Numbered from the stretch's first letter, positions 1-64,000 are shown. The stretch: 64,000 bases of DNA from Promethearchaeati archaeon SRVP18_Atabeyarchaeia-1 (GCA_037308085.1 CP147779.1:1344001-1408000); one strand, 5' to 3'. The notes: generated by a model from the sequence alone, not told the origin. Numbers and translations are program-made.

Positions 1-253
1 CAGAAGTGGGGCAAAAAGGGGTTAATAAGAGTTCTAGGGACACTCGGTGGAAGGAGAAGGATACCAGAATCCGAGATAGGGAGGGCGCTGAGGTAAGTGC
101 TGAACGAGGTTAAACTGAGGACGCCCATTGGAGGAACTAGTGGAAGACCTAGTTGCGATAATATCGCGCACTTCTCAGGCAAACTCAACAATCTCGGGAA
201 CCACAAGTAGAGGGAGGTTGCTGAAGGCGCCAAAAAACCTATTCACTCAGCCA
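1..253 (+). pseudogene. tnpA: Decayed IS607-family serine-recombinase transposase (TnpA) remnant, 5' part outside window
   Basis: 1-96 reads QKWGKKGLIRVLGTLGGRRRIPESEIGRALR* (MerR-type HTH of IS607 TnpA). 128-240 reads LEELVEDLVAII/HFSGKLNNLGNHK*REVAEGAK (IS607 C-terminal motif) with a frameshift and a stop. The catalytic domain between them is missing. Confidence 0.85.
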
Positions 254-281
254 TGACCAAGGCGAGGCGCTCAGCAGCCTA

Positions 282-1496
282 ATGACTGCCTACAACGCCA
301 TCCTCAACACCATGCTGCAGGGCATCTGGCAGGCGAGAGAGTGGAGGAAACACCAGATCAAGGGCAAGAAGCAGTGTAGGCTCTACCCGCGATACAGGAA
401 GGACAACGCCTTCAAGCGCGAGCTGAGAGACACTTGCTTGGGAGGATGGGTCTACGCTGCGCACTGGGTTGACTCCGCCTTGAAGACAGCCTTCAGCATC
501 ATGGCCTCCTGGAGAAGGAACTACGACAAGGGCGAGAGGAGTAGGACATGCCCACATGTGGGACGGCTCTTCCTGCGGGCAAAGCAGACCCTCCTCAAAC
601 TCGAAGGCGAGGAACTAAGGATCACCGTGAAGCCACACGAGTTCGTTCACATCGACTTGTCCAGGCGCTACTTCAATCTGCCCCGCAACGTATCCTCCGC
701 GGGCCTAGGAGAACCCATCATCACACGCGACAGGATACACCTTCCCGTCCACGTGCCGGAAGAGGCTGGGAAGAGGCCCGCCGAGGCGGTGGCGTGGGAC
801 TCGAACATGCTCAGCATGGACGGCTACAGCCCCGAGACCGGATGGGTGAAGGTCGACACGAGGAGGCTCGCCTCCATCCACATCTCAGCCTTCGAGAAGA
901 GGCGCAGCGTGCAGAGAAAGGCCTCAAAGTCGAAGAAGGCGAAGAGCACCCTCACAAAATACGGGAGAAGGGAGAGGCACCGCGCCAGGAAGCACCAGAT
1001 GGAGATAGCGAGAGTGATGCGCTCCCTGTCCAGCAGAAACGGCTTCGAGAAACTGCACAAGGAGCGACTATACTCCAAGTCGAGGGTGTGGAACAGGCGA
1101 GTAGCGCGCACGGACTGGCGCGGAATAAGGAGGCTTGCAGGAGGCGTTGAGGTGCCTCCGCAGTTCACTTCGAAGACGTGCTCCAGATGCGGGTGGATAA
1201 ACAAAGACCTAAGAGGAGAGACAGTCTTCGAGTGCGACAACTGCGGTCTTCGGATGGATAGGCAGCTCAACGCAGCCATCAACCTCTACCTGAGGATGGA
1301 GGGCGTTCCCCACGAGAAGGAGCTGTGGGATGCAAGGATCCTGCCAACGCTTCTGAGGGTGGGTGGGTACGCCCTGACGGGGGCGGAGCGGAGGGGTGCC
1401 GATGAACTCGTGAGGCGCCTATATGATGCGGTGAAGCCCCAGATCTACGTGGAATACGATAGGCATGCTGACACATACCTACCTATGCCTACGTAG
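282..1496 (+). CDS. tnpB: TnpB (RNA-guided endonuclease family), RuvC-III Asp replaced by Gln; N-terminus probably frameshifted
   Basis: RuvC-I AWDSN, RuvC-II GFEKL, zinc ribbon TSKTCSRCG...FECDNCG, RuvC-III MDRQLNAAINL; downstream of IS607 tnpA remnant. Confidence 0.9.
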   Translation: MTAYNAILNTMLQGIWQAREWRKHQIKGKKQCRLYPRYRKDNAFKRELRDTCLGGWVYAAHWVDSALKTAFSIMASWRRNYDKGERSRTCPHVGRLFLRAKQTLLKLEGEELRITVKPHEFVHIDLSRRYFNLPRNVSSAGLGEPIITRDRIHLPVHVPEEAGKRPAEAVAWDSNMLSMDGYSPETGWVKVDTRRLASIHISAFEKRRSVQRKASKSKKAKSTLTKYGRRERHRARKHQMEIARVMRSLSSRNGFEKLHKERLYSKSRVWNRRVARTDWRGIRRLAGGVEVPPQFTSKTCSRCGWINKDLRGETVFECDNCGLRMDRQLNAAINLYLRMEGVPHEKELWDARILPTLLRVGGYALTGAERRGADELVRRLYDAVKPQIYVEYDRHADTYLPMPT

Positions 1497-1526
1497 ATTG
1501 AAACCCCTTTCGCCAAATGATTATTG
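1300..1526 (+). ncRNA. Predicted omegaRNA (scaffold overlapping tnpB 3' end, guide about 1507-1526)
   Basis: 3' ~200 nt strongly conserved with copy 2. Terminal stem ATCTACGT/ACGTAGAT (1443-1450/1491-1498) followed by GAAACCC. The 5' boundary is approximate. Confidence 0.6.
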
Positions 1527-3387
1527 ATTCTTCCTTTATCCTGTTGCCTGCTTCTATCTTGGAGATGTTGTGAGGCAACTCGTATTCGAGCGTGAACCCA
1601 GCCTGTTCTCCGATGTCTATGAGGGCTTGTGCACCATCCAGTTGCACATTTCTATTACCCAGTTTCCAATGATGATACTTGCCGACCACAAAGATAGTTC
1701 TTCTTCCCTCATTCAGCGCTTCAAAAAAAGCGTGAAGACAGTCACTCATATCATTCAGGTAGTGGAGCACGATTCTTGCCTTCTTCTCTCTTCCTACGCG
1801 CAATAGTTCCCGAATAATTAGCTGGCTCGAATCGGGCAAAAGATCATACAGAAAGAGGTCGGCGTCGCTCGCGGCCCTCTTCCTCGACCCAATGATCCCA
1901 TCTTGAAGTCGCCCGTCTTCCACATCTAGCCCAAGGAGGGCAATAGGCAGACTAGAGGAGTCGTGGTAGTCAAGCGCATCGAAATATGGCGGGGAGGTGA
2001 CTATCCCATCAACCTTGCCATCTAAAACCGTGTTCACGCTCCAAGCAGTATTCGTGAATAGCGTACATCTGCCCTTCACATGGACCCCCAGATCAGACAG
2101 GATCTTCTGCGAAGCATAGGCGTACAAATAGAAATCCACGGCATCCCTGATGAAATCGTGCGCCATCGCCTTGTTCTTCTTCTGCTTCGAAGAGAGACCC
2201 ACAATTGAACGGCTAAGCATGGTGTACAGGAAGTCCTTAATTAAAGGGTCGCTGGACAGTTCATCGATTCTATCCTTTATCGAGAGTATCTGGAAGACCG
2301 CAGCCCCATTACCTAGTACCCTCGTCTTATCCTTGGTCTCCAAACGAGCAAGAGTTTCGTCTAGCCTCGCGTCGTTGTTCGAACTGACTGGTTCTCCATT
2401 ATCCAGCTTGAGAATGGCTTGCCTCAGATCTGTCAATGGGATGTTGACGAGGTTGCACTTCACTCGCGATATCATGGTCGAAAGAGGGTTTATGTCTATA
2501 CCAACCGCGTTGATGTCCAGAAAAGGTGCGTCAGCCAAAAATGTTCCTGAGCCGCAAAACGGATCAAGGACTGTGCAACCTTCTTCGACTCCCAACATAT
2601 TGAGACACGATCTTGCTAGCCAAGGATCGGCTTTTCCCTCATGCTTATGGATGAAATGAAGGCCCCATGTGCGAAAGTCTGAGAAAGCCCAGTCCACGTA
2701 GTCGCCAATATGATCCTTGAATAAGCCAAGCCAAGGCATCCTCTTGACTCCAAGTCTCAGGTGCTGAAGCAGTTCGTCTAGTCCCTTCTCAACTCCCTTT
2801 TCCATCTTCTCGAGTTTCTCACCGAGATCCGTGAATTGCCGAGTGAACGTGACATAGGGTAGCTTAACAACTTCTGAAGCATACTCCAGCAACGTCTGGA
2901 TAGGAGTCGAAAGAACCGTGGTCAAGTAGGATTCATCATCAAGCCTCTGGTTGAAGACTTGGACGCTGGGCGAGATGTCAATGAACCTATTTTCATCATA
3001 AGTGCCTCGTTCCTGAGGATCGCTCGAGCCAAGCGCGACCGCGACTTCGGGGAGCTCGTCCTCCGAAGTCAGCAGAACTGCATAGATCTCCCTTAGATAA
3101 GTCGCGCCCTTCGCGAGCTTGACCAGGCTTTGGAGACTACGAAGACCAGCAATGAAGCCATGCACTCTCCCCAGATAGAGTAGCCTCGTCATGCGGTCAA
3201 TGATCCTATCATCTAGGCTGGAGAATGGATACTTTCGGAACAGGGTCGGAAGAACCTCGAGATCTGTAACAGAGGTTCCCAGTATCTGCTCTGTCTCCCT
3301 TCTCGCAAGATCGACTTTGCTCTCGACCCTGATGTCATGTTTGAGCTTGCAAATACAGTATGCTTCCCGCAAGAAGAGATCCTCCAC
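1489..3387 (-). CDS. Orphan amino-methyltransferase (N4-C/N6-A type) with ~230-aa N-terminal extension
   Basis: Motif I VLDPFCGSGT, motif IV VTSPPY, C-terminal FVVG...ESIIIW; last codons (FQST*) lie inside the IS right end. Confidence 0.8.
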   Translation of the reverse strand: MEDLFLREAYCICKLKHDIRVESKVDLARRETEQILGTSVTDLEVLPTLFRKYPFSSLDDRIIDRMTRLLYLGRVHGFIAGLRSLQSLVKLAKGATYLREIYAVLLTSEDELPEVAVALGSSDPQERGTYDENRFIDISPSVQVFNQRLDDESYLTTVLSTPIQTLLEYASEVVKLPYVTFTRQFTDLGEKLEKMEKGVEKGLDELLQHLRLGVKRMPWLGLFKDHIGDYVDWAFSDFRTWGLHFIHKHEGKADPWLARSCLNMLGVEEGCTVLDPFCGSGTFLADAPFLDINAVGIDINPLSTMISRVKCNLVNIPLTDLRQAILKLDNGEPVSSNNDARLDETLARLETKDKTRVLGNGAAVFQILSIKDRIDELSSDPLIKDFLYTMLSRSIVGLSSKQKKNKAMAHDFIRDAVDFYLYAYASQKILSDLGVHVKGRCTLFTNTAWSVNTVLDGKVDGIVTSPPYFDALDYHDSSSLPIALLGLDVEDGRLQDGIIGSRKRAASDADLFLYDLLPDSSQLIIRELLRVGREKKARIVLHYLNDMSDCLHAFFEALNEGRRTIFVVGKYHHWKLGNRNVQLDGAQALIDIGEQAGFTLEYELPHNISKIEAGNRIKEESIIIWRKGFQST

Positions 3388-3593
3388 TCCGAAATGCGCT
3401 CCCTGTTTCTAGTTTGACTTGTGAACAATCGGTTATTGGATAACGGCATACATAACTCTACCGAGGATAATGGAGATTTGGTAACAAACTCTATCTACAA
3501 TCCTTATTATCGTGCGGATGAACCGTACGCTTACAGAGAAAAGTCAAAAAGCAACCATCAGCAACTAGTGTGTAGCGGAAGGAGAATCCACAC

Positions 3594-6068
3594 ATGCCCA
3601 AGGAGAAAAAAGTGATCAGAATAGGTGGCATGCACTGCGCAAGCTGCGCTCAGACAATAGAGCGAGGCCTAAAGAAGGAGCCGGGGATAGTCAATGCTAG
3701 CGTAAGCTACGCGACAGAGAAAGCTATCATTGAGTATGATCCATCAAGGGTAAATCTGCAGAGGATCGGAAAGGTCATAAAAGACGCAGGATATGAACCT
3801 CTTGACATCTCGGAGAAAGGTGAAGAGAAAACTAGAAAGGTCATAATGAGAATCACTGGGATGCACTGCGCCTCCTGCTCAGCCACTGTGGAGAGAAGTC
3901 TGAAGAAACTCCAAGGTGTGAAATCAGCCAACGTCAACATAACAACTGAAAAAGCAGTAGTGGAATATTATCCAAAAAGGGTCTCAATGCCTGATCTTAG
4001 AAGAGCAATTGAGAAAGCTGGTTATGGGGTCGCCTCGGAGGAAGAGGTTGACATTTCCGTGGAGGAAATGAAGCGTGCCCGGAGAAGGATGATTGTGGCA
4101 TGGCTCTTCACCGTACCGATCATTTCGTGGATGATCCCAGACATGGTCTTTGGAATCTCCTGGCCGGACGCGATTATCTACAATCTGGGTATCATACTGC
4201 TCGCAGCACCAGTAATCTTTGGCGCTGGCTTCGCGACTCTTCGTTCCGCTTCTAAATCAATTATCCACAGGGACGCAAACATGGACGTCCTAATAATGAT
4301 GGGAACCACAATATCCTTTCTGACAGGTCCCCCCTACTTTTTCACGTCGATTTGGAACTATGCCGGAGTAGGAGGGATGATCATGTCTTTTCACCTCACT
4401 GGCAGATACGTGGAGGCCAAGGCGAGGGGAAAAACCTCACAGGCGATTCAGCGCCTCATGAAACTCGAAGCCAAGTCCGCCAGAATCCTGGTCCGTGGAA
4501 AAGAAAAGGAGGTGCCAATCAATGAGGTGAAAGTTGGAGACGTCATGATCGTCCGACCAGGGGAGAAGGTGCCGACTGACGGCCTAGTCATCGATGGCGA
4601 AAGTTCCGTTGACGAATCTATGGCGACTGGCGAATCCATGCCAACGACGAAGAGAGCTGGCGATCAAGTAATCGGTGCAACCGTAAACCAAGAAGGTCTG
4701 CTGAAAGTGAGGGCTACAAAGATTGGAGCAGATACATTCCTCTCACAGGTGATAAGAATGGTTGAGGAAGCCCAAGGAACCAAAGTCCCCATTCAAGAGT
4801 TCGCGGACAAAGTCACGAGATACTTCGTTCCCACGATTCTGCTAATAGCCCTCTCGACCTTCATCCTATGGATGGCAATCCCGCACGTCATGGATGTGGT
4901 GGCCACCTTGGCAAAGCCATTCTTGGGCTGGATTCAGCTAGGTCAGCCAACTTTCATGCTCGCGATCTTCGCCACCGTCGCGACTCTCGTTATCGCATGT
5001 CCCTGTGCGCTGGGCTTGGCGACTCCTACGGCGCTCATGGTTGGGACTGGAATGGGCGCTGAGCATGGTATCCTCATAAGAAAAGGCGATGCCATACAGA
5101 CGATGCGGGAAGTGAAAGCTATAATTCTTGACAAAACTGGAACCCTCACAAAAGGGAAACCTGAGGTAACAGATGTTGTATTTCTCGACACAGATCTCAG
5201 GGGCGAAGAGAAAGTCCTCTACTACGCAGCAAGCGTAGAGCAGGGCTCTGAACACCCCTTAGCCCAAGCAGTCGTTGAGAAGGCAAAAGAAAAGAAGATC
5301 AAGTTAGACCTCCCCAAGTCCTTCAAGGCGATAAGTGGAATGGGAGTACAAGGCTTCGTGAATGGTGACGAGGTTCTGGTCGGGAAGCCAGAAATGCTCG
5401 GATCCAATGCCATGACTGCTAAAGCTGACAAAGTATTTGGGAAACTCCAAAAACAAGCCAAGACAACTGTGGTTGTGGCAGTGAACAAGAAACCGGTTGG
5501 CATAATAGCCATCGCGGATACCCTCAAAGAAGATAGCGCAGACGCCATACGGGATATAGAGAGAATGGGGCTGAAAGCGATTATGCTGACAGGCGACAAC
5601 AAGAGAACCGCTAAGGCGATAGCAAAACAGGTAGGGATAAGCGAAGTCTACGCGGAGGTCATGCCAGACGAGAAGGTTGGCGTTGTCAAGAAAGCGCAGG
5701 AAGAATACGGTACAGTGGCAATGGTGGGCGACGGCATAAATGACGCGGCTGCAATAACTCAGGCAAATGTTGGCGTGGCTATTGGCACAGGAACAGACAT
5801 CGCCATAGAAGCTGGCGATATAATCCTAGTTAAAGGCGATTTGTCAGGGCTGCTTAGTGCAATTAAACTATCAAAAGCCACCTTCAGGAAGATTAGGCAG
5901 AACCTTTTCTGGGCACTCATCTATAATGTTGTAATGATACCACTAGCCATCCTGGGTCTACTGCACCCTGTATTGGCGGAGGTATCCATGGCTCTGAGCT
6001 CAATAACGGTAGTTGGAAACGCTAACCTATTAAGGAGAGCGAGCATATCCCCAACATACTCAAAGTAG
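3594..6068 (+). CDS. copA: Cu(I)-translocating P1B-type ATPase
   Basis: Two GMHCASC heavy-metal domains, TGES, CPC, DKTGT, SEHP, GDGIND, YN and MALSS motifs. Confidence 0.95.
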
Positions 6069-6180
6069 AAATACTTGAGACGCGCTAGAGGAATTCGGTC
6101 AGAAAACAAGACTCAGGCGGAGCGATGGCCGAGACTTGTGCAGATGGTTTCTTGAGAAAGGGATAGGGAGGTGAAACGGC

Positions 6181-6327
6181 ATGGCGAGAGACCCAGTCTG
6201 CGGCATGGAAGTCAAAGAGAGAACCGCTAAGTTCAAGTCCCAATACAAGGACAAGACCTACTACTTCTGTGCAAAAGGATGCAAAGACAGATTCGATTCG
6301 GAACCACAGAAATACATTAAGAAATAA
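6181..6327 (+). CDS. YHS/TRASH-domain metallochaperone (48 aa, not in ORF track)
   Basis: MARDPVCGMEV...YYFCAKGCKDRFDSEPQKY; GGAGGTGA SD upstream; follows copA. Confidence 0.9.
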   Translation: MARDPVCGMEVKERTAKFKSQYKDKTYYFCAKGCKDRFDSEPQKYIKK

Positions 6328-6479
6328 GAAACTGGCATGACCACAATCTAGTACACACCTCTCTTATCCGAGTTCCGAACCTCCTTTCTACTTTTTTCTT
6401 GCTAGGTTTCTATCAATACCTTCCACGTACTCGGTAGAACCCCAATTGCGATTCGGAGCAATCAGCGAGATGGGCAATT

Positions 6480-7334
6480 ATGGATGCAAAGCTACGTGCA
6501 AAATATGAGAAGCTGAAAAGTTTTATTCGGGAGAAAGGCGGGGATGGGGCAATAGTCGCCTTCTCCGGCGGAGTGGACAGCTCGACACTAGCTGCGGTCT
6601 GCCTCGAAATACTGGGAGACAGAGTTGCCGCCGTAACAGCAAAATCAGCAACCTACCCATGCGAGGAACTTGACGAAGCGAAGAAAGTCGCGAAGGAAAT
6701 CGGGGTCAAGCACTGCATCGTGGAGACAAACGAGCTTTCAAACGAAGACTTCTTGAGAAACCCCGAGAACAGGTGCTACTACTGCAAAAGCGAACTGCTA
6801 GACGTGTTCAAAGACTCCGCAGCCAGACTCGGGTTCAGAGTCATCTTTGAAGGCACCAACTACAGCGATCTGAGTGGGCACAGACCGGGATTTAAGGCAG
6901 TCAAAGAAAGAGAGTACGTCTTAAGCCCGTGGGTCGAAGCGAAGTTCAAGAAGGAAGACATCAGACAACTTGCGCGCGAACTCGGACTGTCTGTTCATGA
7001 TAGACCTGCATCACCCTGTCTGGCCTCAAGAATACCCTTCGGACAGCGGATCACGGAAGAACGCCTTAGGAGAGTTGAAGCGGCAGAGAAGGCAATAAGA
7101 GAAATCGTAGAAGTGAAAGAACTACGTGTTCGAGACCATGATGGCTTGGCGAGAATCGAAGTGGGGAGGAATGAGCGTGATCTTCTTTTCGATGCAAAGA
7201 TCATGGATCGAATAGCAGAGCAACTAGAAAAGCTTGGGTTCAAATTCGTGACAATGGACATGGCCGGATACAAGACAGGCAGCATGCTCAAGCTCGTCGA
7301 GAAGCAGACTCACGACAGCAGGCATCTTACCTGA
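6480..7334 (+). CDS. larE: LarE-family ATP-dependent sulfur transferase
   Basis: PP-loop AFSGGVDS, RCYYCK, HRPG, PCLASRIPFG, LRVRDH. Confidence 0.9.
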   Translation: MDAKLRAKYEKLKSFIREKGGDGAIVAFSGGVDSSTLAAVCLEILGDRVAAVTAKSATYPCEELDEAKKVAKEIGVKHCIVETNELSNEDFLRNPENRCYYCKSELLDVFKDSAARLGFRVIFEGTNYSDLSGHRPGFKAVKEREYVLSPWVEAKFKKEDIRQLARELGLSVHDRPASPCLASRIPFGQRITEERLRRVEAAEKAIREIVEVKELRVRDHDGLARIEVGRNERDLLFDAKIMDRIAEQLEKLGFKFVTMDMAGYKTGSMLKLVEKQTHDSRHLT

Positions 7335-7362
7335 AACTGGGGTCGAAGACAGATGTCCAATC

Positions 7363-8157
7363 TCACCTTGCGCTTGGCTTCTCGCCCATGAATAAGCCAA
7401 GGTTTATGAGCGACCTGAAAGAGCGCGTTGTCAGGTGTCTGAATCCACTTTTTTCAATAAGCCTTGTCCAGTACTCCTTGGGCTTCCAGACGAGGGCGAA
7501 CAATAGGACGGACAGCGCCAGCTTTTTGTTTCTCAGAATTTCAACTGTCGCAAACTTGCCGCCCGGTTTAAGAACTCGATAGACCTCCCGCAGAGCTTTC
7601 TCCTTATCCTGTTCTCTGTGTAGTTCATGTGGCACGGAGCCCATGGTTACAAGATCAAATGTGCTATCTTCAAAAGGTATTCTCAAGGCATTTCCGTATC
7701 TGAAGTCCACCTTTTCGGCTACACCTTCCGCATTTGCATTCTTCATGGCAGTATCGGGCGACCTGCCGCTAACGCCCCCAAAAATATCAATGCCCACCAC
7801 TCTACCCTTTTGGAGTCTTTTCGCCAAACTTATGGACACTCTTCCAGTTCCACATCCAACATCGAGCACCATTTCATTCCCCTGCAATGCCGACAGATCT
7901 GCAATCCTTGACCAGTTGTCCCCATGCCGCTTCGCTTTGAAGGCTTTCTCATAGAGAAATATGTAAGCAACGCCAATGTATAATCCGACAAAGGCAACAG
8001 GCGCCCCAAGCAGTACTAGCACCCACTTGACAGGAGGACCTAACGAGAGCAATGAGGGGGTAACTGCCAAAGCCAACCCGATGAGGCCTATTATTGCCAT
8101 GGAGGCAAAATACCTCCAAGCTACAAAACCATAACTGGGCTTTCCAGACGAATCCAA
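7363..8157 (-). CDS. Membrane-anchored class I SAM-dependent methyltransferase
   Basis: Two N-terminal TM helices, VLDVGCGTG, PFEDSTFDLV, RVLKPGG. Confidence 0.85.
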   Translation of the reverse strand: MDSSGKPSYGFVAWRYFASMAIIGLIGLALAVTPSLLSLGPPVKWVLVLLGAPVAFVGLYIGVAYIFLYEKAFKAKRHGDNWSRIADLSALQGNEMVLDVGCGTGRVSISLAKRLQKGRVVGIDIFGGVSGRSPDTAMKNANAEGVAEKVDFRYGNALRIPFEDSTFDLVTMGSVPHELHREQDKEKALREVYRVLKPGGKFATVEILRNKKLALSVLLFALVWKPKEYWTRLIEKSGFRHLTTRSFRSLINLGLFMGEKPSAR

Positions 8158-8163
8158 TGTAGT

Positions 8164-8421
8164 CTAGTCCCCCTTCTCCGATTCCTCCTCTTTTACTCTG
8201 CTTCCAATAACACCTAAGATCTTCAATGCGACATCCTTCATAATGCTGGCCTTCTGGATCGCTAACCCTTTCTTTATGTCCCCTGCCACAAGGAGCTTGT
8301 CGCCAGGCTTGATGTTGAAGTGCCTCCGTGCCTCGATTGGCAATACTATCTGGCCCCTTTCACCAACAGTGACGGTTCCGTAAAGGAACTTTCCTTTCGC
8401 AACTTCGGTCATGATCCCCAC
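8164..8421 (-). CDS. AbrB/MazE/SpoVT-family DNA-binding protein
   Basis: GTVTVGERGQIVLPIEARRHFNIKPGDKL. Confidence 0.9.
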   Translation of the reverse strand: MGIMTEVAKGKFLYGTVTVGERGQIVLPIEARRHFNIKPGDKLLVAGDIKKGLAIQKASIMKDVALKILGVIGSRVKEEESEKGD

Positions 8422-8430
8422 CAGATGAAA

Positions 8431-8502
8431 TCATATAGGGCATGTAGGTCATACTAATCATGCTAATCATACTAATCATACAAATCATACCAATCATAAC
8501 CC
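8431..8502. repeat. Tandem array of eight 9-bp units (consensus TCATACTAA), probable operator
   Basis: tcatatagg gcatgtagg tcatactaa tcatgctaa tcatactaa tcatacaaa tcataccaa tcataaccc; lies between TATA-like ATTTAAAT (8511-8518) and the AbrB start. Confidence 0.85.
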
Positions 8503-8715
8503 TTTGCATCATTTAAATGTTGTGGAAGCGGTGGGCACGGAGATAGAGGTGTTATTGGATGCAAGGTGCAGTGATTTTCCTCCGCGCTGCAGCAATAGCT
8601 CTTCGTTGAAACCCAAATACTGCGATTCGAGAGAGCACTTGCACAGAGTGTTAAATCCCTGTCTTGTGCATTGCATGATATGACACTTTTCTGGGCTACT
8701 GAGGGTGGGCTGTAA

Positions 8716-9234
8716 GTGATAAAGGCGATACTCTTCGACTTGGGGGACACGCTGATCACAGAAGAGAGCGTTGGCGACAAACACACTGCTGAAGCGGAGC
8801 CTCAGAAGGTCTCTCATGTAGAAGAAGTTCTCAGGCAACTTAGAGGGAAATACAAGCTTGGAGTTGTAACCAACACGACAACATCAAAGGAAGCAGACAT
8901 CAGGCTTGCACTCAGAAAGATCGGGCTAGAAGAGTACTTCGATACAGTTGTGACATCCGTTGATGTCGGCCGCGACAAGCCCGATCAGAAGATATTCACC
9001 GTGGCTCTGAAGAGACTTCACGTGAGGCCATCCGAAGCCGTAATGGTAGGCAATAGGATAAAGACAGATGTCCTCGGAGCAAACAAACTTGGTGTGATAT
9101 CAGTCTACTTCAAATGGAACGACCGGTACAAGGAAGAGGTCACTAGCTCTTTGGAATCCCCAAATTATACGATTGTTTCTCTTAGACAACTTCCAAGCAT
9201 CATCGGCGAAATTGAAAGAGAGAAACAAGAATAG
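8716..9234 (+). CDS. HAD-superfamily hydrolase
   Basis: FDLGDTL, VVTN, KPD, VGNRIKTDV. Confidence 0.9.
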   Translation: MIKAILFDLGDTLITEESVGDKHTAEAEPQKVSHVEEVLRQLRGKYKLGVVTNTTTSKEADIRLALRKIGLEEYFDTVVTSVDVGRDKPDQKIFTVALKRLHVRPSEAVMVGNRIKTDVLGANKLGVISVYFKWNDRYKEEVTSSLESPNYTIVSLRQLPSIIGEIEREKQE

Positions 9235-9338
9235 GGTGAATCTTTTTTCGGCGGGAGAAATGGCAAATCCGTGTTCAAATCCGGATTACTTTGGCAACGC
9301 AGTTAGGGGGGCTTAGCTTGATAATATCGTACCGGACC

Positions 9339-10526
9339 CTAGACGCTAGTGAAAGCCTGCTCCAGATCAGCAATTATGTCTTCCGCGTCCTCGATCCCAA
9401 GTGACAGTCGGACCAACTGATCCTTTATTCCTGCCTTCTCCCGGTCTTGTGCACTTACAAAGTAGTGTGATGAGGTGACGGGCTGCGTAACAAGTGTCTC
9501 AGTTCCTCCAAGGGTGGGGGCGATAGTGCAAAGCTTTAGATTGTCAACGAATTTGACAGTGTTCTCCAAGTTTCCGTTGATCTCGAAACTCACGACTCCG
9601 CCAAATCCTTTCATCTGTTGTTCTGCAATCGCGTGTTGAGGATGGTTTGGCAGGCCTGGGTAGTAGACTTTCTTGACTCTGCTGTGCTTTTCCAGGTATT
9701 TTGCGACAGCCATGCCGTTGAAGTTGTGTCTCTCCATTCTCAAAGCCAGTGTCTTGAGTCCTCGTAACAGTAGCCATGCTGCATGCGGGTCAAGTGTTCC
9801 GCCCAGAGGCTTGCGCATCTCTCCAAGTTTGTGAATGAAATCATGATCGCCACAGACCACCCCTGCGGTAATGTCGTTGTGTCCTCCCAAGTACTTTGTC
9901 GCGCTGTGCAAAACTACGTCAACACCAAACTGCTTTGGCTTCAGATTGTAGGGTGTGGCGAAGGTGCTGTCAACTACAACCGTTAGCCCCCTCTTCTTGC
10001 CCATTTCTGCCGCACTGGCAACATCAAGTAGCTTCAAGGTTGGGTTTGTGGGGGTTTCGGCATAGACGACCTTAGTATTCTTCTGGATAGATGCCTTCAA
10101 CTCGTCAAGGTTTGCCGTATCAACAAAGCTAACTTCAATGCCAAGCTTGGGCAGTACGTTCTTGAAGAGCCCGATGGTTCCGCCGTAAAGGTCTCTGGTG
10201 GAAACGATATGGTCTCCTGAAGCCACCAAAGTCAGGATGGTTGTCGATATCGCCGCCATACCAGACGAGAATGCACAAGCATCTTCCGTGCCCTCGAGCT
10301 CCGCCATCTTTCTCTCAACAACTCTTACAGTAGGGTTGCTGAATCTCGTATAGACGTATCCCATTTTCTTTTCAGCCATGACATCTATAAGATCCCTAGT
10401 TTTGGAGTACGCGAAGACGGATGTCTCATAGACTGGCGTGGAGATCGCGCCAGTGGAAGGATCTGCCGCCTCTCCGGCATGAACTGCCTTAGTCGAGAAC
10501 CCCTTATCCTTGACCATCATTATCAT
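9339..10526 (-). CDS. Cys/Met metabolism PLP enzyme (cystathionine gamma-synthase / methionine gamma-lyase family)
   Basis: YTRFSNPT, SSGMAAI, ETPTNP, HSATKYLGGH, RLSLGIE. Confidence 0.92.
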   Translation of the reverse strand: MIMMVKDKGFSTKAVHAGEAADPSTGAISTPVYETSVFAYSKTRDLIDVMAEKKMGYVYTRFSNPTVRVVERKMAELEGTEDACAFSSGMAAISTTILTLVASGDHIVSTRDLYGGTIGLFKNVLPKLGIEVSFVDTANLDELKASIQKNTKVVYAETPTNPTLKLLDVASAAEMGKKRGLTVVVDSTFATPYNLKPKQFGVDVVLHSATKYLGGHNDITAGVVCGDHDFIHKLGEMRKPLGGTLDPHAAWLLLRGLKTLALRMERHNFNGMAVAKYLEKHSRVKKVYYPGLPNHPQHAIAEQQMKGFGGVVSFEINGNLENTVKFVDNLKLCTIAPTLGGTETLVTQPVTSSHYFVSAQDREKAGIKDQLVRLSLGIEDAEDIIADLEQAFTSV

Positions 10527-10725
10527 CTCTCAGGGAGAGTATTTCAGGACTTGTTTTCCCTACTCGCCCCAGTCCACACATTCTGATATTAAACCTTAAA
10601 TCTATTTAGCCAATGACGAAGCTGGAGGGTTCCTTATGAAAATCGATGGCAGGCAAGGTGCGTCTCATGTGAATGGGAAAACTAGAAATAGTCGCATACT
10701 TCTGTAGAAACTGGAGCTGGTAAGA

Positions 10726-11694
10726 ATGGGCAAGAGCAGTAAGCGACTTCTCGTGACCGGGTTGGATGTCATGGTTGACTGGCTTGGTCAATACGTAAAG
10801 AGCGCGGAAATAGTCTGCACGTCGGATGTCTCAGAAGAGAACCTAATCAGAATGACAAAAGACGTGGACGGCATCCTGTACATGCAGATCCGGAGTTACC
10901 CTATTACGAGAGCGATAATCGAAGCCGGATCTCGTCTCAAATTCATTCAATCCGCGGGCGTCGGATATGAACTCGTCGATCTCGACGCAGCTACCGAGAA
11001 CCTCGTCGTCGTAATGAATGCGCCCACGGCCAACACTGTATCAGTTGCGGAGCATACCGTCGCTTTGATCCTCGCGTCAGCTAAAAATATCCTGAAGGGC
11101 CACAAGTCGACGGTTGACGGCAACTGGCGCACGATGGACATGGGGGTGGAACTCTGGAAGAAGAACCTCGGAATAATAGGCTTCGGGAGAATAGGAAAGG
11201 AAGTCGCGAAAAGGATGAAAGGGTTCGAAATGGAACTTCTTGTTTGCGACCCTTATTTGAAGAAGGAGGAAATAGCAAAGGCGGGTGGCAGAAAGGTCGA
11301 TCTGCAGACCCTACTTAAGGAATCTGATGTGGTGGCAATACATAGTCCACTAACAAATGAGACCCGGCACATGATAGGCGAGAAGCAACTTTCTCTAATG
11401 AAGGATTCGGCGATCCTGGTGAACGCCGCGAGAGGCGAAATCATCGATGAGGAAGCGCTCTTTAAGGTTTTAAGCGAAGGAAGGATAAGGGGCGCCGCAC
11501 TCGATGTCTTCGAGAAAGAGCCAGTCGAAAAGGGCAATCCTCTTCTCCCATTGGATAATGTGGTTCTAACTCCCCACACTGCGGCTCAGACCCCGGAAGC
11601 ACTAACCAGAATGATGAAACTAAATGGCGAACAAGTCGAAAAGGCATTGAACGGAATCTATGAAAACGTCGTCAACCCAAAAGTGCTCCAATAG
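10726..11694 (+). CDS. D-isomer 2-hydroxyacid dehydrogenase (SerA-like)
   Basis: SVAEHT, GIIGFGRIG, NAARG, LDVFEKEP, TPHTA. Confidence 0.9.
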   Translation: MGKSSKRLLVTGLDVMVDWLGQYVKSAEIVCTSDVSEENLIRMTKDVDGILYMQIRSYPITRAIIEAGSRLKFIQSAGVGYELVDLDAATENLVVVMNAPTANTVSVAEHTVALILASAKNILKGHKSTVDGNWRTMDMGVELWKKNLGIIGFGRIGKEVAKRMKGFEMELLVCDPYLKKEEIAKAGGRKVDLQTLLKESDVVAIHSPLTNETRHMIGEKQLSLMKDSAILVNAARGEIIDEEALFKVLSEGRIRGAALDVFEKEPVEKGNPLLPLDNVVLTPHTAAQTPEALTRMMKLNGEQVEKALNGIYENVVNPKVLQ

Positions 11695-11852
11695 AGCCGA
11701 AAGCCGAATAAGGACTCGAACTGTTCAGATGGGTTGTATAGATATGCGCAATTGCCTCAGCAGGTCATTATTCCTGCGTTGACAATGAGATCCTTGAAGT
11801 GGACCACAAAGTCTATGAACTTGGACAACTCTGATACAACTGCTGAAGGACT

Positions 11853-12767
11853 ATGGACAAGACCGATATCTTCTTGGCACTATTTCTCATGGCAAACTCA
11901 AGAACTCCGTACAGCGATCTCGCTGAGAAACTGGGTCTATCGGTCAACGCGGTTCATAAGAGGATTCAAACGCTCCGGGAGTCCGGCATAATTAAGAGAT
12001 TCACAGCCACAATTAGCTTGTCGGCGTTAAAGGCCGTCAACATAATTGTTTTTGGCGGATCGGAGACACAGGTTGCGGACGAGGATATCAAGAAACTACA
12101 GGAAAACGATCGCATCTATTGGGTTGCTGTGGCTGGCGGCAACTACCTGTACGTAGGGGGATACCTTCGAAGTATTTCTGAGCTTGATCAATTTGTTGCC
12201 TTCGTCAAAACTGAAGCCAAGATAGCCGAACCTACGGTCGGCATAGTTGGGCAACGCGAGGCAAAAGTAACGAATCCAGAAGCCGCTATACAGAAGCTGG
12301 ACTATCGGATCATCTACGCCCTTCGGAACGACTCAAGAAGGGCAATTCCTGAAATCAGCGAGGAGCTTGGCGTGTCGGCCAAGACCATCCGCCGGAGACT
12401 TGCGCGGTTGATCAGCGAAGATCTCGTTGAATTGGGTTTGGAGTGGTATCCAGACAAGTCGAATGACATAATGACGACGATACACATAGAGCTGAAACCC
12501 TCAGCCAGCAAGGGCAATGCAATCTCACTCTTGACCAAGAAATACTCTCCTAATGTCCTCTTCTGCTTCGGGTTCAGTAACCTCCCCAACCTCCTCATCC
12601 CCTTCGTTTGGACAAACTCAATGAAGGAACTACAAGAGATTTCCAAAAGCATCCAAGGAGAAGAAGGTTTTGAGAGAATCGTTCCTCACGTTCTTTACAC
12701 AGGGTACATCTTCGACACATGGCGAGACAAGCTTGCTATCGAGAAAGGCGCATCCACAACTCAATGA
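11853..12767 (+). CDS. Tandem (duplicated) Lrp/AsnC-family transcriptional regulator
   Basis: Two HTH units: NSRTPYSDLAEKLGLSVNAVHKRI and DSRRAIPEISEELGVSAKTIRRR. Confidence 0.85.
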   Translation: MDKTDIFLALFLMANSRTPYSDLAEKLGLSVNAVHKRIQTLRESGIIKRFTATISLSALKAVNIIVFGGSETQVADEDIKKLQENDRIYWVAVAGGNYLYVGGYLRSISELDQFVAFVKTEAKIAEPTVGIVGQREAKVTNPEAAIQKLDYRIIYALRNDSRRAIPEISEELGVSAKTIRRRLARLISEDLVELGLEWYPDKSNDIMTTIHIELKPSASKGNAISLLTKKYSPNVLFCFGFSNLPNLLIPFVWTNSMKELQEISKSIQGEEGFERIVPHVLYTGYIFDTWRDKLAIEKGASTTQ

Positions 12768-12950
12768 ATCCAGCGAGACTTGAGAAGCACTCTGTGATCT
12801 ACCAAAATGCTCAATTTGTGAGCCAAGTGTGTTAAATAGTGGACCTTTCGATTCAGGGTTCCTACTCCTTCTTACCTCTGCTTGTTGACAAAAGCATAAC
12901 TGCATGCTCGTCCAACTACTAACCAATGACAATGTAAGGAGGAAAATGAA

Positions 12951-13754
12951 GTGGTAGAAACAATACTCTCCGAGGACTCAGGCGAACATGAAACAAGGAA
13001 GCGACCATCAAGTGAAATGGCGATAGTCCTCAAGAACCTCACTAAGAAATATGAAGACGTCACTGCCTTGGACAGACTTAGCTTGCAGGTTGAAAACGGG
13101 GAACTCTTTGGATTGCTCGGACCAAATGGGGCAGGCAAAACAACTACAATTAACATTCTATGCGGTCTACTGAAGCCAACGAGCGGCTCAGCAAGCGTGG
13201 GCGGCTATGATGTTCAAAAAGGGCAGAACAAGATCAAGGAACTGATAGGTGTAGCACCACAACAAACAGCAGTATACCCCTCTCTTACCGGAAGAGAGAA
13301 CGTGGAGCTATTTGCAGACCTTCATCTGATGCCAAAGGACGGACTGAAGAAGCGGGTAGATGAGCTCCTTGAAAAAGTAGGCATGACGAATGATGCAAGG
13401 AGACGCGTTGGGAAGTACAGCGGAGGAATGACGCGCCGGATAAGCCTCGCAATGGCCTTGATCCACGATCCAGAAATAGCCTTTCTCGATGAGCCCACGG
13501 TCGGCATGGATCCTCAATCCCGACACGCAGTCTGGGACTTCATAAGGGAGCTCAAGAGGAAAAACAGGACAGTGATCCTGACGACGCAGTACATGGAAGA
13601 AGCTGAGGCACTTTGCGACAGAGTTGCCATAATAGACCATGGCAGGCTGATCGCACTCGGAACAGCCAAGGAACTTGAAGACAAGTATAGGGCGAAAGAC
13701 TTGGAAGAGGTGTTCCTTCAACTAACTGGCAGAAGAATGAGGGAGGGATTATGA
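12951..13754 (+). CDS. ABC-2 exporter ATP-binding subunit (DrrA-like)
   Basis: GPNGAGKT, YSGG, LDEPT. Confidence 0.92.
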   Translation: MVETILSEDSGEHETRKRPSSEMAIVLKNLTKKYEDVTALDRLSLQVENGELFGLLGPNGAGKTTTINILCGLLKPTSGSASVGGYDVQKGQNKIKELIGVAPQQTAVYPSLTGRENVELFADLHLMPKDGLKKRVDELLEKVGMTNDARRRVGKYSGGMTRRISLAMALIHDPEIAFLDEPTVGMDPQSRHAVWDFIRELKRKNRTVILTTQYMEEAEALCDRVAIIDHGRLIALGTAKELEDKYRAKDLEEVFLQLTGRRMREGL

Positions 13755-13755
13755 T

Positions 13756-14904
13756 TTGAAGCTTCGACGAATCAGCTCACTAGCAAGGAAGGATCTGAAG
13801 ACAACGCGGCGAGAACCGGCAGCACTTTTCATGGTCTTCTTATTCCCCGTCGTTCTTACGCTGGCATTCGGATCAGCTTTTGGGGCAATTGGAGGGGCTC
13901 AGTCGACCACTTATCAGATTGGCGTCAACAACCTTAACGCTGGAGCGCCACACGCTGAATGGGCCAATTATCTCATGGGAAACCTTACGGCAACTGGCAT
14001 ATTGAACATACAGCCCTATACATCCAATCGGACGGCGCAAGATGACCTGATTCAAGGAAAGATCTCAGCATATCTCATTATTCCCGCCAACTTCGGAGAA
14101 AGCTGCAGTTCCTTCTGGAGTGCACCAGGGAACTCAAGTGCATGGACCAACACGACAGTCCCCTTGTACTTGGATAGCGGTTCGATGTTCGCGACTCAGG
14201 CAATTCCGCCCATAGTGCAGCAAGCCCTAGTCAAGACCATCTACGGGAACCAGCCCAGTGCTCCGTCGGGACCAGTCAACATAGGCGTTCCATCTCTCGT
14301 GAGCGCCGTCAAGTTTACCGAATTCGACTACATGGCGCCCGGCCTGTTTGCTTTTGCCGCGATCTTTCTAATAATGATAGTTGCGCAGTCGCTCGTGGTC
14401 GAGCGCGAGACAAAGCTGTTGAGCCGGATCAATACAACACCAACCACTGCCGGGGACGTGGTGGTGGGCAAGGCTATTTCGAGCATGGTCTCGGGACTAA
14501 TTCAGGTCGCCCTAGTTTTTGCGATGGCTTTCGTTATCGGGTACCACCCACTGGGAGACGCGACTAGCTTGGGATTTGCCTTTATTATCATGGCAGTCTT
14601 CCTGCTGTGCTGCGTCGGATTCGGCATGATTGCGGCCGCAATATCAAAGTCCTCTGGAGCTGCGACGGGTGTAGCATTCATATTCATCCTGCCATTGATG
14701 TTCCTCGGCACATACGTGCCGGTAGGCGGTGCAGCTCGAGCAGTTGTCCCCAGCAGCTACGTGACCGATGCCCTGACTTCGCTATTCCTAAGAGGAGCCC
14801 CCGTATCCAGTCCAACAATACTACTCGACTTGGCAGTCGTCTCCATCTACAGCGTGGCATTATTACTAATCGGCATACTACTGTTCAAGAGAACCAGCAA
14901 ATGA
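13756..14904 (+). CDS. ABC-2 exporter permease
   Basis: Six TM helices with extracellular loop, ERE...RINTTP motif, follows the ATPase. Confidence 0.9.
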   Translation: MKLRRISSLARKDLKTTRREPAALFMVFLFPVVLTLAFGSAFGAIGGAQSTTYQIGVNNLNAGAPHAEWANYLMGNLTATGILNIQPYTSNRTAQDDLIQGKISAYLIIPANFGESCSSFWSAPGNSSAWTNTTVPLYLDSGSMFATQAIPPIVQQALVKTIYGNQPSAPSGPVNIGVPSLVSAVKFTEFDYMAPGLFAFAAIFLIMIVAQSLVVERETKLLSRINTTPTTAGDVVVGKAISSMVSGLIQVALVFAMAFVIGYHPLGDATSLGFAFIIMAVFLLCCVGFGMIAAAISKSSGAATGVAFIFILPLMFLGTYVPVGGAARAVVPSSYVTDALTSLFLRGAPVSSPTILLDLAVVSIYSVALLLIGILLFKRTSK

Positions 14905-14917
14905 CAGCGAGGAATGG

Positions 14918-15289
14918 GTGTTGGGAAATACCAAGCTAATCGATCCCACAGCGCTGCTAGAAGAAGCGAAGGAGTCGGAACACAGAGAATCCTACATGCT
15001 CTTAGATAGAAACAAGAACTACCGTATTGGAGTTGGCGCTGAAGTTGCGCCCTCCAATCAGCCTTCTTTTTTCCTTGAGGTCCTCGTCTACCTTTGCCCT
15101 GAATCTGATAAGGTTGATCTACAGCTCTTAGAAAAGGCCTTGATGTTGCTGAAGGAACTCAAAAAAAGAGGATTCATGATGTGTTGCCAGGACTGCAATT
15201 GCGTATGTTGCCAAAGAATTGTGACTCCGGATGAACTAGTTGCCGAGTACGAGGGCATTGAGTCGATGATGAAAAAAGTGTACAAGTAA
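14918..15289 (+). CDS. Hypothetical protein with Cys cluster
   Basis: 123-aa ORF in operon context; MMCCQDCNCVCCQR. Confidence 0.65.
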   Translation: MLGNTKLIDPTALLEEAKESEHRESYMLLDRNKNYRIGVGAEVAPSNQPSFFLEVLVYLCPESDKVDLQLLEKALMLLKELKKRGFMMCCQDCNCVCCQRIVTPDELVAEYEGIESMMKKVYK

Positions 15290-15530
15290 GGTAATACGCG
15301 CTCTTCGGCTGATCGTCCTGCAACTGGGCTTGCTAGCGAAGAGCATTAATCAACGGCTCTCGAATGTGACCCGCAGTCGCCTAACTACTGCTCTTGGTAG
15401 ACAGTGCTGTAGAGTCCCATAGATTGGCGAGGAACTGGAAGCCTTAAGATACCCTATCTAACAGAGAGGATCTATGTCAACCGAAGTCGATATATTATCA
15501 AAAGTAGATAAGTGAGCATACGGACGTAAG

Positions 15531-16019
15531 GTGGAGGAGAAACAGGAATTGACCGGAGTGCTAGTAGTTTACGAAACAAAATACGGCAATACGAAGATCG
15601 TTGCGGAAGGAATTGTGGCGGGATTGAAGACTGGGAAAGGGCTAGAGGTGGATCTCAGGGAGCTAAAGGAAATCGACGTGAAAAGAATACCATCCTACGA
15701 CGCGATCTTAGTGGGTTCCCCGAACCACGTAGGAGGTCCCACGAGAGGAATCAAGAAGTTCATTGACCAACTTGGCAAACTTAACTTGAGCAGGAAGCAT
15801 GTGGCCGTTTTTGACACGTGTTCGGGGAATAGTAGTCGACCCAGCCAGATGCAGGCAGTCAAGAAAATGGAGAATAGCCTTACGCAGAAAGTCTCAGGAT
15901 TGAAATTAATCTCCCCAGGTTTGTCAATAAGAGTCAGCGGAATGAAAGGACCCATTATTAATGAGGATTTGGCTAAGTGCCAGGAATTCGGAAAAAGAAT
16001 AGCTGCAGAGCTCTCTTAG
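15531..16019 (+). CDS. Flavodoxin-domain protein
   Basis: YETKYGNT, VGSPNH, AVFDT. Confidence 0.85.
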   Translation: MEEKQELTGVLVVYETKYGNTKIVAEGIVAGLKTGKGLEVDLRELKEIDVKRIPSYDAILVGSPNHVGGPTRGIKKFIDQLGKLNLSRKHVAVFDTCSGNSSRPSQMQAVKKMENSLTQKVSGLKLISPGLSIRVSGMKGPIINEDLAKCQEFGKRIAAELS

Positions 16020-16750
16020 CCTGCTGCTTTCTTTATGACGCCGACGTAGGATGGTCCTTCGTCCAGACCGATGGTCTGCACTAGTTCTAGCCCGGCCTTT
16101 TCTGAAAGCATTTTCATCTCTTCTGGCGAAGCCAGAAGCAGGTTGAACCAGTCTCCAACTTCGCCGCCGTATTCCAGTCTTATAGTCACAAGTCCCACTG
16201 GCAACCCTCTTCTCCTGTTCGATTCGTGATACTTCAAGTGGTTCTCGTTGCTCGTGAGGGTAGGATGCAAAGACGACGCTAGAATACGTCCGTCAGGTCT
16301 CAGCACGCGATTTAATTCCGTAAGAAGTGTGGCAGTCTCCTTGTATCCTCCGCAGATGCCGAAGTTGTTAAACATGAGGATTATCGTGCCGAAGCAATTC
16401 ACTCTTAAAGGAAGCCACGGGGCAGCCGCAAGAATAGGCGCTTCAACTCCTCGTTTGCTTGCCACACGTATTGTGAGTGGGGATATGTCGACAGAAACCA
16501 CGACGTATCCTTTCGACTGAAGGTACAAGGAATGCCTACCTGCGCCGCATCCGACATCGAGTACTGGTTGTTGTACGAGATCCATCGCCAGCTTGTCAAC
16601 TTCAGGGAACTCCTCGAAGCCGGAGAGGTAGAACTTCGCATCTCTCTCATGATCTAGGTATCCGTCATCCCTGCGTACATCAATGGTGACATTCTTCCCC
16701 ATCCATGCATCTTTGATGGCTTTCCCAAAAACATCTTTTCTTCCCATCAA
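16016..16750 (-). CDS. Class I SAM-dependent methyltransferase
   Basis: VLDVGCGAGRHSL, DISP, NNFGI. Confidence 0.88.
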   Translation of the reverse strand: MMGRKDVFGKAIKDAWMGKNVTIDVRRDDGYLDHERDAKFYLSGFEEFPEVDKLAMDLVQQPVLDVGCGAGRHSLYLQSKGYVVVSVDISPLTIRVASKRGVEAPILAAAPWLPLRVNCFGTIILMFNNFGICGGYKETATLLTELNRVLRPDGRILASSLHPTLTSNENHLKYHESNRRRGLPVGLVTIRLEYGGEVGDWFNLLLASPEEMKMLSEKAGLELVQTIGLDEGPSYVGVIKKAAG

Positions 16751-16877
16751 GGTCTCCAGAACGTCACTGATACAAATTCAACGTTAAAAGCTTCGCCCCA
16801 ACATGAGGTCGCCGGCGCAGACAGAGCATGCTAAGAAGCGTGGAGAACTGGCTTACTCTGAGAAGCGGGATCAACTG

Positions 16878-17846
16878 CTACAGGAAGATTTTGTAGAGGA
16901 GTAGAACCAGAGACATTATCACTAACGATTGGGTAACCACGGTAATCCACTTTGGATTATGTGCAGCTAAATCGGTGATCTCGTCAGCAGTCGAGTCTTT
17001 CTGAGTTGCAGCATACTTCTTTGAAAGAGAATAGAGCCTCTTGTATTGCCTTAGCACGTACGCGTCGGCAACCACTATGGAGATCAGGAAGAAGTTCAGG
17101 ATCGGATAGGATCCATAGAACAGGACCAAGAAGAATGCCATTCCACAGAGTATCCCACCTACGCTCATCATCACAATACTCAGAAGAGAAGCCTTCACGA
17201 GACCCAGCCTTACCGTCATAGTCTTAACTCCCATTGGCTTGTCGCTGAAATAGTCTCGGATCTCTGTCGGTATGATCACGCTGTACACGGTCAAAGCTTG
17301 ACCAGCCAGGAAAATGATGAAGATGAGATTCAGCATGGGCGCGAACGTGTAGAATACGAATAGCATTGGAATGACGGAGAGGACGAGTATGATGGCGATC
17401 ATCTCCACCCAAGACCGCTTCTTCAGCCTTATCGGCGCGGTAGAATAGGCAAACGCCAAGAAGGTGCCAGCCACCCAGAGAAGAATAAGAGTGAACTTCC
17501 CCTCGATCTGGTACATGAGATATAAAGGGACCAAACTAAGCAGGAACTCGACAACTATGAATGCCTTGACTTTCCGCCTTCCCAGTTTGTCCATGGCGTC
17601 AATAATGTGCTTCTTCCGCTTATCTCTCAAATCGAGATCATAGTCTCCCAGCGTGTTCAGCTGGGCTCCAAAGGCAGAGATGAGAGATATCGTGAGAAAG
17701 CACAGGACTACAAGAATCGCTAGGTCCCAAGTGAAACTTATGTGTGGATTGACAGCCCAGGAGAACCCAAGGAAAAGTGAACCCAAGTTGGCCGGGAGGA
17801 ACTCGGGTCTGGAAACCGTGAATATCGAACCCTTCTTCTCGGACAT
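16878..17846 (-). CDS. UbiA-family prenyltransferase
   Basis: NTLGDYDLD, YSTAPIRLK, EIRDYFSD...KT, multiple TM helices. Confidence 0.85.
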   Translation of the reverse strand: MSEKKGSIFTVSRPEFLPANLGSLFLGFSWAVNPHISFTWDLAILVVLCFLTISLISAFGAQLNTLGDYDLDLRDKRKKHIIDAMDKLGRRKVKAFIVVEFLLSLVPLYLMYQIEGKFTLILLWVAGTFLAFAYSTAPIRLKKRSWVEMIAIILVLSVIPMLFVFYTFAPMLNLIFIIFLAGQALTVYSVIIPTEIRDYFSDKPMGVKTMTVRLGLVKASLLSIVMMSVGGILCGMAFFLVLFYGSYPILNFFLISIVVADAYVLRQYKRLYSLSKKYAATQKDSTADEITDLAAHNPKWITVVTQSLVIMSLVLLLYKIFL

Positions 17847-18009
17847 CGTTGGCTCCTCTCACAGCGGACTACTTCAGCTGGGATTAAAAATGTTTCTGAC
17901 ACGGCCTTCCTGAATTCGTCTTGAATCGTGGAGCAAATATCAATGGCACCTGAAAAAGTCCTGAGGAAGGTTAATCATCTAGTGAGCTCATTGATGGATC
18001 GGTGATTGG

Positions 18010-18753
18010 TTGGAGATCAACATCAGCCCTACAAAGGTTGAAGCTGGTCGCGCCGCCGCAGAAAAAGCAACTGTGATTCTCCGCAGTGCTTTGAGATCAA
18101 AACGAGTAGCTCGTTTTATTGCAGCCACTGGAGCATCACAGTTCGACTTTCTAGACTTTCTATGCAAATCGAAGGGAATAGATTGGGCTCGAACCGAGAT
18201 GTTCCACTTAGATGAATACATTGGACTTCCGGCGACTCATCCTGCCAGTTTCCGGAAGTACTTGATGGAGCGCCTTGTTAGGAAAGTGCGTCTAGGCAAA
18301 ACCCATCTCATCGAAGGCGATGCCCCAAACCCGAAGACTGAGCTCAAGAGAATTGGCGGACTGATCTCAAAGGAAGGAATCGATGTCGCCTTCGTGGGAA
18401 TAGGGGAAAACGGGCATCTCGCATTTAACGACCCACCAGCGGACTTTGACACGGAAAAGCCGTATATCATTGTGAAACTGGACGAGAAATGCCGAAAACA
18501 GCAAATCGGGGAAGGATGGTTCCACTCGATAGAGGAAGTCCCTAAGAGCGCAATATCCATGTCAATAAAGCAAATAATGAAGTCGGATGCCATAATCTGC
18601 ACGTGCCCGGATAAGCGAAAAGCCGAAGCCGTACGGGACTGTCTCTCAGTGGATGCGTCCGTGACACCGATGCACCCTTCATCTATTCTCAAGAAGCACC
18701 CAAGATCCTACATATTCCTGGACAAGGACTCCGCATCATTGCTCCAGAGATGA
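18010..18753 (+). CDS. nagB: Glucosamine-6-phosphate deaminase/isomerase family
   Basis: ATGASQ, FHLDEY, GIGENGHLAFNDP. Confidence 0.85.
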   Translation: MEINISPTKVEAGRAAAEKATVILRSALRSKRVARFIAATGASQFDFLDFLCKSKGIDWARTEMFHLDEYIGLPATHPASFRKYLMERLVRKVRLGKTHLIEGDAPNPKTELKRIGGLISKEGIDVAFVGIGENGHLAFNDPPADFDTEKPYIIVKLDEKCRKQQIGEGWFHSIEEVPKSAISMSIKQIMKSDAIICTCPDKRKAEAVRDCLSVDASVTPMHPSSILKKHPRSYIFLDKDSASLLQR

Positions 18754-18941
18754 AGGCTTCAAAGATCCTCAGGGTAACTACAGAAGTCAAAAGTCCAATC
18801 CAGAAGGAAAGACTCCACTGGATGGATTATTGCCTCTCATATTGAAGAATCCATTTTGTAGAAGGCTTTGTAAAGGATTAATAGGAAGCTCCCTAAATAG
18901 GATCAACTTGTGAGGGTCGAGAACAATTCGAAGGTGATTTC

Positions 18942-20081
18942 TTGGGCGCTGCAAGATTTGGGATAATTGGATGTGGAGCTGCGGCAGAGTTTCATTCTGC
19001 GGGTATCGAAGGGGCTGAGAATCCCAACCTTAGGTTCGTTGGCTGTTATGACGTAAACAGGGAAGTTTTGGAGACCTTCTCAAAGTCGAAGCGCATCCCT
19101 CCGTACGATAGCATGGAGAAGTTGCTTGAAAGCGACATAGATGCGGCGCTAATTCTTGTGCCCCATCATCTTCATGCGGTTATTACGAAAGCAGTAGCAA
19201 AAGCTGGAAAACACGTGTTAATTGAGAAACCAATGGCCATGACGCTCGAGCAGTGTGATGAAATGATCGCAGACACGAAGAGAGCTGGCGTGAAGTTCAT
19301 GATCGCTGAAAATCATCGTTTCCTCCCAGCGCACAAAGTCATCAAGGATGCTGTAGAACGCGGTTTGATTGGAGATGTGTTTCTTGGTCGCACATACGAG
19401 GGTGCCTTCTGCGATGCAAGTGAGTTTCTCGATCCAGACATCTGGCACTTTACGTACGACAAGGGTGGAGGCGGCGCCCTATTCGATCAAGGCCCCCACA
19501 AGATGGCGATGCTGAATTGGGTCCTCAATAGTGAAGTCGTGTCCGCCCAGTGCTGGCTCGGAAAGGCACTTGCTAGTCCGCCGACCAAGGGTGAGGACAG
19601 CGCGATGGTCTTCCTGCGATACAAGAATGGGGCTATGATCGATGTTGTGGTTTCATCAACGACAGTCCACCCACTAACAAACATCACTGAGCTGCATGGC
19701 ACAAAAGGCTCTATCTTTGAAGACCACTCATGGGAGCTACCCGTGAAGATCTATAGTAGTCAATCTGAAGCTGAGAAAATGTGTGAGTACTATAGTCCTC
19801 AGGTCGAGCATAGCCCGTTTCCTGGATACTACACAATAGCTGCTAGAGTCGAGGACACGTATTTCGCAGACTGCATCATGAACGATAAGGAGCCAGAATT
19901 CACTCCTCAGCAGGCTAAGGAAGCTGTCGCTGATGTCTACCTTGCATACTATGCGGCGAAGAAGGGGGAAGCAGCCACCATGGATGAACTGAAGCAATAC
20001 CTGAAGAAGCACGACTCGCTAAGTATAATGAAAGGAATGGACAAGGTAGTTCAGAAGAACAGCGAATTAATGAAATGGTAA
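18942..20081 (+). CDS. Gfo/Idh/MocA oxidoreductase
   Basis: GIIGCG, HVLIEKP, GGGALFDQGPH. Confidence 0.9.
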   Translation: MGAARFGIIGCGAAAEFHSAGIEGAENPNLRFVGCYDVNREVLETFSKSKRIPPYDSMEKLLESDIDAALILVPHHLHAVITKAVAKAGKHVLIEKPMAMTLEQCDEMIADTKRAGVKFMIAENHRFLPAHKVIKDAVERGLIGDVFLGRTYEGAFCDASEFLDPDIWHFTYDKGGGGALFDQGPHKMAMLNWVLNSEVVSAQCWLGKALASPPTKGEDSAMVFLRYKNGAMIDVVVSSTTVHPLTNITELHGTKGSIFEDHSWELPVKIYSSQSEAEKMCEYYSPQVEHSPFPGYYTIAARVEDTYFADCIMNDKEPEFTPQQAKEAVADVYLAYYAAKKGEAATMDELKQYLKKHDSLSIMKGMDKVVQKNSELMKW

Positions 20082-20345
20082 TGCACACATTCCATGATGA
20101 GAAGTTTGGAACTTCGTCGCATCGATTTCTGAAATATACTATTCGATTAGGGATAAGCATTTTCCGCTAGCCACCTTCTACTATCCACAGCCGATGTCTG
20201 CTCCGGCCATATTGAATTCACAGGCACTCCATATGAGTGCCCTAAATTTGGGCAAAACAGAAATTCGCCAGCTTAATATACTAGTGCCTAAGAGAAGTCA
20301 AGACTACGGTAGGGTCCCCTTCTTCGGAGGAGTGCAACAGTCATC

Positions 20346-21242
20346 ATGGACGAGTATTTGATCGGCGTCTTGGCCGCAATTCTCGGAGGATCTATCTCAA
20401 GTGTTGGGGTGATCCTACAGAAGCGAGTCGTCAACAAGGTTCACTCAGGAGACAAGGAGAAGAAGTTCTTCCGCTCGCTGGTTAAGAACCCCGTCTGGCT
20501 TCTAGGACTGATCCTCGGGACATTCGCCCCCGCCGTATTCGTCATCACTGCCCAGCTTTACATCGGACCAGCCCTCACGCCAGGGTTGATGAGCGCAGGT
20601 CTAATCGTACTGGCAATCGGCTCAGTGAGAATCAATAATGAGCATCTTGATCGATCTGACTATGCTGGAATCATTCTGATGATAGCAGCGATCTTCTTCT
20701 TAGGCGAGAGCCAGCTTGCCGTTCCAATGAAGGATTTCGACTTAAATGCGCAATGGGTCCTGACAAACTCGATCATATATGGGCTGATTCTGTTCGCCTT
20801 GTGTGGTCTATTTGTCGTCATTCAGAAGAGAAGCACGTCTTATCGGACTATTTGGCTTATCTTCGCAGCTGGCTGCATGTTCGCGCAGGAGAACTTTTGG
20901 ATCGCCCCATTATCGGGAACGGTATTCGGTGCTTTCACAGGCAACGCAACAAGCAATGAACTGATATTCTTTGTCGTGTCCTCCGTTTTCCTCGTCGTGG
21001 CGGCTCTGATTGCAGTTGCTACTCAACAGACAGCCTACAAGTATGGTCAGGCAAGCACCCTCAACACCCTTCAACAGTTTCCTACTCAGATATCTCCGCC
21101 AATTGTCTTTCTGTTCGTCCTTGCGCAAACCCCTAGATTCTACTATTCGCTGCCGCTATTCCTCCTTATTGGAACACCTCTAGTTATCGTTTCGTCTTAT
21201 CTACTTGCGAGGCGCAAGGTGGAAATCAGCAACATCAAATAA
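20346..21242 (+). CDS. DMT-superfamily membrane protein (NIPA-like)
   Basis: About nine TM helices; LQKR...NPVWLLGL pattern. Confidence 0.7.
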   Translation: MDEYLIGVLAAILGGSISSVGVILQKRVVNKVHSGDKEKKFFRSLVKNPVWLLGLILGTFAPAVFVITAQLYIGPALTPGLMSAGLIVLAIGSVRINNEHLDRSDYAGIILMIAAIFFLGESQLAVPMKDFDLNAQWVLTNSIIYGLILFALCGLFVVIQKRSTSYRTIWLIFAAGCMFAQENFWIAPLSGTVFGAFTGNATSNELIFFVVSSVFLVVAALIAVATQQTAYKYGQASTLNTLQQFPTQISPPIVFLFVLAQTPRFYYSLPLFLLIGTPLVIVSSYLLARRKVEISNIK

Positions 21243-21432
21243 ACGCTTTTCGATCTTGCTCTGAGCGACGATTCTTCGAGGACCCAACATGCCGGAGCAA
21301 GGTCGATGGCTAGCTTAGGTAAGAGTTAAGCGCAAGAAGTGAGCTGCCAGCCCCTTGAAGGGGGTGTTGGCTTCCTGGTTCAATTTGGTAAAAAGTGATC
21401 CTTGGAAGTGGAATAGTGGGGGCGCATATCCG

Positions 21433-22599
21433 ATGGGAAAGGAACTTCTCATGATTCCCGGTCCTACACCGGTCTCCGACAAGGTTCTCAGAGCGATGGC
21501 ATCGCAAATCATTAGTCACGCGAGTGACGAGTTCACTAAGGCCCTTGAAGAAACCGCCAAAATGACCGCGGAGGTCTTCCAGACGAAAGGTCAGCCTCTT
21601 GTTCTCGCTGGTTCTGGGACGCTCGGCATGGAGGCCGCAGTCGCCAACGTGGTTGAGAGAGGTGAGAGAATCCTCTGCGTCAACAACGGGTTCTTTGGAC
21701 CGCGTTTCGCAGAGATCGCGAAGGCCCATGGAGTAGGAGTCGATACGGTCGAATTCGAATGGGGTCGGCACGCTGACCCATCCATAATCAGGGAGAAGCT
21801 TGAGAAAGGGAACTACAAGGCCTTAACCATAGTTCACGTGGACACTGGCACCGGCGTTGCTAACCCGATCAGGGAAGTCGGTGAGTTCATGAGAGATCTC
21901 GACGCATTATACATAGTCGACACTGTCTGCTCAATGGGCGGAATGAATGTCCAAGTGGACAAGTGGAACATAGACGTGTGCCTCACCGGGTCACAGAAAG
22001 CGATCGCAGCACCACCTGGTCTGACACTGCTGAGTTTCAGCGAGAAGGCTCAGAAGTGTATTGATAGGAGAAAGTCTCCTGTTGAGACCTACTATATGGA
22101 CTTCACCAGATGGAAATCTGTTATGCAAGACCCAAAGAGTAGAAGCTACTTTGCTACGCCCTCGGTTCCACTTGTTATGGCACTCAGAGAGGCGCTCACG
22201 CTAGTGACAAAAGAAGGTCTTGAAAGAAGATGGCTACGCCACCAAGCGATCGCTGAGGCGGCGCGAGCAGGATTGGAAGCGATGGAGTTACATGTGTTTC
22301 CTGAAGAGAACTTCAGAGCTAACACGCTCTCGGTCTTCAACGTGCCTGAAGGAATAAGTGACGTTGACCTTCGCAACACCTTAGAAAAGACCTACCGTAT
22401 TGTGATCGCTGGAGGACTGGGTCAGCTGAAAGGCAAGACCTTGCGCATCGGACATATGGGCATAGTGACACCTAACAATATTCTCGCGACTCTGAACTCA
22501 ATCGGGTTGTCCCTGAACAAGCTCGGCAGAAAGTCCGACAGTAAGAAAGCGGTTATGGCGGCAAGAACAAGACTCAGAAGTGCTTGGGTGGAGGGCTAG
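21433..22599 (+). CDS. Class V aminotransferase (alanine-glyoxylate/serine-pyruvate type)
   Basis: LMIPGPT, GSGTLGMEA, GSQKAIAAPPG, RIGHMG; start moved to ATG 21433 from family alignment knowledge. Confidence 0.9.
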   Translation: MGKELLMIPGPTPVSDKVLRAMASQIISHASDEFTKALEETAKMTAEVFQTKGQPLVLAGSGTLGMEAAVANVVERGERILCVNNGFFGPRFAEIAKAHGVGVDTVEFEWGRHADPSIIREKLEKGNYKALTIVHVDTGTGVANPIREVGEFMRDLDALYIVDTVCSMGGMNVQVDKWNIDVCLTGSQKAIAAPPGLTLLSFSEKAQKCIDRRKSPVETYYMDFTRWKSVMQDPKSRSYFATPSVPLVMALREALTLVTKEGLERRWLRHQAIAEAARAGLEAMELHVFPEENFRANTLSVFNVPEGISDVDLRNTLEKTYRIVIAGGLGQLKGKTLRIGHMGIVTPNNILATLNSIGLSLNKLGRKSDSKKAVMAARTRLRSAWVEG

Positions 22600-22627
22600 A
22601 CACCTTTCGGGTGGCAACAACTCGTTA

Positions 22628-23608
22628 TTAGATGAGTCGGCTCATCGGGTAGAACACTGGGCTGGCATAGGCGCCGAGAACCTTGGAGTAGAATTTGACT
22701 GTATCTCCCTCCACCCACCTTATTGTGGCGGTCTCTTGACCAGTTTTTTTCATATCCCAGAGGCACCACTTTAGGAGCTCACTACCCAGACCTCTTCCGC
22801 GTAATGATTTTGTGACTCCAGTTGGGCCAAAGGATCCAGGGAAGGATATGCTGTGGGATGCCCAGCCGACAATGGTTCCTGACTTGTCTTTGGCTATGAA
22901 TGTTGTCGGGGGGTTATTTTGGAACGAGAGGGTTACTTCTCGAGACCAGAAGCCGAATCGAAAGTTCCTCTTCACGAACTGGACTAAAGCATTGATTTCC
23001 TTGGGTTTAGCGCGCTCGAACCTGCATCCACTTCTGCTTGATTCTGGTTCCTGTGTAATATTTTCGAGGCTGCATGTCAAGTTGGTCCGCATGCGCTTCT
23101 TTACGAACCCGTTTTTCTTGAGGAAGAAGAGCAACGACGTGTGCCGCAAGTCGACCCCCGGCATCCAGTAGTTAGGGCAGCTATCTCCGTATCGTATGGA
23201 GGAGTACCAATGTAGTTTATGTCTTCCTCGCCGCATAAGATCGAATAGCATCTTCGATCCAATGCCTTGGCGTCGATACGGCTCATCAACAACGCATGCC
23301 TTCAGGTAGCAGTTCTTCCTTACCCAACCTTTTACAATGACTGCGATGAAGGCAGCTATCGGTCTATTTGTTTCAGGGCTGTTCAGAATCAAAGTCATAT
23401 CAGGATCAAATGGCTCATCTTGGAGTGTTCCTTGCTTAAAGTAGTCCAAGGGTATCTGGTAGAACTTCTCATTCCGCCTGAAGAGATCATAGACCTGTTG
23501 CAGGTTGTCTTCGGACAGCGGTTGATAAGTGATTTCCTTCAAGTTAAAGGATCCTGGGGTCTCCTTATTGCCAGACGAAAAATCCTGCGGGGCCAGTTTC
23601 CTGCTCAT
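22628..23608 (-). CDS. Tandem GNAT acetyltransferase
   Basis: Two acetyl-CoA motifs RRQGIG and RGRGLG; FGPTGV. Confidence 0.85.
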   Translation of the reverse strand: MSRKLAPQDFSSGNKETPGSFNLKEITYQPLSEDNLQQVYDLFRRNEKFYQIPLDYFKQGTLQDEPFDPDMTLILNSPETNRPIAAFIAVIVKGWVRKNCYLKACVVDEPYRRQGIGSKMLFDLMRRGRHKLHWYSSIRYGDSCPNYWMPGVDLRHTSLLFFLKKNGFVKKRMRTNLTCSLENITQEPESSRSGCRFERAKPKEINALVQFVKRNFRFGFWSREVTLSFQNNPPTTFIAKDKSGTIVGWASHSISFPGSFGPTGVTKSLRGRGLGSELLKWCLWDMKKTGQETATIRWVEGDTVKFYSKVLGAYASPVFYPMSRLI

Positions 23609-24010
23609 TGGGACACTTCCTGTTAGGTCAGTCTAGGATCATGCGGTCAATCTTAGATTTCCTATCTCAATCCGATTACTCGTTTAAGGATGAAGGGCGC
23701 AATTCCTCCGGCGATACTGCAGCCCATCACCATTTTTGCGAACAGCTCATGATAAACTGCTTCAACAGAGATCACTTGACTCATCGATATTAGAGACAGC
23801 AGCCTTTTTGGTTCGAGGGAAACAAGTAGACTCGTTTGTGCGCGCTATTTGGTTCTGTGAGGGGAGCATGTGAGCCTGGACGCATTTAGTCACTTCCTCT
23901 GTGACCTAAGCGGAGGGTAGACGCTGAGAGTGCAACTTGATTAATTCCGGAATTACACATCACCCTCACGAAGAAGACTGGGGCATCTTTGCTCCTTATG
24001 GCGAGTCTCG

Positions 24011-25081
24011 TCAGCTTCCTTGGGCAGATATCTGATGCCCCCGGGATACATCCGTTGTGAACGTGTAGCGAGTTGATTGACTGTATGTCTCCCCAGGTCG
24101 AAGTACGATAGGAGGAAAGTCAGGATGATGAATGGCATCAGAAAACTGTTGAGTTTCAAGACAAAAAGCTTGATGCTTTATGCACGGCTTGTCCCAGGCG
24201 CTTCTTCCCTCCAAGTGATTCCCAGTGTAGAACACAATTGCTGGCTGGTCTGTCTCAACTGTCACCTTGCGCCCCGTGCTGGGGTCATATACCTGAGCGG
24301 CCAATCCGAACTTCATTCCTTTATCCAACACGTAGTTATGATCGATTCCGCCTAAGGCCTCTAGTGGATTCCTAAGCGACTTTCGCTCTCGAAAGTCGAG
24401 GGGTGTCTCTTCAACTCTGCGGAGCTTGCCGGTCGGAATCATCTCATCGTCGGTTTCGAGGTAGGTGGATGCCGCGATTGTCGCTTGGTGGCCATAGATT
24501 TTTGTGCCGACTCCAGCTAGGTTCCAATAGGTGTGGTTCGTAAGATTGACGATAGTTGGTTTGTCGGTTCTTGCCGAGTAATTGATCTCGATTTGATTTT
24601 CTGAGACCACGTACTTGACTTGGGTGCTAAGCGTTCCGGGATAACCTTCCTCGCCGTTCGGGCTAGTATATGAAAACTCGATTTTCGCCTTTTCGCCCTC
24701 CTCACCGAGGTTCCTGATTTCCCAGACCTTTGCGTCAAACCCCTCAAAGCCCCCGTGCAAGTGGTGCCTCTCAAGGTTATTCTTGGCTAGACTATAGGTC
24801 ACGCCATCGAGATCGAATTCCGCATTGGCGATTCGATTCGCGACTCTCCCAATAGTGCATCCGAAATAGGCTCTCTCCCTCAAGTATTTGTCTGAGGTAT
24901 CGTGACCAAGGGTGACCTCTCCGATGGATCCCTTCCTATCTGGGACTTTCGCTGAGACTATACGCGCGCCATAATTTGTTAGGGAGACCTCACCTTTGCC
25001 GAGCCCTGTGCTTATGGAAACCAGTTTGACCTCCTTGTGGCCGATTTTCCCCCAATACTTCGTGTTAATTTTTGGTTGCAT
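24011..25081 (-). CDS. galM: Aldose 1-epimerase (galactose mutarotase)
   Basis: GRVANRI, HLHGG, TNHTYWNL, FCLETQ; start placed at MQPKIN. Confidence 0.92.
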   Translation of the reverse strand: MQPKINTKYWGKIGHKEVKLVSISTGLGKGEVSLTNYGARIVSAKVPDRKGSIGEVTLGHDTSDKYLRERAYFGCTIGRVANRIANAEFDLDGVTYSLAKNNLERHHLHGGFEGFDAKVWEIRNLGEEGEKAKIEFSYTSPNGEEGYPGTLSTQVKYVVSENQIEINYSARTDKPTIVNLTNHTYWNLAGVGTKIYGHQATIAASTYLETDDEMIPTGKLRRVEETPLDFRERKSLRNPLEALGGIDHNYVLDKGMKFGLAAQVYDPSTGRKVTVETDQPAIVFYTGNHLEGRSAWDKPCIKHQAFCLETQQFSDAIHHPDFPPIVLRPGETYSQSTRYTFTTDVSRGHQISAQGS

Positions 25082-25186
25082 GATTGCCTCTTCCCTAGAG
25101 ATGCAAGCTGGTTGCATTATTCCTAAGCATTGAACCTCCAACAAGAAGGCAGGGAAGCCGAGTAGGTTGAAACTCTCTCCTTGACT

Positions 25187-25471
25187 TCATCTTAGTATGT
25201 CATGGATCCTGTTCAGAAGTTCTTTGATGTTCTCCGGTATGCTGTAACGGACCGTTAGCTGACCACCATTATTCAATGAGGGAACTTTCTGAACCATCTT
25301 AGCAGCTAGCAGGACCCTCAAGTGTTTTTCAATAGTTGATCTGTGTCGCTTCAGCTCCTTGGATATTTCACCGGGATTAGCCACTCCTTTCTGGATGCAC
25401 TCAAGGATCTGCAGTCTCGACTTGGAAGCTAGTGCTCGCAACATCCTCTCGGTTTTTCCGTAGTCACTCAT
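25187..25471 (-). CDS. ArsR-family winged-helix regulator
   Basis: ALASKSRLQIL...STIEKHLRVL. Confidence 0.85.
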   Translation of the reverse strand: MSDYGKTERMLRALASKSRLQILECIQKGVANPGEISKELKRHRSTIEKHLRVLLAAKMVQKVPSLNNGGQLTVRYSIPENIKELLNRIHDILR

Positions 25472-25683
25472 CGCTGATCACCCACGCTCGAGACTGGGCT
25501 TCTGCTAACTGGCATATTAATTCGCCAAACGGAAGATAAACATGCTGACTGGGACAAATGATTATCGGAACTGCTGGAAAGAGTTATCTCTGCTGACCCT
25601 TATCGCGGTGTTAATGCCTCATTTGAGGCGTTTCAAACCTATTTTCATCTGTGCCATTGGACTAGTGTTTCAAAGAGGAGAAG

Positions 25684-26508
25684 GTGAGTGCCATGGTATC
25701 GAAGGTTGCCATAGTCAAGATGAGTGGAGACACCGAAGCATCTTTCAGAGAGGCGCTCAGGCTCATCGGCGGCATAAGTGATCTCGACACAAAGGACAGG
25801 CAGGTAGTCATCAAGGTAGGTGTCTATGACCACAAAAAGAAGAACCACCCCTCGGTCGATGTCGTGGGCGCAATCATCCACAGCTTTGGCTCAGCCCCAC
25901 ATATATTCGTCGCGGAGTCAGACAACTATAGGGGAACAGGCTCAGAGCGACTTGGAATCTGGAAGCAGCTCTTCACTGACAGGGTTGTCCCATTCAACCT
26001 TTCAGAAGATAGTGACACCAAGCCGCTGGAAACCTCAAATGAGGAAATCGGCTTATCCCACGTACTCTTCAAACCCAATGTGCTGGTCAGCGCACATGTG
26101 CTACGTAAGTACGAGAGAGGTGCTGTCTTGAAGAACCTCTTCGGTCTTGTTCCAGATAGAAAGAAAGCAAGGTTCCACAAGGTTTTGGATAGTCTTCTCA
26201 TGGACATCTATGAGGCGATAGGTGGAGTGGATCTCGCAGTCATAGATGGGACGCAAGCATATGCAAGCGCAACTGATCCCAAAGGGAAAAGAACGAACAT
26301 ACTATTGGTCGGGAGAGATGCGGTAGCCGTAGAAGCAGTCGGGGCCTCCATCGTGGGGATGAGTCCAACCACGATCCCCGTCATACGTGAAGCAATAAGA
26401 AGGAACCTCGGCGAGGGCGACCTCAGCAGAATCGATGTCCTCGGAGAATCCATCGAAAACGTGAAGAAGAAACCCCGTGGGTCGTCGGGAGGAAAACCTG
26501 AGACGTAA
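25684..26508 (+). CDS. DUF362 domain protein
   Basis: VVIK, VAESD, LKNLFG, IDG, DAVAVE motifs. Confidence 0.8.
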   Translation: MSAMVSKVAIVKMSGDTEASFREALRLIGGISDLDTKDRQVVIKVGVYDHKKKNHPSVDVVGAIIHSFGSAPHIFVAESDNYRGTGSERLGIWKQLFTDRVVPFNLSEDSDTKPLETSNEEIGLSHVLFKPNVLVSAHVLRKYERGAVLKNLFGLVPDRKKARFHKVLDSLLMDIYEAIGGVDLAVIDGTQAYASATDPKGKRTNILLVGRDAVAVEAVGASIVGMSPTTIPVIREAIRRNLGEGDLSRIDVLGESIENVKKKPRGSSGGKPET

Positions 26509-27304
26509 CTTCAACTCTCTTCTTTCGTCTCCATTTGAGGTCAGCGGAGTTCTACATCGTCTCTATGAGTCAGAGTGGAAGGCTTCTACTTTAGGCCGAC
26601 TTCTGCATTAAGCCATCCATAGCACCGGCGGACCTGAGTGTTTGGGACTGTTTCTGAATTCGGTGATTGTCTTTAAATCGGATTTTCTTGCGCCTATCGA
26701 TTTAGATCCACAATTTGGCCAAGTTGAGCCTAGACGAAACTCAGATAAGTCTGAAAGTCTTCAATCGACTCAAATGAAAGGGATGGTGACTACTTCAGAT
26801 GCCAATGGTTCATGGTCCGAAAAGGTCTCGCAGGCAAATAAAAACCGAGGATGACGTTACGGGGAATCGGGCGCATCCTCACACGCGAGAAGAAGCCGAA
26901 GACGAAGTAGTAGACAAGTACGTCTATGAGGAAGGCTCCGAAGGTCCGGAATGACCCCAAGGTAAGTTGGAAACCTTTCTCCCAGTGAAGAGCACTAAGA
27001 GCGATAGAAGCTCCCTTAAATGTGGACATGTCCGCTCCTTGCGCAGGAACCATCGTTTCACGGCTTTCTGAGTTCCCTTAGAAGCGGTCACTCCTCATTC
27101 TGATGGAGTTCTGTTTCCGGATGAAGGGCTACTCTATCGCTCCTACCCGAGCCCTTGCGCACCCGACCCACGAGGTCAATCCTACTCTATCTGGGTCCGT
27201 ACCCACTCTTAAATAACAGTCCACGTATATTCACACCATCAGAGTGATTCGCTGGGAGGATGGATGCGCGAGGAAATAGGCTGAAGAAAAGAGGGTGCTG
27301 ATTT

Positions 27305-28687
27305 TTGGCGAAGACTCAAGTTGTAATAAGAGATATCTCAACTGACCCCGCTGACCGTCCGGCCTTCATGATGGATCTTGACCGAGCGGTCGAAGACATT
27401 TTTGTCGCATTCGGCGGAGGGTCTCAACTACTGAAGTCTAGTCGGGAAGTGTATCTTAAGCCCAATGCGATTGACGCGAAACCTTTCTGCTATACGCGCC
27501 CTGAGGTTCTGGAAGCAGTCATCCGCTACTTCTTCAAGGTAGGAGCCAGCGATGTCTACGTCATGGAGAATTCAACTCAAGGGAACTACACTCGCCTAGT
27601 CTTTGAGGCAATTGGATATACCGATATCTGCAAGCAGACTGGTGCCATGCCCATCTTTCTAGATGAAGAACCCACGGAGCGCTTTGAGTTCAAAGGTAAG
27701 CCACCTGCAAGGGGAAAGGACTCCACAGGTTATGATCTCACAAAATTCGAGATGCCTCATACCGTGGTTAAGGAGCTGATCAACCGAAAGAAGGAGAATC
27801 TCTATGTGAGCTTACCCAAGTTGAAAACTCATTCGATGGCTGGCGTCACGCTGGGAATAAAAAATCAATGGGCCTTCCCACGTCACCAAGATCGAAAATT
27901 CGACCATAACTATAATCTGCACTCCAAACTGGTCGATGTACTGGAGTACGTCCAGCCCGACTTCACCTTGATCGACGGGATCGAAGGGACGATTCATGGT
28001 CACTACCCGCCCACAGCAATTGCAGACAAACTCGTCAAGAAATTCAGAGTGCTGGTCGGTGGCAGGGACGTTGTTGCGACCGATATAGTTGGCGCGCGGA
28101 TCTTTGGGTTAACCCCAGAAGATGTTCCTCACTTGAAGATCGCCATTGAGCGCGGAATCGGCCTGGGAGTCAAGGGATTGCAGGACATAGAAATCATTGG
28201 TGACCTATCGAGGTTCAAAGAGAAGTACCCCACCGACCTCTATCCCGAGTTCCCTCCTGATGTCGAGATAGTCCAAGGATCGAAGCAAGCCTGCCGAGAG
28301 GGCTGCAAGAATAACCCTCTTACTTTACTTCAAGTTCTATACCTGGACTTCGGTGGGAAAGGTGGCTTCCAACTTGTCATCGGAAAAGGGCACCAACCGA
28401 CGGTCATCGATCGACTTAAGGGACCGGTTCTCGTCGCAGGTCATTGCGCAATCGAGGAGGTTGGCGAAAGGCTGCAACAGAGGCTCGGCAAGAACAGTGT
28501 ATACTTCAGCGATGGATGCAACAATTTGGCGCAAACTGCAGGTGCGCTGCTTCCTCTAATGAAAGTAAGTCCGCAGCAACTGGTCCCTCTAAGTATGGAC
28601 AAAGCAACCCCGATAATACTTGAAGCAATAAAACGAGGAACTCATGCCATTGCGCCGAACATATCCACTTCGATCACGAAGAAGTAA
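27305..28687 (+). CDS. DUF362 domain Fe-S protein
   Basis: LKPN, PKLKTH, TLGIKNQW, DVVATD; C-terminal ACREGC, GHCA, GC. Confidence 0.85.
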   Translation: MAKTQVVIRDISTDPADRPAFMMDLDRAVEDIFVAFGGGSQLLKSSREVYLKPNAIDAKPFCYTRPEVLEAVIRYFFKVGASDVYVMENSTQGNYTRLVFEAIGYTDICKQTGAMPIFLDEEPTERFEFKGKPPARGKDSTGYDLTKFEMPHTVVKELINRKKENLYVSLPKLKTHSMAGVTLGIKNQWAFPRHQDRKFDHNYNLHSKLVDVLEYVQPDFTLIDGIEGTIHGHYPPTAIADKLVKKFRVLVGGRDVVATDIVGARIFGLTPEDVPHLKIAIERGIGLGVKGLQDIEIIGDLSRFKEKYPTDLYPEFPPDVEIVQGSKQACREGCKNNPLTLLQVLYLDFGGKGGFQLVIGKGHQPTVIDRLKGPVLVAGHCAIEEVGERLQQRLGKNSVYFSDGCNNLAQTAGALLPLMKVSPQQLVPLSMDKATPIILEAIKRGTHAIAPNISTSITKK

Positions 28688-28786
28688 GAAAGCCTCTATT
28701 ACTTGCTTTAAATGAATTAGAGATATCAATATAAGCCACTTGAATGGTAGAATAAGACCGTTTGTAGTAAGGAGGAACTGCGGAGA

Positions 28787-29413
28787 ATGCCATCAATATT
28801 GAAACGGATCTTTTCAAGGAAGCTGACTGCAATCTATGGATTGGTGGGACCACTGCTCACCTATGCCTTCATTTTGATAGCCATATCGCTGGCACCTTGG
28901 TTTAGCTGGACAGCCAATGCTCTCAGTGATCTTGGAAACATAGTCACGCACACAGCATCGGCTCCAGTTTTCAACTATGGGCTGATAATCGGCGGAGTGG
29001 TGATAACTCTCTTCGCAATCGGGATGGTGCTAGAGGTCAAGGGCAACATCATGGGCCTGTTGGGGGCACTGACATTGGTCACCTCCGGTCTTGGGATCTT
29101 CTTCGTGGGTGTCTTCCCAGAGAACTTCATACTTCAACACGTCATTTCCGCCTTTACGTACTTCATATCGATCATAGTCGGTTCGTTCCTCTTTGGCGTA
29201 GCCTATTCGACTCGCAAGTCCACTAGGTTTCTCGGCGTCCTTGTCTTCGCACTGGGAGTAGTAGCAGCATTCGGGCTGTTTCTACTTCCGATTCTCATCC
29301 AATTGCCTGGCGCCGCGATTCCGGAGATGATTGGGTCTGTCGCTCAATACATATGGGTCATAATAATCTGTGCGAGATTGCTGTCAGGAAAAAGTGCCAT
29401 ACCGAAGAAGTAG
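28787..29413 (+). CDS. DUF998-family membrane protein
   Basis: PWFSWTANALSDLG, VFN, VGVFPE, H, AIPE. Confidence 0.8.
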   Translation: MPSILKRIFSRKLTAIYGLVGPLLTYAFILIAISLAPWFSWTANALSDLGNIVTHTASAPVFNYGLIIGGVVITLFAIGMVLEVKGNIMGLLGALTLVTSGLGIFFVGVFPENFILQHVISAFTYFISIIVGSFLFGVAYSTRKSTRFLGVLVFALGVVAAFGLFLLPILIQLPGAAIPEMIGSVAQYIWVIIICARLLSGKSAIPKK

Positions 29414-29503
29414 GCAGGTATTCCGCATCGAACAAGGGAAACACGCCAAGATTAGGAACTCTTGCTGGGAACTACTTGGCTTGGACTCCAAAGTTGCAGT
29501 GGC

Positions 29504-30982
29504 TCAGTCCTCTCTTCTTAATTCGAGCTGGACTTGGGAAGGTTTCTTTCCAGCGATCCTTCTGTAAAGATGTTTCACATGGGCCAGCAGGTGGGCAAGG
29601 AACCTTTTCTCCTGCCTACGCGCTCTTTCCATGAAAGCTCGAGGAGAGAGCAATTCCGCCTTGAGCTCCCTCAATTCCTTTTTGGGCGCATATTTAGCGA
29701 AAATTGGAATTCCCACCACAATTAGGGCGAGTCCCAACAAGATTTGACTGACGCTGCACTGAGATATGATGTAAAGGGAAAAGATCACTCCCAGTACTGG
29801 AATCACCCTGCCTCCCCTGATACGAAAACTGGGTCGCCGATGCTTCCTTCGCAGAGAGAAGACCGAGGCACTAGTGGCAAGGTAGGCGACTCCCAAAAGG
29901 AAGACGGAGGTGGCAACAAGCAGGCTCAGACTGCCGAGTAGCGAGGCTATGAGCGCGGTGGTCGACTGAAACAGTATTATTAGGTAGGGTGTTTTGAATC
30001 TTCGATGAATCTTTGTGAAGGCACGCGGAAACAGACCGTCGACCGCCAAAGCGTACCCGAGGCTAGTAGTTCCTATCATTCCAGACTCATCTGAACCGGC
30101 GACAGAAATCAACGCCCCGATCCCCACGAATGTGCCGCCGATGAGCAGCCATGTGGGGTTGAAACTCAATACGAAAGCAGTCGCGGAGGCTAAGGGTGCG
30201 GTGTCCGAAGCCAACTGTATGGAAGGTCTGACTCCAAAAAGCACTGTGTTTGTAACCATGTAGAAGATGGTTACTATAGAGATTCCAAGCACGATGGCTC
30301 TTGGAATCGTTCTTCCAGGATTCTCTATCTCATCTGCCGGCAAGGTCGAAATCTCGAAGCCCGCGTACGCCCAGAAAATCAGGACCAGCGCCAAGCCGAA
30401 ATTCGAGTAACCGAAGGGTGAAAAAGGCGCAAAATTGGACATCGTCGCGACAGGATGCAGGACCATGAATATCAGTCCAATCACAGAGAAAAGAATCAGA
30501 GGTGAAAGCTTCACTAAAGTTAGTACGTCATTTGTTCTACCCGCCGATTTGGATCCAATTATGTTGCTTGTCGCCAGCACGGTCACAAATAACGCTTTGA
30601 TGATGATCTGATAGGTCAGAGAGAGATCTGGGAAAAAGAACATCAAGTACCGGACAAAAGCCACGGGAAAAACTGCAAGCGAAACCCATTCTGCGAGCCA
30701 TAGAGACCAGCCAACAATGAAGCCTGGAAAAGGCCCCCACGCTTCCTTGGCATAAGCGTATGATCCACCGACCTTTGGGACTAGAGCCGCACATTGTGCA
30801 AAAGCCAAGGCTATGACGATAGCCACGACTCCAGCCACCACCCAGACAAGGAGAGACGCGGGACCAAGATAGCCAGCCCCGAATGATGAAGCCACATAGA
30901 TGTCCGCTCCAACTATGGCTCCAACGACCAAATTCGTTACATCAAAGAGCGTGAGCTTTGATTGATTCTTAATCTTGGTCAT
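29504..30982 (-). CDS. APC-family amino acid permease
   Basis: GAIVGADI, GGSYAY, WAYAGFE, NPGRTIPRAI, TP. Confidence 0.9.
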   Translation of the reverse strand: MTKIKNQSKLTLFDVTNLVVGAIVGADIYVASSFGAGYLGPASLLVWVVAGVVAIVIALAFAQCAALVPKVGGSYAYAKEAWGPFPGFIVGWSLWLAEWVSLAVFPVAFVRYLMFFFPDLSLTYQIIIKALFVTVLATSNIIGSKSAGRTNDVLTLVKLSPLILFSVIGLIFMVLHPVATMSNFAPFSPFGYSNFGLALVLIFWAYAGFEISTLPADEIENPGRTIPRAIVLGISIVTIFYMVTNTVLFGVRPSIQLASDTAPLASATAFVLSFNPTWLLIGGTFVGIGALISVAGSDESGMIGTTSLGYALAVDGLFPRAFTKIHRRFKTPYLIILFQSTTALIASLLGSLSLLVATSVFLLGVAYLATSASVFSLRRKHRRPSFRIRGGRVIPVLGVIFSLYIISQCSVSQILLGLALIVVGIPIFAKYAPKKELRELKAELLSPRAFMERARRQEKRFLAHLLAHVKHLYRRIAGKKPSQVQLELRRED

Positions 30983-31549
30983 TTCCTTCTCCCAAGACGG
31001 CGGATACTCCTTATCATTTGATGCGCATCTTTCTAAAATACTTTAACTTCTTAACCATACGCATGTTTCGGACCGAGTTGGAAGCAGGAACAGGGTCAGG
31101 AACTGGACGATGCAGGTACAAGATCAGGAAAATGGAATCATACCGACCAGTTTGATACAACTGGTTTTTCCATCAAGTCCTCAGGTCTTGTGATTCTTGA
31201 ATATCTGACATGCCGTGATCTGCGCTAAGTAATCTCGAGAAATCCATAGAACTTGAGAAGAAGAGTCCCAACCGACTGAGTGGCATGGCTCGAATGTATA
31301 CAGAACTCGAAAATCTACAAGAGGCCCCCGAGAAGGATGGGCAAGCTTTTCAGAATGGCGCCTAAGGACAACTAAAGCTGACAGACCAAATAGCAGGAAA
31401 AAACCAAACCAAGAAAGCAACATGGCCTTGCATCTGCGAAATAGTCGAGCCGCGGAAAATCAAACAAGAAATAAAATCAGATGGAGAAAGTCGATTTCAC
31501 AGCGCAGAAAAGGGCAACAGCCTGGACCTTCCAAAAAGACCTAGACTAC

Positions 31550-31645
31550 CTAGGCCTTCTTCGGATGAGCCTTCTTCTTGTGCGTACCTAACTCCTTTTT
31601 CGACTTGAACTCCTCACCACATTCACACTTATACTTCTCGGGCAT
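31550..31645 (-). CDS. 31-aa single C2H2-type zinc-finger protein (not in ORF track)
   Basis: MPEKYKCECGEEFKSKKELGTHKKKAHPKKA*; SD GAGGTGA upstream; TATA box TTTATAAA 31685-31692. Confidence 0.85.
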   Translation of the reverse strand: MPEKYKCECGEEFKSKKELGTHKKKAHPKKA

Positions 31646-31684
31646 TCCTCTATCACCTCTGTTAGAGCCTAGGGGCAACTCCCC

Positions 31685-31692
31685 TTTATAAA
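31685..31692 (-). promoter_or_regulatory. Archaeal TATA box for the small C2H2 gene
   Basis: TTTATAAA about 40 nt upstream of ATG 31645. Confidence 0.6.
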
Positions 31693-32002
31693 TCTGAATA
31701 GTTCGCCTGGAGAACACTTCAGCAAATATACCTCTTCGCAGTGTCGGAACTTAAGACGTTAATCGGATGACAGATCGGTGAGTACGAACTATACGCGCAT
31801 CAACTACGGCATAGAGAACTTATGTATCCTCGGTATAGGCGCGAGAATCCTCCTGGCGATGCTCGGACAACGTGCTCGCGAAGATGAGTCGCGAACAACG
31901 GAATTCATCTATGGATGCGGGCTAAGAAGCAGAGAAACCACAATGCCGACCCCGGAAAAAAGTTGTGGGAGTAAATACGCGCGAGCCTATCTACTCTGCA
32001 TT

Positions 32003-32098
32003 CTACTTCTTGGTTGGATGCACTTTCTTAGTATGAGCATCCAGGTCCTTCTTGTTCTTTAGAGTCATGCCACAGGTCTGGCATTTGAACTCCTTGGG
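32003..32098 (-). pseudogene. Paralogous C2H2 zinc-finger gene with native start replaced by the tnpB element end (may be translated from ATG 32146)
   Basis: PKEFKCQTCGMTLKNKKDLDAHTKKVHPTKK*, canonical F-x-C-x2-C-x3-L-x5-L-x2-H-x4-H; begins exactly at the CCC ending the element. Confidence 0.8.
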
Positions 32099-32300
32099 TT
32101 TCGATCTACTTGGGCATAGGTAGGTATGCGTCAGCGTATCTGTCATACTCCATGTAGATCTGGGGCTTCACCGCTTCATGCAGGTGCCTCACGAGTTCAT
32201 CGGCCCCCTTCCGCTCCGCCCCCGTCTCGGCGTACCCACCCACAGCGACAAGAGAGGGTAAGACTCTTCGATCCCACCACGCCTTACTGTGGGGAACGCC
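32076..32300 (-). ncRNA. Predicted omegaRNA of tnpB copy 2 (guide about 32095-32076, AAGGAGTTCAAATGCCAGAC)
   Basis: Conserved with copy 1; terminal stem GATCTAC/GTAGATC then GAAACCC; 5' boundary approximate. Confidence 0.6.
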
Positions 32301-33419
32301 GACCATCCTCAGGTACAAGTTGACTGCGGCGTTAAGCTGCCTGTCTACTCGCAGACCACAGTTACCGCACTCGAAGACGGTGCTTCCTCTTCTTCTTGGG
32401 TCTTTGTTAGTCCACCCGCATCTGGAGCACATCCTCGAGGAGTACTGCGGGGGGAGCTCGACGCCACCTGCAAGCCTTTTTACTCCGCGCCAGTCGGTCC
32501 TCGCGATCCTCCTATTCCATAGGCGTGAGCCACCGTAAAGCCTCTCCTTGGCTAGCGCCTCAAACCCGTTGAGAGCTGCGACGCTCCGCACCACGCGCGC
32601 TATCTCCACCTGGTGCTTCTTCGCTCTGTTCCTCTCTCGCCTACGATACTTTCCAAGGACCCGTCTCACCTTCTTCGACTTGGAGGCTTTCCTCTGGACG
32701 TTGCGCCTCTTCTCGAACGATGAGATGTGTATGGATGCGAGGCTCCTCGTGTCTATCTTGACCCATCCAGTCTGAGGCGAGTACCCATCCATGCTCAGCA
32801 TGTTCGAGTCCCACGCCATCTTCCTCGCGACAGGTCGGGGTTCCTCGCCATCATCGCTGCTGTGGATCGGTAAGTACACTCTGGTTGGTGTTATTATTGG
32901 TTCTCCGATCCCGGTGGAGGACACCGAGTCTGGCAGCTTGAAGTATCGTCTGGAGAGGTCTATGTGCGCGGATCTGTGGGGCGAGAGGGTTATCCTCAGC
33001 GTGTCGCCTTCCAGTTTGAGGAGGGTCTGCTTGACCCGCGCGAAGGGCCTCTTCGCCTCTGGGCACCTCATCTTCCTTCTGCCCTTCAAGTAGTTCTTCC
33101 TCCACGAGCCCATTATGCCGTACGCGGTTTTGATTGCTGAGTCTACCCAGTGGGCGGCATAGCTCCACCTCTCCAGGTACTTGTCTCTGAGCTCTCTCCT
33201 TGAGGCTCCTCCGCTTCTCGCATGCGTCGGGATGAGTCTAACCTGCTTCTTGCCTTTGATTTTCTGGTGCTTCCACTTCATTGTGCGCCAGGTGTCCTGT
33301 AGGATCTGGTTGAGTTTCGCCCTGTAGTGCCAGAGCAGCTCTCTGAGCTGGTCTGCCTCGCTCTGCGTTCGGGTCTTAAGGTTCAGCGAATAGGTTTTGA
33401 GCGTCATCTGAATAGCCAC
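32106..33419 (-). CDS. tnpB: Solo TnpB (IS607-type), RuvC-III Asp replaced by Gln
   Basis: MAWDSN, GFEAL, SSRMCSRCG...FECGNCG, VDRQLNAAVNL; long stretches identical to copy 1; no tnpA upstream. Confidence 0.9.
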   Translation of the reverse strand: MAIQMTLKTYSLNLKTRTQSEADQLRELLWHYRAKLNQILQDTWRTMKWKHQKIKGKKQVRLIPTHARSGGASRRELRDKYLERWSYAAHWVDSAIKTAYGIMGSWRKNYLKGRRKMRCPEAKRPFARVKQTLLKLEGDTLRITLSPHRSAHIDLSRRYFKLPDSVSSTGIGEPIITPTRVYLPIHSSDDGEEPRPVARKMAWDSNMLSMDGYSPQTGWVKIDTRSLASIHISSFEKRRNVQRKASKSKKVRRVLGKYRRRERNRAKKHQVEIARVVRSVAALNGFEALAKERLYGGSRLWNRRIARTDWRGVKRLAGGVELPPQYSSRMCSRCGWTNKDPRRRGSTVFECGNCGLRVDRQLNAAVNLYLRMVGVPHSKAWWDRRVLPSLVAVGGYAETGAERKGADELVRHLHEAVKPQIYMEYDRYADAYLPMPK

Positions 33420-33641
33420 CGCTTCTAGCCTTCCTCACATCTGAGTCCACGGCTGCTACCGCGGCTTCAGGGACATATAACCAACTGCATCGCTTATAAG
33501 CGACCGTTTATCTGCATAAGCCGACCTAATGTAAGTCTATCTTTACATTGCAATGCAATAGTTATGCCTATCCTCTAAAAACACTATCAGACGTCAGAAG
33601 GTACTAAGAACTGCTTATTTTTCAGTAGGCGCCCTTATTTC

Positions 33642-34274
33642 CTATACCCTTCTCTTGTCAAGAAGCGCTTGTTTCAGAACACTCTTGATGTTTCTCAGCG
33701 CCCGATCTCCGATCGGATTACGCAAGTCTTCATCTAACCGATAAACGCATAGTGGGTTGTATGCAAGGTGCTCGGCTTCTGTCATCCACTTGTAATCAGC
33801 GCCCAATTCGCCTCTCAATCGAGAGACAATGAACTCCTGTAATTCTTGATCGTTTCTCCAAGCCCCTTCATCTTTCTCTAACTTAAGAAGTACTTCCGTC
33901 GCAATCTTAGTGCCTGTGGACTCGTATTCAAGAATCTTCTGTAACGACGCTCCACGGTAGTACTCTTCCCTGCTCCTTCTGTCTTGTTCTGTCAACAGTG
34001 CGTAGTCAATAGTGTCTCGCGTGATGTGATACTCATTGCAGATGATGTCCAAATATTGTGTTACCTGCAAAGGTATCTGCCCGATGGTCTCGTCTGAGAG
34101 ATGCAATTCCTCTTTGACAGGTTCTTTAACGATCGGTATATCGAGGCTGACATAGAGCTTCTGTGGATATTTGGATAGATGATAAGTCAGGACGCTTCTT
34201 TTGACAATACCCAAGGCTTCCCATTCTATTATTTTGTGTCGGAACCTAAGATGACACGTTATCTGAGTCTGCAT
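33642..34274 (-). CDS. Hypothetical protein in R-M island
   Basis: 210-aa ORF co-oriented downstream of the restriction enzyme; no motif recognised. Confidence 0.65.
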   Translation of the reverse strand: MQTQITCHLRFRHKIIEWEALGIVKRSVLTYHLSKYPQKLYVSLDIPIVKEPVKEELHLSDETIGQIPLQVTQYLDIICNEYHITRDTIDYALLTEQDRRSREEYYRGASLQKILEYESTGTKIATEVLLKLEKDEGAWRNDQELQEFIVSRLRGELGADYKWMTEAEHLAYNPLCVYRLDEDLRNPIGDRALRNIKSVLKQALLDKRRV

Positions 34275-34340
34275 ATCACAAGTAAGCTCAAAAAGGATGT
34301 AAATGACGTCTCACCTCTCGCTTCGCTGATCCACCTTGGA

Positions 34341-35024
34341 CTATCGCATTTCATTCAGAAGATTCTTCAAATCATCTATGAAATGCTCGAACAATTTGAC
34401 TTTCTTGCTTTCTTCAATACTTTCTTCCGTCAACACGTAGCTTCCATCTAAGTCTGTTTCCACAATAGCTCTTCCTTTCTTTACAGGTTGCCTCTTGGTC
34501 AACGTGCCGTCTTCATCTGGAGTGATGAAGTACACCTTTATGTCCCTCGTGTTTTCATCCTGTAGCAACTTCAGTTTCCAATAACCTGTCTGTGCGATCC
34601 TCTCCCTTAGAGTTACCTTGCTCGAAATAGCAGTTAAGACCTTGCTGGTTTTTGGGTCATAGATTACGATATCAACATCAGGCAAGTGCATACCAAATTC
34701 ACCGTAGTTAATAGCCAAGTTTCTTTTGACTCGGCTAAGCTCTCCCGATAGTGTGGTGCTGTCCAACTTGTTACCATTAACAACTCTTAGTCCAAGCGTT
34801 CTTACTTCTTCTTCAATAATATATTGTACAAGTCTCTCCATGTTTTTGCCCTTGAAAGCTCGCCAACTTTGCTCGTGATCACCAAGCTTAGTAGGATTTC
34901 TCAGCCAATCTCTGTGGTGGAGTTCCTTTGCCTCGATTAATAGCTCCGAAATATGTTTGTACGTATTGACCCCAAACTGCTCACGTTTCTTTAGGTAGAG
35001 ATTCTTCAGGTCATCAAAATCCAT
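34341..35024 (-). CDS. Type II restriction endonuclease, BsaWI-like family (PD-(D/E)xK)
   Basis: QSWRAFKGKN, LPDVDIVI...SSKVTLRERIAQTGYWK; 6 bp downstream of the MTase. Confidence 0.8.
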   Translation of the reverse strand: MDFDDLKNLYLKKREQFGVNTYKHISELLIEAKELHHRDWLRNPTKLGDHEQSWRAFKGKNMERLVQYIIEEEVRTLGLRVVNGNKLDSTTLSGELSRVKRNLAINYGEFGMHLPDVDIVIYDPKTSKVLTAISSKVTLRERIAQTGYWKLKLLQDENTRDIKVYFITPDEDGTLTKRQPVKKGRAIVETDLDGSYVLTEESIEESKKVKLFEHFIDDLKNLLNEMR

Positions 35025-35030
35025 TACTGA

Positions 35031-36368
35031 TCACTCCTTTAGCCCGATCACAATGTACTCGATTGGATAAGCTTCTGAATTAGCATCCTCATTACGTGCG
35101 AACCTGCCCGTCCTCTCGTCCCTCTTTTGAGGCAGTATCTTTGAAGGTATCTCTCGCTTGATGATCCTATCAATCTTGAACCCAGAATTCTGTAGACTCT
35201 CTGCAAATACTTCCGCATTCAATATATCAACGCCCTTCAATCTCGTATCGCCAATAACATAGCAACATCTTCCACCTGATTTGAGAACCCTATAGCTCTC
35301 ATCAAAGACCTCTTTCATATCAATGAAATATGCTTCCACTTCTTTTCCCATTTTTGAGTCTATCTCGTTTAGCTTCTCAACTATGCCAGCGGCAATTTGG
35401 CTTTCTACCCTTCTGTTGTTGGGCTCTCTACGTGAAGTCCCGATAAACTCCTTCTTGTATCCGTTCAAATCATTGGCCAGATCCAGCCAAATTGTGGACA
35501 ACTGGTGTAAGTCTGCATATTCATAGCTCGTAACATAAGGACTTGAACTCACAATCAGATCTACACTATCTTTGGGCACCGGCTGATGTCTGGCATCTTC
35601 GACCTTAATATTCAAGTATTGATCCAAGTGCTCACGAACTTTTGATGATACAACGTTGTAGAAGGCTTTGTTGCCTGCGACCATTTTTCCCAAGTGCTTC
35701 TTCAGCGCGTCATATGGTCTCGAAGGCTTCTTTGAGGGGTCTCTTGTAGGTTTGACGCTTCCCTGTAACCATATTGAACAATTCTTTAAGACGTGGCTAA
35801 ATGCAACCAACAAGAAGTCCCTAATTCTCTGTTCCTTCTGCTCACAGATTACCCTCAATGTTCTACCCAGTGCAACCTTGTTCTCCTTACTAAACCAGTA
35901 GTCGATTCTGTCCATATGTCTCTCTGGAATCAGTGGTTCGACACTCTTACCGAATAGAGTTGATTGATCACCGACCAGAGACTCTGCGATATTCAGGAAT
36001 TCTCTAACTGCACTGTCAAGGTGATTTGGTTCAATTGGTGTTGACTTCACCTTAGTCACTAAGCAAGCAATCCTATTTATGTCGGTGCCACTTACCCTTA
36101 ATCCTCTCGATATAGCCGTAACAATTGTTGTGCCGCAACCGAAAAAGGGGTCATTGACATGGGCTTCCTCACCAGATACATACTCATCAATCAGTTTCTC
36201 AACAAGCTGTGGAATGAACTTGGCGGGATATCGATGGTAAACATGTGTCCACTTGCCCGTGTCCGATGGTTTACACTCCGAGAAAGACCAATCCTGGTCT
36301 AATCCTTTTGTCTCAAACAGTGACAGGATCTTCCTTGGAGATCTGAGAATTCCTCGCATCGACTTCAC
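35031..36368 (-). CDS. N4-cytosine-type DNA methyltransferase of the type II R-M pair
   Basis: HRYPAKFIPQL, DPFFGCGTT, motif IV variant SSPY, VIGDT. Confidence 0.88.
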   Translation of the reverse strand: MKSMRGILRSPRKILSLFETKGLDQDWSFSECKPSDTGKWTHVYHRYPAKFIPQLVEKLIDEYVSGEEAHVNDPFFGCGTTIVTAISRGLRVSGTDINRIACLVTKVKSTPIEPNHLDSAVREFLNIAESLVGDQSTLFGKSVEPLIPERHMDRIDYWFSKENKVALGRTLRVICEQKEQRIRDFLLVAFSHVLKNCSIWLQGSVKPTRDPSKKPSRPYDALKKHLGKMVAGNKAFYNVVSSKVREHLDQYLNIKVEDARHQPVPKDSVDLIVSSSPYVTSYEYADLHQLSTIWLDLANDLNGYKKEFIGTSRREPNNRRVESQIAAGIVEKLNEIDSKMGKEVEAYFIDMKEVFDESYRVLKSGGRCCYVIGDTRLKGVDILNAEVFAESLQNSGFKIDRIIKREIPSKILPQKRDERTGRFARNEDANSEAYPIEYIVIGLKE

Positions 36369-36738
36369 TTTACAGTGTTCTGATATATTAATTGCCCTTT
36401 ACCATGAACGCTCCCACTTAATGGACACGACGGGTTTGCGAGATTTGTATCTCTTGTTTTTTCTGGTTCTGCCGAGGAGCCCGGCTGATGAATCGCCAAT
36501 GCCATTTGATACTGCTAGTGCTGGAGAAGTCCTCTAGTTTCTGCACGATATGAGATTCCTGTTGTCTTCCTTATACTATTGCTGGACGCGGGATCATGGT
36601 CTTAGAAGCAGGAGACTAGAACGGCTAGTCATCCGCGGGCTTCGAGGCGATGTATCAATTCTGCAGGGATCGGTATCTTTCCGGACTCTTATCGCCTCAT
36701 TGAATAGAAAGCGGAAGTTGGAAGAGAGGCTATCGCCA

Positions 36739-37011
36739 TCAGGAATCCGGGAGCTGGACTGTGGTGCTGTGGGTTACATCCTTAATCTGCCCCATTCTTG
36801 GAACCAGTCCAACTTTCTTTCTAATGACATCCCAATCTGGGTTGCCATGATTGAAGAATACTCTGAAATTGTCTTTTAGCCATTCATAGTAGTCATCTTC
36901 GACATATTGACAGAAAGCCTCTGTGATATCATCAATGGATATTTCTTCTGGTATTCGTATTCCATCGAGTTCTTCGTTCAGAAGTTCCTTGATGACTTCT
37001 CTGTCAAGCAT
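36739..37011 (-). CDS. Small acidic hypothetical protein upstream of the R-M genes
   Basis: GGAGGTG SD before ATG; FCQYVEDDYYEWLKDNF...PDW. Confidence 0.7.
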   Translation of the reverse strand: MLDREVIKELLNEELDGIRIPEEISIDDITEAFCQYVEDDYYEWLKDNFRVFFNHGNPDWDVIRKKVGLVPRMGQIKDVTHSTTVQLPDS

Positions 37012-37383
37012 ATTAACACCTCCAGTTACTCAGAGACCAAGTCTGGAACTGCGTTGCATGCACTCGCTTGGTTCTTTACAATCTTCAATAAAGTCGTATC
37101 CTGTTCATAGAAGCATTGAATATAAGGCTGAATCTACGGTTGACGAACCGATGGTGTGCGTGAAAAGGTGAAGACATGGATCCGAAGACAGCAGACTGAT
37201 GTGTCCATGGTTCTTCTGAGATCAGCTCCCTGCCATTCAGTACTGTCCATGGTATTTAAGGTCCAATCTTGCAGCCTCGTCTAGGCTTTCTGATTCCTGC
37301 TAGTTCAGCCGGCGGCAAGGCTATATTCTGAATGGGGCTAGCTGAAGAGGGGCTTGAGCGAACGCACCTGCATATAAACCGAC

Positions 37384-38283
37384 TTACGCCTCCATAACCT
37401 GTGACCGTTCTCTAAGGTGTTTCAACGCGGTCTCCGCCACTGTTCGTCTTTGAGGATCTATCTTCCATGCTTCGAGCATTACTCGTATTTCCGCGTGCCT
37501 TCGAGCTAGATAAAGCAACGCTGATGCGGTCGCTCGCCACACGTACCGCCTTTTGTCTGCAGCAAGAGTCTCAAGCACCTGCAAACCTTCTCGCCAATTC
37601 TTGTTTCCTCCATAAGATGCGAAAGCCATGGCCACGTTCCAGCGGGTTCCCTCATCCTTCCTAAGAGCCCATCTCCGCAAATGCTTCAAGGCAGATTCCG
37701 GATAGCAGCGAAGCAGGCCGTCGCCTATAGCGTAGGGTCCCAGGTTCTTTCTTACGTAGGGTGTCTTGTCTGGAAGAAGTGGCTCAAGCAAATTGATGAG
37801 TGATGTGACCCATTCTTCTTTTCTGGTATTTCCCGCGATTCGTGCAGCGATGGTAACGCATCTCCTAAGGTTCGCTGAAGTATTTGTGCTCATTTCTTCG
37901 AGAATCGGGAAAACATGTTCGAAATCCATCTTGAGGAGCTCCCCCCAGTTAGAATGAGCGTATTCGCGAACAATCCAATCTTCATCATCAGATAGCGCTA
38001 TTAGTAATTGCAGAGTTCTGTTCGCGTCTTTTCCCCATAGACCAAGAAGGATCATTGGGGCATATCTTCGAGTGAATGGGTTCTTGTGGCTGGAGAGTTT
38101 TTTCGCCCATAACCAGAGCTTGTTCTCGTCATTATCCAAGACTCGTAGCAGTAGCTGTGAAGCACACCATGAAGGCTTTCCCCATTTAAGAGGTGACACC
38201 AACTCATCGAACTTGCTCACGCTATTCTGAGAGACTGCATCCCGAAGATCCCGTTCGATCTCGGGTGAGAGACAGGTTTTCAT
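37384..38283 (-). CDS. HEAT-repeat protein (AlkC/AlkD-like DNA alkylation repair family)
   Basis: Repeated DEDWIVRE / DKTPYVRKN / DKRRYVWRA helical repeats. Confidence 0.75.
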   Translation of the reverse strand: MKTCLSPEIERDLRDAVSQNSVSKFDELVSPLKWGKPSWCASQLLLRVLDNDENKLWLWAKKLSSHKNPFTRRYAPMILLGLWGKDANRTLQLLIALSDDEDWIVREYAHSNWGELLKMDFEHVFPILEEMSTNTSANLRRCVTIAARIAGNTRKEEWVTSLINLLEPLLPDKTPYVRKNLGPYAIGDGLLRCYPESALKHLRRWALRKDEGTRWNVAMAFASYGGNKNWREGLQVLETLAADKRRYVWRATASALLYLARRHAEIRVMLEAWKIDPQRRTVAETALKHLRERSQVMEA

Positions 38284-38415
38284 AATAGTTCATCTGCAGA
38301 CAACTGCTTTGTAGCTGGAATAGAAAAGGTTTATGAATACTAGCGAAGATTACACACGCGGAACAAGCGCAGAAGAACCACCGAGGACCCAGCTCAACAA
38401 GTTCCGTCGCTCGCA

Positions 38416-39663
38416 ATGGATGAGGGTGATGCAATGAGCCTAAGGAGAATCATGAAGACGTTAGGCGTCATGGGACCAGCAGTCCTTGTCTCGGTGGAGC
38501 TGTTTGATCCTGCCAGCATAGTCACGGCCACTGCAGCTGGGGCGGCATACGGTTTTCAGGTCTTGTGGGCTGCGTTCTATTCTGGTATCCTATTGATAAT
38601 AATCCAGGAGATCAGTGCAAGGGTGGGAGTTGTAACAGGGAAGACTCTTGCGGAAAACATATATCAGAAATATGGAAAGCGATACTCCTTTTCGATTTTT
38701 GTGCCCTCGGTTTTCTTAGAGTTCGCAACTCTGACTGCAGAAGTCATGGGGCTCAGCTTGGCGCTGTCCTTCGTCTTCGGGACACCGTACTCTTTTGGCG
38801 TGCTTGTTTCAATCACGCTAGTGGCTATCCTGACCTATTTCGGTTCGTACAGCGTACTGGAGAAGGTCATAGTATTCTTTGTTACCGTGATCTTCCTAGC
38901 TTACTTGTTTTTCGTCTTTGACTTGAACATTCCCTTGGGGGCTGTCGTCTTCAATTCATTGATCCCTCCGATCAACGCGAACTCTCTATATTTTGCGGAA
39001 GCCATAATGGGAGCCTCGATCATGCCTACCTACGTCATATTGCATAGCGGACTCGTCTATGAGAAAGGATGGATTCACCATCACGAAAAAGGTATTGAGG
39101 ACCTGGTTGCCGAACGTAAAGGTGTGTCTAATGAGAAGATAGATTCTATTGTGAGTCTCCTCATGGGCACGATCCTGAACATTGTCATAATTGCAAGCGC
39201 GGCAGTTCTCATTAGCGGCAAAAATGTGTCAAGTTTCTTGGACATTGCCTATCCATTCTATGACAGACTTGGTAGCTTAGGATTAGCAATCTTCGCCTTG
39301 GCCTTCGGTCTCGCAGGTGTCGCAGCCATTGTAACCGTGGGGTTGGGAAGCGTCTACAGTACTTTCGGTTATCTAGGCTACGAAGAGAAGCTTAAGAAGA
39401 AGAGATTCAAAGGGGTATTCATTCTTTGGCTCCTGATAGCTGGTGCCGGCTCGTTTCTTCCAAACCAGATCCAAGTCATGGTCTTTACGCAGTATCTGAA
39501 CGGAGTCTTGCTACCTTTTATCGTCTTGCCGTTACTCGTCATTGGCAGGAATAAGACGACAATGGGAAAATACAGGTTGGGAAAAGTGACAACAGCAGCA
39601 GCATTGGTGACCATATTCATCACCTCGCTGCTTTTTGTTGCGAGTTTAGCTTCCTTGGTCTAG
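38416..39663 (+). CDS. NRAMP-family divalent cation transporter
   Basis: GPAVL...DPAS, QEISARVGVVTGK, GASIMP. Confidence 0.88.
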   Translation: MDEGDAMSLRRIMKTLGVMGPAVLVSVELFDPASIVTATAAGAAYGFQVLWAAFYSGILLIIIQEISARVGVVTGKTLAENIYQKYGKRYSFSIFVPSVFLEFATLTAEVMGLSLALSFVFGTPYSFGVLVSITLVAILTYFGSYSVLEKVIVFFVTVIFLAYLFFVFDLNIPLGAVVFNSLIPPINANSLYFAEAIMGASIMPTYVILHSGLVYEKGWIHHHEKGIEDLVAERKGVSNEKIDSIVSLLMGTILNIVIIASAAVLISGKNVSSFLDIAYPFYDRLGSLGLAIFALAFGLAGVAAIVTVGLGSVYSTFGYLGYEEKLKKKRFKGVFILWLLIAGAGSFLPNQIQVMVFTQYLNGVLLPFIVLPLLVIGRNKTTMGKYRLGKVTTAAALVTIFITSLLFVASLASLV

Positions 39664-39887
39664 GGGAGCCTGATTGATCCTTCCAATACGAGTTTTGGCA
39701 AGTCTCTCGAACCCCACGCAATCGACACAGTAGGTTCCAGCCTTCTAGTTCAATAATGCGTAAGTCCATTTCATCGCCGCCCCCATTGGGCGCTCGACAT
39801 GAAATAAAGAGCAACTGACACAACCAGAAAGGCCACATCAAAAATGGAGGTTTGACAGAACTACTGTTCTGTCCAAGACTCTAGAAG

Positions 39888-42377
39888 CTATGCCTTTCGC
39901 TTTGATGTACTAGTACGACCTCTTTTCCTGAGAAGCAATGTTGCTACAAGTGCGCCCAGTACTGTGCCAGCCACCAGCATTATCACCAGTGTTCCTGTTC
40001 CTGTTAGTTGACCTCCACCAGTTCCCGACGCCCCGAATACTGCGAAGTAGCTGAAATGAGGAGCGACCGCGAAGATTAGTCCATGCGTGCGGTTCAAAGG
40101 CAATGTAGCACTTGTGAGCTTAGCCCAGTGCGCGGGGATCGTCGAATTCCAGATATAGAGCGCTAGGTTGTTCTCGTTTATGCCAAGTTGTGCTGCTCGC
40201 GTCCTATTGTAGTACACGTATAGTATGGTCTCGTTGCTAGCATACAGTTTTGCACCATGAATGTCCAAGTATATTACTGGCACGGCACCAAGAGGTGGTC
40301 CCAAGGTGCCTGGTGGCGGAAGGTTGAAGAACTTGACCGAGACATTGTCTGCACCTTCTGTGCGTAGGTTGAAGCCATACTGGCCAAAGCACCAACGCGG
40401 TGTTGAGGCTTGAATCCCTGACTGCTGGAAGTCCACGTAGAAGTGATAACCTGCGGCTTCAAACTCCTTTATCGCAAGGAGCCTCTGATTCAGGGTAGTG
40501 TCATTGCGCAGGACTATGCTGCTGTCGAACCCCCAAGTGACCCGTGTGAAGGGCGTGGTGACACCATATGAGCCATAGCCATTCGTCATGTTCTTCAATA
40601 TTGAGTCCTTTAGGAAGAGGTACTCGATTCCGCGTCTCATGTGCTTCGCTGCCTCCGCTGCCTTGCTTGGATCAGCCATTCCGACGGGCGTGCCTAGGCC
40701 TGTTCCGAAGATCGGATGCTGCATGTTGAATCCAAGTTCCTGAACCACGAATCCATCATGTGATGCTAGGTGGCAGAACGATGGGTTGAGTAGGCCCAAT
40801 TGTGTAGCGTTCTTCTCGAAGAAGTAAGTAGAATCGAGAACCTGGACGGTTCCAGCCTGTAGCGCCGCTATGGCATTACTGTTCTTTGGAATTGTTCTCA
40901 CATAGTAGTCTACTATACCGTACTCACCCGCGCCCTCAAGCGCCGCTCTATTGAAGTATCCCATGAACTTCGTTAGGTGTATTCCTGTACCAGCGTTGTA
41001 GCTTACGAATTTGTAGGGGCCAGCGCCGATGGGTCCAATTCCTGTTAGCAGTGATACGTTCTTAGCGTAGTAACGGTAGGAGCCGATGCCAGTTGTGAAA
41101 GCTGTGTTGTAGAAGTTCGCTGTTATTGTTGGATCCGGGTGCCAGCTGCTGTAGCTCGGTATCCCAGTGCTGCTATTCACAAGTACTGAGGCGGGCATTA
41201 TTGGGAATGTACAGATCTTCTGCAAAAAGAACGCATAGGTATCAAGCAAGTTGATGTGGACTTTGTATAGGTTAGTAGTCTCGCTTGCGCCAGGCGTTCC
41301 AGGTTCTCCGGCCCAATAGACGCTTCTGTTTGAACCCAGAACTTGTGGCATGTTGTATACAATTGAGTTTGAACTTGGGTAGGCCCAGCTTGATGTCAGG
41401 CAGTACCTGTAGGTGTATACGACATCTCTGGCGTCCAGTGTTTCGCCGTTTTGGAACTTGATTCCTGGTCTTATCCAGAAGGTCCAGTTCTTGAAGTCTG
41501 CTGAGTGCGTGTAGTTGCCGTAGGCCATGTATGGCTGCACGTCCCACGTTGGGGGTAATCCTCTCATTAGAAGACCGCTGCCTCCCATCTCCCCGAAGAT
41601 TGGCGCGTAGCCGGCCAATTCGTATTGGGCTCCCGATGCATACGCTGGGCAGAGACCTTCTACTCCACAGTCATACAACTGACCTAATGTAACCGAGGTA
41701 AGTGGGCTCGATGTGAAGGTCCAAGCCTCCACCCCAGGCCATCTCGGCGCGAAGTTTGTGCTAAACTGCGTCGAACTGAGGTTCTTGGCGAATGCTACGA
41801 CGTTCTTGGAGTAGTAAAGCGCAACACTCGGTACCTCATCGTAGGCGAACTCTTGCCACTGATGAACTAATTGTAGCAGCCTAGTCTGATTCATCTCATG
41901 TTGAATGGCGTTTAGGAGGTTGTCGTTCACCGTATTGTTCCAAAGGTAGTAGTTACTACCCCCACCGGTATCACTGGCAAATTGGCTACTGTGGTACATA
42001 TAGTAGAGGTAAGTCGGATCTGGCTCCATCTCGTACCCGACGCAATTGAAGTCGAATCCCCCATCAGCGAAAGTCTTGCCGCGTGTCGATGCAGACGGTC
42101 CGAGCGCTCTTGCGAAGTACTCGCTCCACGGGATTACCGCCAGGGTGGAGTTTATTCCAAGGTTCTGCAGAGCCGTCACGACCATCTGCCCGTACTGGAT
42201 TCTCACCGGATTGTTATTGGGAACGATCAAGGTGATGTTGAGGACTGGATCTACCCGTGCGGTGGTCCCAGAAGCAGATGCCTGCGTCATGAGCGCGAGT
42301 GGCGAATAGGGCGAAGAGAGTCCAACTAGCATTAGCGATGCGAAGAGCAATGCGTAAAGCTTCTTAGTACTATTCAA
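39888..42377 (-). CDS. Family-5 (peptide/nickel) ABC substrate-binding protein with C-terminal surface domain and TM anchor
   Basis: Signal peptide, IRPGIKFQNGE...DVVYT, GAGPYKF, C-terminal HFSYFA domain, TM helix and basic tail. Confidence 0.85.
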   Translation of the reverse strand: MNSTKKLYALLFASLMLVGLSSPYSPLALMTQASASGTTARVDPVLNITLIVPNNNPVRIQYGQMVVTALQNLGINSTLAVIPWSEYFARALGPSASTRGKTFADGGFDFNCVGYEMEPDPTYLYYMYHSSQFASDTGGGSNYYLWNNTVNDNLLNAIQHEMNQTRLLQLVHQWQEFAYDEVPSVALYYSKNVVAFAKNLSSTQFSTNFAPRWPGVEAWTFTSSPLTSVTLGQLYDCGVEGLCPAYASGAQYELAGYAPIFGEMGGSGLLMRGLPPTWDVQPYMAYGNYTHSADFKNWTFWIRPGIKFQNGETLDARDVVYTYRYCLTSSWAYPSSNSIVYNMPQVLGSNRSVYWAGEPGTPGASETTNLYKVHINLLDTYAFFLQKICTFPIMPASVLVNSSTGIPSYSSWHPDPTITANFYNTAFTTGIGSYRYYAKNVSLLTGIGPIGAGPYKFVSYNAGTGIHLTKFMGYFNRAALEGAGEYGIVDYYVRTIPKNSNAIAALQAGTVQVLDSTYFFEKNATQLGLLNPSFCHLASHDGFVVQELGFNMQHPIFGTGLGTPVGMADPSKAAEAAKHMRRGIEYLFLKDSILKNMTNGYGSYGVTTPFTRVTWGFDSSIVLRNDTTLNQRLLAIKEFEAAGYHFYVDFQQSGIQASTPRWCFGQYGFNLRTEGADNVSVKFFNLPPPGTLGPPLGAVPVIYLDIHGAKLYASNETILYVYYNRTRAAQLGINENNLALYIWNSTIPAHWAKLTSATLPLNRTHGLIFAVAPHFSYFAVFGASGTGGGQLTGTGTLVIMLVAGTVLGALVATLLLRKRGRTSTSKRKA

Positions 42378-42707
42378 TCGATACTCCCTCTATTCTCCGC
42401 GAATTCCACTGATGCCCTCTGTCTTAGCATTCTAACGTATATAGGTTTGTATACCAAAAGCTATTCCGCGCGCAGCAGGTAGGCTGAATCTCCTCTGAAC
42501 AAGAGATCATGAGCTACATTTCTTCTTGGCACATCGTGATAGGTACGCTAACAGAGCTCGCAGGTTGTTCTCTGCGTTCGCGGGCAATCCTGCTTTTCAC
42601 GTAGAGAAAGGCCGATTGCCCGACACCACGAGACATGCTTGAAGCCCTAAACCCCTCAAGCAAGGCTTATTATCACTTGGGCTATCATCTACCGCCGGTG
42701 ATCGCGC

Positions 42708-43214
42708 GTGAGTTCTGGGATTGAAGGACCTCTAAGTGGAGAGGGCACGAAAGATATGCCCAAGAAGGAATTAGAAGCACACATCGTGCAGTTCTTGAAG
42801 AGCCAGAACATGTGCGTTCTGGCAACCTGCAGAGATGATAAGCCTAGAGCCACACCTATCGAATACTATTCCAAAGGAACGATTCTCTACATGATTGCAG
42901 AAGAAGGTCAGAAGCTGAAGAACATAGAAAGGAATCCAAATGTCAGTGTCGGCATCTACGCTCCATACACAGGTTGGTTTACGGCGAGGGGGGTCCAGGT
43001 CACTGGGAAAGCGAAGATCATAACACGAGAGAACGCAGCTGAATTCAAAGATGCGATGTCGGTCTATAAGTGGCAAGAGGCGGTTAAGGAGCTGGGAATA
43101 AAAGAGCTGCCTCAGGCAGTCAAAGTCCTAAAGATTGAATCTGAGAAAATAGAAATGGCCGACATGTCACTGAGAACCAAGGGCTACGCGGCAAGACAGG
43201 TCTGGACTAGATGA
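42708..43214 (+). CDS. Pyridoxamine 5'-phosphate oxidase-like FMN-binding protein
   Basis: VLAT...PRATP, KLKNIERNPNVSV; true start may be ATG 42756. Confidence 0.85.
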   Translation: MSSGIEGPLSGEGTKDMPKKELEAHIVQFLKSQNMCVLATCRDDKPRATPIEYYSKGTILYMIAEEGQKLKNIERNPNVSVGIYAPYTGWFTARGVQVTGKAKIITRENAAEFKDAMSVYKWQEAVKELGIKELPQAVKVLKIESEKIEMADMSLRTKGYAARQVWTR

Positions 43215-43338
43215 ATCAATCCAGTGTTTTCTCAACTGCTAATGCCTCGAAGATCGGGTCTCACGTTCTCCTCTTGGCAAATGAAGTGGCGCCGCTTCAG
43301 AATCCCCTATTGGTATGTTCTGCACCCGCAGTGCCTGC

Positions 43339-43803
43339 TCAGATCCATTTCCGGACTTTCTTCTTGTAATCAACATATTCCTTGCCAAATCTGCTTGTCA
43401 GTAGCCGCTCCTCATAGTTGGCCATCCTGTTGTAAGCGGCAAATGCAACAAACCATGGTACCAGGCTCAGCAGCGAGAAACTCCAGAGAGTGAACGGAAG
43501 ATAGAGAAGAAGAGTTCCTAGGTAGAGCGGGTGTCTGGCATGACCGTAGATCCCTGTGGTCGTCAGCTTCCCAGCCTTCATGGCGTGCAAGTGGCTGTGA
43601 GCCAATTCCGTGATGGCCAGTCCAATAACGAGAACACTCAATGCAAGCCCGACCCGAACAAGGCAAGGAATGTACACTGCCAGGAATGTCGAGTAACCAA
43701 GAATAAATGAATCAGCGAACCATACAGACAAGAACAAGAGGAAACAAGAGATCTGTAACAAATGCCCGTGCGGAAGCTCACCTTCCTCGTGGTGTCTGCT
43801 CAA
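43339..43803 (-). CDS. Isoprenylcysteine carboxyl methyltransferase/PEMT-like membrane protein
   Basis: TTGIYGHARHPLYLG, EERLL...FGKEYVDYKKKV. Confidence 0.88.
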   Translation of the reverse strand: MSRHHEEGELPHGHLLQISCFLLFLSVWFADSFILGYSTFLAVYIPCLVRVGLALSVLVIGLAITELAHSHLHAMKAGKLTTTGIYGHARHPLYLGTLLLYLPFTLWSFSLLSLVPWFVAFAAYNRMANYEERLLTSRFGKEYVDYKKKVRKWI

Positions 43804-43859
43804 CGACGACTCCTCCAGAGAAAGGACTACGCGGAGAATCCTGCCACGTGTTATGTGAA

Positions 43860-44008
43860 TGGTAGCCCCGGGGAGAATCTCGCTCCGAGAGGTTTCCTCG
43901 GGAGATTCGAACTCCCGTCAACGGGTGTCTCCAGACAGAAGACTTGGTAGGTATCTTACACTTCTGTCCACCAGAGCCCGCCATCATTGGCCGCTAGACC
44001 ACGGGGCT
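43860..44008 (-). tRNA. tRNA-Gln(CTG) with two introns (37/38: 43927-43970; 59/60: 43877-43905), CCA encoded
   Basis: Spliced: AGCCCCGTGGTCTAGCGGCCAATGATGGCGGGCTCTGG^ACCCGTTGACGGGAGTTCGAA^TCTCCCCGGGGCTACCA; A1-U72 pair; both introns form BHB motifs. Confidence 0.92.
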
Positions 44009-44352
44009 ACAACAAGTAGGTTTGTGTGGCATCATACTTATGTCTTACTGTATCGTGTTCGTCTAGGTATCATCCAAATAGATGGACCCCCCACGTGTTT
44101 CAGACAACAGGTACAAGGTACGCAGACAGGACTGGCGCGGCGCGGATCTCACATTTCTGTTCTCAATTGCGGCGGTAGCATGCTGCACCAATGCTGTTGA
44201 CAATTCTCCTCTCAATGCGGTATTCGATGCAATATTCGCATCGATGTTTCTTCTGTCAATAATAGGTTGTTCTCCTGAGGAAATATTGATAAGTTCACTA
44301 TTCGTTAGCCAAACATATGTTCGAGTCCCCTTAGGGGAGATGAATTGAAGAC

Positions 44353-45087
44353 ATGAGAAAGTTAACAAAGACGATAGGTATCTCGGTTCTAGCCTTGATG
44401 CTTCTCTCTCTCAGCGCTACTTCTGCCTCTGCGGCTACCTACAACTACTACTTGACTCCTAATATGGGTGCATACGCCACTTACAGGTGCCTCTTCAGCA
44501 ACTCATCGTTGTTTCCTTCCAACACTCAGACTACTATGGGTTTCATGCTAATTGAGAAGAGTATGTCGCACAACGCTACGATGCACTACCAGAACAACAC
44601 ATACTACGTAGAAGGAGCTACTATCGGGGTCTACCTCAATGACACTCTATGGGACCTTGGTGATGTCACTATTCAGAATGGACCGCCTTACGGTCTTATC
44701 TTCTTGCCGACATCAGATGGCTGGTGGAACTTCATCAAAACCTTTGCTGAAGATCCTGCCAACAACCCCAGTGGACGGAACAACGTCACAATAGGCCCAA
44801 GTGAAGTTGACGTGATCATGTTCACGTCAAGCGGTGGCTATAACTCCACAATCTGGCTCACGGTTGATCGGCACCTTGGTATCCCGAACGGTTTCAGCGT
44901 CCTATCAGTAGAACTAGCACATCCGACCAACAAGCAGTACTATGAATGCGGGTTACTCCAATACAGCGTTCCCAGCAGTCCATTGGCTCCGGAACAAGCT
45001 CCACCGATTCTAGTCATTGGAGTAGCTGGAGTCGCCTTAGCTTCTGGGTTAGCCCTAGGGTTCCTGATCGGGAAGAGAAGAGTGTAG
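44353..45087 (+). CDS. Secreted, C-terminally anchored surface protein
   Basis: Signal peptide, N/T/S-rich body with NxS/T sequons, Pro linker, TM helix and KRRV. Confidence 0.8.
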   Translation: MRKLTKTIGISVLALMLLSLSATSASAATYNYYLTPNMGAYATYRCLFSNSSLFPSNTQTTMGFMLIEKSMSHNATMHYQNNTYYVEGATIGVYLNDTLWDLGDVTIQNGPPYGLIFLPTSDGWWNFIKTFAEDPANNPSGRNNVTIGPSEVDVIMFTSSGGYNSTIWLTVDRHLGIPNGFSVLSVELAHPTNKQYYECGLLQYSVPSSPLAPEQAPPILVIGVAGVALASGLALGFLIGKRRV

Positions 45088-45127
45088 CGGGCAAGGGCAA
45101 AAGCCTTGCCTGCCTTTACCTTTTTCT
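45087..45127 (+). terminator. Hairpin plus U-tract terminator
   Basis: GCGGGCAAGGGC-AAAA-GCCTTGCCTGC followed by CTTTACCTTTTTCT. Confidence 0.65.
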
Positions 45128-45181
45128 ATGTGTGCAAGGAACTGCCAGATATGAGGAATAGGAAAACCGGAGTACTCAAAA

Positions 45182-45556
45182 TCATCTTCTAGCAGAGAGA
45201 CGGTCTCTGGCTTCTTTTAGTCTCTCTTCCGACAAATAGTACTTGCCATCTATCTTAACGAAAACGCCCGCCCTGCCCAAACGCCTGTCCATAGCTCTTT
45301 CAAATCGTGGACCTAGTCCCAATTCTGAGGCAGTCATGGCCGTTTCTGGGCTGATTGCCCCTTTCGTGCGGAACCTTTCGGTTAGCTTTAGAATCCTTTC
45401 TCTCATGAAGAAGCCCGCGTGGAAGGGGCGCAATCGAGTGACTGGAGTATTATCGGTTACCCCTACTTCGACGGAGGTTCCACATTTACTGCAGAATTTG
45501 GCGCCTGGCACGAGCTTGATTCCACAGATTTTGCAGTAGTACGGCTCATTCTCCAT
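45182..45556 (-). CDS. Zinc-ribbon domain protein with C-terminal winged-helix-like domain
   Basis: YCKICG...KFCSKCG; GAISPETAMTASELGL. Confidence 0.75.
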   Translation of the reverse strand: MENEPYYCKICGIKLVPGAKFCSKCGTSVEVGVTDNTPVTRLRPFHAGFFMRERILKLTERFRTKGAISPETAMTASELGLGPRFERAMDRRLGRAGVFVKIDGKYYLSEERLKEARDRLSARR

Positions 45557-45730
45557 GGCTTAAACCATCCGGCTTGGTGCCCATCTTGATCTCTGGCAAC
45601 TAGTATAGAGGTGGAAATACAAATAAACTAAGGTGGAAATCTCGGCTTAACCCCGGTTTCCTTCTTCACCCCTTTTGATCGGATTTCATGCCGTGCTATT
45701 TCCAGAACCATCTCGTTCTGGGTCAGGATT

Positions 45731-48700
45731 TCAATTCGGGTTTACTTGTACTTGGAGTGTTTCTCCTTGTTTGATGGTAACCGGCTCTTCTAGATCGATT
45801 TGGAGAATCTTGTCTTTATGCTTCACCTGCTTTAGAGGTATCACCGCGGAGTCCTTCTGGACGGTTACACTAGGCGGTCCCTCACGTGGTTGGATCACAA
45901 GTGTGTTGACTGTAAGTGCTCCTTCATTTACTGTGACTGTGTCAGTTTGCTCATCGCCGTCTCCACGAGTTTGGGAGATTATTCCCCATGCCGAAGGTAT
46001 AACGAAGACTGATCTGAAGTTGCCTTGATTCACCTTCGGTTCGAAGCTGAGTGAGTGCCGAGGCGCGTCGTAGTTGATGCCTCCGAGGTCGGTGAGAACC
46101 GCCCAGATGTCCATGGCGCGATAGTAGTGCCCACCGCACTCAATGTGATTCCACGTTAGCCCAGCTTTCTGGTATCGATCATAGACATTCTTCACTATGG
46201 TCAACCCCTCATCGACGAACCCTTCCTGAATCAAGAGAGATGCGACCGCATATTCTGTCCCGGTCCAAGGGTTGTCGCGCTGCGTCGAGGGAGAAGTGAA
46301 CCCCCCAAGTCCACTAGCTGTCTCACTACCCTTACCCGCGAACTTCTCTGGTAGGGCTCCGTTGAGAAGCCCCGCATCGCTGCGGAAGTTGTACTTGTAG
46401 ACTGCCTTCAGAGCTGCCTTGATATGCTCTTTGTCAAGGATGTCGCCCAACTTCAGGAAGTTCGCGAACCACTGTCCACTCAGCTGATCCGCCATACAAT
46501 AGAAGTTAGTTTTCCCAGAAGGTGGATCATGCCACAGATCATAGTACTCTCCATTCCAGAGTAGCTTCTCCATGTTTCCACGAGCCTTAGCATATATGCC
46601 ATCCATCTTCTTGGCATAAGATTCCTCGCCCATCAGCTTAGCCATCTGACCGGTTGCCTTGAGGGCAGCGAGCCATATTGAGCTGACATACGCCGAATAA
46701 CCAAGGAAGTCCCAGACATCATATGTCTGAGAAGCTATGTACGTGTCGGTCAATGAACGATCGTAGTGGTACGGAAGTAGGATACCATGCTCATCGAGTG
46801 CAAGGTTGTGATCCATCGCCGCCTTTACATGTGGCCACATCTCATCAAGGTACTTCCTGTCCCCTGTCCACAGATAATCCCTCAGAATCAGCAGAGCGAA
46901 CTTTGGCATTAGGTCTATCATGTGATAAGCATCCACCGCGTTGAAGGCCCCGGGGAACATATGGGGGATGCGACCTGTAGCATCCTGACCAGTCTTGGCA
47001 ACGATCTCCCGATACACTCTAAGCCGCTTCGCCTTGTTCGTCAAGATGGCTGGATCTCGCTTCACGTATTCCTCGAATAGCTTCTTATTCTTCGGGAAAG
47101 CGATGAAGTACTCATGGTATCTCCTTGACTCAGGGACCAACTGGAGGTTAGCTGTCATCCTCATCTCAGCCTTCTGAAGCTCAGGGAAGAACAGAAGCAC
47201 CGGATGGGAGCCGTAGTAGGTCACATCGAGGGTTTGTAGTCCACAGCAACCCAACCCTTCCCATATTCCAAACCGCCCGTCCTTCACATAGAACGAACTC
47301 TTCACAAAGGTGGTAAGCTGAGCGTTCACAGCATCAACAAGCCAGTAGTCAAAGTAGGATTGGTAGAGCGCATCATGGAAGACTCTGCTTCTTCCTTCAA
47401 GCTGCTTGAGATTCTTCACAACATATTCTGCGACGCTGAGGGCACTGGAGAACCAGTTCTCGTACATGTGCCCCATCCTCTCCGAGCCATCAGCAGTAAC
47501 GTGGTTGGGGAAGAACCAGGTAAGCAGGAAAGTCACTTTGGCCTCTGCGCTCGGCTGCAATGAAAGTCTTGAGCACAGGAGCCCTTGCGGACCTTTTAGC
47601 TTCGGAGGAGAGATTGCCAGCTTGGGGGGAGGTACGATCTTCTCAAGGAACTTCTGTTTCTCACGTAGATCCTTCTCGATCTCAGGTCTCTGGGCAACCA
47701 TTTCGTCATATTGCTCCTTGGCGGCAGGACTGTACCGCATCCTCTGCTCAAGTATGAACATCCATCTTTTCTTTGGGTCAGCCTGAAGTGTGAGGTCTGA
47801 GGCGACAGCTTCCTCGAATTCTGGGACATTCGAGACTACACCAGACTCTAGTACCTTCTGGATCTCCTTGGGGAATGCCATGTACGCGCCTCCAAGTTTG
47901 CTTACGCTCTGAGCCAAGTCAGGCAGACTTTGAAGAACCGTTGCCAGAAAAGGTGGAGGAGTCTTATCCATGTTGTCAAGCTGACCTTCTGTCTGGAGTA
48001 TCCTCCAGTACTCCTCACCGCTAGATCCTGACCCAGTCAAGTCAGTCACAACGTATTGGGAGGCGCGATATGAGATTGCTTCTTGCCCGGACTTCAGGCA
48101 CGCCAGCGCCAGCGAGCCCTGATGCTGAAAGTGATCTTGAGGGATATTCTTTGCAGTCATCTCGATTGCTGTGAACTGATCATTTTGGGTAACCTTGTTT
48201 ACTGCCTCACTTCTGCGAACGCCCTTCCCCACAGCGTTAACAATACCCCCGAGAACAGACACATCCAACTCTTCATTTGAAACATTCTTCAAGGTGAATG
48301 TGAATACTGCTGTGGGCAGCGCCGAGTTCTTAACATCCAAAGGAATAAAAGGCGAGAAGGCAGCCAGCTGAACCTCAACTGGGAGATCGGTCTTGTAGTT
48401 GACCTTGACAAATGGGAACTCTCCGACATACTCAGTAGCCTCGACATTCTTGATGAAGGATCCAACGTAGAGCCTGTTGATCTCACTTTTCTCCTTTGAT
48501 GCCAGAATCCTGACCTTAGGCTCACTGCTGGGCGCCTTGACCCGCACAGCAAAATAGAGGTCATCAGGATCGAGAATCTCCTCCCCCTTCCAATCCACTA
48601 CGAGCGCTCCACCGCTCCAAGGGGGATTGTTGAATATCTGCCACTCGTAGAAGCGCCCATCCGACCTAAGCTCTACGGAGCCCGTGCCAATGCCTCCAAG

Positions 48701-48826
48701 TGGAATGCCTGAAAGCGGCTTCGCCGTACTTCTCAGAACCTTTTCAGGCGGAACCGTGGAACAGCAATCACTTTCCCCGCTGCCCTTGGTTTTTCCGCAA
48801 CCGCATCCTCTGCTCATGTGTGTCAT
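45731..48826 (-). CDS. GH116 glycoside hydrolase (GBA2-like) with two helical insertions
   Basis: GIPLGGIGTG, AFSPFIP...SALP, WEG...QTLDV, QTYD, DQLSGQW, WTGTEY, ECGGHYYRAM. Confidence 0.9.
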   Translation of the reverse strand: MTHMSRGCGCGKTKGSGESDCCSTVPPEKVLRSTAKPLSGIPLGGIGTGSVELRSDGRFYEWQIFNNPPWSGGALVVDWKGEEILDPDDLYFAVRVKAPSSEPKVRILASKEKSEINRLYVGSFIKNVEATEYVGEFPFVKVNYKTDLPVEVQLAAFSPFIPLDVKNSALPTAVFTFTLKNVSNEELDVSVLGGIVNAVGKGVRRSEAVNKVTQNDQFTAIEMTAKNIPQDHFQHQGSLALACLKSGQEAISYRASQYVVTDLTGSGSSGEEYWRILQTEGQLDNMDKTPPPFLATVLQSLPDLAQSVSKLGGAYMAFPKEIQKVLESGVVSNVPEFEEAVASDLTLQADPKKRWMFILEQRMRYSPAAKEQYDEMVAQRPEIEKDLREKQKFLEKIVPPPKLAISPPKLKGPQGLLCSRLSLQPSAEAKVTFLLTWFFPNHVTADGSERMGHMYENWFSSALSVAEYVVKNLKQLEGRSRVFHDALYQSYFDYWLVDAVNAQLTTFVKSSFYVKDGRFGIWEGLGCCGLQTLDVTYYGSHPVLLFFPELQKAEMRMTANLQLVPESRRYHEYFIAFPKNKKLFEEYVKRDPAILTNKAKRLRVYREIVAKTGQDATGRIPHMFPGAFNAVDAYHMIDLMPKFALLILRDYLWTGDRKYLDEMWPHVKAAMDHNLALDEHGILLPYHYDRSLTDTYIASQTYDVWDFLGYSAYVSSIWLAALKATGQMAKLMGEESYAKKMDGIYAKARGNMEKLLWNGEYYDLWHDPPSGKTNFYCMADQLSGQWFANFLKLGDILDKEHIKAALKAVYKYNFRSDAGLLNGALPEKFAGKGSETASGLGGFTSPSTQRDNPWTGTEYAVASLLIQEGFVDEGLTIVKNVYDRYQKAGLTWNHIECGGHYYRAMDIWAVLTDLGGINYDAPRHSLSFEPKVNQGNFRSVFVIPSAWGIISQTRGDGDEQTDTVTVNEGALTVNTLVIQPREGPPSVTVQKDSAVIPLKQVKHKDKILQIDLEEPVTIKQGETLQVQVNPN

Positions 48827-48972
48827 CTCACAAACAACCAGTAATAGTCAATTGGTCAAACACATAATGACTTCAGTTGCTTCATCATAATAAGAATTTT
48901 GAAATCAGCTTCTTAGAAGGTTGTGCGGAGCAAAGTCTATATTCAACGGGATCGTAGGATGGAATAGGTCTG

Positions 48973-49692
48973 ATGGCTATGAAAAACAGCGACGGCTACA
49001 TATTGAAGGTCTCAAACCTCACTGTCAAGCTGCAAAACCAAGTTATCCTTGACAACCTAAGCTTCCAACTCAAGAAGGGAATAACCTTAGCGATTTTCGG
49101 ACCAAACGGTGCTGGGAAGACAACGCTTGTGAAAGCGCTACTCAACCTTGTACCGTACCAAGGAACCATTGAGTGGGAAGAGAAAGTGAGAATAGGCTAC
49201 GTGCCTCAGAACATCACCGTTAGTGACATACCGATTTCCGTGAAAGAGTTCCTGTCAGTCAAGGGTCGCCGAGACATCGAGAAATACCTCAGCCTAGTCA
49301 AACTCACCGACGCCAGCATGCCGAACAGGAACCTAGGTCTACTATCTGGTGGGGAACTACGCAGGGTATTGATCGCTTGGGCTCTTATTGATGACCCAAC
49401 TGTTCTGCTATTCGATGAGCCTACGACGGGAGTTGACATGGGTAGCGAAGAGCCCATCTACGTTATGCTCAGCGAGCTGAAACAGAAGAGGAAAATAACG
49501 ATGCTCCTGATATCGCATGATATCCATATTGTCAGAGAGCACTCTGATCAGGTGCTTGCCCTGAACAGATCTGCGACATTTTTCGGAGAATCCAGGGAAA
49601 TAATGAATCCCTCAATACAACAAATGATCTGCGGAGAGACCGTGTGCAAGGGATGGAACGATGAGAGGGAGTCAGGGTGGCAGAAGCCTTAG
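48973..49692 (+). CDS. Zn/Mn ABC transporter ATP-binding protein (ZnuC-like)
   Basis: GPNGAGKT, GYVPQ, LSGGE, DEPT, SHD. Confidence 0.88.
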   Translation: MAMKNSDGYILKVSNLTVKLQNQVILDNLSFQLKKGITLAIFGPNGAGKTTLVKALLNLVPYQGTIEWEEKVRIGYVPQNITVSDIPISVKEFLSVKGRRDIEKYLSLVKLTDASMPNRNLGLLSGGELRRVLIAWALIDDPTVLLFDEPTTGVDMGSEEPIYVMLSELKQKRKITMLLISHDIHIVREHSDQVLALNRSATFFGESREIMNPSIQQMICGETVCKGWNDERESGWQKP

Positions 49693-50450
49693 CCTATAGC
49701 TTAGTCATAGGGATCTTCGTCGGCCTTGCGGCTGGGTACTTAGGATCTCTGATGGTGTTGAAGAAGATGGCACTCGTGGGTGACGCAATGTCCCACGTGG
49801 CGTTGCCGGGCCTCGGCTTGGGAATCATGTTCAACTTCGATCGTTACTTGGGCGCCTTTGCAGTCCTCTTTGTCGCGGCAATAATAGTCTGGTACCTGGG
49901 GAGAGTCACCAAACTCTCGTATGAGGCACTGATAGGTACGCTGTTTACGACTGCGTTGGCCGTTGGAGTGCTAATGATACCTCAATTCGACTTGCTCGAA
50001 GCGCTGTTTGGCGACATCTCTAGCGTGAATTCTTTCGACGTTACGCTCGCAATAATAGTCTCTGTAGTGGCAATAGTTCTGACGAGAGTTATCTACAAGA
50101 GCATGATTCTAGGCATGATCTCAGAAGAGCTGGCAATCTCGAAAGGTGTCAAGATTGCAAGGATAAACTTGTTATATCTTCTACTGGTGTCGGCCGTGGT
50201 GGCTTTAGGAATAAGAATCACCGGAACACTGCTTGTTGGCTTCCTGGTCGTTGTTCCCGCGGTGACTGCTAAGAACCTCAGCCTAAGCTCCTTCAGATAC
50301 GCGGCTCTAAGTGCGATCTTTGCAGTGACTTGCTCGTTGGCGGGGATCCTGCTATCAAGCTACTTGGGAGTGCCACCTGGACCAATGGTGGTTCTCTCTG
50401 GGCTTGCACTGTTCTTAGCGAGTGTGCCAGTCAAATTACACAAGGGGTAA
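49677..50450 (+). CDS. Zn/Mn ABC transporter permease (ZnuB-like)
   Basis: GDAMSHVALPG, LFGD, GTLLV...P...A. Confidence 0.88.
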   Translation: MAEALAYSLVIGIFVGLAAGYLGSLMVLKKMALVGDAMSHVALPGLGLGIMFNFDRYLGAFAVLFVAAIIVWYLGRVTKLSYEALIGTLFTTALAVGVLMIPQFDLLEALFGDISSVNSFDVTLAIIVSVVAIVLTRVIYKSMILGMISEELAISKGVKIARINLLYLLLVSAVVALGIRITGTLLVGFLVVVPAVTAKNLSLSSFRYAALSAIFAVTCSLAGILLSSYLGVPPGPMVVLSGLALFLASVPVKLHKG

Positions 50451-50619
50451 GCATCGGGCGGAGAGCCTATCACAGCGAGTGCGCCATTTCGCGTTGTGTA
50501 CGGCGCACATCTCTGGCGCCGCTCCTTCAGGGTTGATGGACAGACAAAAACATAAGTCAGGTCAGCGTTCTAATGAGATGCTGATGCACGGAGACCGTAT
50601 TGAGCGTGGCTGAGGTAAT

Positions 50620-51384
50620 ATGCCCAAAATAATTGTCGACGGTCTGAAGACGCATTACGAGGAATACGGGGAAGGTAAGCCCTTAGTACTAATTCACGGA
50701 GCACAAGGGACGGTTGAAGGATTCGACGGGATGATCAAGATCCTAAGAAATAAGTATAGAGTCATCACTCCAAGCTTACCCGGTCGAAGTGGCTCAGAAT
50801 CAATGAGTGGCGAGGTCACCATGAAGCGCTACTCAGACCATATCGCGCGCTTGCTGCCAAAGATCAACGTGAAGAATGCAATTGTTGGGGGTAGCTCGAT
50901 GGGAGGGCTAGTGTCGCTGAGTTTCTGCTTCGATCACCCCGAGATGACTTCAGCCCTTGTACTTATCGATAGCCCGGCAAAGATACAGATAGACGAAAAG
51001 ATAGTGAACCTTTTCGTCGATGACTACGAAGGCACGACGAGGCTAGCCGCAAGTCTAGGATACTCGAAGAATACCCCCAAGGATGTTGTTGAAGCCGCTC
51101 TCAGGTACAACCTAAAAGTTCCAGTGGAAACTACCCTGAAAGACTTGAGAGCTACAGGCAGGTACGATCCGATCTCTAGGCTGGCTGAGATCAGAGTGCC
51201 TACACTCATAATAAGAGGCAGTGAGGATATCCTTACACCCAAGCCCATGAGCGACATCCTGAACAACAGAATCAAAGGATCCACCATCAAGATCATTAAA
51301 GGCGCGGGACACTCGAGCATCGTGGAGAAGCCAATGGAAGTATCTGAGGCAATAATGCAATTCCTTCGGAAACAGAGCATTTAG
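50620..51384 (+). CDS. Alpha/beta hydrolase
   Basis: LIHG, GSSMGG, GSED, GAGH. Confidence 0.9.
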   Translation: MPKIIVDGLKTHYEEYGEGKPLVLIHGAQGTVEGFDGMIKILRNKYRVITPSLPGRSGSESMSGEVTMKRYSDHIARLLPKINVKNAIVGGSSMGGLVSLSFCFDHPEMTSALVLIDSPAKIQIDEKIVNLFVDDYEGTTRLAASLGYSKNTPKDVVEAALRYNLKVPVETTLKDLRATGRYDPISRLAEIRVPTLIIRGSEDILTPKPMSDILNNRIKGSTIKIIKGAGHSSIVEKPMEVSEAIMQFLRKQSI

Positions 51385-51431
51385 GGCGACCACCAGGCGA
51401 TCTTCTGGGTCTACCGAGGTCGACGACACGG

Positions 51432-52298
51432 ATGAGAAGCAAATCCTCTGCCATATTTGTCACCGTGCTAGCAAGCCTACTGTGGGGATCTAGCTTCCCT
51501 GTCAACAAGGTCGGCGTATCCTACGTTGACCCGTACACCTTCGCATTTCTACGACTAGTAATGGCGTCAGCGGCGATCCTAGTAACCGCGGCAGCCATGC
51601 GGAAACTCGACTTGTCAGTTTTCAGGAGAAAAATAATATGGGGTCTGGGAATACTCAACGCAACAGGCTTCCTACTGCAATATATTGGATTTGTCTACAC
51701 TACTGCCTCGAGATCATCTCTGCTTGTGGACTCGGACGTGATCCTGATCGCAGTGCTGAGCTGGAGGATCTTCAAGGAGCGGTTTTCGATTGAGAAGAAG
51801 GCGGCCGTCGTCATGGGCGTGTTTGGTGCGGCCTTTCTTGAATCAGGTGCGAATCTAAGCGGTCTGCTAGGAGGAGAGCTTATGGGAGACCTGCTGGTGT
51901 TTCTCTCAGGAGTCGTGTGGGCTTTCTTCATGGTTGCTAACAAGGGAATGATCACGGAGAAAGCAGACTTGGTTACATTAGCCGTGGGCGTTCAGGTCAC
52001 GACGGCTATAGCCTTGTTCCCGTTCGGAATCGCACTGGGGACAACGGGTGTAGCGGCAATGGCTCCAGAGGGGTGGGCCGCAATTATCTTCACCGGTGTG
52101 CTCTGCTCCACCGCTGCTTATCTTCTTTGGTCTAAGGGTTTGAAGGGGCTGACCGTGACAACATCGGCTATAATACTTCTGCTCGAAGTGCTTTGGGCTC
52201 TACTTCTATCATTTACCCTGCTTGGCGAAAGCTTCTCGTTAATCTCAGCCGTGGGCGCATCATTCATACTGCTATCAATACTCTTGGCTTCAAGGTAG
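51432..52298 (+). CDS. EamA/DMT transporter
   Basis: LWGSSF, 10 TM helices, GE repeats. Confidence 0.88.
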   Translation: MRSKSSAIFVTVLASLLWGSSFPVNKVGVSYVDPYTFAFLRLVMASAAILVTAAAMRKLDLSVFRRKIIWGLGILNATGFLLQYIGFVYTTASRSSLLVDSDVILIAVLSWRIFKERFSIEKKAAVVMGVFGAAFLESGANLSGLLGGELMGDLLVFLSGVVWAFFMVANKGMITEKADLVTLAVGVQVTTAIALFPFGIALGTTGVAAMAPEGWAAIIFTGVLCSTAAYLLWSKGLKGLTVTTSAIILLLEVLWALLLSFTLLGESFSLISAVGASFILLSILLASR

Positions 52299-52340
52299 AT
52301 GCATGAGGCTCAGCTTCTTGAAGCCACCCAGACGAGAGTT

Positions 52341-52413
52341 ATGGGGTACTCGGCAAAAGAGAAGTAGCCCCACACGGAAATGTGGGGTCTCCTCCCCCTC
52401 CAAATACCCCACC
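52341..52413 (-). ncRNA. Candidate small hairpin RNA
   Basis: ~72-nt stem-loop with many G-U pairs that favour the minus strand; TTTATAT box (52434-52440) about 20 nt upstream. Confidence 0.45.
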
Positions 52414-52488
52414 TTATTACGTGCATCTCTGGGATATAAAGCTTACATGGAATGGAACCGCTTCCATCGTGCGTGATGGTTCTGGCCT

Positions 52489-53091
52489 TTACTTGTTTTC
52501 ATGTCCCTCCTTCTTTATGAGAGCCGCCAGCCAGGATATCTTCTTTCCCATTTCACGGGCTGTTTCTATGCCTTCCTTGTCATTGAGCACTTCGCCCTTT
52601 TCTCTTCCGTATGCGATGGTCCAGTAGGATACGCCGGGGACTATCATTCCGCTCAACAGGAAGAAGAAGAGTAGCTGGGCGTAGGTGAAGTTTGCTCCTG
52701 CCCTCCTCGCTACGACTAGGGCGCTACCAACCTTGTTGTTCAATGGTTGCCCCAGCGCCTTAGCCATGTATCCCATTCGGTCGACGAAGATCTTCATCTG
52801 GGGTGAGCATGACCCGAAGTAGACTGGCGTTGCCAAGACCACCCCGTCTGCTTCGCTTATCTTGTTGAAAAGCTTCTCTCCATCATCATCTATCTTGCAT
52901 TTCTTGGTTTTGCGGCAAACCATGCACGCATCACAAGGTTTGAGGCTGTACTCGGCAAGTCTGATGGCCTCGATTTCGGCACCATCCTGCTCTGCAGACT
53001 TGAGGAGCTCCTTTGCAAGTAGCTCGCTATTTCCGCCTTTTCTGGGGCTTCCAATGAACGCAACTATCTTGGGTTTAGCATTATCTGGCAT
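52489..53091 (-). CDS. Iron-sulfur flavoprotein (Isf)/flavodoxin family
   Basis: GSPRKGGNS, CDACMVC...C, TPVYFG, ARRAG. Confidence 0.9.
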   Translation of the reverse strand: MPDNAKPKIVAFIGSPRKGGNSELLAKELLKSAEQDGAEIEAIRLAEYSLKPCDACMVCRKTKKCKIDDDGEKLFNKISEADGVVLATPVYFGSCSPQMKIFVDRMGYMAKALGQPLNNKVGSALVVARRAGANFTYAQLLFFFLLSGMIVPGVSYWTIAYGREKGEVLNDKEGIETAREMGKKISWLAALIKKEGHENK

Positions 53092-53182
53092 GATATCTTT
53101 CCACCCCGATTTTAAAGTCCGATTGTAGACCCACCGCAGTCTCCTGAAGAGACAATATAATTGCTGCCCTCCTGCTATTTAT

Positions 53183-55822
53183 CTATTGACTGGTTTTCCT
53201 TTCCGGGGTTTCGATAAACTCTGCGAGTTCTTTGCATTGATCTGACACCCCCTGTCTGCCTATTGCCCTCATGATCCTCTCCATTCCTCTGAGTCGGTGT
53301 ATCTCCTGTTCAAACCAGTCGAAGAGATCTCCAGGATAGACCTGCAGGCTGTAGTCCTCTTGAAGTTTCTCCGATATCCGCTTTGGAGTCAGTCCAGCTA
53401 GTCTCAGAGAGACTATCTTCCTGCAGATCTTCTCTGCACCGCAGTCACAGAAGGGGTTGTCTCTACAATTGCAGTTGAAGAACTCAGTCGCCCACTTCAC
53501 GAGGAGGCCGAGAACCCAGCTCGGAAGCGTTTTATGGCCACCACTCTTTGAGACACTCATTACGTCGAGCACGGCGCCTGAGAGGAGATTCGACGAGAAG
53601 CGCGTGTTGAAAGCCCGCTCAAGTTCAGACTGGACCGCGGACGAGATATAGACTTGATGAATTGGGTTAAGCTTCAATGATAAGGCCAAAGGATCCATTT
53701 TTCCAGCGTTCTCCTTGACGAGAAGCGCTTCCTCGGGAGTGAAGAACGAGATTGCAGTTGCCTTGCCGAATTCCGTGGTGTAGCAGGTCCTCCTCTCATT
53801 ATTCTCGTCTTTCCTCACTTCGACTAGCCCATCCTTAACCAGCGCGCCGAGTGCCTCCGGGAACGGGGTTGTCCTTCCAATCATCTGGTCATATGACTCC
53901 TGCAGTTCGTCGATCGTCACCCCACTTAATTCGAAGGCTGAAACATCGCTCAGCAGTTGTGCCGAGCAATTGTCTTCATCGTGTTCAGGCTCGACATCCT
54001 CAGGAGTTCCTTCAAGGAGTTCCACCGCGATCTTGTCTTCTGTTTCCTCCTTCTCGCCGTGACAAACTCTACTTTGCTCGGCGAGGAGAACTACCTTTCC
54101 TCTATCGTGCATGCCGAGTCTTCCGGCCCTCCCCATCATCTGCTCGAATTCACTACTCGTGAGATACCGGTTTCCCATGCTTGGCGTCTCGAAGACAACT
54201 TGGCTTGCAGGGGCGTTGAAACCTGCGCCGAGAGCGTACGTCGTGACAACTGCGTCATACGTTCCCTTTACGAAGGACATCTCAATGCTTTTCCTCGTCC
54301 TGTAGGTCATTCCGGCGTGGTAGGGAGTCGTGTTCAGTCCGTTGTCTTGCAGGAAAGTTGAAAGCTCGTGAGTCCTGCGCCTGGAATTCGTAAACACAAT
54401 CGTCTGCCCTCGATATCCCGTGCTGCTCATAACTCTTGTCTCGAACCTAACCAGCTGTTTGAGCGCTTGAAGCTTGTCTGCCTCGGAGAAGCAGATGATT
54501 AGGTGCCTCTCAAGTGGGACAGGCCTCCCCGGATAGACCACCGGAGTCAACTCTAGATCGCTGGCGAGTTCCTCCGGGTTTCCGACAGTGGCTGAGAGGC
54601 AGATGAACTGGCATTGTGGGAAGAGCTTCCTGAACCTCGTAATGAGACCATCTAACTCTGGTCCCCGTTCCTCGTCAGCCATCATTTGGACTTCATCGAC
54701 GATGACAACGCCCACCTTCCCGAAGTCTGCAGCTTTTCCTGATCTGAGTAACACGTCGAGACCCTCATATGTTGCGCTGATCATGTTGCCTGCTTTGATG
54801 TCTCCGTCCACCAACACAAGTTCCTCATCTCCGACATCGATCCTGCTCATACCTACTTTGATAACTGTTCTCAGACCTATCCTAGAATAATGCGATCTGA
54901 ACTCCTCGTACTTCTGATTCGCCAGCGCAACTAGGGGCGCCAGATAGATCATTTTCTCTCCCCTAAATACTTTGGTGGCACCCGCGAGTTCTCCGATCAG
55001 GGTTTTGCCGCTTGAGGTAGCGGAGACGATAAGGAGATTGGCTCCTCTGAGCAGGCCTGCCTTGATTGCGGCATCCTGAACGGGTAGAAGGAACTTCACG
55101 CCAGCGTCTAAGAGAACCTTGCCAACTTCTGGAGGAATGCTGAGGTCTTTCAGAGTTGTTGTTGGCTTGAAGGGTTCTGCAGGAACTCGATCGAAAAGAG
55201 TGAGCTCAGGGTGTGAGACCAAGTCCTTCTTGTAGAAAGCAAACCTGATCGCCTTATCCACATGCTTTACGCTGTCCAGGATCTGTGCGACTTGTTTCTT
55301 CGTAGCTCTTGTTGCTTTCTTGTCTCCCTCGAATTCAACTTCCTTGACAACCTCCGACATTGCGCATTCTCGGCAAAGTGTAGATCCATGAAGGTTGTAC
55401 CTGGTGTTCTGATCCACCATCGTAACGTTGCTATCGACTAAACAGAACTCACATAGATCACACTCAAGGACCTTCTTTGAAGGTATTTGGAATGTCCTTA
55501 GAAGCGCTGTGAAATTCTTTAGGAATGCCTGAGAGGATTTCTTGGGGAGACAGATCTCTATGCAGTTTCGAAGCAGGTTTATGAACTCCTTTGGCTGGAG
55601 GAACTTTGGGCTCTTTTCCTCAATCCAGAACTTGCTGGGTCTTAGGAACTCGTTCTCTCTGACCAACTCAACATAGCTAGTGAAAGAGGCCTTCACCTTG
55701 TTTCCAGCTGAAAGCCTCCCTCGGACAAGTAGAACCCTTATCCGACTACTTGTCTCGCCCCCAACCGGGCTCACGACTATAGAGTAGCCAGCGAAATCCC
55801 TTTGCTCGATCATTATGGGCAA
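53183..55822 (-). CDS. Archaeal Ski2-like DEAD/DEAH helicase with Cys clusters (DUF5814-type)
   Basis: SATSSGKT, DEVQ, SAT, QMMGRAGR; N-terminal CxxC...CxxC; C-terminal CNCRDNPFCDC, YPGD. Confidence 0.9.
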   Translation of the reverse strand: MPIMIEQRDFAGYSIVVSPVGGETSSRIRVLLVRGRLSAGNKVKASFTSYVELVRENEFLRPSKFWIEEKSPKFLQPKEFINLLRNCIEICLPKKSSQAFLKNFTALLRTFQIPSKKVLECDLCEFCLVDSNVTMVDQNTRYNLHGSTLCRECAMSEVVKEVEFEGDKKATRATKKQVAQILDSVKHVDKAIRFAFYKKDLVSHPELTLFDRVPAEPFKPTTTLKDLSIPPEVGKVLLDAGVKFLLPVQDAAIKAGLLRGANLLIVSATSSGKTLIGELAGATKVFRGEKMIYLAPLVALANQKYEEFRSHYSRIGLRTVIKVGMSRIDVGDEELVLVDGDIKAGNMISATYEGLDVLLRSGKAADFGKVGVVIVDEVQMMADEERGPELDGLITRFRKLFPQCQFICLSATVGNPEELASDLELTPVVYPGRPVPLERHLIICFSEADKLQALKQLVRFETRVMSSTGYRGQTIVFTNSRRRTHELSTFLQDNGLNTTPYHAGMTYRTRKSIEMSFVKGTYDAVVTTYALGAGFNAPASQVVFETPSMGNRYLTSSEFEQMMGRAGRLGMHDRGKVVLLAEQSRVCHGEKEETEDKIAVELLEGTPEDVEPEHDEDNCSAQLLSDVSAFELSGVTIDELQESYDQMIGRTTPFPEALGALVKDGLVEVRKDENNERRTCYTTEFGKATAISFFTPEEALLVKENAGKMDPLALSLKLNPIHQVYISSAVQSELERAFNTRFSSNLLSGAVLDVMSVSKSGGHKTLPSWVLGLLVKWATEFFNCNCRDNPFCDCGAEKICRKIVSLRLAGLTPKRISEKLQEDYSLQVYPGDLFDWFEQEIHRLRGMERIMRAIGRQGVSDQCKELAEFIETPERKTSQ

Positions 55823-56030
55823 CCTTTTCCACTAGGACGATACTTCATACAGACCAAGGCAACTCGGTCGATAGACAAAGGCAGAATCAAGTTCTTATTT
55901 ATTTGTGCTACATCGAGAATGATCTCAGATCCACTCCCTGGAAGACGCCATAAGGCTTCCACTCAGGCAAGCTTCCCCCGTTCCCTGCCTCAAGTTAGAA
56001 GACCGAAATACGCGAGAACGTGGAAATACA

Positions 56031-57452
56031 CTATGGATGCTCCTTTAGGTATCTCCAGCGGAAGTGAAGACTGCTCAGGGTCGTCACCACCTCGGAGATG
56101 CTGTGAGCGATAGGGATCCCCTTGTCTATGAGTTTCCCAACCGAGGCGCTGCTCAGCCTCGTGAGAGGCGTGAAGAAGACAATGGGCTTTCCATATGTCA
56201 GGCTTTCTTCATATGCTCTCGCCGCTAGATCGACTTCCCATGGGAGCGAATCAGGTTCTATCGGAGTCATCTCGCCTACTCCGGAGACAACAATCGCATC
56301 AGATTCTCTGTCAGATAACAACTGCCCGATCAATTTGACCATGATCACTGGATCGTAGGTTCCGCCAGCCCCAAAGTCTATGGGGTTCTTGACTGAGGCT
56401 CTCTCGGATGGGATGAACTTCCTGAGTCTTTCCTGTAGTTCCGCCGAGAACTGCTGCACTTGCAGATCCCCTCTGGGCAGCGAGTCACTAAGGGACACCC
56501 CCCAACCAGCGCCAATTGTTATCAATGCGACATTTCGTCCTCTCATGAGAGGATACTTGACGAAGGCGTTCGCTATTCTTGGTAGCATGTCGAGATCAGG
56601 GATTTGGGCGACCCCAGACTGCTTGAACAATCCCTTGTACACATTGTAGGATCCGGCAATGGAAGCAGTGTGGGAAAGCGCGGCTCTTGCGCCTGATTCC
56701 CATTCCCCGACTTTGTAGACTACGATCGGCTTCTTTCGTGCAACTTCCTTAACAACCTTCTTGAAGCGCTCCCCGTTTCGCACGCCCTCAATGTAGGACA
56801 TTATGACTTTGGTAGAGGGATCTTCCCCAAAGTATTCAATGACGTCCGTGACTGTGAGGTCGCATTCGTTTCCCAAGCTGACGTATTTGCCGAAGGTCAC
56901 GCCTGTAGCTGGCCCATTATATGAGAATGTGTTGCCAATGTATCCTGACTGGGTTGCGAATCCTATGGGGCTGTCTCTCAGGAGGTGGTTCGGCGTAGAG
57001 GAAGTGTTCATGTCGGCGGATGCATTGATTGATCCATTGCAGTTGGGACCTTGGATTGTCACGCGTGTTTCGCGTGCAATGGAGGTGAGTCTTTCCTGCG
57101 CCTCTTGTCCCCACTCGGTTGCTTCGCGAAATCCCCCGCTGATGATCTGTATTGCTTTGGCCTTCTTGGAGATGCAGTCCTCGGCAACTTGGATTACCTT
57201 GTCAGCCGAAATTACCAGAACCGCAAGTTCAAACTCATCCTCGATATCCTTGACGCTGGCATAGGCCTTCTGACCGAGGATGGTTCTTGCCTTAGGGTTG
57301 ACGAGGAAGACTCTGCGTCTGCGTGATGCTTCAACAACATTCTTGGCTATCCAGTTCCCCCAAGTTATCGGCTGGTTGGAGGCTCCAATGACGGCTATTG
57401 ATCGCGGATCGAAGAGACACCGTATTCCTTCTTTCCTATGTGAAGACATCAT
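56031..57452 (-). CDS. NDP-forming acyl-CoA synthetase alpha-subunit-like protein
   Basis: PRSIAVIGAS, GPNC, QSG, SLGNE, SHT (phospho-His), NPID. Confidence 0.88.
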   Translation of the reverse strand: MMSSHRKEGIRCLFDPRSIAVIGASNQPITWGNWIAKNVVEASRRRRVFLVNPKARTILGQKAYASVKDIEDEFELAVLVISADKVIQVAEDCISKKAKAIQIISGGFREATEWGQEAQERLTSIARETRVTIQGPNCNGSINASADMNTSSTPNHLLRDSPIGFATQSGYIGNTFSYNGPATGVTFGKYVSLGNECDLTVTDVIEYFGEDPSTKVIMSYIEGVRNGERFKKVVKEVARKKPIVVYKVGEWESGARAALSHTASIAGSYNVYKGLFKQSGVAQIPDLDMLPRIANAFVKYPLMRGRNVALITIGAGWGVSLSDSLPRGDLQVQQFSAELQERLRKFIPSERASVKNPIDFGAGGTYDPVIMVKLIGQLLSDRESDAIVVSGVGEMTPIEPDSLPWEVDLAARAYEESLTYGKPIVFFTPLTRLSSASVGKLIDKGIPIAHSISEVVTTLSSLHFRWRYLKEHP

Positions 57453-57453
57453 C

Positions 57454-58077
57454 CTAGGGTTCCTCCATGAACTTCACAAACTGCTGTTTGGTTCTCGGCT
57501 TCAGTGTGTAGTTGTTCTTTTTCTCGTATCCTATGGTGGAGTGTGGTTTGGGGCCATAGTCATGGCCTGGGTAGACTTCAACACTATCTGGGAGTTTAGT
57601 GAGCTTGGAGAGGCTATCATAGAGTTTTCGTGGGTCGCTGCCCGGCAGATCTGCTCTCCCGCACTCGCCGACGAAGAGGGTGTCTCCCGTCATGACAATC
57701 TTGTTTTCAACGAGCAACGAGATCCCGTCGGGGGAGTGACCAGGCGTATGAATGACTCTGATATTGATTCCACCGAGCTTGATGATGTCTCCCTCCTTAA
57801 CAGCCACGTCCTTTCTCACAATGCTGTTCTCATATGCCACGATCCTTGCGCCTGTTGCTTTTTTGAGCCTCTCATTACCTTGAGTGTGATCATAATGCGC
57901 ATGGGTGTTTATGATGTAGATGATCTTAAGATTCCGACTTGCTGCCAAGTCGAGGACTCGCTTATATTCATAAGGTGGATCTACAACTGCTGCCTGCCCT
58001 TCTTCGATATCTCCAACTACATAGGAGAAGTTATCTGACTCAGGTGTTCTCAATTGCACGAAAAACAATGAAGCCAT
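57454..58077 (-). CDS. MBL-fold hydrolase (glyoxalase II/ETHE1-like)
   Basis: THAHYDH, TPGHS, TGDTLF, PGHDY. Confidence 0.92.
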   Translation of the reverse strand: MASLFFVQLRTPESDNFSYVVGDIEEGQAAVVDPPYEYKRVLDLAASRNLKIIYIINTHAHYDHTQGNERLKKATGARIVAYENSIVRKDVAVKEGDIIKLGGINIRVIHTPGHSPDGISLLVENKIVMTGDTLFVGECGRADLPGSDPRKLYDSLSKLTKLPDSVEVYPGHDYGPKPHSTIGYEKKNNYTLKPRTKQQFVKFMEEP

Positions 58078-58095
58078 GGGTGGGACGCTCCAAGC

Positions 58096-59130
58096 TCATG
58101 CCGGTCGGCTCTTCTGTTTTGTACTTCTTGGTTTCTTCGATAAGTGTCTCCTGATCCTGTCTTCTATACTGACAAGCACTGTGGCGCTCAAGATCAGTAT
58201 AGCTCCTGCGAGATCCCAGGAGGTGAGAGGCTGATTGAGAATGAATACCCCCATGATCATGACGCTGACAGGCTCCACAAGAAGGATTACTCCCGCTCTA
58301 GAGGCCTTCACTCTCCTCAGTCCCATTGCGAGTAAGGCGTAGGGTGTGACAGTCGAAACGAAAATCAATGCAAGCACCAACACCAAGGCATCGACAGGGA
58401 AATTAAGTACTAGACCAGTAACGGCTTGATCGTTGATGAATGCGCTCATGAGCAGCCAGAGCGGAATGGACCATAGAGTGGCAAAGAAGAAAGAATAGAA
58501 CATTGTTGTGGCGAAACTGTAGCTCTTGTTTGATCCGGAGAGTCGGCCAACAATAACGTACACGGAATAGAAGAATCCGTTCATGGCCGCTAGTAGAGCG
58601 CCAAGGACTGGTATCGAGGTGACAGTTCCGAAGACTTGCCAGAGTCCGCTTACTATGGATGCACCCAGAATGGAAGTACCTACTGCGATTACCTTAACAA
58701 ATGTTATCCCTTCTCTCAAGAAGAGTCGCGCGAAAATGACGGAGAACATTGGCTGCAGATACGATAGTGTTACTGCGACAGCTACTGGCGTGCCCAAAGC
58801 TATCGAGGAAAGGTAGGCAATAATGGAGAGAGATACCCCGAAAAGTCCATTGATTACGAAGAACTTCACGTCTCCTCGCCTTATTTTGCGAAGCGGGGAT
58901 TTAAGCAGAAGAACTAAACCGAATAGAAGTGCAGTGACTGAGATCCTGAAGAACCCTTGTTCGATTGACGGCACACCCATTTTTGTGAGTAGAGTCGAGA
59001 GTATCGCCGTGAAGCTATAGGTGATGCCAGCAACCAGTACAAGGATGTACCCAAGGGAAGATTCCTCAGTAGCCTCACTTGACAATCCAAGCCACCTTGC
59101 AGAATTATAAACTGAGACCGACCGGCACAC
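58096..59130 (-). CDS. EamA/DMT transporter
   Basis: 10 TM helices, LSYLQP, EPV; true start probably somewhat downstream. Confidence 0.85.
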   Translation of the reverse strand: MCRSVSVYNSARWLGLSSEATEESSLGYILVLVAGITYSFTAILSTLLTKMGVPSIEQGFFRISVTALLFGLVLLLKSPLRKIRRGDVKFFVINGLFGVSLSIIAYLSSIALGTPVAVAVTLSYLQPMFSVIFARLFLREGITFVKVIAVGTSILGASIVSGLWQVFGTVTSIPVLGALLAAMNGFFYSVYVIVGRLSGSNKSYSFATTMFYSFFFATLWSIPLWLLMSAFINDQAVTGLVLNFPVDALVLVLALIFVSTVTPYALLAMGLRRVKASRAGVILLVEPVSVMIMGVFILNQPLTSWDLAGAILILSATVLVSIEDRIRRHLSKKPRSTKQKSRPA

Positions 59131-59251
59131 AAATCCACCTCTGAGACGAGGCAGTATTCTGATCAGGCAGACAGCTGAACCGATCCGTTGATATATATCC
59201 TCGTCAACAGATATTCCTTTTGATGAGTCGCTGAAAGGAGAGGATCAGTAA

Positions 59252-59767
59252 TTGGATGTACTCGAAGCTATTCTTAGTCGAAGGAGCATTAGGAAGTTCA
59301 AGAAGGACAAGCCAGTTGAGGAAGAGAAACTTCAGAAAGTGCTTGATGCCTGCAGGGCTGCTCCCTCTGCGCACAACCGTCAACCTTGGGAGTTCATTGT
59401 CATCACCAGCAAGGAGGCTTTGAAAGCAATCTCCAAGGAGACAGCCTACGGACAGTTCTTGGCTAGTGCCCCCATGGGCGTGGCCATAGTGCTCGATCCG
59501 AAGGTGAGTCCCGACCAGTACATGGTTGACGGAGGGATAGTCTCCCAGAACTTTGCACTGGCGGCATACGGTCTCGGACTTGGAACTTGCTGGGTTGGAA
59601 CGATGAACAGAGACAAAGTAAAGGGGCTCCTCGGCATACCCGCTGAAAAATATCTTCTGACCGTGCTACCTCTCGGCTACCCCGATGGCAATTTTCCAGC
59701 CATACCTAGAAAGCCATTGAAAGACGTGCTCTACTACGAGAAGTATGACCAGCGCAATCGCTGCTGA
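59252..59767 (+). CDS. Nitroreductase family protein
   Basis: RRSIRKF, APSAHNRQPW, GLGTCW, LGYP. Confidence 0.92.
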   Translation: MDVLEAILSRRSIRKFKKDKPVEEEKLQKVLDACRAAPSAHNRQPWEFIVITSKEALKAISKETAYGQFLASAPMGVAIVLDPKVSPDQYMVDGGIVSQNFALAAYGLGLGTCWVGTMNRDKVKGLLGIPAEKYLLTVLPLGYPDGNFPAIPRKPLKDVLYYEKYDQRNRC

Positions 59768-59820
59768 GTTAGCAAACATCTTATTCTGGAGAGCTAACTA
59801 GAAGATCATATGGCACTTAG

Positions 59821-60213
59821 ATGGATGGCGGAGTACTAGGAGGTCGCAGGGTTTTGGGTGATCCAACTGACGAGAAAAGCAGACCAGTTGTGGACAGGGA
59901 GTCCGAGAAGGAAGGCAAAGCTCAAGAGGACGGAAATGAACACGCAGGAGCGGTCGACATAGGCGCCTTGGACACTTATACGACCCTGAAGTTGTTCCTC
60001 ACCATACTTTCAGGGCAAGCATGGCGAAAAATGGGCCTGGTCGTTGACCCCCAAACAAACAAAGCGGAGAAGGACATGGAGCAAGCCAGGACAGCGATAG
60101 ACTGCTTCCAATTTATCCTTAAGAGGATCGAGGGAAAACTCAGCGAAGAAGAAAAAGGAAAGCTAAACACCATCTTGAGCGATCTGCAGCTCAACTTCGT
60201 AACGCATCAATGA
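59821..60213 (+). CDS. DUF1844-like protein
   Basis: QAWRKMGLVVDP...DMEQARTAID...LSDLQLNFV. Confidence 0.75.
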   Translation: MDGGVLGGRRVLGDPTDEKSRPVVDRESEKEGKAQEDGNEHAGAVDIGALDTYTTLKLFLTILSGQAWRKMGLVVDPQTNKAEKDMEQARTAIDCFQFILKRIEGKLSEEEKGKLNTILSDLQLNFVTHQ

Positions 60214-60241
60214 TCGCTTGCAGCAAAGGCGAATAGGGTCC

Positions 60242-60784
60242 TCAAACAGTCGGTTTGTCGAGTCCAACGAATCTTGAACTCTTGCGCTCATCATACCCCA
60301 ATGCAGCTTTTTCCCCGAGCCTGTGGAAAATTATCTGGACTATTTTCATACCAGGGTATAGCTTCACTGAACTACTGTTCTGGCAAGACACTTCAAGCGT
60401 CAACCTCGAGGGCTTGACCATTCCAGTGCCTGCGTTCACTAGGCCTGCCGCGTGTACTATTATTCCAAGCCTTGCTATGGATGATCTTCCTTCAAGGGTT
60501 CCTGCTATGCTCTTAGATAGGGCGATCCTCTCAACGGTGCTTGCAAGTATGAATTGTGCTGGGGCGATTATGAATGGTTTTCCACCAGTGTTTATCAACT
60601 CAGTTACTCGATTGCTTGTATTGTCTTCCATTGGGTCTATTATTCTCCCCACCTCAAAGACTAGGAATTCGTCAAGTAGGTGGAGGTCAACACTACACGG
60701 GCCAAGCATCTCTTCAGCGGAGAACGGTTCAATTAATAGCTCCCCTCTCTCCATAGCCTGCAAGATCTCCTTATCCGACATCAT
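60242..60784 (-). CDS. dcd: dCTP deaminase
   Basis: MSDKEI, SVDLHL, EGRSSIARLG, LTLE, LYPGMKIVQ; GGAGGTGA SD before ATG 60784. Confidence 0.88.
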   Translation of the reverse strand: MMSDKEILQAMERGELLIEPFSAEEMLGPCSVDLHLLDEFLVFEVGRIIDPMEDNTSNRVTELINTGGKPFIIAPAQFILASTVERIALSKSIAGTLEGRSSIARLGIIVHAAGLVNAGTGMVKPSRLTLEVSCQNSSSVKLYPGMKIVQIIFHRLGEKAALGYDERKSSRFVGLDKPTV

Positions 60785-61107
60785 TCCAGAATCACCTCCG
60801 GAAATACGTAGCGACAGGGTAATATGTAGCACTCGTCACGAGTTATTTCATTTGATTACTGAACCTTGGCAGATTTTAAATCTGCCGTTGAGATAACTTG
60901 TCATGATGTGATAAGTCCGTGGATACTTCTGGTGCAAAAAACTCACATACTCATTGCGCTATTCCTTGTTGACACGAGGTTATATCTCTGTTACAGACGC
61001 CAAGGTTTTGAAGGGGTTTGGTGATGAAGATATAGTCCATAACCTCAACAGAGTTGCCCAAGAACCGAGCATGACACCAAACATCAACAAGAAGGAGGAT
61101 ATATTCT

Positions 61108-62496
61108 CTGAAACTGAGTGATAACCCGAAAGCATTCGTCGAAGCCAACCGCGAGCTCCTCGCGAAGCAGGGAATATCCCTTGAGAACGATGAAGCAAGA
61201 TTGGGCGACAAGACACTGCTGAAACTGGATGCGCATGAAGGGCTCACAATAATACACAAGGACCAGAACTATGAGATCACATCAGTAGAGCAAGAAAAAA
61301 CAGGTGTCTTAGAACTGCGCAGGTACAAAACAGGTCAAGGAGAAGAGTTTATCCACATACCAAGAGAAAAGTTGGTAATCCCACCCTATGAAACTCCATG
61401 GTACGCGTTTCCATCAACCACCTACATATATCTTGACAAAAAGTATAAACATGAATTACTTGAGACTGCAATAGCTAAAGCAGAAGGGGGAACAGCGCTC
61501 CAGCGGGTGTTGGAAGAGAGAGGAACACACATCGGCGACAAATTCCTATACCGCCATCTAGATGAACGAGTAGATGGTATGAAGGTTGGTGGACTGATTC
61601 CAATCTTAACATACCTGGGTAGAGACCTTAATGAACTTACCAGACACATCGCGGCAATTGGGGACAAGAGAGCGGTTGAGAACCCGAACCTCCCCTTTAG
61701 ACTGGATACTATCGACGGAGCGAGACTCCACGCGGCAAGGTTCTCAGATGGTTCCCTCTCCTCATCTCGAGACAGAGGACCGACATTCGAGTACAGGAAC
61801 AGTGATGCAGAACAGAGGAACAGGATCGTAGAATCTCTAACAAACGTATTCGGCAGGATACGAATAATCATCACAGGATATGAGAATGAAGTCCCGAGAG
61901 TGCGCACATCAACAGAAGTCATTGGATATGTACTACAGAGATCTGGGGCAATAGCTGGTGAAATCATTGCGAAAAACCCAGACATACCTACCTTCATACA
62001 CCAAGGATCGAGGGAGATGAAACTGGAGTGGCTAAGACAGGCCTTCGGCGACGAGGGAACGCCCTGGCCTCAACGCGGACTAGTAATGTTATCGAGATCC
62101 GTTGATGCGACTCATAGACTGTCAGACAAACAGAGAAAACGACTCGATGCAATGAGCGAAGAATGGAAGAGAAGACAGTATCCAAATAAGTCAAAGGAGA
62201 AGAAGTATTGCAGGTTCGACGACTTACCTAAGGACATCCAGGAAGCATTGAAGTCAGAGTGTCCACGACTCTTAGAGTCGGAAGCAAGAATGCTCCAAAA
62301 TGATTTCGGCATAGAAGTTAATGAATACGCAAGTCAAGTGTACACTCGGGGAGGTGGCTACGGTGTTTCATGGGTTCTGCAAACAGCTTCGAGGGAAGAT
62401 AGCAGAATGTTCTACGACAAAATAGGGTTTCCGCAGAATAGGAAACAGGAAGAACTTAGGAGGACATTGAGAATTAAGGAGGGCGATAACCATTAA
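61108..62496 (+). CDS. Free-standing LAGLIDADG/DOD homing-endonuclease-like protein (start uncertain: CTG 61108/61114 or TTG 61201)
   Basis: Intein-endonuclease-like blocks AARFSDGS, WLRQAFGDEG, FYDKIGF...RKQEEL; no Hint splicing motifs seen. Confidence 0.7.
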   Translation: MKLSDNPKAFVEANRELLAKQGISLENDEARLGDKTLLKLDAHEGLTIIHKDQNYEITSVEQEKTGVLELRRYKTGQGEEFIHIPREKLVIPPYETPWYAFPSTTYIYLDKKYKHELLETAIAKAEGGTALQRVLEERGTHIGDKFLYRHLDERVDGMKVGGLIPILTYLGRDLNELTRHIAAIGDKRAVENPNLPFRLDTIDGARLHAARFSDGSLSSSRDRGPTFEYRNSDAEQRNRIVESLTNVFGRIRIIITGYENEVPRVRTSTEVIGYVLQRSGAIAGEIIAKNPDIPTFIHQGSREMKLEWLRQAFGDEGTPWPQRGLVMLSRSVDATHRLSDKQRKRLDAMSEEWKRRQYPNKSKEKKYCRFDDLPKDIQEALKSECPRLLESEARMLQNDFGIEVNEYASQVYTRGGGYGVSWVLQTASREDSRMFYDKIGFPQNRKQEELRRTLRIKEGDNH

Positions 62497-62662
62497 CGAA
62501 ACCCAACTGATATCGGCGGTAGAACAAGTATTTGCTAATAAGAAAAACAGATTCTGCAAAGTAGATGAAACGGAGCAATTGCAGATTGAAGAAAGTCTAA
62601 CACCAAAAGAAGCAAAGCAAGCGGTCTCACATATTAATGATTGTGGTCAACGTTTGCAATAG
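62486..62662 (+). CDS. Putative 58-aa protein with non-AUG (ATA/ATT) start, overlapping the LAGLIDADG-like gene stop
   Basis: AAGGAGGG SD then ITINETQLISAVEQVFANKKNRFCKVDETEQLQIEESLTPKEAKQAVSHINDCGQRLQ*. Confidence 0.4.
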   Translation: MTINETQLISAVEQVFANKKNRFCKVDETEQLQIEESLTPKEAKQAVSHINDCGQRLQ

Positions 62663-62688
62663 GAATGCACATATCGACGATTTGGGCT

Positions 62689-63999
62689 CTATTGCGGGCT
62701 CTCATCTTTTTCTCTGAGCTGCCCCGCGTACCTCATCCTTCTCTCCTTGAGTAGATCCGCGCCCGCCCACTTTGCGAGACTCTCTTTCTCCCCTCTCTCG
62801 ACATTTCCCCTGAATAGCGAGGTCAATCTTATGACGATGGGTCTATTGATTTGCAGCCTGTAATTCTTGAATCTCCCCTTCCCAGATACTTTTAGGAAGC
62901 CCAAAGGTTGAAGTATCTCTTGCGCTGGGTCTCTCTCGTATATGTCCTTGCTGAAAACGTCTCTTCGGTCTGCTATAATGCCGTGATAAGTGAAGGAATT
63001 CGCTCCTGTATTCAAGTGGTCAGAGAGAAGGTAGAAGAGGAAGACCGAAGCCTCCAGGTCCTTCCCCCTTAAACCTTTGAAAAACTCCTCCAGATTCCTC
63101 TTTCCCAGGGAGCCTTCAAGCTCTCTCATCAGCCCTCTTAGGGTTCCAGCTTCAAGAAGCTCAGTGTTGATTTGGTGGCTATAGATCCGATACTTGCCAA
63201 ACCCATAAGAAAGGCAGCAAGCTATGACCAGGATCATCGCTACGGTCTCTACTTGGACGAAGGTCACATTCAACGTTGCCAGATCCTCCACGTAACTTAA
63301 GAAAACTCCAAGATCCCAATAAGGCGTGGATTGCAGGAAGAATGATGGCAGCAGAACCACGAGTACAATCACGGCGATAAGCCAAACCGCGATGGACATG
63401 AATAGCACCTTCAGGAAGACATCCAGAGGCTTGCTCTGCAAAGTGGTTATGCCAACCAGCCAGGAGAATAAGTTCAAGGCTGAAAACGCAACAAGCAGTA
63501 CATCACCCAAAACTCCCAGTTGACTAGAACCGAACAGAATACCGGTGGAGAAGAGCCAAGCGAACCCGACTGTGGACACTAACAGTATGGCAGAGAGCGC
63601 GTACCCCCGTGGTTCGTACCACTCATCTGGATCCCTAGTCTTCGGAAAATTTCTCTTGGAGAAAAGCAGGCAAGTCAAGCCAATCGCAATTGCGGCAATA
63701 CCATAGAAAACGTAAGGCATGGCAGGATTGGCTAGAAACACTACAGACATGACCTCTAGCTGGCAGATGACAGCTCTATTAGATGGATTGCTAATGTTCT
63801 CGAAGACTCTTAGCCTGTACTCTCCACCCGCGTCCACGAGGTAGGTGAAGTTGAGGAAAGCGCCGGCCTCGCTCGCCTGGAGATCAACCACATTTAGGGA
63901 AGAAGGATCACTTAAGATCAAGGTAACATTCGCCAAGGCATAAGGCTTGACTCCAAGTACGAACCTGTCAGCTTGATCCAAGTAAAAGGTGTAGTTCTG
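62689..63999 (-). CDS. Multi-pass membrane protein, 5' end outside window
   Basis: Frame open to the window edge; extracellular N-part, about 5 TM helices, cytoplasmic C-domain. Confidence 0.8.
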   Translation of the reverse strand, partial: QNYTFYLDQADRFVLGVKPYALANVTLILSDPSSLNVVDLQASEAGAFLNFTYLVDAGGEYRLRVFENISNPSNRAVICQLEVMSVVFLANPAMPYVFYGIAAIAIGLTCLLFSKRNFPKTRDPDEWYEPRGYALSAILLVSTVGFAWLFSTGILFGSSQLGVLGDVLLVAFSALNLFSWLVGITTLQSKPLDVFLKVLFMSIAVWLIAVIVLVVLLPSFFLQSTPYWDLGVFLSYVEDLATLNVTFVQVETVAMILVIACCLSYGFGKYRIYSHQINTELLEAGTLRGLMRELEGSLGKRNLEEFFKGLRGKDLEASVFLFYLLSDHLNTGANSFTYHGIIADRRDVFSKDIYERDPAQEILQPLGFLKVSGKGRFKNYRLQINRPIVIRLTSLFRGNVERGEKESLAKWAGADLLKERRMRYAGQLREKDESPQ

Positions 64000-64000
64000 G

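Follow-up and report, generated by a model that had tools for sequence, protein, structure and literature searches.

Two tnpB genes were found in the window analysed here, a 64,000-nt stretch of Promethearchaeati archaeon SRVP18_Atabeyarchaeia-1 (GCA_037308085.1 CP147779.1:1344001-1408000). The triad of both products reads D-E-Q, and the canonical D-E-D is absent. The question raised by this locus is whether such proteins still cut DNA and, if they do, which residue stands in for the third catalytic Asp. The preliminary description had left two answers, a dead binder or a rearranged active nuclease using an additional Asp shortly after RuvC-I.

The motifs WDSNMLSMDG, GFE(K/A)L and DRQLNAA were present in both genes at the places given in that description, with the RuvC-I Asp and RuvC-II Glu intact, and the two proteins were 67% identical. 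The codons of D173 and D180 in copy 1 (798-800 and 819-821) are exactly +7 apart; in copy 2, the corresponding codons are 32810-32808 for D200 and 32789-32787 for D207. HMM alignment to ISDra2 TnpB paired the Glu with E278 and the Gln with D361, the third catalytic residue of that enzyme (PMC10097598). The +7 Asp aligned with the Ala of an ISDra2-like TnpB, a position at which canonical TnpBs have a small or hydrophobic residue. The window proteins matched PF07282 above the cut-off and the NCBIfam TnpB models only below theirs, and all four Cys of the C4 zinc finger were conserved.

Table 1. Features of the two tnpB loci (window positions; copy 2 residues are numbered from ATG 33407)
Feature	Position	Strand	Remark
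Remnant of decayed IS607 serine transposase gene (tnpA), C-terminal part	1..217	+	Resembles intact IS607 TnpA C-terminus
Native tnpB start (TTG) and first ~21 codons, copy 1	218..281	+	Out of frame
tnpB copy 1 ORF	282..1496	+	404 aa; probably N-truncated or pseudogene
Copy 1 RuvC-I motif D-x-N-x-x-S-x-D (D173, N175, S178, D180)	798..821	+	
Copy 1 RuvC-II Glu, E256 (GFEKL)	1047..1049	+	
Copy 1 Q328 at RuvC-III Asp position (DRQLNAA)	1263..1265	+	
Predicted omega-RNA scaffold, copy 1	1360..1505	+	Overlaps tnpB 3' end; ends at GAAAC + CC core
Predicted guide, copy 1	1506..1525	+	Host flank; antisense to methyltransferase 3' end
Predicted guide, copy 2	32077..32096	-	Codons 5 onward of interrupted C2H2 gene (rest to about 32003)
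Predicted omega-RNA scaffold and right end, copy 2	32097..32242	-	
tnpB copy 2	32106..33419	-	433 aa counted from ATG 33407; intact; without tnpA
Copy 2 Q357 at RuvC-III position	32337..32339	-	
Copy 2 RuvC-II Glu, E283 (GFEAL)	32559..32561	-	
Copy 2 RuvC-I motif (D200, N202, S205, D207)	32787..32810	-	
Copy 2 target motif and predicted TAM AGCC (CC core)	33463..33466	-	Rejoined flanks; GCC at related left ends

Read from ATG 282, the ORF of copy 1 is short of about 21 residues at its N-terminus, the native TTG, near 218, being put out of frame by an additional base in the A6 run 232-237. Two sequencing runs, each from a separate study, gave short-read contigs with this base; it was absent from one low-depth contig of another run, which possibly represents an in-frame allele or an error. 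With its native start out of frame, copy 1 is less suited than copy 2 as a protein for testing.

In a set of 121 close relatives, Gln occupied the RuvC-III position in 119 and His in 2, and Asp was never found there. The other sites (copy 1 numbering) were conserved in 119 (D173), 120 (D180) and all 121 relatives (N175, E256 and R327), with synonymous codons varying at the motif sites, and the eight near-full copies of the genome gave dN/dS values of 0.16-0.24. Judged from these alignments, Gln at RuvC-III is a selected clade trait, as had been proposed from the two window copies. The invariance claimed for the Asp 7 residues past the RuvC-I Asp was likewise upheld, in 120 of the 121 relatives and without exception in the wider clade of 37 clusters.

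Distant relatives were clustered at 70%, and trees were built without the motif columns by a quick tree search. The window proteins were placed in the 37-cluster clade (support 94; median identity 34%, range 20-70%), where D200, N202, D207 and E283 accounted for four of only 11 invariant columns. All six rows of the sister clade had Asn at +5 and Thr at +7 and kept the RuvC-III Asp.

The residue at RuvC-III was markedly associated with that at +7. For the 101 D-x-N clusters, those with a +7 Asp had Gln in 44 cases, His in 10 and Asp in 6; those lacking it had Asp in 34, His or Asn in 7 and Gln in none. Gln was always accompanied by the +7 Asp (44/44), and the pair was seen at about five places in the tree. 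Every row with the +7 Asp had Asn at +2, and no +7 Asp was seen in the D-x-G rows (0/56). The Pagel test for the +7 Asp and RuvC-III gave a likelihood ratio of 23.6 (4 df), reached by 0 of 148 simulations of the independent model (maximum 14.8), and by MI-APC position 207 was the top partner of position 357 (rank 32 of 56,953 pairs). An independent-pairs sign test, for which there were too few pairs, was not significant.

The change of Asn at +5 to Ser or Thr and the loss of a zinc-finger Arg, located 4 residues before the third Cys, covaried as strongly (LR 25.3 and 26.1). D207 may thus be just one of several changes in a remodelling, rather than the ligand. Covariation among aligned sequences is a sign of coupling and is silent on which residue binds metal.

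Two further TnpB families are present in the same genome. The second (near 54 k, 327 k, 656 k, 950 k, 1253 k and others) combines His at RuvC-III with the +7 Asp (DTNERSID / DRHVN), and the third (near 751 k, 1177 k, 1556 k and 1995 k) has both Asps, but with DRDRLAS. As test cases for the active-site swap, these families are natural intermediates.

An AlphaFold2 model of copy 2 (mean pLDDT 90) had the TnpB/Cas12f fold, with WED-REC-RuvC-TNB organization, and its best Foldseek matches were Cas12f and ISDra2 TnpB (E about 1e-11). In the model, strand 194-201 has D200 at its end, the strand beside it (205-210) contains D207, and helix 356-369 starts with Q357. RuvC-like folds mostly have Gly or Ala at +7, since this residue is turned towards the RuvC-III helix. 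D309, in an NKDL loop, was considered as an alternative third acid and rejected, being conserved in close relatives but not across the wider clade.

A comparable arrangement is known from the G20c large terminase nuclease, which has a RuvC-like fold and an extra Asp, D300, at +6 from the first Asp and adjoining the third. In crystals, one Zn ion is bound jointly by D300 and the third catalytic Asp, and the D300N mutant is near wild type, so that D300 is dispensable (PMC5389553). Unlike the window proteins, the terminase keeps its third Asp and is not RNA-guided. By analogy, this precedent supports the proximity of the two positions and cautions against taking an Asp of this kind to be necessarily catalytic. 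His serves as a metal-A ligand in Thermus RuvC (PMC5389553), which fits the survival of His rows without the +7 Asp.

Mutation of any D-E-D residue in ISDra2-type TnpB is reported to abolish cutting (PMC10705468). However, the Asn at RuvC-I +2 of the Fanzor1 protein SpuFz1 (N385) is a Mg ligand (PMC10432273), and GtFz1 cuts with D-E-N (PMC11423790). The D-E-D triad is therefore not strictly required, and the preliminary description had been too strict in stating that TnpB needs it. Fanzor1 proteins otherwise differ from the window TnpBs in being eukaryotic and larger, with a shifted RuvC-II Glu, Asn instead of Gln at RuvC-III and no described +7 Asp. The traits of Fanzor and pro-Fanzor (RIIr-5) proteins, a DPG RuvC-I and a C-terminally shifted Glu, were not found in the window proteins, which have D-x-N and Glu at the canonical position.

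We give somewhat better than even weight to an active nuclease whose third carboxylate would have moved to strand β2, with D207 replacing the lost Asp. This substitution is suggested by the covariation together with RNase H-fold precedent. Six clusters with both Asps, seven with neither, and the nearly unimpaired G20c D300N were counted against it.

The protein could also be an active nuclease in which D207 has a second-shell or structural role, the metals being held by D200, E283 and N202 together with the Gln amide or a water. This would agree with the activity of GtFz1 with an amide at RuvC-III, where N658D lowers activity, as well as with the terminase mutant and the six clusters with both Asps. 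It is nevertheless unlikely, because Gln occurs only with the +7 Asp and does so in several parts of the tree, because Asp was never replaced by Asn at this site in the 37-cluster clade, and because D-to-N substitution gives no rise in activity in Cas12a or ISDra2 TnpB.

The biology of the element bears on whether cutting is to be expected. The window tnpBs belong to non-autonomous copies of an archaeal IS607-family element of the ISC1904/ISSis5/MJ0013 group. The genome (2.8 Mb, one contig) contains eight near-full copies with different flanks, one 5' fragment and six right-end-only fragments. All copies end in GAAACC(C) just past the stop codon, after which the sequences diverge, and GCC precedes the left end in 36 of 38 related loci.

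Insertion sites were reconstructed from host reading frames. When the flanks of copy 2 were joined across the CC core, a 35-aa C2H2 zinc-finger ORF was restored, which fixes the bounds of this copy at 33462-32097 (1366 bp) and assigns the G of GCC to the target. The left end of copy 1 lies about 126 bp before the window, after CGCC, and rejoining its flanks gave the neighbouring methyltransferase a different C-terminus. Host frames were thus restored at both copies, with a CC core and without terminal inverted repeats or target duplication, as is characteristic of IS607. No empty site was found in 20 relatives, and no joint in contigs from four sequencing runs.

Several observations were made on the neighbouring genes. 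Copy 2 splits the C2H2 gene between codons 5 and 6 (33480-33463 and 32096-32003, minus strand); an intact 31-aa C2H2 paralogue (31645-31550, minus strand) is located about 350 bp downstream of the interrupted gene, and a similar gene is present in the same-genus genome L155. A methyltransferase-like gene (1489-3387, minus strand) has its last codons replaced by the right end of copy 1. Upstream of copy 2 and outside the element, a 135-bp stretch (33656-33518, minus strand) recurs at genome position 2660886-2661020 with 87% identity, and a BsaWI-like restriction endonuclease and an N4/N6 methyltransferase form a pair just upstream of this copy (34341-36368, minus strand).

Decayed serine-transposase genes were found upstream of copy 1 and of genome copy c1970, and tnpA was decayed or absent beside every copy in the genome. 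The remnant at copy 1 reads like the C-terminus of an intact IS607 TnpA. Intact tnpA genes of 200-209 aa were present in 8 related loci and also in ISSis5. A serine-recombinase TnpA overlapping the tnpB start, typical of IS607, was recognized in the remnants, the related loci and ISSis5. Two open serine-recombinase frames also occur elsewhere in the genome (1500766-1501182 and 1259204-1259569; 199 and 206 aa).

ISSis5 on a Sulfolobus islandicus plasmid and a copy in virus SSV10, whose flanks are different, shared 97.9% identity over 1941 bp. The same motif set was found in ISSis5, Methanocaldococcus records and ATSV records, and the TnpA of ISSis5 closely matched ISC1904 TnpA (PDB 3ILX). From these findings, the elements belong to an archaeal IS607 group that is already known and has moved recently. 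The ISSis5 TnpB has D-S-N-x-x-T-x-D, the Glu and DRQLNAS, with GCC before a similar left end; it is about 33% identical to the window protein, and the window copies differ in having no working tnpA. For the archaeal IS607 relatives, ISC1904/ISSis5 of Sulfolobus and MJ0012-MJ0014 (Pfam PF27234 MJ0013), only the transposase has been studied, and a literature search that covered few subscription papers yielded none on the TnpB.

The last ~150 nt of the copies had a conserved predicted fold, in which 8 of the 31 predicted pairs had changed on both sides. Sequence conservation stopped at GAAACC(C), and synonymous variation was lower in this tail. The tail is a predicted omega-RNA with a flank-derived guide, its fold and covariation being as expected of one. 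The six right-end-only fragments (about 85-280 nt, at 697.7 k, 742.8 k, 1437.6 k, 1708.7 k, 1944.9 k and 2291.5 k) may represent orphan omega-RNA loci with a function in trans.

The predicted guides differed at every copy, and no TAM-adjacent match in the genome exceeded that of random 20-mers, the best having at least 4 mismatches in 16. By this null result a fixed host target is rejected; cutting is not thereby proved.

A serine transposase moves elements of this kind into NGCC sites, with recombination at the CC core, and the predicted omega-RNA would be made from the 3' end of each copy, with the guide copied from the flank. If the reading with a relocated carboxylate is correct, TnpB would act as an RNA-guided nuclease cutting empty donor sites beside a GCC-type TAM, and this would keep the element in place, as with other IS607 TnpBs. 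In the active site, D200 and E283 would stay, N202 would help to bind metal like SpuFz1 N385, and D207, from the S/T-x-D motif of strand β2, would supply the carboxylate lost from the RuvC-III helix when Asp became Gln. A plausible path would lead from Asp to His, then through gain of the +7 Asp, and then from His to Gln, a direction that we infer only.

A functional parallel in these respects is CboTnpB of an IS607 IStron, which cuts donor sites to retain its element (10.1101/2023.11.20.567912). Both systems have a serine TnpA, a core dinucleotide common to the target and the right end, a flank-derived guide and a TAM (predicted for the window elements) corresponding to the target motif. CboTnpB uses a TGGG TAM and a GG core, whereas the window elements have NGCC and a CC core, and the intron is absent from them. 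Cleavage by CboTnpB has been demonstrated, whereas that by the window TnpBs is a prediction.

A protein that binds its RNA and target DNA and makes no double-strand break may also be considered. It might be a nickase, an RNase that processes the omega-RNA, or a one-metal DNA clamp resembling Cas12m2, the clamp helping the element by blocking or regulating transposition. Cas12m2 (PMC10442227) is likewise TnpB-derived with an altered triad; its conserved non-canonical triad is H-D-D, it binds a single Mg without cutting, and it is CRISPR-linked. RuvC-dependent guide processing alone could conserve the Asp and Glu, and the canonical Asp was lost together with the zinc-finger Arg. However, this Arg was also missing in 34 of 56 canonical TnpBs of the D-x-G, Asp type, and the carboxylate count of the window proteins is still three. 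As IS607 excision is scarless, donor-site cutting is moreover the known reason for keeping tnpB. A non-cutting protein is accordingly also rated as improbable.

A domesticated, nuclease-dead repressor serving the host, like TldR, is a far more remote prospect. TldR proteins (PMC10705468) are TnpB-derived with an altered triad, and tnpA decay beside open tnpB frames in most genome copies would suit such a role. TldR, however, has at least two triad changes, no transposon ends and fixed guides. The window TnpBs have one altered triad position, intact element ends, and guides that vary by copy with no self-target above chance; both copies are plain insertions into host genes, and autonomous, recently moved relatives carry the same motif. 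The TldR-like regulator was rejected on the single triad change, the intact ends and the copy-specific guides without self-targets. A domesticated role of copy 2, acting through its zinc-finger guide, was also rejected, as the 5' half of that gene lies just outside the left end. The dead-regulator half of the preliminary description thus fails on the one triad change, the mobility and the unfixed guides, and its SMD Asp stands, by phylogenetic covariation, as the best candidate replacement.

Decay or sequencing error, which the frameshifted start of copy 1 and an early stop in copy c343 might suggest, has a negligible probability and is refuted by Gln in nearly all relatives, from many samples and from cultured Sulfolobus and Methanocaldococcus records, and by a dN/dS of about 0.2.

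TnpB branches with similar alterations have been catalogued before. The main text of Altae-Tran et al. 2023 (PMC10691335) describes six large RuvC-III-altered branches of presumed activity, with Ser-6, MazE and RIIIr-6 nearly confined to archaea. The window clade resembles the RIIIr-# / Ser-6 / RIIIr-6 / MazE set presented there in its RuvC-III substitution conserved across the branch, its intact RuvC-I and RuvC-II, its archaeal hosts, its serine-recombinase link and its predicted activity. It is probably one of these branches. For RuvC-III, that main text names only an Asp-to-His change (RIIIr-4), without a compensating residue there; the compensating residue it names concerns RuvC-II. As described in it, RIIIr-4 has His and no zinc finger, whereas the window clade has Gln and an intact one.

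The existing catalogue limits the novelty, a point that the preliminary description had marked for checking. A literature search covering few subscription papers found neither a compensating Asp nor a tested TnpB of the Gln/His or ISC1904 type. The element is ordinary and its class was catalogued in 2023; the active-site swap is specific and apparently undescribed.

Surveys sort TnpBs into dead and alive by the D-E-D triad. A moved RuvC-II Glu has been shown to work in Fanzors, and the RuvC-III-altered branches were assumed to be active with no residue named. The present case offers a specific residue, a predicted NGCC TAM, a predicted omega-RNA and a cultured member in Sulfolobus islandicus. 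At about even odds, it represents a third way to build a TnpB/Cas12 active site, in which the metal-A carboxylate would have passed from the RuvC-III helix to strand β2 (RuvC-I +7) several times among archaeal TnpBs. If this is false, one would have to explain why a mobile element retains a TnpB that does not cut. If it is true, it would account for the continued activity of many 'RuvC-III-dead' TnpBs, correct how a large group of archaeal TnpBs is annotated and provide compact archaeal nucleases or editors with a GC-rich (NGCC) TAM.
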